Shown here piece by piece: positions 1 through 64,000 of a stretch of 64,000 nt of DNA. The DNA comes from Octopus sinensis (taxonomy: Eukaryota): assembly GCF_006345805.1 (NCBI RefSeq), contig NC_043016.1, positions 31,434,001-31,498,000 on the forward strand. Reading direction: 5' to 3'. Numbering within the stretch: the first letter of the stretch is position 1; each line of letters begins with the position of its first letter. Below the pieces are notes generated by a model, which saw nothing but the letters and a program-made list of their open reading frames with translations, did not search any database and had not been told where the DNA came from. The translations under genes and the position numbers were made by a program.

Positions 1-103
1 CTTGGAGTCTTTCCACGAACTTAATTTTTAGCAGCAAAGCAGTCACATCTCCCTTGCCACAAAATGGCCTAACCGTCTCATTCGAAACACGGTCCAAACT
101 CAT
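1..103 (-). pseudogene. Start of a Gypsy-type gag-like ORF, running off the window
   Basis: MSLDRVSNETVRPFCGKGDVTALLLKIKFVERLQ resembles the PF.GEGDV.AWL.K..LVA.L start of invertebrate Ty3/Gypsy gag. It follows an LTR-like segment. Confidence 0.55.
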
Positions 104-131
104 TTTTTTTCTTGTTTGAGCTGAAATAGCT

Positions 132-448
132 TGTGATGTAAAAGAAGAAAAAAGACAGAAGCAAAGAGAGAATTATGGTAGTCTTTCCCGGAGAAAGGGT
201 CTACATCCACGTGCTGTCACGATCTCCAAGGTTCACTCCACATCTACGTGCACTATCCGATGCTCTACCTTCTCACACGCCCACTCTGATGTGCTGTTCG
301 GCTGCTGACTGACCCTCGTGCTTCACTGAATGCCACATGTCCACTGCAGCACTTCTGGTGGGTTCCACAGGCCCCACTTCTGACAGGACATGCCTACTCC
401 CTCACTTCTGATCCTTCCCTACAACACAGCCTGGCTCATAACACCACA
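132..448 (-). mobile_element. Putative short 5' LTR (317 bp)
   Basis: Termini TGTGGTGT...ACATCACA (7/8 inverted match), 28 bp upstream of the gag-like ATG. No canonical TGG primer-binding site seen. Confidence 0.4.
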
Positions 449-1059
449 TGCTGATTGCAAGTATCATCATTAAGGTTCCATTTAGGTACAAATAAAAACA
501 ATTTTTTAGTGACTTTGTTAGATGTTTGTTGAAAATTGTACATTACTAGAACATCATCCATTATAGGAAGGCAGTGCAAGTTGAGCCAGTTTTCAAACTT
601 GGCATGTTAGGATAAAAATTACTGATGATCTTGCAGAAATGAGTATCTTAGTTTCAAATTTAATCCTTAAGAAATATTTGTAGTTATTTCTAACTTTCTA
701 TCCCCTCACTGAAAGTCACTGTGACCTTTGAAAAAATGAATGTCAACTGGTTCTATTGGCTCAAATTGCTCTGAATGTGGGGTAAATTGATCCAACCTCT
801 CGGGTAAGTTGTACCACACAAGGGTAAGTTGTTCAGTGTCTCAAATAAAGATAACTGAGTGCAAAACCATTGTTCTGCCTGAAAAATATAATGTTATAAC
901 AACAACATTGAATGAAATGATTACTTTGTGCTTATGGTTATAGTAGTCTGTTAAAAACAAATTCAGGCATAAAAAAAGTCATGAATATCAACAGTGATAA
1001 AAAAAAGTTATCCCAGTTTAGTTTCCACAATTTCAAGTCACAATTAAATGAAAAGTGTC

Positions 1060-1461
1060 TCAAATGCACCCAGAAATGCCAACAGTCAGATTATGACAAC
1101 TGAGACACAATATCTTGCTTAACTCTGCTGGCTTCATCATTTGGATATAGAAACAGATGTCAGAAATCAAATCAATTAAGCTACCACACTGACAACTTAC
1201 AGTTGAACACAAGCTGGTCAGAACAGCTGACAAACATACCAACATTCTTAGGCTATGGTAGCTTATGCACAATGTTTTCCAGTTCAAAGCCTACTTCATC
1301 CTTTGGATTTGGAACAAACACTGGGTTGTCAGCTCCACCTTTTGCAGGAAGACACCTTCAAGCTAAAATTCTTCTCCATTGAGTATCTAATGGGTAAATA
1401 TTTATAACGATAATGTTTTGGTTCTTAAGAAGGCTGCAATTCTCTTGTTCGGGGGTCACCA
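1060..1461 (-). mobile_element. Gypsy primer-binding site (tRNA-Trp type) plus decayed leader/gag
   Basis: TGGTGACCCCCGA at 1461-1449, 2 nt after the LTR end; compare the canonical Trp PBS TGGTGACCCCGAC. The downstream gag-like residues are weak. Confidence 0.6.
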
Positions 1462-1463
1462 GT

Positions 1464-2184
1464 TGTAATGATTAATATTTGTTGTTATAATTGCATGTTG
1501 TAGGATGAGAAGGATAAACAATGCATGAAGTTTTAAGAAAGTATTTATTTACCGTCACGTTACAAATACTTTGCCTCGATGGGCAGGTTAGGATAAATCC
1601 AAAAGCATGTGAAGTTAAGTTTGTGTTTGTGTCCTCTTCATTGTTTAGTAGTAAATACAGAGAGAGATAGAATGATGTAAGAGAACAGAATTAAAGCTAG
1701 TAAGAGTTGTAGACTTGTGGAATGTTGTCTCCCAGTTACTGACAGTAAACTTCATTTCTCTCACTGACCATTGTCTTTAGCAGCTGCATTCCTTGTGATC
1801 ATGATTCTTGCAGTCCGTTCCCTAACTAATTGAGTCGTCATGTTGTGACTGAACTTGTTGAGTCGTCACCGACTGTGACCAACTGATTTTTGCTTGGGGT
1901 GTGCTGGCTTATATAACTATCCAGAAGGATAGATATATCATTGAGAACAATAGATTTAGTTGGTGGTCTTGTTATCTCTATTCTAGCTTTTGGTGAAGTA
2001 GAAGAGGTTAGAAAGGGTCAAGTGGTGAAGACATTATTTTGGCTTAGCTAAAGGCATTTGGAAAATGTAAAACTGCTGTCAGAGAAAAACCATTGTTCCA
2101 CCATGGGAAAAGTTCTGGTGCAGTGTTAATTTAAATTTGGCTATGGTGGATCAAATCCACTTCATGCATGCAAGATCCACTACA
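1464..2184 (-). mobile_element. Gypsy 5' LTR (721 bp)
   Basis: TGTA...TACA termini, internal TATATAA and AATAAA, adjacent PBS. Segment 1912-2167 is homologous to 22263-22504. Confidence 0.75.
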
Positions 2185-2269
2185 AGTATATCAACCCAAG
2201 CACTGTAATGCACAAATCATGATTTGCCAGCACATTTGACAACCACAAATGATATCCAGCACTGGTTGA

Positions 2270-2485
2270 TTGAAAGCAGTAGCACATCCAAAGGATGTGG
2301 CTGAACAATTTACAGTAATTGTAGACTCATCTGTTGACATTAGCAAAATGAATCAATTTTCCTTATCTATGTCAGCTGTAACAGTTCATTGTGATACTGT
2401 GCAACAAATTATACTATTTGGTGAATTAGCTGAGAGTAAAGACAACATTTTTTCAACATTCTTCTTCCGGCATTCGAAAGCTTAG
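2270..2485 (+). pseudogene. hAT-like transposase fragment
   Basis: EQFTVIVDSSVDISKMNQFSLSM resembles the FS(I/V)..D.S.D.S..EQLS region around the first catalytic Asp of hAT transposases. Confidence 0.45.
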
Positions 2486-3039
2486 AGCACAGGGTCGACA
2501 TAGGCTCAGTTGATCCGTGTGGTGAGGATTTTGCTTCCCAGCAGTATGATCTTGGGTTCAGTCCCGCTGCAGTGCACCTTGGGCAAGTGTCTACAAAAGC
2601 CCTAAGTTAACCAATGTCTTCTGAGAGGATTTGGCAGATTGAAACTAAAAGACATCTGTTGTGTGTGTGTGTATACATGTGTATATATGTATATGTGTAT
2701 ATATATATATATATACACACACACATATGTATATATATATATTTATGCACCTGCGTCGCCTTACTGGCATGTGAAAAAAACATTTGAGTGAGGTCATTGC
2801 CAGTGCTGCTGGACTGGCTCCTGTGCAGGTGGCATGTAAAAAACACCATTTGAGCATGGCCATTGCTAGTACTGCCTGACTGGACCTTGTGCCAGTGGCA
2901 CATAAAAGCACCCCCTACACTCTCAGAGTGGTTGGCGTTAGGAAGAGGATCCAGCTGTAGAAACTCTGCGAGATCAGATTGGAGTCTGGTGCAGCCATCT
3001 GGTTCGCCAGACCTCAGTCAAATCGTTAGTAAGACCCCT

Positions 3040-4100
3040 TAATGGGGGCTTAACACTCACAATTTAGTCATTTTTCTTAAACCAAGATGAATACAGTTGT
3101 ACTCTTGGAAGCTTTAGGGTCATCCAAGCATAAAAGATGAGCATTATTTGAAATTCAATGGTACAACAGTGTAAGAGTTTGCTTTGAGATATATTTAGAT
3201 AGTGATCTCTGCAATGTGCTGCATAAGTTGTCAAATAAAGGAGAGGCATCTTTGCCTCCACTTATTCAGTTCCAAAGTGTTGAGTAAAGTTATTTGGTTT
3301 GCAGACCTCCTTTGAGTGTTTTTATTATCACTGGGTCAGAGATAGTCCCCAGATGGTAACATTGATTTCAAGGCCTTCCCAGATAAGTGACTGGTTATTC
3401 AAAGAGATTTATAGATTGCAAATTTATTCTGTCCAGTTAACTATTGGCATAGTGATCATTGGCAAACTCCAGAGGTGACACTTTCATTTCCCCTTAGCCC
3501 TCACGTCACACAGTTGTTAATGTTTATTTGAGTTGGGTTACACCCTTCCAATTGCTATAGATCCTTAATGCATCTTATGGCAGTGCTCATCACCTGTATG
3601 GTGAGGAATCCTACATTGGGGAGTGGTAACGACTAGGGTAGGGTAGCTGACTGCTTATTGTGATCATTCATTTATTGGCTTCGCTCTCTTTTACAAACCC
3701 AGTGAACATACATATATATCCGATTTCAAAGAAATTTGAACAATAGATATAAGACCCAAGTTAAAAAAGATTCCCAACAATTCATCTTCTCTGGTTGACA
3801 TGAAGACATCCCCCTACCCAATAGGGGCCTTAACTCCCATATTTTAGAGCTCCATGAGCTCCATTTTTCAGGAGCAAAATCCTTTGAATAGGTTCCATAA
3901 GATCTGGATTTTGGAATCTGGGTATAAAGATGAGCAGTATGGGATAAATGTGTCATGATTAGAATTTTTGTTAGGATGTGTAAAGAGGGAAAGAACCCTC
4001 ATTAAAATTCTTCTTCCGCAATTTTGATAAAATTTGAATCACAGGTATTCCAGTTCATTAGAGAAAATATAAAAGAAAAGTCTAATTTTTCTATTCCATG
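3040..4100 (-). mobile_element. Highly decayed non-LTR retroelement relic (possibly L1/Tx1-like)
   Basis: Coding-like composition with scattered endonuclease-like words (DHY, LIWEGL) and many stops. Confidence 0.25.
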
Positions 4101-4260
4101 TCAGACGGGCAATGCTGGGTATCTCTGGTAGTTTATATGTGTGTGTGTGTATAAATATATATATAGATGTGTGTGTATATCATCATCATCATTTAGCGTC
4201 CGCTTTCTATGCTAGCATGGGTTGGACGGTTCAACTGGGGTCTGTGAAGCCAGAAGGCTG

Positions 4261-4844
4261 TGTAACGGCAGTGAATATCTTCTCTGCACTTTTTGGGTGC
4301 AGTTGGTGCAATCACTTTCCGTTGCTTTAATATCCAGATTCTACCAGTCAGAAACAACAAGACGCAGACGTAAAAAATATATATCTACTTTATTCTCTTA
4401 TGACAGTAACAAATAAGTGGTGTATCTGGTATCCCTTTGGTATGGATGTGTCAGAGCTGAACTTTATCGCTGTAGAATTTACAGTGTTCAAATGCAAACG
4501 ACACTGGTCAAGATGGCGTCCGAATAGGGAGAGAAAATGATGTGGTCGGCAACAAATGTCAGGGGGAAACGAAGATAATACGCGTCTTCTTCTATGAAAA
4601 GCCTGACTGCTGCTATCAAATCCGGACAGAGAGAGAGAACTACACGTCTTGTACCTTCGATAGCTGTGTCTCAAGTCACTGCCTACTGGACGCTGGTGGT
4701 CAACGTCCTATGCTCCCCTTGCCTCGCAGCTAAACTGCCACGTAGGCAAATGGTCCTTCTTCCGGTGGTGAAAGCACCAACCCCGCACGTGCGAAACAGA
4801 AATGGACGGTGCGCGCTCGCGCACCGTTATATAGGATCACTACA
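4261..4844 (-). mobile_element. Solo LTR (584 bp) inserted in the RTE 3'UTR
   Basis: TGTA...TACA termini, 4-bp TSD GCTG (4257-4260 and 4845-4848). The flanking RTE sequence rejoins seamlessly. AATAAA on the minus strand near 4393. Confidence 0.85.
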
Positions 4845-5487
4845 GCTGCATCAGGCCCAGTCTGATCTGGCAGTGTTTCTATGGCTGGATGCCCTTCCTA
4901 ACGCCAACCACTCCGTGAGTGTAGTGGGTGCCTTTTACGTGCCAGACGGAGCTGGAAAACGGCCACGGACGAATGGTGCTTTTTACGTGCCAGCGGCACG
5001 GGGCCAGGCGAGGCTGGCAACGGCCACGAACGGATGGTGCTTTTTACGTGCCATCGGCATGAGGCCAGTCAGGGCGGCGCTGGCAATGGTCACGAACGGA
5101 TGGTGGTGCCAGACGAGTCTGGCAAATGGCCACGAACGGATGGTGGTGCCAGACGAGTCTGGCAAATGGCCACGAACGGATGGTGCTTTTTTACGTGCCA
5201 CCGGCACGGGGGCCAGGCGAGGCTGGCAACGGCCACGAATGGATGGTGCTTTTTACATGCCACCGGCATGAGGCCAGTCTGGGCGGCGCTGGCAACGGCC
5301 ACATTCGGATGGTTCTCTTACATGCCACCGGCACTGGTAACTCAGCTGCAATTTCCATTTATCGATTTCGATTCTGATCCTCACTTGCCTCAACAGGTCT
5401 TCACAAGTAGAGTTTTGTGTCCCAAGAAGGGAAGGTATGCATACGTGGGCTGGCTACATCCCATGTAGAAGGCCACGGGTTATGGTC

Positions 5488-7825
5488 TCACTTGTCCTGC
5501 CGGGTCTTCTCGCGCACAGCATACTTCCAGAGGTCTCGGTCTCTTGTCATTTCCTCAGTGAGACCTAAAGTTCGAAGGTCGTGCTTCACCACCTCGTCCC
5601 AGGTTTTCCTGGGTCTGCCTCTTCCACAGGTTCCCTCAACCGCTAGGGTGTGGCACTTTTTCACACAACTATCTTTATCCATTCTCACCACATGCCCATA
5701 CCAGCGCAATCATCTCTCTTGCACACAACAACTGATGCTTCTTAGGTCCAGCTTTTCTCTCAAGGTACTTACACTCTGTCAAGTATGAGTACTGACATTA
5801 CACATCCATCGGAGCATACTGGCTTCATTTCTTGTGAGCTTACGCATATACTCAGCAGTCACGGCCCATATTTCACTACCATGTAGCATGGCTGTTCGTA
5901 CACACGAGTCATACAGTCTGCCTTTTACTCTGAGCGAGAGGCCTTTTGTCACCAGCAGAGGTAAGAGCTCTCTGAACTTTGCCCAAGCTATTCTTACTCT
6001 AGCAGTTACACTTTCAGCACACCCGCCCCCGCTGCTGACTTGGTCACCTAGGTAACGGAAGCTATCAACTATTTCTAGTTTTTCTACCTGGAAAGTGACA
6101 GAAGTTGGTCCCAGAGCATTTTCAGTGTTTATTGTTCCTGAGCATCTGCCTCATACAAAAACCATCTTCCTAGTTAGCCTTCCTTTGACATTGCTGCACC
6201 TCTTATGTGTCCATAGCTTACACTTGGTGCATCTTATAGAGTTTCTACCTACACCTTTTCTACAGATCGAGCAGGGCCATCTACGTGAAGGCATTTGTGA
6301 TTTGTCTACCTTCTTACTGATTACGACTTTGGTTTTAGCTAGATTGACTCTAAGGCCCTTCGATTCTAATCCTTGTTTCCACACCTGAAACTTCTCCTCC
6401 AGTTCTGATAGTGACTCAGCAATTAGAGCAAGGTCATCAGCATAGAGGAGCTCCCAAGGGCATCCTGTCTTGAATTCCTCCGTTATTGCCTGGAGGACTA
6501 TGATAAATAGGAAGGGGCTGAGGACTGAGCCTTGGTGGACCCCTACCTCTACCCAGAATTCTCCACTGTACTCGTTGCCAACCCTCACCTTACTAGCAGC
6601 GTCCCTGTACATGGCTCGCACAGCTCTCACTAACCATTCATCTATCCCTAGTTTCCTCATTGACCACCAGATAAGGGATCGGGGGACCCTGTCGAAGGCT
6701 TTCTCCATGTCAGCAAAAGCCAGGTACAGGGGCTTATCTTTGGCTAGGTATATCTCCTGCAGCTGTCTTACCAGGAATATAGCATCAGTGGTACTTTTCC
6801 CTGGCACAAACCCAAACTGCATCTCATCTAAACTAACTCTCTCTCTAATTAGTTGGGCTATGACCATCTCCGTAACCTTCATCACCTGACCCAACAGCTT
6901 GATACCTCTGTAATTATTTGTATCTAGGGCGTCACCTTTACCTTTGTAGCAGTTGACTATTATGCTGCTACACCAGTCATTGGGTATGACTCCTTCGTGT
7001 ATCACCTGATTAACTATACTGGTGACTAGGCTATAGCCGACACTACCAGATATTTTGAGCATCTCTGCAGTGATTCCTGATGGGCATGGGGCTTTCCCTG
7101 TCTTCATGCTTCTAATTGCCTTAACTACCAAGGAACTATCAACTCGGATAGCTGGTCCCTCTGTTGGGTCAACATTCAGCAGACTCTCTTTATCCCATTC
7201 ATTTTCTTTATTCAGCAACCTTTTATAGTGGCATCTCCAAACCTCTCTCTTTGCATCCTCATTTAGCACAAGTGAACCATCTTCCATGCGAACACACTTC
7301 TCTCCTACCACATCACAATTCTCTCTCACACACTGTCTTGCAACGCGAAACACCTCCAGTCTTTGGTCCTCACGGCGCAGAACATTGGCAAATTTTTTTC
7401 TTATCTGCTTCCCCTCTGGCTAAATAAACCTGTCTCTTAGCTTCTCTTTTGGCAGTATGATACAATTCCCTGCTACCCCCATTTTTCCAGTCCTTCCAAG
7501 CCTGTCTCTTTTCTCTAATAGCCCTGTCCTCAACATTGTTCCACCACCACGTTATTCTAGGTCGAGAGGGGACTTTGCACCAGGCACAGATCTGGTCAGT
7601 GGCTCTCAGCAGGTTGTCCCTTAGAAACGTCCAGTTGTCTTCTACCCCCTGTGATGCTCTATCCCCTTCTACTTCGTCAAAGGCTTCAAGTAATATGTCC
7701 CTAAATCTCTGTCCATTCGCAGGATCTTTAAGCTTCCAGATCCTTCTTCTCCATGTTGGTCATCTTCTGGTTGTTCTCCTAGGCCTGATCCTAAAGTCAC
7801 TAACTACCAGTCTATGTTGTGGGGT
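5488..7825 (-). pseudogene. RTE reverse transcriptase pseudogene (longest open part 6151-7353)
   Basis: RT motifs NYRGIKLL, QFGFVPGKST, DMEKAFDRV, GVHQGSVLSP, LYADD and RWYGHVVRM. In-frame TGA at 6153-6151 plus a few frameshifts or stops. Confidence 0.95.
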
Positions 7826-7833
7826 TGTATATA

Positions 7834-7865
<32 letters not shown>

Positions 7866-7890
7866 CACATACATGTATATATATAAATAT

Positions 7891-8067
7891 AGGTGCAGGA
7901 GTGGCTTTGTGGTAAGAAGCTTCCTTCCTGACCACATGGTCCTGGGTTCAGTCCCACTTTGTGGCACCTTGGGCAAGTGTCCTCTACTATAGCCTCAGCC
8001 GACCAAAGCCTTGTGAGTGGATTTGGTAGACGGAAACTGAAAGAAGCTCATTGTATATATATGTATG

Positions 8068-8133
<66 letters not shown>

Positions 8134-8355
8134 TATGTATGTATGTGTTTGTTGTTTGCGTCTGTGTTTGTCTCCCCACCAACGCTTGACAATCGATGTT
8201 GGTGTGTTTACGTCCCCCATCACTTAGCAGTTTGGCAAAAAGAGACCAATAGAATAAGTACTGGACTTACAAAGAATAAGTCCTGGGGTCGATTTATTCG
8301 ACTGAAGGTGGTGCCCCAGCATGGCTGCAGTCAAATGACTGAAACAAATAAAAGA
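7891..8355 (+). mobile_element. Composite SINE: tRNA-like head with CORE-like body, microsatellite, then tail family C
   Basis: GGAGTGGCTGTGTGGTAAG...GGCACCTTGGGCAAGTG...GAAACTGAAAGAAGC head, then (TA)n, then TGTGTTTGTCCCCC...GAAACAAATAAAAGAG. The same arrangement recurs at about 25230-25505, 32165-32560 (-), 39265-39600 and 41255-41620 (-). Confidence 0.8.
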
Positions 8356-10139
8356 GTAATATATGTGTGTGTGTGCATGCATGTGTGTGTGTGTATATAT
8401 AAATGTATATACATGTGGCAACTGAATTGGGCTCACTTTTTTTTATCACTGTCGGTCGGTCAGTCAGTTAGTTGGCCAGCCAGTTGGTCGGTCGGTCAAT
8501 CTGTCAGCGGAGTAGGGATTTAGATGCTATTTGTAGAAAGATGACCATTGGCGACTGCTACAGCTTAGCTTCTGTCTTTTAGGAAATCTTACAGTAACTT
8601 TATTAATGTTTTTCTCAAAGTGCCAGGAAAGACAATCATCTGATTGTCAAAAATAAAGGTGGAAATGTATGGCTTAATGGCTAGGGTGTTGGACTCATAA
8701 TCATAAGATTGTGGTTTCGATATCAGGACCAGGTGATGTGTTGTGCTCTTGAGCAAGACACTTTATTTCATGTTGCTCCAGTCCACTTAACTGATAAAAA
8801 TGAGTAATTCTGCAACAGACTGGAAAGAATATATATGCCAGAGAAACCAGGAAACCAGCCCTATGCTTCTTACAGATATGGTGGGTTTTTTTTGTTATTT
8901 TGTCTCTTTGCTGTTATTGCTAGTACATTTGGAAGCCTTTCAATGTTAATAGAAACAGTTGCTTCTTTGATTATTCAATGCAAAAAAACAAACAAACAAG
9001 AAGATACAAGGAAAGAATCTAACTGATGGGAACCTAGATAAAGTGACGAATATTTGGAAAGCTCTCATGATAGCAATCAGGGTGGTTGATGTAATTCATT
9101 GAGCTGTGTAATAGTACTACATAACATTCTGTTGCAACATTTGGGATAGATTTTTGATCTGTGATTAATTTCTTACTTTTCTCCCACCAACCTAGGCGTT
9201 GCCCTTCTTTCTCTTGTAAGAATACCATATAAAGCAGTAAGCTAGCAGAAGTGTAAGCATGTCAGGCAAAATGCTTAGTGGCATTTTGTCTGCATGTTCT
9301 GAGTTCAAATTCCACTGTGGCCGACTCTGCCTTTCATCCTTTTGGGGTCAATAAAATACGTACCAGTTGAGCATTGGGTCAATGTAATTGACCTAACCCT
9401 TCCCTGAAATGGCTAGCCTTATGCCAAAATTTGAAACCAGTATTAAGAAGACCAAACCAATTCCAGTAGATGTGTTTCTTTAGAATAGATATAATTAGAA
9501 GACAAACTGATTTTACTTACCCAGATTCTTCAGGATCAACAATAAAGGCAAGGAGATATTAATCAACTTCTATTTGGAGGAAATATCAAAGCCTTTGAGA
9601 CATCTGTGAAAAAAAGTATTTCTTTAAGATTAAACTACATTTCCTCATTTCAAATGTCTTACTATTCTTTATCTATGATTCTGCTACAGAGGAAAGCAAA
9701 CTTTACTATGCTGCTGAATTCAGCCTGATCTGAAGTATAAGATGAAGCCAAAAAATTTGTAATGAAAAGAATTAAAAGTAAATTATACCACCATCTCTAA
9801 ATTATAACCACCAAAACCACCCTTAAGTCATTTTATTGATCTAAAACTACAAGGAGAAGGAAAAAAAAAAGACAGGTGGGTAACAGTGAGATAGTGGTTC
9901 CCCAAATGGTGCAGCATGCCTCACGGAAAGAATAGCTGGTGAAGCGGAATGATTTAGACAATCAAAGATTTAGAAACAGTTTCAAAAAATTCATATGCCA
10001 AAAATAAATATGATTTCAAAATTTAAAATATTATTCTGGATTACTTGTAACTGTATGCATGACTCCTAGTATAAATAATTATAAAGAATTATTGACTGAT
10101 TTTATCACTGTGATATTTTCGCATTATATCAAGCATTAA

Positions 10140-10349
10140 CCCTTTCGTTCCCAAACTGGCTCTGGCTCTGAGTACAAATGCTTTGTTTTTATAAGTTTTG
10201 AATTAAAATTTTCCACCAAATCTTAGTCACACTTTATGTTCCTAACACCAGCTGAATGATAACTAAGTTATTTTACTAAATTCTTTGTTATATTTAAAGT
10301 AATTGAAAGAAACACAGAGCATCTCAAAATAAATACAGTAACAAAAGGG
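10140..10349. mobile_element. piggyBac-type MITE (210 bp)
   Basis: TTAA|CCCTTTCGTT...GTAACAAAAGGG|TTAA. A second copy is at 31758-31977. Confidence 0.8.
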
Positions 10350-10924
10350 TTAAGAATATAGTAACTAAGCTCCACAAATTGGAGGAGAACGTAACTAATG
10401 TAAATGTTTGTGTGTGTGCGTGTATTTGTCATGAATGTTAGTTCAAAATAAAAATCTGTGTATCATACTTAAAGCAAAAACATCATTGGAAAGCCTGATA
10501 AATTTATTAGTCAGTGATAGTATCTGTTATAGATGTATAGTGTTAAAACACACTAAAATATATTAGAAGCAGAGGAAAATCATTCAGCAGTGGCAATGGC
10601 ATTGCTAAAGGTGTATTTCTGTCAATCTTGGGTTTAACTGTAGTAAGTATCCACTAGAAGTTGCATGCTATTTATGTATGTGTTATATGTGTGCGAGTGA
10701 GAGAGAGAAACTCTGTGTGTGTGTGTGCACGTGTGTAATTGTGTTTATGTGTACTCTTGTCAAGACATCACTCAATGGTCGTATATGGGAAAAAACTGTC
10801 ATGCATGTGAGGTTGTTTGTTTCCAGTATTCTGTGAAAAACACATCCTGCTGTGGGGAAATATTCTTTTCTACTCAAGGCACAAGGCCCAAAATTTTTGG
10901 AGGATGGGGCCAGTCAGTTAGATC

Positions 10925-11410
10925 AACCACAGTGTGCAAATGGTACTTAATTTATCGACCCCTGAAAGGATGAAAGGCAAAGTTGACCTCGGCGGAATTT
11001 GAACCCAGAAATACAGCTAAGCATTTCACCCGACATGCTAACATTTCTTTTTTCTTTATTGCCCACAAGAGGCTAAACATAGAGAGGACAAACAAAGACA
11101 GACAAACGGATTAAGTCGATTACATCGACCCCAGTACGTAACTGGTACTTATTTAATCAACCCTAAAAGGATGAAAGGCAAAGTCGACCTCAGCAGAATT
11201 TGAACTCAAAATGTAATGGCAGACGAAATACCTATTTCTTTACTACCCACAATGGGCTAAGCACAGAGAGGAGAGGTACTTATTTAATCAACCCCAAAAG
11301 GATGAAGGGCAAAGTTGACCTCAGCAGAATTTGAACTCAGAACGTAGTGGCAGACGAAATACCGCTAAGCATTTCGCCTGGTGTGCTAACATTTCTGCCA
11401 GCTTGCCGCC
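10925..11410 (-). mobile_element. Tandem trimer of SINE family B (Meta-domain-like body)
   Basis: Three head-to-tail units with the GCCTTTCATCCTTT.GGGGT.GAT.AA.TAAGTACC core on the minus strand. Confidence 0.8.
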
Positions 11411-12304
11411 TTAGCTGTGGGGAAATATTAACCTTACTTGGACAGAATTGATGACAGGAAGGACATCCATCTGGCTGTAGAAAATCTGCCTCAGCAAATT
11501 CCATCATATCCATGCAAGCATGGAAAACTGGACATTAAGTAATGATGATGGCAGTGGTGGTTGTGGTGGTAGAGGTGGTGGTGGTGGTGATGACTGAGCT
11601 AAGGGAAATAACTGAAATGAGCTAATGGCATGGATGAAGAATATAAATTTGAATAATAATGTACCAAATGATGCAAAAAATAAATAAATAAATATAAAGG
11701 GCCAAATAAATAATAAACTAGAGAATTCATAAACCATTTGAATTCTTTGGTTTTTGGCAGAATCGTTAGCATGCTGGTCAAAATGCTTAACAGTAATTTT
11801 GTCTGTCTTTATGTTCTGGGTTCATATTCCACTGAGGTCAGCTTCATCGTTTTGGGGTCAATGAAATAAGTACCAGTTATGTACTGGTGTTGATATATAA
11901 TCAATCTGCCCCTCCCCCAAAATTTCAGGCCTTGTGCCTTTAATAGAAAGGATTATTATTTTTATTTTCAATAGACCCTGTGATTATGTACAAATAAAAT
12001 GTGAAAGGTTATTAGTTAAATGCTGCGAGGCAGCAAATACTCATGCTGGGTGGCAACAGCTTCAAGGTAAAGCTTTTTGTCATACAGTATTGCTTTGCAT
12101 AGAAAGATTATTAAATTACACTTATTTATTTATGTATATATTTCACACATTGACATTATTTCATATTTCTTGCTTTTATATTTAGTGTTGGCATCAGCAA
12201 AGACAAAAACAGTTGAAAAATATATAAATCTTTTGCTGTTGTTAAGTAACAGCTTGTTTCTTCTTATACGAATTACATTTTGAGAATTAATCATGAGGGT
12301 ATTG

Positions 12305-12920
12305 AGCTGGCAGAATTGTTACAGCCAGCGGTGAGTTGGCAGAAACATTAGCATGCCAGGTAAAATGCTTTGTGGTATTTCGTCTGCCATTACGTTCTGA
12401 GTTCAAATTCCGCCGAGGTCGACTTTGCCTTTCATCCTTTCAGAGTCGATAAATTAAGTACCAGTTACGCACTGGGGTCAATGTAATCGACTTAATCCGT
12501 TTGTCTGCCCTTGTTTGTCCCCTCTGTGTTTAGCCCCTTGTGGGTAGTAAAGAAACTAGGTATTTCATCTGCCGTTACATTCTGAGTTCAAATTCTGCTG
12601 AGGTCGACTTTGCCTTTCATCCTTTCAGAGTCGATAAATTAAGTACCAGTTACACACTGGGGTCGATGTAATCGACTTAATCCCTTTGTCTGTCCTTGTT
12701 TGTCCCTTCTGTGTTTAGCCCCTTGTGGGCAATAAAGAAATAAGAATTGTTACTGCTCTAGACAAAATGCTTAGAGGCATTTCTTCCACTTTTATGTTTG
12801 GAGTTCAAATTCTGCCGAGGCTAACTTTGTCTTTCATCCTTTCAGGGTAGATAAAATAACGTATTGGTAAAGTACTGGGGTTGATGTAATCGACTGTCTC
12901 CCATCCCCAAAAGTTCAGGC
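12305..12920 (+). mobile_element. Tandem trimer of SINE family B
   Basis: Three units of TTCTGAGTTCAAATTC.GCCGAGGTCGACTTTGCCTTTCATCC. Further copies at about 9236-9440, 11755-11950, 17229-17340 (-) and 51085-51310 (-). Confidence 0.8.
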
Positions 12921-13519
12921 CTTGTAGAAAGGATTTCTTATGCTATAGTTTTTTTTACTATTTTTTTTTCTCCTTAATTAAAAATCTTGAAGAATAAGAT
13001 GTCTTCACTACCAGTAGTGACTTGTGTAGGAATGGCAGTTTAGGCATGGGCATGGCTGTATGATAAGAAAATTGCTTCCTAATCATATGGTCTTGGGTTG
13101 GCTTTCATTGTATGGCACCGTGGACAGGTGTCTTCTACTATAACCTTGGGTCAATCAAAGCTTTGTGAGTGTATTTGATAGACAGAAACTGAATGTAGCT
13201 AATCATATATAATTGTTATGCCTCATGTGACCTTCTGATAGTGCTAACAGGTTCCAATAGTCTTGTATCTGATAGTTCAGAAGACCGTAGATGAACTCAG
13301 CAAACTAACTTGCTTAGAGCAGAAGAAGCAGCAGTCAAAGAAGTTAGGAGAGTTGAAAATAACAAACAAAACTGTTGAGTTTAACCAAAATAAAAGAACT
13401 TTAATAAAGAGGCGAATAAACAGTTATGGAATAAATAGACAGTTATTTAGAGAGTTTTAAGAGAGTTCTTTCATTTATCTCAAATGTATAGACTTCTTTT
13501 GGTGAGCTTGATTTCGTCA

Positions 13520-13805
13520 TCATCATCATCATTATCATCATCGGTTGGACAGTTTAATTGGGGAGTGGCAAGCCAGGTGGCTGCACCAGGCTCCAGTCTG
13601 ATCTGGTAGTGTTTCTACAGCTGGATGCCCTTCCTAACGCCAACCACTCTGAGAGTGTAGTGGGTGCTTTTTTATGTGCCACTGGCATCGGCCATGTTTG
13701 GATGGTGCTTTTATGTGCTACTGGCAGAGGAGCCTGTCGGGGTGGCGAGACTGGCATCGACCATGTTTGGATGGTGCTTTTTACGTGTCACCAGCACGGG
13801 GAGCC
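13520..13805 (-). mobile_element. RTE 3'-tail fragment or RTE-tail SINE (family D, representative)
   Basis: CTGGATGCCCTTCCTAACGCCAACCACTC plus an (ATC)n tail, matching the 3'UTR of the RTE at 4181-5330. Others at about 2750-3030, 14860-15175, 19380-19640, 21355-21690, 33070-33490 and 35420-35645. Confidence 0.8.
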
Positions 13806-15183
13806 ATATATATTTTTTTTCCAACTGGATTCTGTTGTTAATACTGAATTCATGGTACCATTCTGCATTCTTTACATTGCCAAGTTCACCCTAGTTTCGC
13901 AGCAAGTTCAAAACCATCTACTATTCACATTAACTGCTGAAACCAACTTCACACTTGACATCAAATATTTTGTCAACAATTCCATACAAATTGCCTGGTA
14001 TTATCTCACATCCATTCCTCACATCAACCGCATGGCACCGACTACTACATAAAACCGCTCATGTCAGCTTCCATCATATCAGATCTCAATGTCGCACAGT
14101 GTCTTCCAGCAGACACCATTTCTGTCCATTCACATCAGCGTCCATCATGAACTAACTCACCACACAGGCAATAATAGTCTTTATACTTCGCCCACACTGT
14201 AAAAGCACCCCAAAATCATACTACCTACACTCTAAACAGTCACGCAGCCACAAAGAATTATTTTTTTCACCTTCGAGTGCAAAACCAGAAAGTGATGTTC
14301 TAGTTCATATGTATATATAGATATATATATGTGTATGTGTCCCACCCACACTTAACAAGAAAATTTCTTACACACTCTACAACAACAAACCAAACTACCA
14401 AACTCTTCCCTTCCTCACATATCCACTTCATGCACCAGGCTTACATCCCATTCCCCAATCCTATTTACTTGACCCTGTGCCACTGTATCATTGCTATCTG
14501 CTAGCTTCCAACCTGCATATTCCACCCATGCCCTGTCTCACTGTATCATTGCATATGGCCAGCACTTTGCCACCATCTCTATCCTGCTGTCTCTCTCCCT
14601 TTTTCTCTCCTTCTCCTGCACCTCCCTCAGGTTGGATAGCCATGTATTTCCTTTGCAGCAGCGCACCTGTTTTTGTCTTTATTCCTGCTCTCTCTCTCTG
14701 CCTCCTCTCGGTTGGATAACCTTGCACCTCCTCTACAGCAAGACACCTATTTCTGTCTCTCTGCCTCACTATAAGCTTTCATCATCCAACACAAATCACC
14801 TCCTCCAATGCACTCTGCCCTCTCAAAAGAGGGTTTTTTTTCGTCTTGCCAGTGCGTACGTGGTGACCCTGTCAGTGCAGGTGCCACTTAAAAGTACCCA
14901 GTCCACATGGCAAAGAGTTTAGCATTTGGAAGGGCATCTAGCTGTAAAAACCTTGCCAAAACTGACCTTGCCTGTGCTTGTGTCACGTAAAAAGCACTAA
15001 GTTCACTCTGTAGAATGGTTAGTGTTAGGAAGGGCATCCAGCTGTAAAAATCCTGTCAAAACAGTTACAGAAGTCTGGTGAAGGTTTCTGCCTGGCTGGC
15101 TCTTGTGAAAATGTCCCACCCATGCCAGCTTGGAAGGCAGTCGTTAAACAATAATGATGATGATGATGATGATGATATATATG

Positions 15184-15221
<38 letters not shown>

Positions 15222-15419
15222 AATATGCATGTATGTGTGTGTGTGTATATATATGTATGTATACGTGTTCATGTATATATATACTAGCATTATAAGGTAA
15301 AAATAAAATATTTCCATGCCCATTTTTTAATCATATTCGTTTACTACACATTTTGCACCTTTTACACTATTTTTTTTCAATTTTATGACTGGGTATATAT
15401 GTAATATACCAAATTTATG

Positions 15420-15590
15420 ACACCCTCTTGCAGACTACCTTGTTGATGAATGACAAGGACCGTCTCTTTGTGGTTGGTGACTTCAATGGACATGTTGGAC
15501 AAGATGCAGGGGGCTTCCATGGCATACATGGTGGCTATGGTTTTGGTTCCTGCAATGAGGCGGGAACCAGGCTGCTGGAATTCCATGTCT
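15420..15590 (+). pseudogene. RTE APE-endonuclease fragment
   Basis: LFVVGDFNGHVG...HGGYGFGSCNEAGTRLLEF. Confidence 0.8.
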
Positions 15591-15970
15591 GTGTGTGTGT
15601 TCCCTCTCATGCCTATCCCCCTTGTACCTTGAAGTTCCACTTGGACACCTCACCATCACTATTTAGCACTATGAAGCTTATGATTAATTTCTCACTCTCC
15701 CTCTCTCACAACAAGAACCTGTTCTGCCCAGCATCCTTCTCTTATACCTTAACTCTTATCTTCTAGCATAAAGCCCCTTCCCTTGAGTTTCATAGGCTTG
15801 CAAACTGCATGGCACCCTCACTAGTGCCAGTAGTATTAAAAGAGTACTTAGAACATGATGCTCCAGTGTATGCTTTGGCACAGTCCCCAGAAATCCATCA
15901 GATCCTGTCAAACCATCTAACCCGTACCAACATGGAGCAGGGTTATTAAATGACGATGATGATGCTAGTG

Positions 15971-16027
<57 letters not shown>

Positions 16028-16327
16028 GTAAAGAATATATAAGAAAACTGTTTAAAACATTTTAGAAATATAAAAATATCCAGTTTAAAAAACAAAACAA
16101 AACATGCTCAACAGCGTGATTAATTCAAAAGGAACTTTGGACATGCAAATTGCATCATGCATTCGAAAAGCAGTAAAGAGTTTTGGTTCTATTAGATATC
16201 CTTTTCTACTCTAGGCACAAGGCTTAAAATTTTGGGGAGGGGCAGGGCAAGTCGATTAGATCAACTGGTACTTAATTTATTGACCTTGAAAAGAGTGTAG
16301 TGGACACTTAGTGAAATTCTCTCTCTC

Positions 16328-17228
16328 TGTTATATATAGCATAAATATGGACATAGTGGATGACAGCTAGCCTTCGGCTGCTTGGACCCTGTTGTGTCCA
16401 CTGCTCTGATTGGTTGGTGTTGGCGCAATTTGTCTCTTGCTCTATTACGTGCCAATGTGCAACCCAACCAATCTCAGCCTTCTGATAAGGTTACAAGAGA
16501 TTCTCTTCTAAATCTCCGTTTTGAGCTGATAATTTGCTATAAAACTTCAGCAATTCATTGAGTTGAGGTCTTTGGTTCTAGACCTTCTAAGATCTAACCA
16601 CTGACTGCAGAGCACACAGCGACAGACAACACCAGCAGCATCAGAACCTCCATCTCTGTTGTCTCTGTCTAAATGTCAACAACATTTCTATGTACACAGC
16701 AACATTCACTCAGGTGCAACTCCACACTGTTTGTGAATCACTTGACCATGGTTAACAACAAGTGCAACTTGTGAGATCTTCCTGTATCAAGTAACCAGCA
16801 GTGGCATAGCAACCACAACTTCTTACACGACACGTGCTTCAACCGGCTCTGCTTCTTTGCCACAACTTCTTGTTACAGCTCTTCAACTATTGTGTACCTT
16901 ACTATGAACTAGTATTTATCTTCATTGTGTGAGAACATTCTTCTAACATCCTGATATAGACTCATTCTATGCTCTGTATTTTATCTCACATGCATACACC
17001 CTTGTTTGCACACATATACACATTATGTATGCATGACGAACACACACATACACACATGTTAACACCTAAATAAAATCTTTCTCTTAAACATTCTAACGGT
17101 TGTGTCTCTTTCTTTTCTTGCTGGCACTCTTACTCATTTATCCATTTTGCTTTCATTGTAAGTGACTGTGCGATGTATTAAAGGAGTCATTCATTCGTCA
17201 CCTCTCCTTTCGCATGGTCGTTCTCACA
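16328..17228 (+). mobile_element. LTR-like element (about 900 bp)
   Basis: TGTT...CACA ends, TATAAAA at about 16538 and AATAAA at about 17069 in LTR-like order. No TSD recovered because the right end abuts a SINE. Confidence 0.5.
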
Positions 17229-17323
17229 AGATGAAAGGCAAAGTTGACCTCAGTGGAATTTGAACTCAGAACATAAAAACAGACGAAATACCATTAAGCA
17301 TTTTGCCTGGTGTGCTAATGTTT

Positions 17324-17608
17324 CTGCAAGCTCGCCACCTTTGGTTCTCTAAGGTATCACATGTGGTTACAATGACATATTAAGGTCAGTACAACAGAGA
17401 GAGAGAGTATGAACCTCTTCAATTCACTCTATGCTGGTTGTGAATCAGCTGAAGTCTTTTAACCCTGCAAGCTCGCCACCTTTGGTTCTCTAAGGTATCA
17501 CATGTGGTTACAATGACATATTAAGGTCAGTACAACAGAGAGAGAGAGAGTATGAACCTCTTCAATTCACTCTATGCTGGTTGTGAATCAGCTGAAGTCT
17601 TTTAACCC
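17324..17608. repeat. Near-perfect tandem duplication of about 141 bp
   Basis: 17324-17464 and 17465-17608 differ essentially only in the length of an (AG)n run. Confidence 0.95.
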
Positions 17609-18419
17609 ATAAATCGCTGGGATTTGCACTTACATCACATACACTGCTGAAAGCACATTTTATGAAAATGAGACAACCATGCACACACAAAAACCAAAAA
17701 AATAGTTTAAATATCTTCTTAGTATATAATGGTGGCAAGTTTTACATCATCTGAAAAGTTATTAGTTGAGCTATTAGTCCTCTTGCATTCTGCGGGGTAT
17801 TGGAGCATTGGAGTGACATTAGACCCAAAAAAATGCCCATAAATTAAATACATCTATCATGGCCTGTTGACCTGTACCTGATGACCACAATCATGGCCCA
17901 TCACACTTTATGTGTTAAGCAGGGGTTTTTTTTATTATGGTGAAATATTTGGTTGGAAGCACAAAAAAAAAACAAAACTTGCAAGCACCCAGTCTTTTAC
18001 TAGTTTCAGTCATTAAACTGCAGCCAAGATGGAGCACTGCTTTGAAGGATTTAAAAAAATTTATTTGAATGAATCAACCCCAGTACTTAATTTCTTTTTA
18101 AGCCTAGTACTTATTCTATCAGTCTCTTTTGTTGAACTGCAAAGTTATAGGGATATAAGCACACCAATACTGGTCGTTAAGCAGTGGATAGGTGGGTGGA
18201 CAAATACAGACACAAAGACTCCCTCTCTCTCTTTCACACATACACACATATGCATACATATAAACAATGGGCTTCATTCAATTTCTGTCTACCAAATCCA
18301 CTCACAATGCTCTAGTTGGCTTGAGGCTATAGTAGAAGACACTTTCCCAAGGTGCCATGCAGTGAACTGAATCTGAAACCATGGGGTTGGGAAGCAAGCT
18401 TCTTACCTCACAGCTAACA

Positions 18420-18850
18420 TTGTTCCCTCAGAGTATAAGTCAGGTTGTGTGATGTTTGTGTATGAATGATGAATGGCTATATTCCATGCTAGTGAGACAT
18501 GGGCTCTGAATTCAGAAGACATGCATAGAATAGAAAAGAATGAAGCTGATATGCTCCAGTGGATATGCAACATCAGTGTGCATGTACGACAAAGTGAAAA
18601 TATGCTGAGAGAAAAGTTGGGCATAAGAGGAATCAGATGCAGCATGCATATGTGTCATTTGGACATGTGATATATAAAAATGAAAACAGTTGTATAAAGA
18701 AGTGCTGATCTCTTATAGTAGATGGCACCTTTTAGAAGGGGAAGAGTCAGGAAGACATTGAATGAAGTAGTGAGGGGCAATCTCAAGATGTTGGGCTTCA
18801 CAGAGGAGATGATTATGGACTGAAATATCTAGTGATATGAGGTTCTTGGG
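18420..18850 (+). mobile_element. RTE 3' ORF fragments
   Basis: HASETWALNSEDMHRIEKNEADMLQWICNISV...LREKLGIRGI. Similar fragments at about 22790-23280 and 35170-35340. Confidence 0.8.
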
Positions 18851-19805
18851 AAGACCCACCAACCTTAGCAAAACTGAGTTCTGGGAATGCTGTGTACTCC
18901 ATCGCACATGTAGCATTAAATTTTTCACACAAACTACCTCAAGAAACCAAACTACATCTCATCTTCTCTTCCTTACATCTCCCCTTCATCATGTACTATG
19001 TTTATCTCTCCCTCTCCACTCCTGCAACCCAATCCTCTCCTCCCTACTCTGCCTGGATTCGTGTGAACTCTCTACTCATGCAGTCTGGGCGATCCTCTAC
19101 CATCCCGTTTATATTCTCATCCTTGTACCTAGAGAATATGTCTTGGCACATCGCCAGAGAAAGTGAACATCTCCCTTGTTAACTGTGTGTGTGTGTGTGT
19201 GTGTGTGTTGCCTCTTCCTCCTCCTGTCTGGGGTAACCATGTATCTCCTCTCCAGCAAGACACCTGTTTCTGTCCCTCTGTTCTGCTCTAATATCTCATT
19301 ACCTGTAATAAAAATCCACCTCTTTCAGTGCTCCCCACAACAAGGACCTTTGTCTTGCAAGTTACCTGGTGACCTTGCTGCAGATGGTGCTGGAGCATCC
19401 AGTCCACTATGTTATCTGGTCATAAAAACCATGACAAAACTGACCTTGCAATGGCTGGTGCCATGCAAAAAGCACCCAGTCCACTCTGTAAAGTGGTTGA
19501 TGTTAGGAAGGGCACCCAGCTGTATAAGTTATGCCAAAACTGACTGTGGAGCTTAGTGCAACCTTCTGGCTTACTAGCTCCAGTCAAACCATCCATCCTT
19601 TGCCAGCATGGAAGATGGATGTTAAATGATGATGATAGTGATGATACATGAAGGGATGAATATGTTAAACAGGCAAAACAACTGGTATCAACTTTGATTA
19701 TATATCTATATCTTTAAATACGATGATCGAGTTGTTGGAGGAGTATAGATCATGAGAAGGAAGCAATTCTTTCTTATTATCAGTCTGTATGTCAACACAC
19801 ACACA

Positions 19806-19882
<77 letters not shown>

Positions 19883-19888
<6 letters not shown>

Positions 19889-20127
19889 TTGAAGTTATTT
19901 ATTTGTCATGCAATTGTCTTATGAATAATGGGAATAAACTATACATCTACTTCTAATCGACTTCGTCTTTGATTTCGTTTTTCTTGCGAATACTATAAAT
20001 GTGTATATTAAACGATGTCTTCAATTTCCTTTCATGGCTAAATTGTTGCATGCATAAAAAGAAACAGAATGATATTATTGCTGACAGAAAATGTTGCAAA
20101 TATTACCTATATACTAGTCAAGAATCA
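19883..20127 (-). other. Candidate terminal 3'-UTR exon
   Basis: Acceptor ttcctcgtttcag|T at 20128/20127, AATAAA at 19903-19898, then a GT tract about 15 nt downstream. It would pair with the GTAAGT donor at 29946. Speculative. Confidence 0.25.
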
Positions 20128-20677
20128 CTGAAACGAGGAATCGAACGCTTAATTTACACAACCATAATGTTATAATTTAAATTATGTTAAAAATAATACT
20201 AAATTACCACAAAAAAAAATTATATATACAAGAGAGAGATTGCTGCTTATTTTATTGAGATTGTATAGAAAAACAACTGATATATTCATTATATTAAAGT
20301 GAGGAAGAATATATGCAAGTCGGAAAAACTTAAGCTGCAAGCTGTCAGAAATGTAGGGCACACTAACCTATTTATTTCACTTTAAAAAAATGAACTTTCG
20401 GTGGTAAACATGTAGATAAAAAATTAAATATGAAAGAAAAAAATTGCCAGCTAAATTTCCGTAATGTATATTATATTCTCGAGTTCTATTATGACCGATA
20501 ATCTTATTGTTTGTGTTATGGTAGGATGTAATGTGAGTGAGATTTAGATGCTGTTTCTAGCAGGTTGGATGACTATGCACAGAACTCAGTCTCTCTTGAA
20601 ATAAGCTTTTAATATATTTTTTTATATCATATTCTGTTTTCATAATAGATGAACGTTTCTAGTTTATAAGTTACTCT

Positions 20678-21094
20678 GGATCTTTTCGGTTTGAACGGCA
20701 GTTTTAAAAAATAATTTCCACGTAACTTAACACTTTTAAATTTCGTATACTGGTAGAATATGTTTATAAAACATCTTTTTCTCTTGGCTTTATTGAGAAA
20801 ATTCTATAGTTTGTAAGATATTTGTTGTTTTTTTCTTTAATTTCTGCAATTTCAACCAATCAATGACGTCTATTTTAGGGGGAAATATTCTGTGCCGTAT
20901 GAATATGACCCTCGTTTAAAAAACAGATTGGGTTTATTTACATTTGTGAAGTAAGAAAGATACCCTTCCCCCCACCCTTAACCCTAACCCTAAAACAGAT
21001 TGAAATGCAATAGATCGATACTAGGGTCATAATTATGGGTGACAATTTCATATGACACCGCTAGAAAAAACTGCCAATCAAACCGAAAAGATCC
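20678..21094. mobile_element. MITE with 28-bp TIRs and an 8-bp TSD (Merlin-like)
   Basis: TIR GGATCTTTTCGGTTTGAACGGCAGTTTT with 2 mismatches, perfect TSD GTTACTCT (20670-20677 and 21095-21102). GG termini with an 8-bp TSD fit Merlin/IS1016, but hAT or P cannot be excluded. Confidence 0.85.
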
Positions 21095-21844
21095 GTTACT
21101 CTTATTTAACTTTTAAGTATAAACATTAGACTTTACATATTTATTTAATTGAACATAATCTACATTCCTACTTGCACATAAGACTTAAGCTAAATTTACT
21201 AATACACTTAAAAATCAGAACTATAGAAATTTTGCAATGGCAAATGCAACAAATGCTGTGAATTCCTTCAGCTGAAAGCTAGACTTCTGTAAGCTTCTGA
21301 TGAAAATTTCAAAGTTTGGTCAATTGTAGTGTCTTTTATTTCATTTTTTGAAGCTTCATCATCATCATCATCATCATTTAATAGCTTGGGCAGGGTCTAG
21401 CAAGTCAAATGACTGCATCAAGCTCCACTGTCTACTTTGGAATGGTTTTAATTCACAGTCGGATGTCCTTCCTAATGCCAACCACTTTACAGAGTGTTCT
21501 GGGCATCTTTTACATGGCACCAACACTGGTGAGGTCTGCTTTGACATAGTTTCTTGATGCCACCTACTTTACAGAGTGGAATATGCTGGGTGCTACTTAG
21601 GTCTGTCTGGTATGGTTTTTATGGCCGTATACTGTTCCTAATGCCAACCACTTTACAGAGTGAACTGGGTTCTTTTTATGTGACATCAGAAACAGCGAGG
21701 TGGAGTCAAAGAGAAAATGTGACTACAAAAGATATTGAGAGGATACAATGGTTTAGAGTGCCTAATTCCAAGTTTAAGGAGTGAAGAATAATAAAAGAAA
21801 TGTTCATTAAGTGAGTTTCAGCAAACAGCATCCTGAAAAGAGTA

Positions 21845-22561
21845 TGTAGGAAATGATGTTGGCACTGGATGGGTGCCTCACAATTCCTAACATAGTCGTG
21901 GAAAGGAAAATAGTGAGAACAAGAATCTCTGAACAAATAACAATAATAATTTATTTCACCGAAATAAGTATTTCATCTCTGGACATTGGTAACCTGGTCG
22001 CTGGGGTGGTGGGGGTAGTGGTGGTGGAAGCAGCAGAGTCGGTTTAATTACAGATTCGCTGAAGTCGTGGATCGCCATCACACGGAGCTGGTCTGGTTGC
22101 GCCTGTCTCGGTCGGCAGCAAAGGTGAAGAGAGAGAATAGCAGTCAAGCCTAGCTGCTGCTGATAACTGTGCATGTGCATAAGGGGCTTCCGGAAGACTA
22201 ATCCCTGCGCATGCGTGGATGAAAATCCCAAAATGGCATCTGGAACCAGGGGTTCTTGTTTTTATAACTATCCAGAAGGATAGACAATAGATTTAGTTGG
22301 TGATCTTGTTATCTTAATTCTAGCTTTTGGTGAAATAGAAGAGGTTAGCAGGGTCAAGTGGTGAAGACATTATTTCGGCCTAGCAAAGGCAATCTGGAAA
22401 ATGTAAAACTGCTGTCACAGAAAATCTATTTTTCCACCGTGAGAAAAGTTTTGTTGAGCTGTTACTTGAAATTTGGCTATGGTGGATTGAATCCACTTCA
22501 TGCCTGGTTGAGACCATCAATGGTCTCTCTATCTCCCCCATTCCACATAAATAATGTTACA
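21845..22561 (-). mobile_element. Solo LTR (717 bp), related to the LTR at 1464-2184
   Basis: TGTA...TACA termini, 4-bp TSD AGTA (21841-21844 and 22562-22565), TATA-like element and AATAAA on the minus strand, shared block of about 245 bp. Confidence 0.75.
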
Positions 22562-22660
22562 AGTACCTAGGTATAGATGAAAATGTATCATATGCAGGCA
22601 CTGTGAATAAAGATAGAGTGACCCAAGAATATTATACCAGACTTCAGGTGTATAGGTGAA
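22562..22660 (+). pseudogene. R4/NeSL-type (RLE) non-LTR RT fragment
   Basis: YLGIDENVSYAGTVNKDRVTQEYYTRL, the post-YKYLG region of RLE-type RTs. Confidence 0.55.
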
Positions 22661-23295
22661 ATAAACAGTAATAGCATGAAAGAAATAGATTGTCTGGAAA
22701 ACTCAGGTGGATCCTTATAAGTAATAGATAGTGTCTTTTACCTACAAAACCTCATTAGCTATGGAATTTATTGTGGACTTGCCGACAGTATAATTGCTAG
22801 AATAAGAACTGGCTAGAAAAGGTTCAGAGAACTATTACACCTGCTGGTAAGTAAAGGACTCTCTCTCAGAGTTAAAGGCAAATTGTATTATGCTTGTGTC
22901 CTAACAGCAATGTTACATGGTTCATGTGAGACTTCAGCTGAGAACACAAAAAGGTATGTGAAGACTAGAAAGAAATGAAGCTAGCACACTCTAATAGATG
23001 TTTGATGTCAGTGTGCATGCATGGCAATGTACAAATGTGTTGAGAGAAAAACTGGGCATAAGAGGCACCAGATATAGTGTGCAAAAGAGATGACTGCACC
23101 GGAAGACCAGGAGATTCAGATAATGAGAACAGCAGTACTAAAAAGTGCTGATTTTTAAATGTAGAAAGAGATTGTGGAAGAGAAAGATGTGGGACGATGT
23201 GGTGAAGATTGACCTCAAAATGTTGAGTTTCTCAGAGATGACAGATGACTGAAATGAATGGCAATATGAGGAAACCAATCCATTCTGTGAAATCT

Positions 23296-23458
23296 CACAG
23301 GAGTGGCTGTGTGGTAAGTAGCTTGCTTACCAACCACATGGTTCTGGGTTCATTCCCACTGTGTAGCACTTTGGGCAAGTGTCTTCTACTATAACCTCGG
23401 GCCGACCAAAAGCCTTGTGAGTGGATTTGGTAGACGGAAACTGAAAGAAGCCTGTTGT
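23296..23458 (+). mobile_element. tRNA-derived SINE family A (representative copy)
   Basis: A/B-box-like head GTGTGGTAAG...GGGTTCATTCCC. Other copies at about 2510-2660, 13043-13200, 18275-18415 (-), 42278-42422 and 53000-53150 (-). Confidence 0.8.
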
Positions 23459-23465
23459 ATATATG

Positions 23466-23501
<36 letters not shown>

Positions 23502-23506
<5 letters not shown>

Positions 23507-23623
23507 TGCAGCGTAGAAGGTGTTTATAAGCCATTTAAGAAACACACAAAAGCTGTGAAGTGAATCAAACGGCTTTTGTGTGTTTCTTAAATGGCTTATA
23601 AACACCTTCCACGCTGCAATTGT
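23502..23623. repeat. 54-bp inverted repeat with a 14-nt loop
   Basis: Arms 23502-23555 and 23570-23623, one mismatch and one G-U. A single arm recurs at about 50088-50135. Confidence 0.95.
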
Positions 23624-23683
23624 TTTCGTTTCAGCACACGATCTCAGATCAAATTACTTGCTATGCGAGTACATCTCTGTAAT

Positions 23684-23715
<32 letters not shown>

Positions 23716-24297
23716 ATATATATATAAATATATATATATATGGCCTGCTCGCTTAGCCGGCGGGGTGGCATCATTTGAAGGCTAAAACAATGCGAACACA
23801 TTGTGACCAGCAATGTGTAACTACATCTGATGGACTGGTCGGTCACGTGATCACGTGATATATATATATATAGGGAAAGTTTACGAAAAAAACAAAAGGC
23901 GAAGACAGGTGGTGTACAAAACAAACAAATGTATTAGTATAACGCTCAGGAATAGAAAAAGTCTTTTACGTTTTGAGCCTGTGTGTCTGTGTTTGTCCCC
24001 CAACATCGCTTATCTTCTTTTGTGTTGGAATATGCACAAGGTAGCAAGCTTCCTCCAGCTTTATCAATCTACTGCTGTCCAACTAGTCTACATACATTAT
24101 TCATGTGGCTTAGCGCATAAACCCTGCAGAACTGTTGCTTCTGACAGAAATAAGGCCGAAGCCTGTTCACTTGTGCTTCAAAAACATTTACATTGAGGAA
24201 GATAGAGTTAATAAACCATACTTGGTAGCCCATCTAAGAGAAGGACAACTTTGGAAAATCTTTGGGAGTTGTCTGGAGAAAAAATGTCTATTTAAAA

Positions 24298-24627
24298 CAG
24301 TGGTTCTCAACCGGGGTCCATATAAGATTTTTGGTTGTCCATGTAGCAAAATAGTTAATTAGAAATCTACAATAGAATTTGAAGAGATCCTGAAAACATT
24401 TTGCTTTACATGTATGTATTGGTGTGTATTGCAAGGAACATCAAGGTTTCTTTCTCTAGCATTTGACACACTTCAATCTATACAAGTTAATGTGCGAAAA
24501 ATCAAAGTAGAAATTTTAAAAGATGATTCTATATAACTAGTTTTAAATATCGAATGGCTATGGGGGTCCATCAGAATAAAAGAGTAATCAAAGGGGTCCA
24601 TAGATAAAAAGTGCTTGATAACCCCTG
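24298..24627. mobile_element. hAT (Buster/Charlie-like) MITE, monomer
   Basis: CAGTGGTTCTCAACC...TTGATAACCCCTG termini, homologous to 33995-34760. Confidence 0.7.
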
Positions 24628-25925
24628 ATCTTGAAGCAGAATCTTTGAGTACCACATCGCTCTGGTAATTACTGCAACAACACTGATTCCAAGTGTATTG
24701 GCTTCTATGCTCTTCTTGGATCACACATGTGAAATGCAGATGGGCACTCTGCTACATGAATAATGGCTACTTTTTAAAGAAAAAGACAAAACAAAAAACA
24801 ACAAGAAAAAAACCAAGCCAGTATTATCAAATAGGTTAACCTTTTAGTATTCAGATTGCTTTGTCAAATGTAATGCTTATTTATTCACATTACTTTTTAT
24901 TTAATTAATCATATTAATTTAGAAAAGTGAATTAACAAAAAGAGATGGTAATATATCAATATTTTTATTCAGTATAGAATCTTTCACTGGCAACGCTTAT
25001 ATTTCTTTAGGATTCCTATTGCTGATGTTAAAGTAAATATTTTCTATAATTATTATATTGTTTTCAAAGCCACATCTGAAAAGAAAGAGAGAAAAAATAA
25101 AAGAAGAGAAGAATGATTCAAAATATAAAAATAAACTGAAAATTTAATAGATATAATCATTTACTTGCACCCTTTAATCACACTCCCTTCGCAATATCCT
25201 GCCACTTATATATACCATATGGATATGGTAGACAGAAACTGAAAGAAGTCCACTACACACACACACGCACACATATATATATATTTATATGTCTTTGAGT
25301 CTGAATCTGTCCCCCTACCATCGCTTGACAACCAGTGTTGGGGTGTTTATGTCGCTGTAACTTAGTGGTTTGGCAAGAGATACCAACAGAATAAGTACCA
25401 GGCTTAACAAAAGGTGAGTACTGAGGTTGGGTCAATTGACTAAAAATTCTTCAAGGTGGTGCCCCAGCACGGCCACAGTCTAATGACTGAAACAAATAAA
25501 AGATAAAAGTTGTATGTGTGTGTGAGTGCACGTGTGTATGTGAGTGCAGAGGGAGTGTGTGTGTGTGAGTGTGTGCATGTGTGTGTGAGTGCATGTGTGT
25601 GTGTGTATGAGTGCATGTGTGTGTTTGAGTGAGTGCATGTGTGTGTGTGTTGATTACTGATGAGAGATGAGGATAGCCCCCTACCTATTACCCTCATAGC
25701 CGACAGGTGAAACCGATGACCAGCACCAAAGGGAAATAAATCCCCATTGTTTATATCTGTATTGTTTCTCCCTCCACATTTTAAAGAGGCCATAGGCCAA
25801 CAGGTCTTAGAGTCTGATGATGCACCATAAAGTTACCTTTTATGGCGAGAAACCCAACCTTCACCAGTAATTAATATATATATGTATATGTATACACACA
25901 CACACACATATATATAGAGAGAGAT

Positions 25926-25956
<31 letters not shown>

Positions 25957-26349
25957 CAGACATAAACATATATTTTATGTAGTTGTTGGTTATGGTCTGT
26001 CAGAAAGTTATCATTGATTTGACATCTATTATTGCACTTAGCCGTATAGGTGACTCCTCAGACCTGTTGGCCAGAGGAACAAGACCTCTTTACTAATGGA
26101 GGTAAAAATAGTCAGCTTTGTGGTGAAAAAGACCCCTGAATTAAATTTATTTCAAAGTGTAAACCCCGTCTGGTAGAGACAGAGTTACCTCCCTTTGAAC
26201 ATACATACATACATACATACATACATACATACGTCCGTCCGTCGTCCGTCCGTCCGTCCGTCCGTCCGTCCGTCCGTCCGTCGTCCGTCCGTCCGTCCGT
26301 CCGTCCATCCATCCATCTATCTATGCATGCATGCATGCATGCATGCATA

Positions 26350-27725
26350 CATACATACATACTCCCGCCCACGTTGCCGCACTTGCCCTTACCTCTCCAA
26401 CACCACCCGCCTCACTAGCACCCACCATCGACCCTATCCCATCATCCACTCCTTCACCTGCACCTCCAGCAATATTATCTATTGCATCTCTTGCTCTCTC
26501 TGCAATTCCTTGTACATCGGACAAACGGGACGCCGCTTGGCTGACCGGTTCGCGGAACACCTTCGTGACATCCACCTTGCGAACGACACACCGGTCTCAC
26601 GCCATTTCCGCTCCACCGGTCACTCCTTGCAACACCTATCTGTGTTCGGTTTGTCCTTACACAGAGGCCATCCGGATTCCCGTTTGCGCCGTGAACAGGA
26701 ATTAATCTTCTCTCTTCGCTCTTATACGCCATTTGGTCTCAACTCTCCCCCCCTCCTCATCTAACCCCCCTCTCCCTCCTCACCTATCCTTTCTCCCCCC
26801 GACCCCCACTTCTTCAGTCCTTCATCCTTTCACCCCTACTCCCCTTCCCTTCTTCCTCTTTCTCCCTCCCTCTTCTCTTCCCTCTGCTCCCTCACTCCCT
26901 CTCTCCCCTTCTCTCTCCCCCCCTCCCTCTTTCCTCCTTCATCCTCTCCTCCCTTCCTTCCCCTCCCATCCTCTCCTCTTCACCCTCCCCCCCCCTCTTC
27001 TTCCCCTCCCCTTCTCCCCCCTCTTCTCCCCTCCCCCTCTTCTCCTCACTACACCACATGACTTTACACATCACATCACATATGATGTGCCATACTAATA
27101 CACACACCAACTAATACATACTAATACGTACTAATACATACTAGTACATACTAATACTTACACCAACCCTATACATACACACGTCCAGACCCCGCATACG
27201 CACTTATACTCTCTCACACACACACACACACACACCTATACATACCAATACGTACTAATACATACTAATACATACTAATACATACACCAACCCCATACAT
27301 ACGCACGTCCAGACCAATCCCACGCACTGATACTCTCTCATACACACACACACACACACACACCCTTATACATACTAATACATACACCAACCCTATACAT
27401 ACACATCCAGACCCCTCCCACGCACTTTTAGCTGGTCCCTCAACCCTATTATCTCCCCTTATTTCGCTCTCGCGTCTCATGTTTGATCTTTGACCTCTGG
27501 CCGAAATCAGATCGCCATGTTGATTCGTTAGCTACTGCACGCATTTTTTTTCTCTCCTTCTTTCTGTGTTTTTCTCTCTCTGTGTATCTTTCTGTTGAAG
27601 AGCGTAGGCTCGAAACGTTAAAGACTTGTTTTATTTATATTTCCTGAGCGCCATACTAATACAATTGTTCGTTTGTTTTCCACCTGCCTTCGTCTTTTGT
27701 TTATTTTCATAAAGCTTCCCGTTAC
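26350..27725 (+). mobile_element. Penelope-like element 3' portion
   Basis: GIY-YIG ORF end, then a 290-bp pyrimidine tract, CATACTAATA tandem repeats, and a decayed hammerhead tail at 27587-27624. Confidence 0.7.
26360..26764 (+). pseudogene. Penelope GIY-YIG endonuclease domain fragment
   Basis: CRTC...FTCTSSNIIYCISCSLCNSLYIGQTGRRLADRFAEH...VSRHF...RLRREQELIFSLRSYTPFGLN. Open, but with no genuine start or RT upstream. Confidence 0.92.
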
Positions 27726-28269
27726 ATACATACGTCCGTACGTCCGTCCGTCCATCCATCCATCCATCTATCCATGTATGCATGCATGCATGCATGCATG
27801 TATGTATGTATGTATGTATGTATGTATGTATGTATGTATGTATGTATGTATGTATGTATGCATGCATGCATGCATGCATGTATGTATGTATGTATGTATG
27901 TATGCATGCATGCATGTATGTATGTATGTATGTATGTATGTATGTATGTATGTATGTATGTATGTATGTATGTATGTATGCAGGCAGGCATACATTTGTT
28001 CAATATCAAAAATAAAAAGCAAATAAAAATGCTGTGATTTTTCCATTTCTTTCTCTCTCGACATATATGCCTGTATGTTTGTTAGTGACAGAAGGACTAT
28101 TCACTCACATACATGCATGCACACACACGTGCACATACAATCACATATAGACAGACAGGTAGGTAGGTAGCTAGTTAGTTAGTTAGTCAGTTAGGTAGAT
28201 AGACAGACAGACATGCAGGTAGGTAGGTATGTAGGTAGGTTGGTATGTAGGTAGTTTGATAGGTAAGTT

Positions 28270-28326
<57 letters not shown>

Positions 28327-28518
28327 GTAGATAGATAGAGAGATAGATGGATAGATAGATGGATGGATGGATGGATGGATGGATAGAAGATAGACAGACA
28401 GACAGACAGACAGATAGGTAGATAGATAGATAAGTAGACAGACTGATATATATATATATATATATATATAGATATGTCGATGTCCGATGGATGTACTTGG
28501 TACAGACACAATTGTATC

Positions 28519-28561
<43 letters not shown>

Positions 28562-28922
28562 ATCAATAGTAATTTTTATTGACTTTTACAGGTTTATAAT
28601 TTTATGAACTGAACTGTGTTTTTTTTTTTATTATTTTTCATGTATAGGTCTGATTTTAATTTAAATGTGAGTGTGCATATATTTTCCTGTGTGTTAGTTT
28701 TTAGAACTATTAGCCCAATATGTAGAATAACTGTGTTTATTAATATATATTGATATATATTTTGTTTTATTTTGTTTTGTTTATTTTGTATTATTGTATT
28801 AATGAGTATATATATATATATGTGTAGTATTATGGGTGTCTATGCACACGTTTTTATATTTTATATTTTTATATTTATATGTATATAAAAAAAAAATTTT
28901 TCACACTTATAATAAATTAAAT

Positions 28923-29033
28923 TCTCTGAAGAGGCCGTGGGGCATCCTTGTTAATGTCTCATTTATACCTGCCTTATATGGCTTATAGGTTAAATGAGGC
29001 ATGCTTGCCTTTACTGCCGAAACAGCTGTCAGA
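28923..29033 (+). ncRNA. Type I hammerhead ribozyme (Penelope-type)
   Basis: TCT-CTGAAGA-GGC...GCC-GAAAC-AGCT-GTC/AGA: intact catalytic core, stem I of 3 bp, extended stem II with an internal hairpin, palindromic ACAGCTGT stem III, GUC cleavage triplet. Confidence 0.75.
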
Positions 29034-29955
29034 TATGATATAATTACATATTATATTTTAGATTTTAGATTTCTATTTCCTTGTCTAATTATATTTACAA
29101 TATATTTTGTATAATGCCTTTACTGTTATGTAATGGTGTAATAAAGTATTGATTGGGTATCATCTGTTGGTTGATGTTTGATTGATTTAAGTATGTTTCT
29201 CCATTTTCTAATTTTGTAATATATTATATTTATATAAAACTCCAAGAAAGTTAGAGGTTGTGAATCCAACCCACTAAGGGATAATATTTATCCAATATAC
29301 TGCTGGTAGAATACCAAATTATTAATACACAATGTTTTTTATTGCATTGCAATTACATTACCGAGTGTACTAAATGGGTGAGGGTAAAGAGATATTTCAC
29401 CATTAATTTATAGAGCAATAAGAAAATGGAGGGAATCAATAAGTGGTTCATCAACTTTAAGACATTAAATTATGTTAATTTATTTATTTATTTACTATGG
29501 ATTGATGGGTTTTTGTTTGTTCTTTTCTCCTTTAAAAAACTTTTAAATTAGCTATATCAGTGCTTCATCATTTTTAGTGTTTCATGAAAATTAATGTATT
29601 TAACTTGCCAGAAGTAGATGTTTTGATTGGTATTTGTATATTTAATTTGAAATGAAGTATGTTATAGCTTTCCATGCAAAATTTTATCAGGGCTGTTTTT
29701 ATGGGGCTGCGGTATAAGCTCCTTTATGTTGTATTGATCCAGGAAGTGCGTGTTTGAGGAAACAAACTCAGGCGTTGTCTCTAGGCAACATACACTTTAG
29801 CTACACCATTTGTCTAGATACATTAAAAAAAAATGGCTGGCTATGTCTAGAATGTCTTTGTTTTTAGGTGTCCTAGACCAAGTCTAGCCAGCATCTAAAT
29901 AACAACCATATAAATACAAAAACTAATATATTTTAGTAGGACTTACATTTAAAAT

Positions 29956-30533
29956 TTATCCCTGTCTCCTATTATTTTTAATAAGAGCATTCCTCCGTTT
30001 ATGATATCCATTCTTGTTCCACATTTTCATATTTCTTGAATGCATTGAATTTCCACCTCTCATCATTTTATTAGGCATTCTTGGTCTTACAACTCTATCC
30101 ATTTTATTCATTCTATTCATTCTAGTCTTTCTATTCATTCTATTCATTCTATTAATTCTATTCTTTCTATGCATTCTATTCATTTTATTAACTTTCCCTC
30201 CTTTATTTCGGCTCTGCCACATTTTATTATATCTTGATCGTCTACGTTTTGGTTGGGCATTTCTTTGGAAAGATTGTTGTCTTCTGACTGGACGTCGTCT
30301 ACCTCTAGCATAATCAGCATTTGTTTTCTTCACCTTTTTTTCATCTTTATCAGGTTCACTGCTTTCCTTTTTTATGGCAGTGTTCTCTTCAGCCTCTTTA
30401 GCAGGAGCTTTTTTGGCATCTGGAGATTCAGCCACTTCCTTTTCAACTTCTTCTTCAACTTCATTTTCCATTTCATTTTCAACTTCGTTGTCATCTGAAG
30501 CTTCAGATTGCTGACCACTGGCTAGATGTTGTA
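29956..30533 (-). CDS. Coding exon 3 of an uncharacterised secreted charge-block protein (207-aa precursor)
   Basis: Strong acceptor (long polypyrimidine tract ...catgctgtttttcag|TACAAC at 30534/30533), phase 1. Open frame (V)QHLASGQQSEASDDNEVENEMENEVEEEVEKE...KNNRRQG to TAA at 29958-29956. Extends the 171-aa ORF-track entry 29956..30471. Confidence 0.88.
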
Positions 30534-30965
30534 CTGAAAAACAGCATGGAAATGATAAGTAAAAAGAAAAAAAGAATTAAGAAGAAGTTACATGCAATTA
30601 TTTCATGACATCAGCGAAATATAATTTTCTTCATTCAGTTTGCCTTGAATAACTTGCTTCTAAAATAGGAACTTGTTCATTATTGAGAATTTGTTTCTTT
30701 AAACACTGTACTTTTATACTAAGCAGTATGGAGCTAAGGGATACAACTCAAATAAGCTAATGGCATGAATGAAGACAGATCAAATTGATGTTGTTTTACT
30801 GAATGGCATATGAAAAACATTTCTGATGAACTTTTTGTTGAGGGGTGAGGGGTGGGGAAATTAAAAACATAAAACAAATTACTAAAACAGCACTAGTGGT
30901 AATTTTAGCTCTAACCATCCCACCAAAACAGATCAGCTTTTCCATTTCATCATTAGAAAAATCAG

Positions 30966-31188
30966 CCCTTTAGCATTCAAATCACTCTATCAAATCACTC
31001 TAATGCTTATTTATTCACTTGATTTGAATTAATCATGCATTATCCCATAGCTTTGAGATTTCAATGATGTGATGGTTTAGTTTTAGAATGACATTGTAGG
31101 GTTGGTGTGAGAGGCTGAATCTGGTCAGTTGGAGCACAAAACAGGTTGAAGATTTTGGCTGGATATGACCAATTTAAATGCTAAAGAG
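30966..31188. mobile_element. Second piggyBac-type MITE family
   Basis: CCCTTTAGCATT...AATGCTAAAGAG|TTAA. A fragment of the same family is near 24835-24900. Confidence 0.55.
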
Positions 31189-31757
31189 TTAAAAACATTC
31201 ACCTTCTCAACTTCTTGAAATTATCACCCTTTTCTTGTGTGTGTCACCAACTGTTACTGCCATGTTTTTATTTTTGTTTCTCTAACCAAGAGAGACATTT
31301 CATTTCATCAACTCATTATTAATTTATTATTTAAGTCCTTCAGTACATCAACACCTATTCTATTTATACTTGCTCGTTTCATTCCTTGGACAGCAACCCT
31401 GCTGTGGTATTGCCTTTAAGAGCTTCAGTTGATCATATCAACTTTACTTCACTACCTCAGTCTGGAATCTATTTCATTGATCCATTTTTGTCAAATCCCT
31501 ATGCTATGAGAATAAAGAGATGTAACTCAAAAACAACAACTGTTTTTATAACAGTGTCAATGTAAACAATTTGAGCGTCAATACACATTCACAAATTAGT
31601 GGCAATCCCTCAAGATCGAGAATGATTCATTCCAACCATTATTTTCTTCTGTTATTTATTCCATGGACTTCAAAGATAACTACAATTACATTCTTGGTGA
31701 CCTGGCATCTATGAAGAGTGTTAGACAGAGATGCCTGCTTTTCCAAGTTTCCATTAA

Positions 31758-31977
31758 CTCTTTCATTACTGTATTTATTTTGAGATGCTCTGTATTTCTT
31801 TCAATTACTTTAAATATAACAAAGAATTTAGTAAAATAACTTAGCTATCATTAAGCTAGTGTTAGGAACATAAATTGCTACTAAGGTTTGGTGGAAGATC
31901 TTTATTCAAAACTTATGAAAACAAGACATTTGTACTCAGAGCCAGAGCCAGTTTCAGCCAGGTTGGTAACGAAAGGG
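31758..31977. mobile_element. piggyBac-type MITE, inverted relative to 10140-10349
   Basis: TTAA on both sides, ends GGTAACGAAAGGG, internal homology to the first copy. Confidence 0.8.
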
Positions 31978-33731
31978 TTAAATACATTTTTGAACTACTT
32001 CTTTTGTGTACTTCTCATGTGTACTTTACTTCAATCAGTTGTGAATGTAACAGATGTCTGTGCAACAGTTTTTGGACAGCTGCTGGTTCATCTGCCACCC
32101 TCATGACATAGATGACTCATCAAAACCGAAGTCATGTAATGATAGTGAAGAGTGCAACTTCTCTTTACTCTTTTACTCTTTTACTTGTTTCAGTCATTTG
32201 ACTGCAGCCATGCTGGTGCACCGCCTTTAATCGAGCAACCCGACCCCGGGACTTATTCTTTGTAAGCCCAGTACTTATTCTATCGGTCTCTTTTGCCGAA
32301 CCGCTAAGTGACGGGGACATAAACACACCAGCATCGGTTGTCAAGCAATGCTAGGGGGACAAACACAGACACACAAACACACACATATATACATATACAC
32401 GACAGGCGTCTTTCAGTTTCCGTCTACCAAATCCACTTACAAGGCTTTGGTCGGCCTGAGGCTATAGCAGAAGACACTTGTCCAAGGTGCCACGCAGTGG
32501 GATTGAACCCGGAACCATGTGGTTAGTAAGCAAGCTACTTCCCACACAGCCACTCCTGCGCCTATCAACAATTTTTCTGATATGCCTTTTGATAATGATT
32601 TGATCCAATCAATACTTGTTATTTTCCCTACACAGTTTGATGGAACATCACCATCACCTTCAAGGGTTTAATCAAACGAATTAGTCCCCCAGTATTTATT
32701 TTTTAAGTTTGGTATTTTATTCTAGCAGTCTTTCCTGCTGAACTGCTAAGTTATGAGGATTTAAACAAGCCAACGATGGTTATCAAGTGAGGATGTGATG
32801 GAGAGGTGAAAACAAACACAAAAACATGCACACAGACACTCACTCACACGCACATATTGCAGGCTTTCACATAGTCCCTTTTATAAAATTCAAGGCATAG
32901 CAGAAGATACTTGCCCAAGGTACTGTGCAGTGAGACTGAACCCAAAACCATGTGGTTACAAGATGAGCTTCTTAACTATTCAATTTTGTCTCCACTTATT
33001 CAAATGCCTGTATCTTGTACAAAAAGACCAAAATATTCTCTTGATTGTTTGGCTTAAACATCATTATCATAATCATCATCATCATTTAGCATCTGTTGTC
33101 CATGTTGGCATGGGCTGGACGGTTTGACCAGGGCTGGCAAATTGGAAAGCTGCACCAGACTCCAGTCTGATTTGGCATGGTTTCTACAGCTGGATGCCCT
33201 TTCTAACATTAACCACTCCGAGAGTGTAATGGGTGGTTTTATGCACCACCAGGACAGGTGCCATTTGCGTGGTATCTGCCACAACTGTGCTTTTATTTGG
33301 CTTGATGGATCTGTTTCTCCAGCACAACATAATGCCAAAGGTCTTGGTCATTGCCTTCCGTGAGGCTCAAAAGGTGTTTTTCATGTGCCACCAGCATCAG
33401 CCACCTTGCCTCCATGAGGCCCAACACTCAAAAGACACTCTGTACATGCCACCAGCATAGGTGCCAATTACGTGACACCAGCATCAGCTACAAATACAAT
33501 GCTACCAAACTCTGAAATTTCATTGGGTCTAGTTGCTGAGATCAGCTATTTTCAGGTGTTTGGAATGGTTAGTTTTAGTAAGTTTGAGCATTTCAAAGTT
33601 GATTTATAGCCCTTTCATTAATATAAAAGGGTCTTTATTCTGCTTTTAACAAGAGGCAGATATTAATGTAATGAATACAAGACAAATGAAGTTATAAACT
33701 CCTACAAATATATAATGACTGAGAAACATGT

Positions 33732-33775
<44 letters not shown>

Positions 33776-33994
33776 CCATTCAGTCATTCATAATTCTTCT
33801 TTCTACTATAGTCTTGAAGTTTTTGTGGGATAGGGCTAGTCGATTACATTGGCCCCAGTGCTCAGTTGATACTCATTTTATTAACCTGAAAAGGATGAAT
33901 GGCAAGGTTTGTCCTTTTCAGATTGATACTTATTCATTCATATTAACACTATTAAAATAATGTCTCTATGGATTTTATGGGTTATGTTTTATAT

Positions 33995-34760
33995 CAGGGG
34001 TTCTCAACCATTTTTTATCTATGGACCCCTTTGATTATTATTTTATTCTGATGTATTCCCATAGCCATTCAATGTTTAAAAACTAGTTTGATAGAAATAC
34101 ACTTCTTTTAAAATTCCTATTTTGTTTTTCACACATTAAGTTGTGTAGGTTAAACTTTGTAAAATGTTAGAGAACGAAACCTAACTGTTTCTTGTAATAC
34201 ATACTCCAATACATACATCTAAAGCAGGGGCTCTCAACTATTTTTTATTTATGAACTCCGTTGATTACTATTCTATTATGGTGGATCCCATAGCCATCTG
34301 ATGTTTAAAAACTAGTTTTATAGAAATTTCTTTTAAAATTCCTATTTTGTTTTTCACACATCAACTTGCATAGGTTAAACTTTGTAAAATGTTAGAGAAA
34401 GAAACCTAGCTGTTTCTTGCAATAATACATAGCATTAAATACATATAATGCCAGGAATGTCTGCCATTTTTCATCTATGGATATTATTTTATTTTGGTGA
34501 ACCCCCATAGCCATCCAATGTTTAAGAAGTAGTTTTATAGAAATTTCTTTCAAAATTCCTATTTTGTTTATCACACATTAACTTGTATAGATTGAAGTAT
34601 GTCAAATGCTAGAGAAAGAAACCTAGATGTTCCTTGCAATACATACCAATACATACATCTAAAGCTAATTTTAAAAAAATACTATTGTGGATCTCCAATT
34701 TACTATTTTGTTGCATGGACTCCCACAAAATCTTATATGGACCCCAGTTAAGAACCACTG
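33995..34760. mobile_element. hAT-like MITE with an internally triplicated unit of about 215 bp
   Basis: CAGGGGTTCTCAACC...GTTAAGAACCACTG, degenerate 8-bp TSD TTTTATAT/CTTTACAT, three copies of AAACTAGTTT.ATAGAAAT...AATACATAC. Confidence 0.8.
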
Positions 34761-36329
34761 CTTTACATGAATGTGTTAATTATTCTCATGAACAATCTTT
34801 TATTTAGATATTTTTGACTTCATTCATGTGCTTTATCTCATGGCATTTTTGCTCATGAGCATTCTTTGTAAATATGAAATGCTTTGTATGTAAATATCAA
34901 TTATTTCAGAATTTTATTTATTTTATTATTTTTGTTTAACTAATACAAATTATCATACAATATTAAACACATATTTATAATTATTAAAATGATTTTAATG
35001 CAGAATGAGAATATATTGGTAGGCTCAAGAATGCTTCAGATGTTCTACCACTGGATGTACCTGATTTTTGTCAGACATCTTTATTTCCAGTTTATGCCGC
35101 ATTTTCTATTCAAAAGGGTTTTTCAAGCCAATATTTACACGCTAGTATTCATAGCTTAATGTGCTTTGAGATCCACTGCTGATCTCTAATTGTAGAGGGA
35201 ACATGTGGAAGGAGTAGACCCAGGAAAATATGGGATGAAATGGTGAGAAAGGATCTACAGATGTTGGGGCTCACGTGGTGGGATGACAAGGTACTGAGAC
35301 ACCTGACGCTTTACTGTACTTAACAAAACATGCCCAACCAAGTAAAAGCATGGTTGTTCTTGCATACAAGTCTGTCTCCTGCATCTCTTTCCGGTTGAGT
35401 ATTCTTAATCTTGTGGGCTTGGGGGTGCTGGTGCCACATAAAAAGCACTTGTACTGGTGCTATGTAAATACACCAGTGCCAGAACTGTGTAAAAGCACCC
35501 GGTACACTCTGTAAAGTGGTTGGTGTTAGGAAGGGCATCCAGCCACAGAAACCATGCCAAACCAGAAGTGGAGCCTGGGCATCTCCTGTCAAACCATCCA
35601 ACTCATGCCAACATGGAAAATGGACATTAAATGGTGATGACAATGATATATATAAATATATATGTAATTGTTTAATAGTTCACAAATCTGAAAAAAATCA
35701 TTGTCTAAAATTTGGAGCAGTAATACTTAAAAGATTGTTGGTTATGGTTGGTCAGAGAGTGACCATTGGTTTCACACCTATAAGGTTTTTAGTGGTATAA
35801 ATGACTTGTCAGACTTGAAGGCTGGCCTGAGTTCCTGATCATTATCTGACTGCTAATATAAGAATATTGTTCTACTAATGTTGAGAGGTAGCCACACTCA
35901 TGCATCAACAAAAATTCTTGACAATATGTGTAGGTTTTAGAGCCATCTAGGAGAACAGGTAAAATACAACTGTCTTATATACAATAAGTTTGGTTGTTTA
36001 TTTCACATCGCCATCGTATATTTGGCTTTTCAGATGATTAAAGATTACACTGATACATTTTAACCACTGTGTGATCTTATTCATCAATATCCACATTCTA
36101 TGATAAAAGACAACCTAGTCATTGGGGATGCTTCACATTTTTCACTATTTGTTGATATATCTGGGTGGTTGGACTAAGTTCCTGATTATTATCTTACTGC
36201 TGATCCAAGAGTATTGTTCTACTAATGTTGATAGGTAACCAGACCCTTGCATCAACAAAAATGTCGGTAATTGGTTGTAGTTCTTTTGCTAAAATCTGAC
36301 TAACTCTGGTATTATCTGTGTATTAAAAT

Positions 36330-36530
36330 CCAAATAATCTTTGTTCTGGCTTAGAGTCTGACGAAGTTGAGTGGTTTGCCATCTGTCTGTGCAATATGAA
36401 ATATGGACATCAGGAAAGAGTTTACACTCAAACTTGGTCTCAAGTTTATGCATAGCTATGAGGAAAATAGAAAAGAGAGTAGTGACTATAACACACATCT
36501 GCTTAACTTCAGTTCTCACTTCAAACTGAT
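36330..36530 (-). pseudogene. RTE/BovB-like RT fragment
   Basis: RTEVKQMCVIVTTLFSIFL...HISYCTD corresponds to GVKQGCV.APTLFSIF...I.YRTD. Confidence 0.65.
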
Positions 36531-37149
36531 TTGTTGTGAAAATCTTATTCTTAAGCTTTTAACTTCCCATGAAGCATAGGTTATTGATGTTTTTCCTTCA
36601 CTGTTCTTGACTCAGAGCTATCTTTTCAGTTCCTTTCCAGTTGGATCCCTGCTTTTTCAGTCTCTCTTCCATCTCCCTTGTGGGTTCTGTCCCCTCTTGT
36701 GCATCAAGCATATGTTTCCTAAAGGCCTTCCTCTTCCAGGTCTTGATATTAAATTGTCATTGATGCTTCTGTAACTTTGCTTTTTTATCCAAGTAGGAAT
36801 GTTGGCTGTACAAAAACCCATTTTTATCTCTGGGAAGAGGTGGTCTGTATTAGTCTGGTCTCTATCCTTTGGCCTGTCCAGCACTAGAAGCTCTGTCAGG
36901 GATGTGTGCTCTGCTGGTGCAGTTCTCAGGGTCATTAAGGTACAAAAGCTACCATACTGCAGCAAAGACTAGAGCTGATGGGGGTTTGTGAAAAACTCAC
37001 TATACTTATTTCATGTTATCATGTAGATGTCGGGTAACTGACATGGTTATGACTTGATGCAAGATTGGTTACAGTGACCAATGATGAAACAATTGCAAAC
37101 AATGAACGAAAATGATTTTCTAACTACACTCTTTGGTATATGTTATTTA

Positions 37150-37197
<48 letters not shown>

Positions 37198-37340
37198 ACG
37201 TGTGTGTGTGTGAGGAAAAACATTAGAAAATTTCTTGCTCTTAATCTTTGAAAATCCCCTTTCTTTTCTACTTCAAGGGTTATAGGTGATCCAGTGAGCA
37301 GTGAAAGGAAAAAAATTTAAGTGAATAAAAAGAGTATTAC

Positions 37341-37386
37341 CTGATAAAATAAAACATAGTGCCAGCAATATATATATTGCTCTCAT
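37341..37386 (-). CDS. Coding part of exon 2: signal peptide MRAIYILLALCFILS(G)
   Basis: ATG at 37386 (A at -3), 15 codons plus 1 nt, then donor GTAATA. Phase 1 matches exon 3, giving MRAIYILLALCFILSVQHLASG|QQSE with an A-x-G cleavage motif. Exon acceptor tattttccag|G at 37439/37438, so the whole exon is 37438-37341. Confidence 0.85.
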
Positions 37387-38599
37387 CTTCTCTTTTTTTA
37401 TTTTCTTTCCTCAGAAATCACAATAAAATGTATTTAACCTGGAAAATATACAATTAAAGTAAAACTTATCAGTAGACAGAGAAATAATTTCGTGGCATAC
37501 AGTAATCTTGTGATTGAAGTTCTTAACCATTCGACAAACAGGGATCAAATAAATGAGTAATTAGTAATGTCGATTTTTGCCAATTTTTTTGCAGATTCAT
37601 ATTCCCTGTAGCGGAAAAGGGGTGTTTGTGCTGAAAAAAATTTTTAAGGGTGGTTTTTGTGGGGGGAGAGGACGGGCAGAAGTCTTCCCCCCCCCCCCAA
37701 GTTTTGGGCCTTATGCCTAGAGAGGAAAAGATTATATTTTTTAATTCTCCTGGTGTGAAATGTCTTTTTGATTCCTTCTTCAAAATACAATCTATTTAAG
37801 TATTACCAAATAAAGTTTTCATTGGGTTACTGTTAAAAAGAACTAAAACTGCCTAAAAAATATCTGCTCTCAATATTTGGCAGGTAGACAACAGTTAAAA
37901 AGAGGCTCATTTCACAAACTTTAAAAATTTTATTTATAAACATATTTTCACATCCAAAATTGCTAATACACACATTTATAATGGCAGATTAAGCAATACA
38001 AGAAAAAAATATATAAACTAGAAAAGCACTCGGAGAGCGCAGACCTTCGCCAAGCAGCTCATTTCAGCTCATATACACACATGCTGAAAATTGCCCAATT
38101 TCCTAAACCAACACCAGCAAAAACATAACCTCCTTGGCGGGGTTAAAAAAAAACACAGCCATACTGATACTATTTTATCCTCCTCCCATACTTATCTCGA
38201 CCATCATCATCATCAACACTGTCTCTGTCTTCACCACAATTACCGTCAAAACTACGATCACCACAATCAGTTTCTCTACACAGTTGAAAATCCATTATCC
38301 GATACTCATGGGACCGAGATTGTTGCAGATTTTTGATTTTTCTAATTTCGGATTGCTTTATTAAAACCAGGTCTAACTAAACACAATAGCTTATAGATAT
38401 ACTCTGAATGTAGTTCTATATAAATCTCTAATATTTTTTTTAATACTTAAGACCATCAGAAATGTTAAGATATCAGCCTCTACCTATGTTGTCATGCTTT
38501 GATTAAAAGGTTACAGCACAGATTAGATTACTTAGATAAGTTTCGGCCAAAGTTGACTCAGGCTATGTCTAATTTAATAGCACCACCTGGAAGTGATAC

Positions 38600-39000
38600 A
38601 CAGTCAGCTCTGGGGAAGCGTAGCCCATTCAAGCAGAGAGTTATTGTTTTCAGAGACATATCAGAGTGTCGGTGGTTTATCTGGTATTTGTTGTGGGTAA
38701 TCATCTAGGGATCGTTTGGATACTGTGTAGTCACTTTCCTCCTTTATGTGTGTCTGGCACGATGTTGAAGAGAACAGGGCCAATTGAGGTGAAGTAGTTC
38801 TGTCATAGTGTTGTGAGATGACACGAACATTTCTGTAGTGGATGGATGGTATGGGGGCCAAGCCTCGGACGAATTTTAAAGATGGGTAATGTTGATGGAA
38901 TATTTTCCACATAATACAGATGATATAGAGCTCACAGTGGTGGTGGAGGGAGCAAAGCCTGAGCTTTTTGAGTCGATCCCAATAGTCAAGGCTTGTCATG
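38600..39000 (-). pseudogene. CR1/L2-type LINE C-terminal fragment
   Basis: LDYWDRLKKLRLCSL...YIICIMWKI...KRSLDDY.QQIPDKP. Confidence 0.7.
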
Positions 39001-39369
39001 TCATCCTCCGCAGACTTCCGCCAAGCAGCTCATTTTAAGATAGATACACGAGTAAAATGACTAACAGAGAAACGAAAAATAAACTTTTGAAACAGCAACG
39101 CCACCATAGGTTACATGAAAACGATGAACGTGTTTTCAAGGGAGATAATCAAAGAACGTAACATTGTAATACTTCATGTAAAGTAAATATAACAAATGAA
39201 AAATCCTTCAAGAATCCATTAAATTCCTGGATTACTACCAAAATTTCATCATCTACCACTGCGTGGCACCTTGGGCAAGTGTCTTCTACTATAGCCTGAG
39301 GCAGACCAAAGCCTTGTGAGTGGATTTGGTAGACAGAAACTGAAAGAAGCCTGTAATCTATGTATGCGC

Positions 39370-39400
<31 letters not shown>

Positions 39401-39869
39401 CGCCTGTGTTTGTCCCCCCAACATCGCTTGACAACCGATGCTGGTGTGTTTATGTCTCCATAACTTAGCGGTTCGGCAAAAGTGACCGATAGAATAAGTA
39501 CTAGGCTTACAAAGAATAAGTCCGGGGGTCGATTTGCCCGACTAAAGGCAGTGCTCCGGCATGGCCACAGACAAATGACAGAAACAAGTAAAAGTAAATA
39601 AGTATCTGTTCCTTGTGTCATTACCAACTTTTCCTGCAAGTTTCATCAAATACCGTTAACAACTTTTTGAGTTATTTTGCACACAGATAGACAAACGGAC
39701 AAACCAATGCCAATGAAAACATAACCTACTTCCTTGGTGGAGGTAAAAACATAATCAAAACACTGCTAAATATTCTAGAGGAAGAAGTTAATGGACAGAT
39801 TAGTGAACAATAAATAGAAGAAAATATCTGAGATATAGGTGCAAGTGTGGCTGAGTGGTGAGAAGCTTA

Positions 39870-41113
39870 CGAGGGGCGTTCAATAAGTAATGCCCCTGAC
39901 CCACTTCCCATAGCAGAAGAGCAACGACACTTGGCACAGTTATTAGTCTTTTCCTACATAGGAACTACCCAGAGTTTGATACAGCTCTGGAGACCGCTTT
40001 TGTAGAAGACCCCAGCTTGGTCCTCCAACCACAACGTGACTTCAGAAATCAAGGCTGCATCATCTGGGAAACGCTTTCCTTTCAAAATCAACGTCATGGC
40101 TGGGAAGAGGTGAAAATCAAAGGGTGCAAGGGGAGGAGTTCATAGCTGCATGCCTGTGCTTCTGATCTGGCGACACGCGAGTTGTGGACAGGAGTGTTGT
40201 TTTGCAGGAGGAGGATGCCTTTGCTGATCTTGCCCCGCCTCTTGATTTTGATAGCTTCTCTTAATTTCCTCAAAAGTGAAGCATAATAGGCTCCTGTAAT
40301 TGTGGTACCCTTTGCCAGGAAATCTGTCATCACTACTCCGTCCTGGTCCCAGAAGACTGTGAGCATAACCTTGTCAGCGGAGGGCTGCACCCTTGCCTTC
40401 TTTTGAGGGGGTGAGTCACGGTGCTTCCACTGCATTGACTGCGCTTTGGTCTATGGATCATAGTGATGGACCCAGGTTTTATCCTGTGTGATCAGTCTTT
40501 TGAAAAATTTTGACTCATCTTCTTGGCACATCTCCAAATTCATCCTCGAGCACTCAACGCGTTCTTGCTTCTGGAAAGCAACCTGGAAATCCATCTGGCA
40601 GACACCTTTTGCATACGCAAATGGTCATGAATGATAGTTTCCACAGACCCGGTACTAATCTTGACCTTATGGGCTATTTGGCGAATAGTTATGCGTTGAC
40701 CTTTCAAAATGGCAGCCTCAACTTGACGGACAGACGTCTCATCAACGGCAGAAGGGGGCGACCAGATCTGGGAGCTGTTTCCACAGAGTTCCGACAATGT
40801 TTGAATTCCCAATGCCAGCGTTTTACAAGGTCATATGATGGGGCATCATCACCATAAGTTACTTTCATTTCATCAAAAGTCTCCCGTGGTGTGCGTCCTT
40901 TCAAATACAAAAACCAGATCACTGCTCGACACTCAACAGGCTCCATTTCACACTTGACTCAGTTCAAACACCTGTAAATCAGAAACCACAATTAGTTCAG
41001 AGCTGTAATTCGCCACTTAATCTATAGAGGTATAAATAAGTGCACATGCAAAATTTCAGCTAGATCAAACAAATGCAAGTGGGTCAGGGGCATTACTTAT
41101 TGAACGCCCCTCG
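39870..41113 (-). mobile_element. Near full-length mariner (irritans/Hsmar2-like), 1244 bp, decayed
   Basis: Perfect 37-bp TIRs CGAGGGGCGTTCAATAAGTAATGCCCCTGACCCACTT, TA TSD, inserted into a family A SINE head. Confidence 0.95.
39960..40946 (-). pseudogene. Mariner transposase pseudogene
   Basis: MEPVECRAVIWFLYLKG...PRSGRP...KVSARWISRLL...ITQDKTWVHHYDP*...KVMLTVFWD...LLQNNTPVH, split over three frames with a stop, substituted catalytic residues and a 3' deletion. Confidence 0.95.
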
Positions 41114-41459
41114 TACGTCCCAGTCACATGACTCCAGGTTCAGTCCCATTTTATGGCACCTTGAGCAAGCATTTTCTTCTTTAGCCTTGAACCAACCAAA
41201 GCCTTGTGAATGGATTTGGTAGATGGAAACTAAAAGAAGCCCACTGTATATATATTCTTTTACTTGTTTCAGACTGTGGCCATACTGGAACACTGCCTTT
41301 AGTTGAGCAAATCACCTCCAGAACCTATTCTTTGTAAGCCTAGTACTTGTTCTATTTGATTCTTTTTGCCGAACCACTAAGTGACAGGGACACAAACACA
41401 CCAACATCGGTTGTCAAACGATGGTGGAGGGACAAACACAGACACAAATAACAAATACA

Positions 41460-41509
<50 letters not shown>

Positions 41510-42429
41510 CAACGGGCTTCTATCAGTTTCTGACTTTCATCTTGTCCATGGTGCCACACAGTGGGACTGAACCCTGAACCATGTGGTTGAGAAGCAAACT
41601 TCTTACCACATGGCCACACCTGTATATAAAAAAAATAATCATCAATAGTGATCATTATTCCTAGGTTTACCAATATAAAACTTCCCCTTGATCAGAAGAA
41701 CTGGAAATATAACATTTTTAATAACATTAAATTACTTGCATAATTTATGTCCTTTTAATGAGATCTGCCTAAGGAAAATTGTAGTATAAGGATGTTAAAT
41801 CCATGCACATAGCCATATTGTATGTTGTATGTTAGTCCTGTTACAAAAATTTCTTATGTGGCAGTAGTATTTGATTTTCATAGAAGACTTTTCTATGGAG
41901 TTACAGAAGATACTTGAAAGTGTTTATGTTTCTATTAACCTTTAATTGGATTGGAAAAGAGGGATCGATGTCACAACTAAAAATGTGTCAAACAAAAAAC
42001 AATTGTTATAATCTGATTAAGTTATAAGGATGATAACAAAGGCTTTAAATACAATTTCGCAGCTGTAGTTAATATAAGGTTAGCAGCAGCTGATGAGAAC
42101 ATAATGATTCTTCAAAGGTTGTCCATTTGTGCTGTCATTACTTGTCCATGATGTATTTGTGTAAACGTAAATGTTTGCAACAGTCATACGTATCTGATAA
42201 ATTGAAGTAATTTATGAGTGTGCAATGACATCTAAAGTCTTTGGATATATACCATAGTAAACTTTTGTGTGTGTATGTATGTGGCTGTGTGGTAAATAGC
42301 TCGCTTACCAACCACATGGTTCTGGGTTCAGTCCCACTGAGTGGCACCTTGGGCAAGTGTCTTCTACTATAGCCTCGGGCCGACCAAAGCCTTGTGAGTA
42401 GATTCGGTAGACGGAAACTGAATGTTGCA

Positions 42430-44320
42430 GCCGCTCATGTCCTATGATATTCTCTTTTTTTCCTAAACCTGTACAATAAGACTGTCTTTTGTTGTCTTCG
42501 TAGCCACTGGAATGCTATCCTTTCATGCCAAGAAGACTGTCAACAGTTTTACTCTGTTATTCAGTTCCATCAAAATAAGCAGGTATTCTACAGTGTTAAG
42601 TTTAATGTCCAAGATGTTTCCTGTGGAGTAGAGCTCAGAGTAGCACACTACCTGTCTTCTTGCCTGTCTTTGATGAACTTTCTTGTTACACATTTTAGTG
42701 ATGCTGCCTAGCCCATGGTTGAGCCAATGGCTTTCTTGATCTTCTAAAACATTCATGGATGACACCTGTGTTAAAAACAATGAATGCTTTTGAAAAGCAT
42801 TCATTGCAACTGATTGTTTTTGTTTTCCAGGCTTTGCTTCTTGATTTTAGAGCTCCTTGGGTGACCTAGGAAAAGTAGCATTTTCATTCCAGTAGCTCAG
42901 CATACTTTGGTTCAAAAAAAAAAAAAAAAAAAAAAACCCCAGCAATGAACTTCCTTGTGTTCACTTCAAGCAAATCCTGTGATTTGCTCCATTTCTTGTC
43001 AAAAGTTTTGAATACAGTGTTGTGGTTGGTGTTCTGGGAGAGTCTACTTTTAGTCATGCACCTCTTTCTGCTGGATTTGTACAGAGACCATCCTCCAGCA
43101 ACTTGAACTCTGTCACTAGGTGTGTGTTAAACTGGTATTGAGGAACTATTTGCCTAGAGACTTCATATAATGCATTTTCTTTGGCTGAAATCTAAACTTG
43201 CAGCCATCCCAAGAGTAATCTGTGTTGCAGTTAGCAACTGAAAGGATTGAGTCATAAATACATTTCTCAGGTAGCGGCACTGTATAAATATCAGGTTTAG
43301 TTGGTGTTAATCATTGCAGCAGGCATGTCTCAGAGACGTTTTGGACTGGGGTTTATTCTAGAAGTAAATGATGGCAACACACAATCTATAGAGTGCACAA
43401 AGATCAGGCAGTCGTTCCCCATTGTCATTTATGCTGCTAATCCAAGACTTTCTCAGGTAGCCTGGCCAGGAGACTTAGTCAACATCCACTCTGGCACTAA
43501 AATTGCTCAAAGAACTCAGCCTATTTGTCTTGTGTAGAGTTGAAATTTGGTCTATTGACATTGATAACATTGACAGGCACATTGGATTTATGAAATGAAG
43601 AAAGAAAGTAAATTCTGTTGTACCTGCACTGGACTCCACCATATTCAGTAGAGATTTTCTCACAGTCAAGCCAATGCTATTTCCTCTATTCTCAGCTGAG
43701 CTCTTTCCCTGACATAAAATATAGTCTCCCTGAAGATGGCGAACTGGCAGAAACGTTAGCACGCCGGGTGAAATGCTTAGCGGTATTTTGTCTGAGTTCT
43801 ACGTTCTGAGTTCAAATTCCGCCGAGGTTGACTTTGCCTTTTATCTTTTGGGGGTCGATTAAATAAGTACCAGTTACTCACTGGGGTCGATATAATCAAC
43901 TTAATCTGTTTGTCTGTCCTTGTTTGTTCCCTCTGTGTGTAGTCCCTTGTGGGCAATAAAGAAATAAGAAAATATAGTCTCCGTCATGTAGAGATCTTGA
44001 TTCTGCAATGTGTTGCAATGTGCACTTGATGTTTTATTAGTTTGTTACTACTCACCTTTGTCTCATATGTGTCACTGCACTGAAAGATAACAATGTAACT
44101 GAATGACAAACAGCAAGCTGGCAAAAGGAGAATATTAAATATCCTGAACTGAGAGTTGCGTAGTAAAGCCAGATACAAGTGTGAATCATGAGATGATACT
44201 AGTCATATGGGTGTCTGCAAAACTAAAGATGGCATGGAATTCAAAGCTGCACTGGAGCTGCAATAGGTGCATGTAAGAATTGTGAAATGGGAATGAATGC
44301 CAGCTACAGGTGAATTTTAC
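42430..44320 (-). mobile_element. RTE/BovB-like LINE relic (APE to RT linker), split by a SINE
   Basis: INDNGERLPDLCALYRLCV...HQLNLI...CYSELYS...MELN. A matching fragment lies on the plus strand at about 50780-50930. Confidence 0.8.
43730..43968 (+). mobile_element. Complete SINE family B copy with a 14-bp TSD
   Basis: AAAATATAGTCTCC at 43716-43729 and 43969-43982. Interrupts an RTE/BovB-like LINE relic. Confidence 0.9.
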
Positions 44321-44999
44321 AGGTTATGAATGAGACATGACAAAAATTGCTTTATAGAAAGTTGAAATATATAATATTGTTATATTGTGCTACTGTGTGT
44401 TCAATATGAATACTAAAGCTGCAAGACAAAAATTAATAATCACCAGAGAAAATTCAGTTTCTGTAGTATGTGTATGCCAAGCAATATGCGCTCAAGCACG
44501 TGCCAACATGTATGAAATGTTATGCAAAACAGAGCAAAAATAAAGTCAGAAAAAAAAACTATTTGAAAGGAAAAAAAGCATGCCGTGTAAGGAGAAAAAC
44601 AAAGAAGAAAATAAAGAAAAAAAATGTTCAAATATATTATCTGTTAATTCTGTTTTTGGAATATCTCAAAGCTCAAACATAAAGCATGTAATGATAAGCA
44701 TGTAAATACTGAGTTAAAAAAACCCTTTTGGATAGAAAAAGTCAAAGGCTGTCTGTGAGCCTTTTTTTTTCTGAAAAGAGATTTTACACAAGATATTTAC
44801 AAGCTATTACTTATAGCTTTATGTTTGTGCTTTAAGGTATTTCAAAGAAAGAATTAGTTGACATTCACTTAAAAGCTTGTAACATTCTTATGATATCAAT
44901 GAGATATCATCAGTTGATATTGAAGTAAGAATAGAAATAATTACAGGAGTATCAAATTGCTGGATCAGGTGATGAAAATTTCGGTGAGAGTCAGAGCCC

Positions 45000-46690
45000 A
45001 ACTAATTAGGGAGGAAGAGAGTTAGCTTAGATGAGATGCAGTTTGGTTTCGTGCCAGGGAGAAGCACCACTGATGCTATATTTCTGGTAAGGCAGCTGCA
45101 GGAGAAATACATAACCAAAGATAAACCTCTGTACTTGGCCTTTGTTGACTTGGAGAAAGCCTTTGACAGGATACCCTGGTCCCTTATCAGGTGGTCAATG
45201 CAGAAACTAGGTATAGACAAGTGGTTTGTGAGAGCTGTACAAGCTATGTACAGGGATGCAACCAGTAAGATAAGGGTTGGCAATGAGTACAGCGAAGAAT
45301 TCAGGGCACAAGTAGGGGTTCACCAAGGATCAGTGCTCAGCCCCCTTTTGTTCATCATAGTCCTCCAGGCAATAACAGAGAGATTCAAGACAGGCTGCCC
45401 CTGTGAACTACTCTATGATGATGACCTTGCTCTTAGGCTGAATCACTACCTGAACTAGAGGTATGGAAGCAAGGTCTAGAATGGAAGGACCTTAGAGTTA
45501 GCCTAGCAAAACCCAAGGTATTAGTAAAAAGGAAGGCAGACGAATTTCAAATCCCATCAGGTAGATAGCCCTGCTCGATCTGTAGAAAAGGCATAGGTAG
45601 AAACTCTATAAGATGCACCTGGTGTAAGCTTTGCACACATAAAAGGTGCAGCAATATCAGAGGAAGGTTAACAGAGTAACTAGCTTTGTATGTGGAAGAT
45701 GTACAGGTACAATAAACGCTGAAAATGGGCAGAAAATAAACTCCATCAACTGCCAGTGGGGCAAGCTAGAGGTAGTAGATAGCTTCCGTTATCTAGGTGA
45801 CCAAGTTAGTAGTGAAGGCAGATGCTCCAAGAGTGTAACTGTGAGAATAAGATTAGGATGGACAAAGTTCAGAGAGCTCCTACCCCTGCTGGCAACAAAG
45901 GGTCTCTCTCTCAGGGTGACAGGCGGATTGTTTGATGCCTATGTGTGAACAACTATGTTGCATGGCAGTGAAATTTGGGCTGTGACAGCCGAGGACATGT
46001 AGGCTTAAAAGAAATAAAGGCAGTATGCATGTTTGACAGAGTGTAAGCATCTTGAGAGAAAAGTTAGGCATAAGAGACAACTGCACTGGTATGGTCATAT
46101 GATGTGTATGAATGAGGACAACTGTGTAAAGAAGTGCTGATCTCTAACTGTGGAGGGAACCTGTGGTAGAAGTAGACCCAGGAAGATATGGAATGAGGTG
46201 GTGAAGCATAATCTTCAAACTTTGAGCCTCACAGAGGCAATGACTTGTGACCGAGACCTTTGATGATGTGCTGTACTTGAGAGGACCTGTCAAGCCAAGT
46301 GCACCTGTGCTGGTGACATGTAAAGAACACCTTTTGAGCATTGGACTTCACAGAAGCAAAGTGGCTGAGTTTCTTTCGAGTGTTTGGCCTCATGGAGGCA
46401 ATGACCAAGACGTTTGGCATTATGTCATGCTTGAGAAGACCTATCAAGCCTAGCAAAGTCACAGTTGTGGAAGATATCGGTGCCACACAAATGGCACCTG
46501 TGCCGGTGGCATGTAAAAGCACCCATTACACTCTCGGAGTGGTTGGCATTAGGAAGGGCATCCTGTTGTTGAAAACCAAGCCAAATCAGACTGGAGTCTG
46601 GTGCAGCCTTCCAGTGTGCCAGCTCGATTAAACCATTCAACCCATGCCAGCATGGACAACAGACGTTAAATGATGATGATGATGATGAAT
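45000..46690 (+). mobile_element. 5'-truncated RTE LINE, same family as 4181-7827
   Basis: MQFGFVPGRSTTDAIF...GVHQGSVLSP...LYDDD, FVCGRC, YLGDQVSS, then a 3'UTR and (GAT)n tail. Multiple frameshifts. Confidence 0.92.
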
Positions 46691-48131
46691 TGGTGCCAAA
46701 AAAAGATTCATGAAATGTAAAAAGGAAATTGTGCTAGAATTCATGGAGGTAAGTTCAAAGACAGAGATGCCAGTATTCCACTCTAGTTGGAGATTGGTCT
46801 CCTTTCATGGAGGCAAAATGTCCAAGTACATGAAACAGAAGAATGCTGTAATTGGTCAATGGTGCTCGTTTTTGATTTAATAGATTTGTACATGGCAAAA
46901 GAAAGCTTTCACATGATGCTCTTTTATATCTCATTAACGAAAGAGATTTGCAAGAGTTGAAGTACAGGATTTATCAGGATTGTTGATTGCAGCACTTGGT
47001 TTGTTTCTCTCACTTAGCCAACTAAGTTTCCATATTTTTTCATGTTTTCAACGTCAAGATTCATCACATGTTGTGTGATTTAGGTCATACATTCTATTGA
47101 ACTTAAGCAACAGTTGTATTTCTCAGTAAGTTGTTTATTGTTTTCTTCTAGTGGAAGAAGAGATCATAAAATGTATTTCATAGCAGGGTGTATATGTGTT
47201 CAATGTCAGTGTTATTGTTCTTTTATTTAGAGAGATAGAAAAACACTTGTCTCCACTACATATAAAATTTCAATTCTTTCAAATTTTCTCAGCAAGTCAT
47301 CTGTTATATTGAGGCAATTTTTTTTGTGTAATAGCTTTGGCTTACCTCACGTTCTGCTGTTAGCTTGGTACTATGTGATGTCCATAATTGATAACAATAG
47401 TCTAGATGGCTGACAAATATGATTTCCTCTTCTCTTGTTCTGAATGATCTTGGAATTCAGCCAACCTGTTACTTGTTTATTGTTGGTATCTTTACAATAA
47501 ATATACGGAATAATGCCAGCATAATAAAGTAGATGTAAAAATACTGTTTCAATACCCAATCATAATGCTGTAGTAGCTGTGTTTAATGGCTTCTTTCTAA
47601 AGGGAAGTTGTGCTGAATGTAATTTGTAAAATCATTGAAAATTTGTTCCATGATTTTTCAGCTATTTGAAGTCAAAAAGATAGACCAGCCATTTTTATCT
47701 TCTGCTCTGCTTTGTCCATATTTTCTTTTAACTTTATGGGAGTTTCTCACTAGCAAGGGAACTGAAAATGTATCAGCAGCAGTTTCACTAGTCTTTTTTT
47801 TCATGTCTTTAGTAGAATTACCAGAATTGTCAAGAAACTGTCATGGTCTGTTGCTGAGATCCAACGAACTCCATTTATGATTGACTTTATATTTTCTTTC
47901 TTCATGTTGATGTAATCAATGGCTGTCACTTGCCTCTGGCTTTTTTATTTATATATCTCCAAGAAAAGAAGTGAAAACAATTTTTGAATTGTTCACTCAG
48001 GGAGGTCTTCTGAAAGCAGTTCACTTATCCATAAGAACTTTACAGTCAGTGAGCTATTTTCTTTCTACAGTGGCACTACTCTGTAATCACTGCAACTGAC
48101 TCTTGCAATTTTGTCTGCTGTTTATATTAGT

Positions 48132-48364
48132 CAAACTGATGTCTTCATCTCAACTGTTGGTTTCACTACGTTTTGGTTGTTGTATGCTCCAGCCTTCTTC
48201 AGGTGTCTTGTGTAGAACTTGCCCATTATATCTGAATTTTGAAATAGGTAGATGTTTGAAATTCTGATACAATAACTGAGTTCAACAGAAGACACTTGAA
48301 TAAGGCTGGAACCTACACCAACCAAAACGTGGTGAAAGCAACAACCAAGATGAGGACACCAGTT
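48132..48364. repeat. Inverted pair of decayed Penelope-type tails
   Basis: Arms of about 78 bp (48132-48209 and 48289-48364), each with a CTGAAGA/TTGAATA-AGGCTGG...AAAAC hammerhead relic. Confidence 0.7.
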
Positions 48365-48424
48365 CAACTAATATGAAGAATAGGCTTAATATAAATTCTT
48401 CATCTCAGAAATATATTGATAGAA

Positions 48425-49246
48425 TTATATGACTTGTAAATTTATAGAAAACCTCAGTAATTGTTTTTCAGCTTTGGATGTAGGTATTTTCTTTGTTGTT
48501 ATTCTGTTCCAGATCGTTCTGGCCACTGCATCATGCCTCATGGGAAGATAATATCTAGAAGACATTCTCTCACAGCTGGCAATAATGTGGTTGATGTCTT
48601 CACTCTTGGCTTTGCACAGCCTACATTTGTTGTCTGTCATTGTTTTCTGCCTCTTAAGTGGTAGGTACTCTAAAGTGGTCGGTACTTGGTGAGTGGTAAG
48701 TAATCATAAGTGGTAGGTACTTGGTTAGAAGGTCTTGTTCTTGAATAGTATGGAGGTAGCCTTTGAAGTGGAATGTCATAAACTTGTCAGTACTTCATAC
48801 TAAGCTCTTGACTTGATCAGTACCTTCTATGATTTGTACCCATGAAATAACTTCCCAGTGAACAAGTCCATTTTCTTTTTATTTTGCTCTTCCAATAAAC
48901 AGAATATACCAATGCTGTTTGAGGAGAGACCAATATCATTTCCTATTTCATCCCTCTCCTCAAGTTCACTACCTATCCTAATGATACTGTTTTCATGCTT
49001 ACAAATTAGGTAAGATAGTTATTGGTCTCCTTTTCCCCTGCTGCAGATGTTGTTTTAGTGTCACGATATGTGCTGCTTCATATGACATCAATACAGATTT
49101 GAGACCATGTCTACCATGCTTGCGTGAGAAGTACAACCTGACTACATCTCCATTGGTGTTGAAGTTTCTCATATCATTGAGTAACTTGTGAGTTTGGACA
49201 TCTGTCTCATTGAGTTCCTGTAGTGACCAGTTCAGAAGGCCAAATG

Positions 49247-49250
<4 letters not shown>
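48425..49250 (-). pseudogene. R4/NeSL-type (RLE) non-LTR relic
   Basis: [15 protein letters not shown]...GDVVRLYFSRKHG.HGL and the CCHC knuckle CRLCKAKSEDINHIIASC...RHDAVA. Confidence 0.85.
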
Positions 49251-49278
<28 letters not shown>

Positions 49279-51337
49279 TGTATGTATGTATGTATGTATG
49301 TATGTATGTATGTATGTATATATGTACGTACGTATGTATGTATGTGTGTGTATATGTGTGTATTCACATACATAAACATACATATACATACATGCATACA
49401 TACACGCACACACACATACATACATATGTATGTACGTATGTGCATGCATCCATAAATACTAACATACACACATACATATGGAAAGAACTTTTGAGTGGCA
49501 TACAGTCCCTAACTCATCAAAGAGTGCAGTTACTCTGAATAAGAATTGATTTTTGCCAGTGACAAGATCCAAAGACTTTGCAGATCCAAAGACTAAAATT
49601 ACACAAACTTGTAGAATCTTTTTGGAAAGGAGTTAACAGAAAGTGCCTGCTTTCTATTCAAAGGATTTCCAGTTTATATTGCACTGGCTTTTGTGGTGTT
49701 GTATACTTCCTTACAAGAAGACTTAGATTGCATAAATAATAAAACTACTTAACTCTCATAAGTTTAATCAATCTTTACAATGCACCCTAAGAAATACTGC
49801 AAATAGAAGATGGACCTATGTATAAAAGATGAAAAATTTAGTTAATCCTCAGTGATGCTCTTGGGAGGATGTGATGAAAGCTACAAAAACTGTTGACAAA
49901 CATTAAATGAAACTAAAATGACTTTTGAAACTTTTTTTAGCTTATCTAACACCTTGATGAAGAAAGAAAAATTTTTTGGATGTGAAATCTATGAGATGCA
50001 GCACAGAATTTTGTCAGTGAACAGGTCACAGTCTCAAAGTGATGAAAATATTTAAAATTAAATTTAAATGTTGAAGTGAATCTAATGGTTTTTGTGTGTT
50101 TTTAAATGGCTTATAAGCACCTTCCACACTGCAATTGCCTTTGTTTCAGCGCACAGTCTCAGATCAGGTCACTTGCTATGCAAGTACATCTCCGAAATCT
50201 ATATTGTAATCACATTAATAAAGAAGGGATTGGGTAAAAAATGTCCCTATGGTGAACCTGATATTTGTCTGTTTTAGAGCCACTGACTGACAGTGCCACA
50301 AATATTCAAAGAATTTACTGAGGAGATATTTTTTCCTTCAGGTATCATTATCTAAGCCAAGGGTTCCTAAACTTACTTTCTTATGGAACCCTTGTACTAT
50401 TTTCCAAAAATCTCATGGAATCAGTCTTCAATCTTTTATCTTTCTTCAATCATTGGATTGCGGCCATATTGGGCACTGCCTTGAAGGGTTATAGTTGAAT
50501 GAATTGGTCTCAGGACTTATTTTGTTTTAAGCCTGATACTTACTCTACTGGTCTCTTTTGCCAAACCACTAAGTTACAGGGATGTAAATAAACAAATATC
50601 AGTTGTCAAGTGGATGTGAAGGACAGCTACAAACATAAAGACTTACACACACATACAGTGGCTTGGGAATAAAATTTGCTTAGGGGCTGCAAACTCAAGT
50701 CCAGAGTTTTTTTTTTACAAACAAGGTTTTTTTCCCTTTTTTCTTTTTTTTTTCAGAAGAAATCTGACTTCAAGCTAAGTTCTATGAGCAGTTTTAATGC
50801 CAGAGCGGATATTGACTAAGACTCCTGGCCAGGCTACCTGAGAAAGTCATGGATTAGTAGCATAAATGACAATGAGGAATGATTGCTTGACCTTTGCACA
50901 CTCTATAGATTGTGTGTCACCATCCCTTTTTATGCATGTTTTCTAAACCTGAGAAAAGTAAGTAGGGCTGCAAATTTTGATTCTGCAGCCTCCAAGAATT
51001 TTAGGAGGTGTGTTAGCACTCCATGCACCCTCTCTTCCTGGGATCATGCACACATAGACATATATATACATATGTATATATATTATTTCTTTATTACCCA
51101 CAAAGGGCTAAACAGAGGGGACAAACAAGAACAGATAGAGGGATTAAGTCGATTACATCGACCCCAGTTCGTAACTGTACTTAATTTATCGACCACGAAA
51201 GAATGAAAGGCAAAGTCGACATCAGCGGAATTTGAACTCAGAATGTAGCGGCAGACGAAATACTGCTAAGCAATTCGCCTGGTGTGCTAATGATTCTGCC
51301 AGCTTGCCACCTGTGTGTATATATATATATATATATA

Positions 51338-51436
<99 letters not shown>

Positions 51437-51574
51437 CTATATATATATATATATATATAATATATAATATATATATTATATATATATATTATATATATAT
51501 ATATGTATATATATATAGGGATATATATATATATATTATATATATATATGTATATATATATGTTATATATATAT

Positions 51575-52765
51575 ATATATATATTTGTAAAAAATGAAGT
51601 TCGAAAATGCTGCTGTATTATACAATTTTTAATTTTTATATATACATTATAACATGTTTCAGTTCCTGAAATGAACCTTATCAAAAAAAGTTATATATAA
51701 AAAGAGACAGCTCATGCCGTCAAAACACAGAAATTCATTTATAATACACAACGGAGTCAGACATCTTAGAGTTCATGTATAGTTGATATATAGTTCATGT
51801 ATAGTTGATATATAGTTTGAAGTAATGTTCAAAGTGTTCGATGCAGTGGCCCACGGTGGCGATACGTATTCAATACAAAAAACAGATCAAAGTGGTGGAA
51901 AGCGGTCAATACAGAAGATTGATGTTTTGCGAAAGAGCGAGGAATTCATTTTTTACCTTAAGCAATTGTGATGACCCATGGTGGAGTTCGCTGGGTGGTT
52001 CTAGTGAGTTTTTGTGAAATGCTCGGTTTTTAATGCCTGTTAGGTGGTCAATCTAGCGTAGCGTGACGTCATCAATGTTTTTGACCAATCGTTTCGTTAG
52101 GTGGCTTTAACCAAGTGGAACGGGACGTCATCATTATTTTGACCAATCGCTGCATTATAACTCCTCTTGTTTGTTTCCTGTCTTGACCAGTCGCTTCGTT
52201 AGTCAGGCATAGCGGGACGTCATCCAGATTCTGCCCAATCACGACTTATAGCTACATTAGATCTGCCCCCTGTCTGTACTTGTTAGGTGACTATTCAAGC
52301 AGAAAAGGACGTCATCAATATTCTGACTAATGACTGTCCCCTGTTTGTATCCTGTCCATTCTAGCAGAGCTAGCGTCATCAACTTGTTGACCAATCAGAA
52401 TCGGGTCTGACCCTTAGCTGTATCGTATGTATCAGGGTCAGATTTGCACGAAAAAATTTTTTTCCTTTTTTACTAAGGCATATTTCCGTCAGAGTGAGTG
52501 TCTGTTTGAAGTAGCGGCCGTGGTGAAATTTGGTTCTCCTTTTCGGAGGACTTATCTTTTGTTTTAGTATTCCTGCCCAGGGTGTTTAAACTTGTCAAAA
52601 TTTTTTTATGACATATAGTTCTTTATTTTGGCGTTGTGTGAATGTTGCGTTGTCACTGAATTTATATAGCGGGGTTAGTTGTAAATTTCGGATTTACATT
52701 TCCAGCACATCTATCTATGTGTCCGCTGACTGGTAATTTTGCGGTAATCAATATTTTGCGGTATA
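51575..52765 (-). mobile_element. Unclassified CpG-rich insert of about 1.2 kb between (TA)n tracts
   Basis: Decayed hammerhead-like tail at about 51655-51700 (TTGATAA GGTTC...GGAACT GAAAC ATGT), internal CRE/CCAAT repeats, no recognisable ORF. Confidence 0.45.
52064..52395 (+). promoter_or_regulatory. Array of five GACGTCA-N12/13-CCAAT composite motifs
   Basis: Units begin at 52064, 52124, 52216, 52308 and 52372. The spacer is 13, 12, 12, 12 and 12 nt while its sequence varies. Function is inferred only. Confidence 0.45.
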
Positions 52766-52802
52766 TATATATATATATATATATAAATATAGAGAGAGAG
52801 AG

Positions 52803-52885
<83 letters not shown>

Positions 52886-53836
52886 CATACATACTACATA
52901 CATACATACATAGACATGAACCAATGGTAATTTTCTGACTGGCCATAACCAATGATTACATAAAATATATATCTACAACACACACACACACACACACATG
53001 ATGGGCTTCTTTCAGTTTCCACCTACCAAATCCACTCTCAAAGCTTTGGCCCAGGACTGAAATAGAAGGCACTTGTCCAAAGTGTTGTGCAGTGAGGCAG
53101 AACCCAGAACCATTTGGTTAGGAAGCAAACTTCTTATTACACAACCATGCCTGTGTCTATATTTTATGGACAACCCTAGCATTCTAATTTTAATAAAACA
53201 AAAATGAAAACAGAAATTGTTTAAAAGACAGAATTTGTTCATATATATATATAAATGTATAACTTATTAATTTCAAATTAAAAGGTTAATACCATTTTTA
53301 GAATTTTTATTAAATTCTGTTAAAATATCTATCTCATGAAATGCTAGAATGTTTTACAAAATCCAAGGGTTCTTCAGAACTGTATTTGGAAAATTCTAAT
53401 CTAAGTGATGTTTCAAAAACAGGTTCTTTACTCCAGAATGTGTTAAGTAGAATATAAGAAAAAAAGAATTTTTTGAGTTCAAAAGAGAACATAGAACTCC
53501 TAATTGCAACAACATTATTCACCAACAACCTAAGACTTGTTCCACATATTCTACAAGTAAACATTAAGATATTTTGAAGTTTGAAGTCATAAAGTGAAAG
53601 TTGGGTGAAAATCTTGGTAAAAATTTTAAAAAATTTTATGGTGCTTTTTAGAGCAGTAATCATAGGGTTGAAAGGAATAAAGGCTAAAGATGTTGAGAAG
53701 TGAGAAGACTAGCATTAAAACAATATTTATTCAACAACTGAACATAATCAGCAAGACTTATAATTAAACCTGGAAAATAAGAAGACAAACTATCCATAGT
53801 AAGCGAGGAGCAATGTCAATAGTAGCTATTCCTTAC

Positions 53837-53873
53837 CTTGTGGATCTGCACGGCTGGAACAATATTTTTAAGT
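53837..53873 (-). other. Predicted non-coding exon 1 (37 nt) of the secreted-protein gene
   Basis: ACTTAAAAATATTGTTCCAGCCGTGCAGATCCACAAG|GTAAGG: consensus donor, no upstream ATG, starts at an Inr-like TCACTT. Its link to exon 2 across 16.4 kb is inferred. Confidence 0.6.
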
Positions 53874-53905
53874 GATCAAAATATCTTCCCCATTTGCTAT
53901 ATATA
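53870..53905 (-). promoter_or_regulatory. TATA box plus initiator core promoter
   Basis: TATATATAG at 53905-53897 lies 30-32 nt upstream of the A (53873) of TCACTT, followed 37 nt later by a splice donor. Confidence 0.6.
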
Positions 53906-54059
53906 TTGCTTCAAAATAAATATATATGATTTCACAGATAAGTGATTGCCCATGTACAAACACTAACAAATACTTGGAAATGACAGCAAGCATAAATTGA
54001 AGCTATTGTTTAAAATACATATGCAGTATAGATATATACATAGATACGTACATCATTTC

Positions 54060-54650
54060 ATTGCATAATTATATGTAAATACATGGGTTAATATATGCAT
54101 GCCTGTTTGTATGAGCATGTGCATGAGCATGTATGTGTGCATGTTAGTATAGAAACATACATATACATACATGCATGCACACACACACATACATACATAC
54201 ATACATTCATACATACATACATACATACATACATACATACATACATGCATGCATGCATACATACATACATACATACAGTCATTCATACATACATATATAC
54301 ATACATACACACACACATACATACATACATACATACATACATACATACATACATACGTACGTACATACATACATTCATACATACATACATACATACATAC
54401 ATACACACACACATACATACATACATACATACATTCATACATACATACATACATACATACATACATACATACACACACACATACATACATACATTCATAC
54501 ATACATACATACATACATACATACATGCATACATACTTATATTTATACACACACACACACACATACACTCATACATATGTAAATCTAGAGAGTGAGAGAG
54601 AGAGGGAGAGAGAGAGAGAGGGAGAGAGAGAGGGAGAGAGAGAAAGGTAG
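54060..54650. repeat. Compound (TACA)n/(CA)n/(GA)n microsatellite
   Basis: Direct reading. Similar tracts at 19795-19885, 26200-26360, 27722-27985, 28140-28560, 37150-37215, 49250-49480, 51315-51585, 52760-52910 and 61945-62160. Confidence 0.97.
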
Positions 54651-54924
54651 TGATAGACGGATAGATATAAATGTATATAAAAACGTATAAGAAAGTTTTA
54701 GCATAAATAAATGAAAATACAAACATGATGGGTACATATCTGAAGCACTCATGTATTTTTATGTACACAAAGGATTATGAGGAAAACATACCCATAAGCT
54801 TACATACATAAGCATATAACCCAATAAACAGACTTTGTGCACATGCAAACCCACACAAAAATACATCATCCTAGTCAGTGTCACACCCACTCCCATCACC
54901 ATTGCCACCACTAAAAATAATCAT

Positions 54925-55460
54925 CACCATCATCACCGTTATCATCGACATCCTCTACCACCACCACCACCACCACCACCACCACCACCATCACCACCAC
55001 CACCACCACCACCACCACCAACACCAACACCACCACCACCACCCCATCACCCCACCACCACCAACACCAACACCACCACCACCAACCACCACCACCACCA
55101 CCACCACCACCAGCCACCACCACCACCACCACCACCACCACCACCACCACCATCACCACCACCAACACCACCACATCCCACCACCACCACCAACCACCAA
55201 CACCAACACCAACACCACCACCAACACCACCACCACCCACCAACACCCACACCACCACCATCACCACCACCCACCACCACCACCAACACCACACCACCCA
55301 CCACCAACACCAACACCCAACACCACCACCACCACCATAACCACCACCACCACCACCACCACCACCACCACCAACCACCACCACCACCACCACCATCATC
55401 AAATTTTTGTTATCATTGTTGCCGTTGTCATCATCATCTTTGTCATTGCCACCATCATGA
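54925..55460. repeat. Degenerate (CCA)n/(TGG)n trinucleotide tract
   Basis: About 530 bp of CAC/CCA/CAA triplets. Confidence 0.95.
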
Positions 55461-56626
55461 TTGCTAATGACAGGTTCAATAATTCAGCACAAGTTATGGT
55501 CATGCTTTCTTACCACCTCACTTCATTCTCTCTTCTGTTTTAATTGATTTCAGTTGGTAGTGGCCCAGGTTGGAGCTAGCTAAGTAGTACCATCTGGGAT
55601 GTGCATATGTGTGTGTGTGTGCATGCATGTGCCCATGCATGTGTGTGTGTGCATATGTATAAGCATACGTACACAAGCACATACATGCATACATCATAAT
55701 ACATATTCATGTATATATGCATGCATCCATATATGTATGTATATGTACATACAAATGTACAGAGACAAAGTGAGAGAAATGTATACATTCATGTCTGCAC
55801 ACACAAACACACATACACACACATATGCATGCACAAAACATGGAAATTCATGTAAATCATGCCAACCTTACACCAATAATAACAAAACAAATTGCAATTT
55901 GAATGAAAAGAAGCTAATAAACCAGTTATCTTGAAATATACTCAGCTGTTACGCATATTTTATGATTCTTTATTAGAAACAGAAAAAAGGAAAAGTAAAG
56001 TTCTTGTAAAGTTAATATTGGATCCAGTTGATAATGAATTTAATAATATAAGTCAACTTTCTTCGCATAACCATAAGATTTGGAATAAATCTGATTAGAG
56101 AGCAAATTCTAAATGTTACTTTCAGACAAAAATCTTTGTTGACAACATGTCAAACTGGTGACTCCTCCCATCACACTTGTGTCTAACTAATCCCAGATTC
56201 TGCATTAATCTGTACAAAGTCCTTCCTTCTCAAAATGTTGTCTCTCTGGAATCCCTTTCCTGCTCTTGTCCTTCCTGTTACCTGCAGTTGTTGACTTGCA
56301 AAAGTTCCAAAGGAAAGTTCCTGGCATCAAGCTCATTGGTCTTAAAAGGGCTTGTATAGGGTATAGGTACTGTCCATTCCTCTGGAAGCAGTAAGTTAAA
56401 AGAAAACAAAAAGAAAAAAAAGGGAGAGTAGAAAATTTGCAAGATGTCACACAAGGTGGAACTGAGCCCAAAACCATATGGTTGCAAAGTGAGCTGGTTA
56501 ATTTTCTTTTTTTCTTTTACTACTGGTTCTGGAGGAATAGGCAGAACCTGCGTATGTATGTGTGCATGGTAAGTATAATATATATATATTATATATATAT
56601 ATAATATATATATATATATTATAATA

Positions 56627-57163
56627 CATAGAGTTATTAAAAAAGATGAACCAATTTCGCTATGCAATATTAATAAGAAAAGCAATAGAAAACTCCAGCT
56701 GAGTCCCAAGTATTTACTCACAATCAACTTTTATTTCCTGTCTAAGAAGTGTTCAATGTGGCCACCACCTGCAGCACTGACAACATCAATGCAATGATGT
56801 GTACCAGCATATAATGATCCACTGAGTGTGTGATCCACTGTGTGTGATTTTTTCTTGTGGGGATATGTAAAAGATCACATGTATGCTCCACCACTACCCA
56901 CTAACCTCAATGACCTTAAACATTGAATAACAACAGCAATCAACTCAGTGGATGGTGATAAGCATATATACGTTTGGGAAGAATTCTCTTATCACATTGA
57001 TGTTGCCCGTGCTGCAGGTGGTGGCCACATTGAACACTTGTAAGACAGGAAATAAAAGTTATTTGTGAGTAAATACTTGTGACTTAGCTGGAGTTTTCTA
57101 TTGCTTTTCCTTATTAAAATATTGCATAATGAAATCAGTTCATACTGTTTGAATAACCCTATG
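56627..57163 (+). mobile_element. Mariner (rosa/DD41D-like) deletion derivative with inverted arms of about 170 bp
   Basis: TA TSD, termini CATAG(A/G)GTTATT. The internal frame FFLWGYVKDHMYAPPLPTNLNDLK...VWEEF.Y.IDV.RAAGGGHIEHL* is a transposase C-terminus. Confidence 0.85.
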
Positions 57164-57207
57164 TATAATATATGATGGTGTGTGTAATATCTATTTATAG
57201 ATATATA

Positions 57208-57284
<77 letters not shown>

Positions 57285-57554
57285 AATATTAGGGATAAAT
57301 CCAAATTTACAGGGAAAAATTAGATTTAGGATTAAATCCAATTTTATAGTATAAATATATTAGATAATTATATTAAATAGAGATAAAACCACTATTAGGC
57401 AAATCAAACAGTGAAAAACATAAGCCAATACATAAATTAATTTAAAAATATAAAGTTAAAAATTAAAAAAATTATTTAAATAATTTAAACTTATAAATTT
57501 TAAATATATATATACAAATATATATATATATATATGTTATGTATATTTATATTT

Positions 57555-59030
57555 ATATATTATTTTGCTGACATGCAGAAAGCCTTTGACAGGGTCCCCC
57601 AATCTCTTATTGGGTGCGCATTGTGGAAGCCAGAGACAGATGAGTGGTTAGTGAGAGCTGTGCAAGCCATGTACAGGGATGCCATTAGTAAGGTGAGAGT
57701 CGCCAATGAGTATAGCAAGGAGTTTAATGTACAAGTAGGAGTCCACCAGGGGTTGGTTTTTAGCCCCTTCTTATTTATCATGGTCTTCCAATTTATAACT
57801 GAGAAATTGAAGACTGGCTGCCCCTGGAGCTCCTCTATGCTGATAACCTTGTTCTTATTGCTGAATCACTAACAGAACTAGAGAAAAACTTCAGGTATGG
57901 AAGCAAGGTCTGGAATCAAAAGGCCTTAGAGTTAACATAACAAATACCAAAGTATTGATAAGTAAGAAAACAGACAAACTGCAGGTACCTTCAGGGAGAT
58001 GGCTCTGCTCAATATGTAAAAAAGGTGTCAGAGAAACTCCACAAAGTGTACACAATGCAAGCTATGGACACATAAGAGGTGCTGTGGTATCACTGGATGA
58101 CTAATGGAGAAAGCAGTCTTTACATGTGGCAGGTGTACAGGTACATTAAACACCAGGAATGTACAAAAAAAGACTCCCTTGTATGCCAAGGGTAGTAGAC
58201 TGTTTCCATTACTTAGGTGACCAAGTTTGTAGTGGGATGGGGTGATTGTTCTGAAAGGATAGCTGCTAGATAGCTAGATAGGCTGGACAAAGTTCAGAGA
58301 TCTACTACCTCTGTTAGTAATGAAGGGCTTCTTCCTCAGAGTGAAAGGTAGATTGCACGATGCCTATGTACAGACAGCTATGGTACATGCCAGAGAGACA
58401 TGGGCTGTGACTACTGAAGATGTGTGAAGACATGAAAGAAAGGAAGCCAGTATGCTTTGCTGGATGGGTAATGTCAGTGCGCATATACAACAGAGTGAAA
58501 GTGATTTTGGGAGAAAAACTGGGTATATGTAGCATCAGATGTAGTGTGCAAGAGAGAAGACAGCACTAATATGGCCATGTGGTGCATATGAATGAGGACA
58601 GTTGCATCAAGAGGTTGCCAACCTCTAATTATAGAGGGAACATGTGGAAAGAGTAAACCGAGGAAGACGTGGGATGATGTGGCGAGACAAAATCTTCAGA
58701 TACTAGGACTCACAGAGGGGATGACAGAGGACTGAGGCTCCTGGCACTTTGATGTACTTGAAAAGACCTGTCAAGCTAAGTAAAAGTGTGGTTGTTCCCT
58801 ACAACCCTCTCTAGCTGACCATCTCTAACCTTGCAGGCTTGCAGGTGCTGGTGCCACATAAAAAGCACCCATACCGGTGCTGTGTAAAAGTACCCAGTAT
58901 ACTCTGTAGAGTGATTGGCATTAGGAAGGACATCCAGCTAAAGAAACCATGCCAAGACAGACATGGAGCCCGAACAGGCCTTCAGCTGGTCAGTTTCTGT
59001 CAAACTGTCCAACTCATGTATGGAAAATAG
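57555..59030 (+). mobile_element. Third 5'-truncated RTE LINE copy
   Basis: FADMQKAFDRVPQSLI...GVHQGLVFSP..., followed by a decayed C-terminus and 3'UTR. Confidence 0.9.
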
Positions 59031-59369
59031 ACATTGGTTAGTTGTTTCTAGGTCTGAAAAAAAGTAGTGATATTAATGTCTTTGGTTAAGGCCAGTCAGA
59101 AAGTTAACATTAGTTTTGTGTTTATTATTGTTGTTAGCAATATAGGTAACTCATCAGACTTGCTGGCTAAATGCGTGTAACCTCTTTACTACTGGAAGTA
59201 AGAATACAGTCTTGGTCAGTAATGGTTGTGAAACAAACCCTGAAATGAAATTCTTGAACATGAAAATCCCTGCTAGGTGAGATGGACTTATCTCCCTTAG
59301 ATTGGTTTTAGTTGTGTCTAACAAAATGGGTCAGTTTATGTACAAAATCGATACACTCATCACAAAAGG

Positions 59370-59900
59370 GGGATTTCATGTCTCCAATATGAATTTTCTC
59401 TCATGAGAGTACTGGCTAAACATCTCATATTTGGAATTTAAGAAGCTCACCTAGGTCCAACAAACTTTTTAGGATCCTTGTCCTCTTGGCCAAGCAAAGT
59501 TTGCATCATCTACTCCCCTTGAAGTTGGTCCAGGCTGTTCCAGGGACCCTCCATTTAATCCTGTATAGTGTCACCTCTTATTTAAAATGCCATGTGTAGT
59601 TAACCAAAGATGTATAGTTGCACCTCTCTGGGATCTAAAAAGATGACCTGTGGTTATTTAGTCAAAACTTGAAGGGGTCGTCCATTGCTCCAATATACTT
59701 TTGTGTACGAGTCCTTACATTGCCAGTGTTGTTGTTGTTGTTGTTGCTGCTGCTATTACTGGCAGACACTGCCTCTACCATGTAGCCCATGGCCTTAGAG
59801 TTGCATCGACTGTCCACTGAGCATTCACCGTTAACCTCACATGAAGATCCTGTGTTTCTACAGGGTTTAGGAGAATTCAATAATTTTTTTTCACAACCAT
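59370..59900 (-). pseudogene. Decayed Penelope GIY-YIG endonuclease region
   Basis: CRNTGSSCEVNGECSVDS...KYIGAMDDPFKF*LNNHRSSF...YTW matches the C.C...C.LNG.C / YIG...FK.R..NH..SF...YIW pattern. Confidence 0.7.
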
Positions 59901-60600
59901 TGCTGACCAACGTCTGATGTGTCACAATATTCATTCAATGTCTGATGTGACCATTGTCTGATGTGTCACCTATATTGCTAAGAGCAATAACAGAAGAAAG
60001 CAATGGTAACTTTCTGACAGGCCATAACCAATGACTACTTTCAATATATATATATATATATATATGTGCTTAAGTTTCTGTTGAAGAATTGGGAAGTTTC
60101 CCCTCTATCTGATTAACTGTACCATAAACTCAGTATTTTTTCAGTCTTATAACTTACAGTCTAAGGGAGGTAACTCTTTTCCCCTCTTGCTGCTTGCTGC
60201 TTTCTGATTACTTTTTCATTTTCTAGTTTTTTAACCTTCCACTTTTTTTTTTAATATTTCCTTCTCGCCTTTTCTCATTTCTTCTCTCAATCAATTTTTG
60301 ATTCGTTATGCCATTTGGGGTGTGTTGATGACTGTGCCGAGATGTCAGATGTGTTATAGAATATTGTTTAGCATGCTCTCAGCACATGAATCTTGTAGTA
60401 GCACATAAAAATATGTATTGTGACTATTAAATAATATTTATCTGTCATCAGGTGGAGTACTTTTTTTTGTTGATCTTGTCATCAAAGAACAGTACATTAC
60501 GTATAAATGAAGCTATATCCTTTAATTTGCTGCTTTTCATTACATGAACTGAGAAAATACCTAGCAGAACTGTCATTATCTTAATAAGTTATGTCTAATT

Positions 60601-60706
60601 ATCACCTGAAGAAACACATCTGCACCGATGGATGCTCTTAAATCAATTGTTGGGTATTCTACCCATAAGGGATCGATGCTGAATGGATTGAAACAATTGT
60701 AGTGAT
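60601..60706 (+). ncRNA. Type I hammerhead ribozyme (Penelope-type)
   Basis: ATCAC-CTGAAGA-A...T-GAAAC-AATT-GTA/GTGAT: 5-bp stem I, palindromic ACAATTGT, GUA triplet, imperfect stem II, followed by AATAAA. Confidence 0.65.
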
Positions 60707-61084
60707 TAATAAAAATTCTCGTATCTTCCGTTTTCCGTCTCTCTCATCAACTAGATATATACATTTTATATTCACTACAAATTGCTCGAAGCTAACTCTC
60801 TTCCTGCACCTTGATCCCTGATCTTACATTTATATATATATATATATACATGCTGTAAGAAACTATTCTACTTTCTATGTTCTACGTTATATATTTTAAT
60901 AATTACTGGTATTTTTATATTTGTAAAGCATAATGTGTTATACATGTATGTATATCGTTTTAATTGGGTTTTTTTAAATAAATAAATAGACATAATATAA
61001 TATCTAAAAGTTGATGAATACCACCTCTTGATGCCCTCCATTTTCTTATTGCTATATATATATGTATGTATGTTTGTATGTATG

Positions 61085-61470
61085 TATGGGCGGAGGAACT
61101 CTTGAGAGTCAATGGCCATCCAATAAATGTCTTAAGGCTGTATCATGCGCGGGGACATAGAAATAATCGAACTGAATACCCGATCGCGCGGTTAAACCAT
61201 TGGGAGTGAAGGACTCCCAGCCTTTGTTAGGGCATCCTTCTAGGAGAAGGTAACTCAGGTAACTGGGAAAGCCTTCGACATAAAACCTGCGGCTCAGTGG
61301 TTACCGATGATGTTGACTTGTTCTTCTTTTTGGATTATAGCTGCTGTTGCTTAGTGAGTGGGATTAACTCAGTGCACAGCCTTTCCTCACTTTAAAAAAA
61401 AATCTTCTTGCACAGGCATTGCACAATAACAACATTGATTAAGCTTTGTGCAATGGCCATACTCGATAAT
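61085..61470 (+). mobile_element. RTE 5'UTR-like or SINE-like element
   Basis: GGGCATCCTTCTAGGAGAAGGTAACTC...TAAAACC resembles RTE leaders. 7-bp hairpin at 61201-61219. Confidence 0.4.
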
Positions 61471-61740
61471 GAAGGGGCAGCCAGTATGTATGTATGTACA
61501 TATATATATATATATATATATATGTATAATAAAATATTAGGGAATAAATCCAAACTTACAGGGAAAAATCAGATTTAGGATTGAATCCAATTTTATAGTA
61601 AAATATTATATTATATTAAATTAGAGATAAAACCACTATTAGGCAAATCATACAATGAAAAACTTAAGCCAATACATAAGATTAATTAATTTATATTATT
61701 TTAAATATATATCAATTTATTAAAAAAAGATAATTAGTAT

Positions 61741-61805
61741 AACACTACAATCATTTCATGGCTGTCCAATTCGTAAAATTCGAGTACAGTCATTCTTCAG
61801 GTGAT
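61741..61805 (-). ncRNA. Hammerhead ribozyme, copy 1
   Basis: ATCAC-CTGAAGA-ATGACTGT...ACAGCCAT-GAAAT-GATT-GTA/GTGTT: intact core with wobble pairs in stem III. Confidence 0.55.
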
Positions 61806-61938
61806 TGAAATATTTAACTTAGCGATTACTTTTTTTAATAACTTTGATATATATTTAAAATAATATAAATTAATTAATCTTATGTATTGGCTTAAGTTTT
61901 TCATTGTATGATTTGCCTAATAGTGGTTTTATCTCTAA

Positions 61939-62001
<63 letters not shown>

Positions 62002-62027
62002 TATGTATATGTATATATGTATGTATG

Positions 62028-62111
<84 letters not shown>

Positions 62112-63140
62112 GTATATGTATATATGTATGTATGTATATAATACACACACACACACATCATGTGTGTGTCTTTGTTTTTGTGTTGTCCTGCACCCACTGC
62201 TTGATGGTTAGTGTTTGTTTATATTCCTGTAACTTAACAGTCCCACAAAAAAAAAAAAGAGCAATAAAATAACTACCTGACTTAATGAATAAGTAATATA
62301 GTCATTCTGTTTGACAAAAATCTTTCAAAGGTGGGGTTCCAGCAAGGCTGTGATTTAATGAATGGAACAAACAAAATATAATAGGTAAAAGATTAAAAAA
62401 ATTTTTTTTTTTGAAATAATAAGTTTCTGAGTTGATTTTTGTATAAAGAGAAAGAGGTAGAGGCAGAGGGACATAAGAAATAAGGAGGGGTGAGAAAAAA
62501 TGACAGGGACACAGTGAAGTGAAAACAGGAGGGAAAGTGAGCATGAAGAGTTCTTGTCCTATTTTGTATTTTTTATATATAAAACATATAGTGGTGTAAG
62601 TACACTTTGGTCTCTTATATGTAAGTATATATTTATCTAAATCTTGTATGACTCTATTCTTTCTATTATTCTTTCCTTCTTTCTATCAGCCCTTCCACGC
62701 TTACTTTGTTCATTCCAATCTTCGTTCTTTCATTCCCCCTCTCTCACATTTCCTTGCTTTCTCTTCACACTCACTTTCCCTCCTCTTTTCACTTCACTGT
62801 GTCCCTGTCATTTTTCTCGTCCCTCCTTATTTCTTCTGTCCCTCTGCCTCTACCTCACTCTCTTCTCTTCCCACGTGACCGGTGTTTGGCCAAGTCTGAC
62901 CTTTCTTTCTTGGTTCAACCACTGTCCATTCAACATCTGTATTCCTCCCTGTGCCTGTGAAATCTTATATCCCTGCTGTAAAATATTATATTTATAGTAA
63001 AATATTATATTATATTAAATTAGAGATAAAACCACTATTAGGCAAATCATACAATGAAAAACTTAAGCCAATACATAAGATTAATTAATTTATATTATTT
63101 TAAATATATATCAAATTTATTAAAAAAAGATAATTAGTAT

Positions 63141-63207
63141 AACACTACAATCATTTCATGGCTGTCCAATTCGTAAAAATTCGAGTTACAGTCATTCTTC
63201 AGGTGAT
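63141..63207 (-). ncRNA. Hammerhead ribozyme, copy 2
   Basis: Near-identical to 61741-61805 within a direct duplication. Confidence 0.55.
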
Positions 63208-63341
63208 TGAAATATTTAACTTAGCGATTATCTTTTTTTAATAACTTTGATATATATTTAAAATAATATAAATTAATTAATCTTATGTATTGGCTTAAGT
63301 TTTTCATTGTATGATTTGCCTAATAGTGGTTTTATCTCTAA

Positions 63342-63398
<57 letters not shown>

Positions 63399-63714
63399 TA
63401 TGTATTTAGTCTGCCAGTATGAACTAAGCGGTCAACATGTAATCTTTTATTGTATATCCTTTCCATTGATGATATTGCGTTCATATCTTATAAATGAATT
63501 TAATGGCTGAATTTAATGCTTTCTTCCAAGGAATCTAATGCTCTTAGTTTAGTTTTTCCTTGGGGCTGACCAGATAAGAGCAATCTCGAGTATAACCAGC
63601 TGAAATTGCAGAGATAATCTGGAATTCAACTGAGGAAAGAAAACTCTGAATGACCCGTCATTGTTTTCTTTGTATTGTCTATCTGGATGTTTTATTGTCC
63701 CATTTTGTATTTTT

Positions 63715-63745
<31 letters not shown>

Positions 63746-64000
63746 AGAGTTAATTAGAGGATATATTATTAACCTCATAAAGAGATGATTACATCCACAA
63801 CAACACTGGTTCTATACTTAATATTTTTGGGAAATAAAATTTACATGAATCAATAGGTATATATTATGCATATAATCAGTATTCAATTAATAGAAAAGAA
63901 AATGGACAGTTGAAAGTTAATAATTATTTGTTAATAAAGTGATACTTCATATTTCCTACAGCTGTTTCAATCGTGCTCATTAAATAAATTAGAAATTTAT

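What the first reader, a model, noticed from the sequence alone, without database searches (positions are those of the whole stretch)
29956..53905. Orphan secreted charge-block protein gene hidden across 24 kb of transposon debris
Seen in the sequence: TATA-Inr, a 37-nt UTR exon, a phase-1 signal-peptide exon and a 578-nt coding exon join into a 207-aa ORF that the ORF track shows only in truncated form. After a 22-aa signal peptide (ASG|QQ, possible pyroGlu) come an acidic block (14 D/E in the first 30 residues), a Lys/Glu/Ala linker, YARGRRR, and a 116-aa tail with 42 K/R, 1 Asp, 19 Asn and 14 Met, ending in Gly. There is no Cys in the mature chain. Established knowledge: RxRR is a furin-type site, C-terminal Gly is the amidation donor, and acidic pro-pieces neutralise cationic peptides in many secreted precursors. 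Inference: a lineage-specific precursor releasing a very basic effector or structural polymer (antimicrobial, adhesive/coacervate, egg-case, spermatophore, mucus or salivary component). I cannot assign it to a known family.
Basis: partly seen in the sequence, partly recalled or inferred. Interest (0 to 1): 0.85.

Follow-up and report, generated by a model that had tools for sequence, protein, structure and literature searches.

The report
Octopus secreted acid-then-base repeat protein gene
The window holds a real-looking Octopus vulgaris gene for a small secreted, disordered protein with an acidic front and a very basic Asn/Met/Arg repeat tail. Its front half is already in the public annotation as a hypothetical protein, it is an ordinary kind of mollusc gene, and its function is unknown.

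Summary
The 207-aa spliced ORF is present as described, with canonical GT/AG sites, a phase-1 junction and every residue count confirmed. It is not a chance ORF: it runs 191 open codons against a maximum of 119 in 5000 shuffles.

The DNA is Octopus vulgaris. The gene is not hidden. Public model CAI9734433.1 (114 aa, "Hypothetical predicted protein") uses the same start codon and the same 37341/30533 junction. It then leaves exon 3 at an internal donor (30303) for a 22-codon exon 20.5 kb downstream (9729-9662), so the basic tail is missing from it.

The tail frame is open far beyond chance (P about 1e-3 to 1e-4), which favours it being coding. No RNA data could be reached to settle the 3' end. 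The 5' UTR exon at 53837-53905 is only a plausible guess.

No homologue, Pfam family or solved structure was found, but two controls show the searchable databases cover cephalopods poorly, so "orphan" is not established. The furin, amidation and antimicrobial readings rest on motifs only.

Best reading: a lineage-restricted, repeat-built secreted polyampholyte. This kind of gene is common in molluscs. Interest is modest.

The parts
37341..37438 (-). Exon with 52 nt of 5' UTR and the first 46 nt of CDS (ATG at 37386-37384). It encodes MRAIYILLALCFILS plus the first base of the Val16 codon, which is the signal-peptide core. Acceptor is ttttccag| at 37439-37440 and donor is CAG|GTAATA.
   Evidence: in-frame TGA upstream of the ATG. 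The public protein P0001/CAI9734433.1 is 100% identical here.
30304..30533 (-). First part of exon 3: the end of the signal peptide (cleavage predicted at ASG|QQ), the acidic block and the Lys/Glu/Ala linker up to ...DYAR. It contains a 12-nt in-frame tandem repeat (30434-30486, ENEV/ENEM units).
   Evidence: Identical to residues 16-92 of the public model.
30301..30303 (-). Internal donor used by the public gene model (AGAG|GTAGAC). The last exon base is 30303 and the GT is 30302-30301. If it is skipped, the same three bases are read as Gly93 (GGT) and the frame continues into the basic tail.
   Evidence: plus direct reading of the sequence.
29956..30303 (-). Basic tail CDS (Gly93..Gly207 plus TAA at 29958-29956). 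It is R/K/N/M-rich with pI 12. It includes the 9-nt in-frame repeat ATGAATAGA (MNR) x 10.7 at 30094-30189, flanked by degenerate N-[RK]-M triplets.
   Evidence: The open frame is improbable by chance, with P = 1.5e-3 (flanks shuffled) to 1e-4 (whole tail shuffled). This tail is absent from every database searched.
9662..9729 (-). Alternative terminal coding exon of the public model (DQAEFSSIVKFAFLCSRIIDKE, stop TAG at 9664-9662), behind the acceptor ttatacttcag|. Its 22 codons are about what chance gives and show no sign of coding constraint.
53837..53905 (-). It is unverified.
   Evidence: It is one of three strict donors on this strand. The TATA motif is too common to be informative.
29483..29646 (-). 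Candidate polyadenylation signals for the long-exon isoform: ATTAAA at 29646-29641 and AATAAA repeats at 29492-29483, which lie 310-470 nt past the stop codon.
   Evidence: from sequence reading only. Their use is inferred.
30534..37340 (-). Intron 2 (6.8 kb). It carries interspersed repeats, a 217-bp x 3 tandem array (33995-34665) and microsatellites.

Best explanation
This is a genuine Octopus vulgaris gene, apparently restricted to its lineage. It encodes a small, cysteine-free, intrinsically disordered secreted polyampholyte, built largely by in-frame tandem-repeat expansion.

The 207-aa product has three parts:
- a cleavable signal peptide (residues 1-22);
- an acidic segment of 69 residues (net charge -13);
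- a tail of 116 residues (net charge +41), made of degenerate N-[R/K]-M triplets.

Most likely mode of action (inferred, not shown): after entering the secretory pathway, the polycationic tail acts electrostatically on extracellular polyanions. Candidates are microbial surfaces, sulphated mucus or matrix, and nucleic acids. The acidic segment would mask the tail intramolecularly during transport, or serve as a removable pro-piece cut at RGRR(92-95).

Whether the tail is made depends on an internal donor at 30303. If that donor is skipped, the 207-aa protein results. If it is used, as in the public model, only the acidic half plus 22 unrelated residues is made.

Shown: the gene structure, the signal-peptide-like N-terminus, the charge blocks, the repeat origin and an open frame beyond chance.
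Inferred: secretion, processing, tail translation and any activity.
For: - The spliced ORF has canonical sites.
- The public O. vulgaris model independently uses the same ATG and the same 37341/30533 junction. That annotation pipeline combined Iso-Seq and RNA-seq with ab initio prediction on a repeat-masked assembly (PMC10700109).
- The ORF reaches 191 codons, against a maximum of 119 in 5000 shuffles.
- The tail frame has 0 internal stops, against 9 and 24 in the other two frames. P(no stop) is 1e-4 to 1.5e-3.
- Both internal repeat arrays have periods that are multiples of three.
- The N-terminal h-region has a mean Kyte-Doolittle value of 2.8, and A-x-G precedes the predicted cleavage site.
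- Charge segregation exceeds all 3000 shuffles.
- AlphaFold2 gives no globular fold: pTM 0.24, with only the signal-peptide helix and a helix over the repeat modelled with confidence.
- Lineage-specific secreted proteins with repetitive low-complexity domains are a documented, abundant class in molluscs (PMC5400390).
- Precursors with an anionic N-terminal part and a cationic C-terminal part are known among invertebrate host-defence peptides, for example Hydra periculin-1 (PMC11767717).
Against: - The only public model omits the tail. No 207-aa or 171-aa form exists in about 15 billion proteins.
- No transcript, proteomic or cross-species evidence could be reached.
- The tail is extremely hydrophilic. 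Its hydrophobic moment is near zero at 100 degrees (0.045) and peaks only at 120 degrees, reflecting the 3-residue repeat. It therefore does not resemble classical amphipathic helical antimicrobial peptides.
- Eleven R-x-x-R sites argue against clean convertase release of one product.
- The acidic block (-13) cannot neutralise the tail (+41).
- Signal-peptide prediction here is heuristic, because SignalP was not available.
Confidence: 0.5

Rival explanations
1. The public 114-aa model is the true and only product. It would be a small acidic secreted protein, and the basic tail would be intronic sequence whose open frame is a by-product of a purine-rich, T-poor composition and a 9-nt microsatellite.
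For: - CAI9734433.1 splices at 30303 to 9729 through a good acceptor.
- The annotation pipeline used Iso-Seq and RNA-seq junctions. A 20.5-kb intron to a 22-codon exon is not what an ab initio predictor would favour without hints.
- Only one isoform is present in the databases.
- Microsatellite-driven ORFs of 150-420 codons occur elsewhere in this window.
Against: - The 82 non-repeat tail codons are also stop-free, where 5.8 stops are expected (P = 1.5e-3).
- The internal donor GAG|GTAGAC lacks the +5 G and is weaker than the other donors of the gene.
- The 22-codon alternative exon shows no coding signature.
- Ab initio prediction in that pipeline ran on a repeat-masked assembly. That would mask the MNR array and force a model to leave the exon early.
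Confidence: 0.27
2. It is not a protein-coding gene. It would be a chance combination of a hydrophobic mini-ORF, splice-like sites and a low-complexity open frame, and the public model would be an ab initio false positive.
For: - No homologue was found anywhere and no domain.
- The sequence is repeat-rich and low-complexity.
- There is no expression evidence in hand.
Against: - The ORF far exceeds the shuffles.
- The phase is compatible across a 6.8-kb intron with good splice sites.
- The N-terminus looks like a textbook signal peptide.
- All exons are unique sequence, not transposon-derived.
- A second, independent pipeline chose the same start codon and junction.
Confidence: 0.1
3. It is a prohormone or neuropeptide-type precursor that is cut at its many basic sites into short peptides. 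The C-terminal one would be amidated through the final Gly.
For: - The layout is signal peptide, acidic spacer, then many di- and tribasic sites: RRR, RR, KRRR, KRR and RR.
- The protein ends in Gly.
- The mature chain has no Cys.
Against: - No repeated peptide units are flanked by dibasic sites with Gly donors.
- The predicted fragments are heterogeneous.
- The MNR repeat would yield tri-residue fragments.
- No similarity to any neuropeptide family was found.
Confidence: 0.06
4. It is a divergent reflectin-like Met/Arg/Asn-rich assembly protein.
For: - The tail is 12% Met, 25% Arg and 16% Asn.
- Residues 145-166 satisfy the relaxed reflectin-domain pattern [MZ(X)<=5]>=3 proposed in bioRxiv 10.64898/2026.04.14.718489.
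Against: - The canonical motif [M/F]D(X)5MD(X)5MD(X)3-4 is absent.
- Alignment to the conserved N-terminal reflectin sequence scores no better than 32% of shuffled tails.
- The tail has 11% Lys, only 1.7% Tyr and 0.9% Asp.
- It has a signal peptide and an acidic block. From my own knowledge, reflectins have neither.
Confidence: 0.03

Closest known systems
Lineage-restricted molluscan secreted proteins with repetitive low-complexity domains (RLCD proteins, e.g. shematrins and KRMPs of pearl oysters; PMC5400390)
   Same: It has a signal peptide and no conserved domain. It is built from rapidly evolving in-frame tandem repeats. It has no detectable homologues and a strongly biased, charged composition.
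   Different: Those families come from bivalve and gastropod mantle and are tied to shell formation. This is an octopus gene of unknown tissue. Its N-[R/K]-M repeat and its acid-then-base block order match no described RLCD family. No sequence relationship was found.
Host-defence precursors with an anionic N-terminal part and a cationic C-terminal part (Hydra periculin-1 and arminin; described in review PMC11767717)
   Same: The order is signal peptide, anionic N-terminal region, cationic C-terminal region. They are taxon-restricted genes. The arminin comparison, including C-terminal Gly amidation, rests on my own recollection, because the primary paper was not held.
   Different: The cationic parts there are short (about 30 aa) and either amphipathic or Cys-stabilised. 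Here the tail is 116 aa, almost devoid of bulky hydrophobic residues, repeat-based and not amphipathic as a helix. No activity data exist.
Molluscidins (mollusc gill antimicrobial peptides with repeated dibasic residues; PMC11767717)
   Same: They are highly basic, Cys-free, low-complexity mollusc peptides rich in dibasic pairs.
   Different: From my own knowledge, molluscidins are about 55-aa Lys/Ala-rich peptides. No Asn/Met/Arg triplet repeat and no acidic pro-region has been described for them. No sequence similarity was detected.
Reflectins (cephalopod Met/Arg-rich self-assembling proteins)
   Same: They are cephalopod-specific, Met-, Arg- and Asn-rich and disordered, with periodic Met-polar dipeptides. 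One stretch of the tail fits the relaxed 2026 domain pattern.
   Different: The canonical motif, the conserved N-terminal motif and the Tyr/Asp richness are all absent. The tail is Lys-rich. The protein has a signal peptide and an acidic block.

Membership tests
Secreted protein (classical signal peptide) | Positively charged n-region, hydrophobic h-region of 7-15 residues, and small residues at positions -3 and -1 of the cleavage site | tested here: met
   The sequence is M-R, then AIYILLALCFILSV (mean Kyte-Doolittle value 2.84), then QHL-A-S-G|QQ. AlphaFold2 models residues 2-25 as a confident helix. This is heuristic only, because SignalP was not available.
Molluscan lineage-restricted secreted RLCD proteins | A signal peptide plus a repetitive low-complexity domain, with no other conserved domain | tested here: met
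   TRF finds in-frame arrays of 9 nt x 10.7 and 12 nt x 4.4 copies. Pfam gives nothing below E = 0.1.
Molluscan lineage-restricted secreted RLCD proteins | No detectable homologue outside a narrow lineage | tested here: inconclusive
   Only the O. vulgaris model was found. Controls show that cephalopod genomes are poorly represented in the searched collections.
Proprotein-convertase-processed precursor (furin type) | An R-x-[K/R]-R site between the pro-piece and the mature part, with the mature part otherwise spared | tested here: inconclusive
   One strict site, RGRR, lies at residues 92-95, exactly at the acid/base boundary. There are also 11 R-x-x-R sites and 11 dibasic pairs inside the tail. 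Actual cleavage cannot be tested with these tools.
Amidated peptide precursor | A C-terminal Gly exposed as the amide donor, with an amidated product detected | not testable with these tools
   The protein ends ...RRQG*. A single terminal Gly is weak evidence, and mass spectrometry is needed.
Cationic amphipathic antimicrobial peptide | Amphipathic helix or sheet: a high hydrophobic moment at 100 or 160-180 degrees | tested here: not met
   The Eisenberg moment of the repeat core is 0.045 at 100 degrees and 0.17-0.25 at 160-180 degrees. It reaches 0.71 only at 120 degrees, the trivial 3-residue period.
Reflectin | Canonical domain [M/F]D(X)5MD(X)5MD(X)3-4 | tested here: not met
   The regular-expression search found no hit. 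The motif definition is quoted from bioRxiv 10.64898/2026.04.14.718489.
Reflectin | Relaxed domain [MZ(X)<=5]>=3, with Z = D, S, Q, Y, N, F or H | tested here: met
   There is one match at residues 145-166, MNRMNRKTRMNRMNKMDRVVRP. The pattern is loose and is satisfied trivially by the MNR repeat.
Reflectin | Conserved N-terminal reflectin sequence (MMEPMSRMTMDFQGRYMDSQGRMV-like) | tested here: not met
   The best local alignment scores 23. Shuffled tails average 21.3 +/- 3.8, and 32% of them score as high or higher.

The most novel reading that the evidence does not exclude
The 207-aa isoform is real and represents an undescribed kind of secreted, self-masking polycation. Its tail is a cysteine-free N-[R/K]-M triplet-repeat polymer, which parallels reflectin's Met/Arg chemistry but is exported. 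An internal splice donor would act as a switch between an acid-only product and an acid-plus-base product. That would let the animal tune an extracellular coacervate, adhesive or antimicrobial coat, for example on eggs, suckers or skin mucus.
Probability: 0.08. Interest if true: 0.6.

Novelty: new member of a known kind. Interest (0 to 1): 0.27.

Why it matters
If the long isoform is real, the public O. vulgaris model CAI9734433.1 has the wrong 3' end or lacks an alternative one, and it misses the protein's most distinctive half. That would be a concrete example of repeat masking, or of a minor splice form, truncating low-complexity secreted proteins in cephalopod annotations.

Biologically it would add one more taxon-restricted, repeat-born secreted protein to the cephalopod repertoire. 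Its charge architecture makes electrostatic functions directly testable: polyanion binding, self-coacervation and antimicrobial action.

It does not bear on any long-standing open question. Without expression data it remains a candidate.

Tried and rejected
- Exact look-up of the 207-aa and 171-aa products among about 15 billion proteins: both absent.
- Word-indexed homology search and full HMMER against 1.84 billion representatives: only the O. vulgaris 114-aa model was found.
- Pfam and PDB sequences: nothing meaningful.
- The look-up of encoding contigs for P0001: no record, so no genomic neighbour or orthologous locus could be fetched.
- Full-text literature search for the repeat string NRMNRMNR: 0 papers.
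- AlphaFold2 with a single sequence gave pTM 0.24 and no fold. I did not run a Foldseek search, because a low-confidence model of isolated helices would give meaningless matches.
- The reflectin hypothesis was tested and rejected as membership. The attempt to fetch real reflectins for a profile comparison failed. The 24-aa motif was too short, and a 72-aa bait, of which only 24 aa were literature-verified and the flanks came from my own memory, found no candidates.
- The control for database coverage used the window's LINE reverse transcriptase. Among the 120 best of its 2901 hits, identity was at most 77% and none was named as octopus. Absence of homologues is therefore weak evidence for orphan status.
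- Rfam and tRNA scans of the window: empty.
- The viral, prokaryotic-genome and JGI metagenome collections were not scanned for this octopus gene, because they hold no cephalopod genomes.
- The primary arminin paper (PMC2786370) is not held.


Full report
**1. What is in the sequence**

On the minus strand, a 98-nt exon (37438..37341) carries an ATG at 37386. It is followed by 46 nt encoding MRAIYILLALCFILS plus one base, and it ends at the donor CAG|GTAATA. Behind a pyrimidine-rich acceptor (TGCTGTTTTTCAG|) at 30534, a 578-nt exon runs to a TAA at 29958-29956.

An in-frame TGA lies 30 nt upstream of the ATG inside the same exon, so the start codon does not depend on any upstream exon. The mechanical ORF list shows only the 171-aa truncation at 29956..30471.

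- The 22-residue N-terminus has a hydrophobic core (mean Kyte-Doolittle value 2.84) and A-S-G before QQ.
- The first 30 mature residues hold 14 D/E (pI 4.05).
- The linker has net charge 0.
- The 116-residue tail has 42 K/R, 1 Asp, 19 Asn and 14 Met (pI 12.0).
- The mature chain has no Cys and ends in Gly.

**2. Is it more than chance**

Yes.
- The exon holds 191 consecutive open codons. In 5000 dinucleotide-preserving shuffles the mean was 48 and the maximum 119.
- The coding frame has one stop (the terminal one), against 12 and 40 in the other two frames.
- Acidic and basic residues are segregated beyond every one of 3000 permutations. Kappa is about 0.31 against 0.17 +/- 0.03, and the Mann-Whitney P is 1.5e-9.

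One caution applies. Part of the ORF is tandem repeat:
- ATGAATAGA (Met-Asn-Arg) x 10.7 at 30094-30189;
- a 12-nt Glu-Asn-Glu-Val unit x 4.4 at 30434-30486.

Only one of the three frames of the 9-nt unit is open. However, the 82 non-repeat codons of the tail are also stop-free, where 5.8 stops are expected (P = 1.5e-3; whole-tail shuffle P = 1e-4). Both repeat periods are multiples of three. Written in triplets, the tail is a degenerate N-[R/K]-M array over about 45 residues. It therefore looks like an old array that diverged while staying in frame.

**3. Source organism and what is already annotated**

The only database relative is P0001, which is CAI9734433.1 / A0AA36BHF0_OCTVU. It is a "Hypothetical predicted protein" of Octopus vulgaris, 114 aa long, on a 58.8-Mb chromosome. 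tBLASTn places it at 100% identity on three pieces of the window: 37386-37342, 30533-30304 and 9730-9665. The window is therefore O. vulgaris DNA and the gene is already annotated.

That is independent support for the gene and for the signal-peptide exon.

The two models then diverge. The public one leaves exon 3 at an internal donor (AGAG|GTAGAC, last exon base 30303). It joins an acceptor 20.5 kb downstream (ttatacttcag|, exon starting at 9729) and reads 22 further codons (DQAEFSSIVKFAFLCSRIIDKE) to a TAG at 9664-9662. The 207-aa and 171-aa forms are not among about 15 billion sequences.

**4. Which 3' end is right**

I could not reach any transcript data, so this stays open.

For the public model:
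- The annotation used Iso-Seq, RNA-seq junctions, PASA/TransDecoder and EVM (PMC10700109).
- A 20-kb jump to a 22-codon exon is not what an ab initio predictor would normally choose unaided.

- The tail's open frame is improbable for intronic DNA.
- The internal donor lacks the +5 G and is the weakest donor of the locus.
- The alternative exon's 22 codons are about what chance gives.
- Ab initio prediction in that pipeline ran on a repeat-masked assembly. That would have masked the MNR array and pushed a model out of the exon early.

Both forms may exist as splice isoforms. My estimates are:

| Claim | Probability |
|---|---|
| The locus is a real gene | about 0.9 |
| The 207-aa form is actually made | about 0.55-0.6 |

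**5. The 5' exon and the "24 kb"**

The proposed non-coding exon ends at CAAG|GTAAGG (last base 53837). Strict MAG|GTRAG donors are rare. There are three on this strand, and two of them lie upstream of exon 2 (53837 and 44056). There are seven relaxed donors. The choice is therefore reasonable but not unique.

The TATA box carries no weight, because TATAWAW occurs about 546 times per strand in this (TA)n-rich window. A TATA-like TATATTTT sits just upstream of exon 2 as well. The secure extent is 37438..29956, or to 9662 under the public model.

The "transposon debris" is real:
- RVT_1 fragments at 45036-45458(+), 6151-7353(-) and 57534-57872(+);
- a mariner Transposase_1 fragment at 40094-40435(-);
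- a weak GIY-YIG match at 26195-26764(+);
- many microsatellites;
- 37% of the window is self-repeat.

All exons are unique within the window.

**6. What it is**

No Pfam family scored below E = 0.1, and the PDB search gave nothing. AlphaFold2 with a single sequence gives pTM 0.24. Only the signal-peptide helix and a helix over the MNR repeat (residues 129-164) are confident, and the rest is disordered.

The protein is best described as a small secreted, cysteine-free, intrinsically disordered polyampholyte born largely from in-frame repeat expansion. That is a well-documented kind of gene in molluscs. Lineage- or species-specific secreted proteins with repetitive low-complexity domains make up a large share of mantle secretomes and mostly lack any homologue (PMC5400390).

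**7. How it most likely works (inference)**

The polycationic tail (+41) would act electrostatically on extracellular polyanions. The acidic segment (-13) would act as a partial intramolecular mask or as a pro-piece. The single strict convertase site, RGRR (92-95), lies exactly at the acid/base boundary.

The layout resembles Hydra periculin-1, which has an anionic N-terminal part and a cationic C-terminal part (PMC11767717). From my own recollection it also resembles arminin.

Several points count against a classical antimicrobial peptide:
- The repeat core has essentially no helical amphipathicity. Its hydrophobic moment is 0.045 at 100 degrees, and it peaks only at the trivial 120 degrees.
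- The tail is 116 aa long.
- Eleven R-x-x-R sites would shred it if convertases acted at minimal sites.

The amidation and pyroGlu readings are single-residue motif matches.

**8. Reflectin lead**

The Met/Arg/Asn composition suggested reflectins. Using the definitions quoted in bioRxiv 10.64898/2026.04.14.718489, the results were as follows:
- The canonical motif is absent.
- The relaxed pattern is met once, at residues 145-166, and trivially so because of the MNR repeat.
- Alignment to the conserved N-terminal reflectin sequence is no better than for shuffled tails (32% of shuffles score as high or higher).

The composition also differs from that of reflectins: 11% Lys, 1.7% Tyr and 0.9% Asp. 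The signal peptide and the acidic block differ too. It is not a reflectin.

**9. Is it an orphan**

Nothing beyond the O. vulgaris model was found by the word-indexed search or by full HMMER against 1.84 billion representatives. Two controls show that the collections are thin on cephalopods:
- A reflectin bait retrieved nothing.
- The window's own LINE reverse transcriptase drew 2901 hits. Among the 120 best listed, identity was at most 77% and none was named as octopus, although sister-species copies should be far closer.

Logan-derived proteins appear among those hits, but at only 50-54% identity. Octopus sequencing runs are evidently not represented. Orphan status is therefore consistent with the data but not established.

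**10. Verdict**

The gene is an ordinary representative of a known class (a taxon-restricted secreted low-complexity protein), and half of it is already annotated. The one useful specific result is the conflict over the 3' end: the public model probably truncates the protein or shows only one isoform. Interest is modest (0.27). No step needed referral.

Noticed in passing
window 6151-7353 (-): The longest clean ORF in the window (400 aa) is a LINE-type reverse transcriptase (RVT_1, E = 5.7e-31) with a weak, sub-threshold PHD/C1-like Cys-rich C-terminus. Its closest database relatives are only 50-64% identical and mostly unnamed ENA contigs. One 77%-identical hit is labelled as a Herbaspirillum MAG, which is probably eukaryotic contamination of that bin.
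   Followed up: partly
window 45036-45948 (+) and 57534-57872 (+): Two further degraded copies of the same reverse-transcriptase family. One lies inside the proposed intron 1. The strict splice-donor matches at 6589(-) and 57692(+) fall inside this element's coding sequence (..SKVRVGNEY..), so they belong to the transposon and not to a gene.
   Followed up: partly
window 40094-40435 (-): A mariner-type transposase fragment (Pfam Transposase_1, E = 1.2e-23) on the same strand as the gene, inside the proposed intron 1.
   Followed up: no
window 26195-26764 (+): An ORF that begins in (ACAT)n/(CGTC)n microsatellites and runs into a weak GIY-YIG match (E = 6e-4, below the Pfam cut-off). It may be a Penelope-like element remnant.
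   Followed up: no
window 54053-55543 (both strands): Very long microsatellites, (ACAT) x 106 and (ACC) x 145, create overlapping pseudo-ORFs of 135-221 aa on both strands. This shows that long ORFs in this window can be pure repeat artefacts.
   Followed up: yes
window 33995-34665 and 12374-12740: A 217-bp x 3 tandem array lies inside intron 2. A 185-bp x 2 direct duplication has a unit that recurs up to 10-11 times across the window, so it is SINE-like. Neither was classified.
   Followed up: no
window 4939-5334: A GC-rich (about 49%) block with nested 40-, 66- and 209-bp tandem repeats, much richer in G+C than the 37.6% window average.
   Followed up: no
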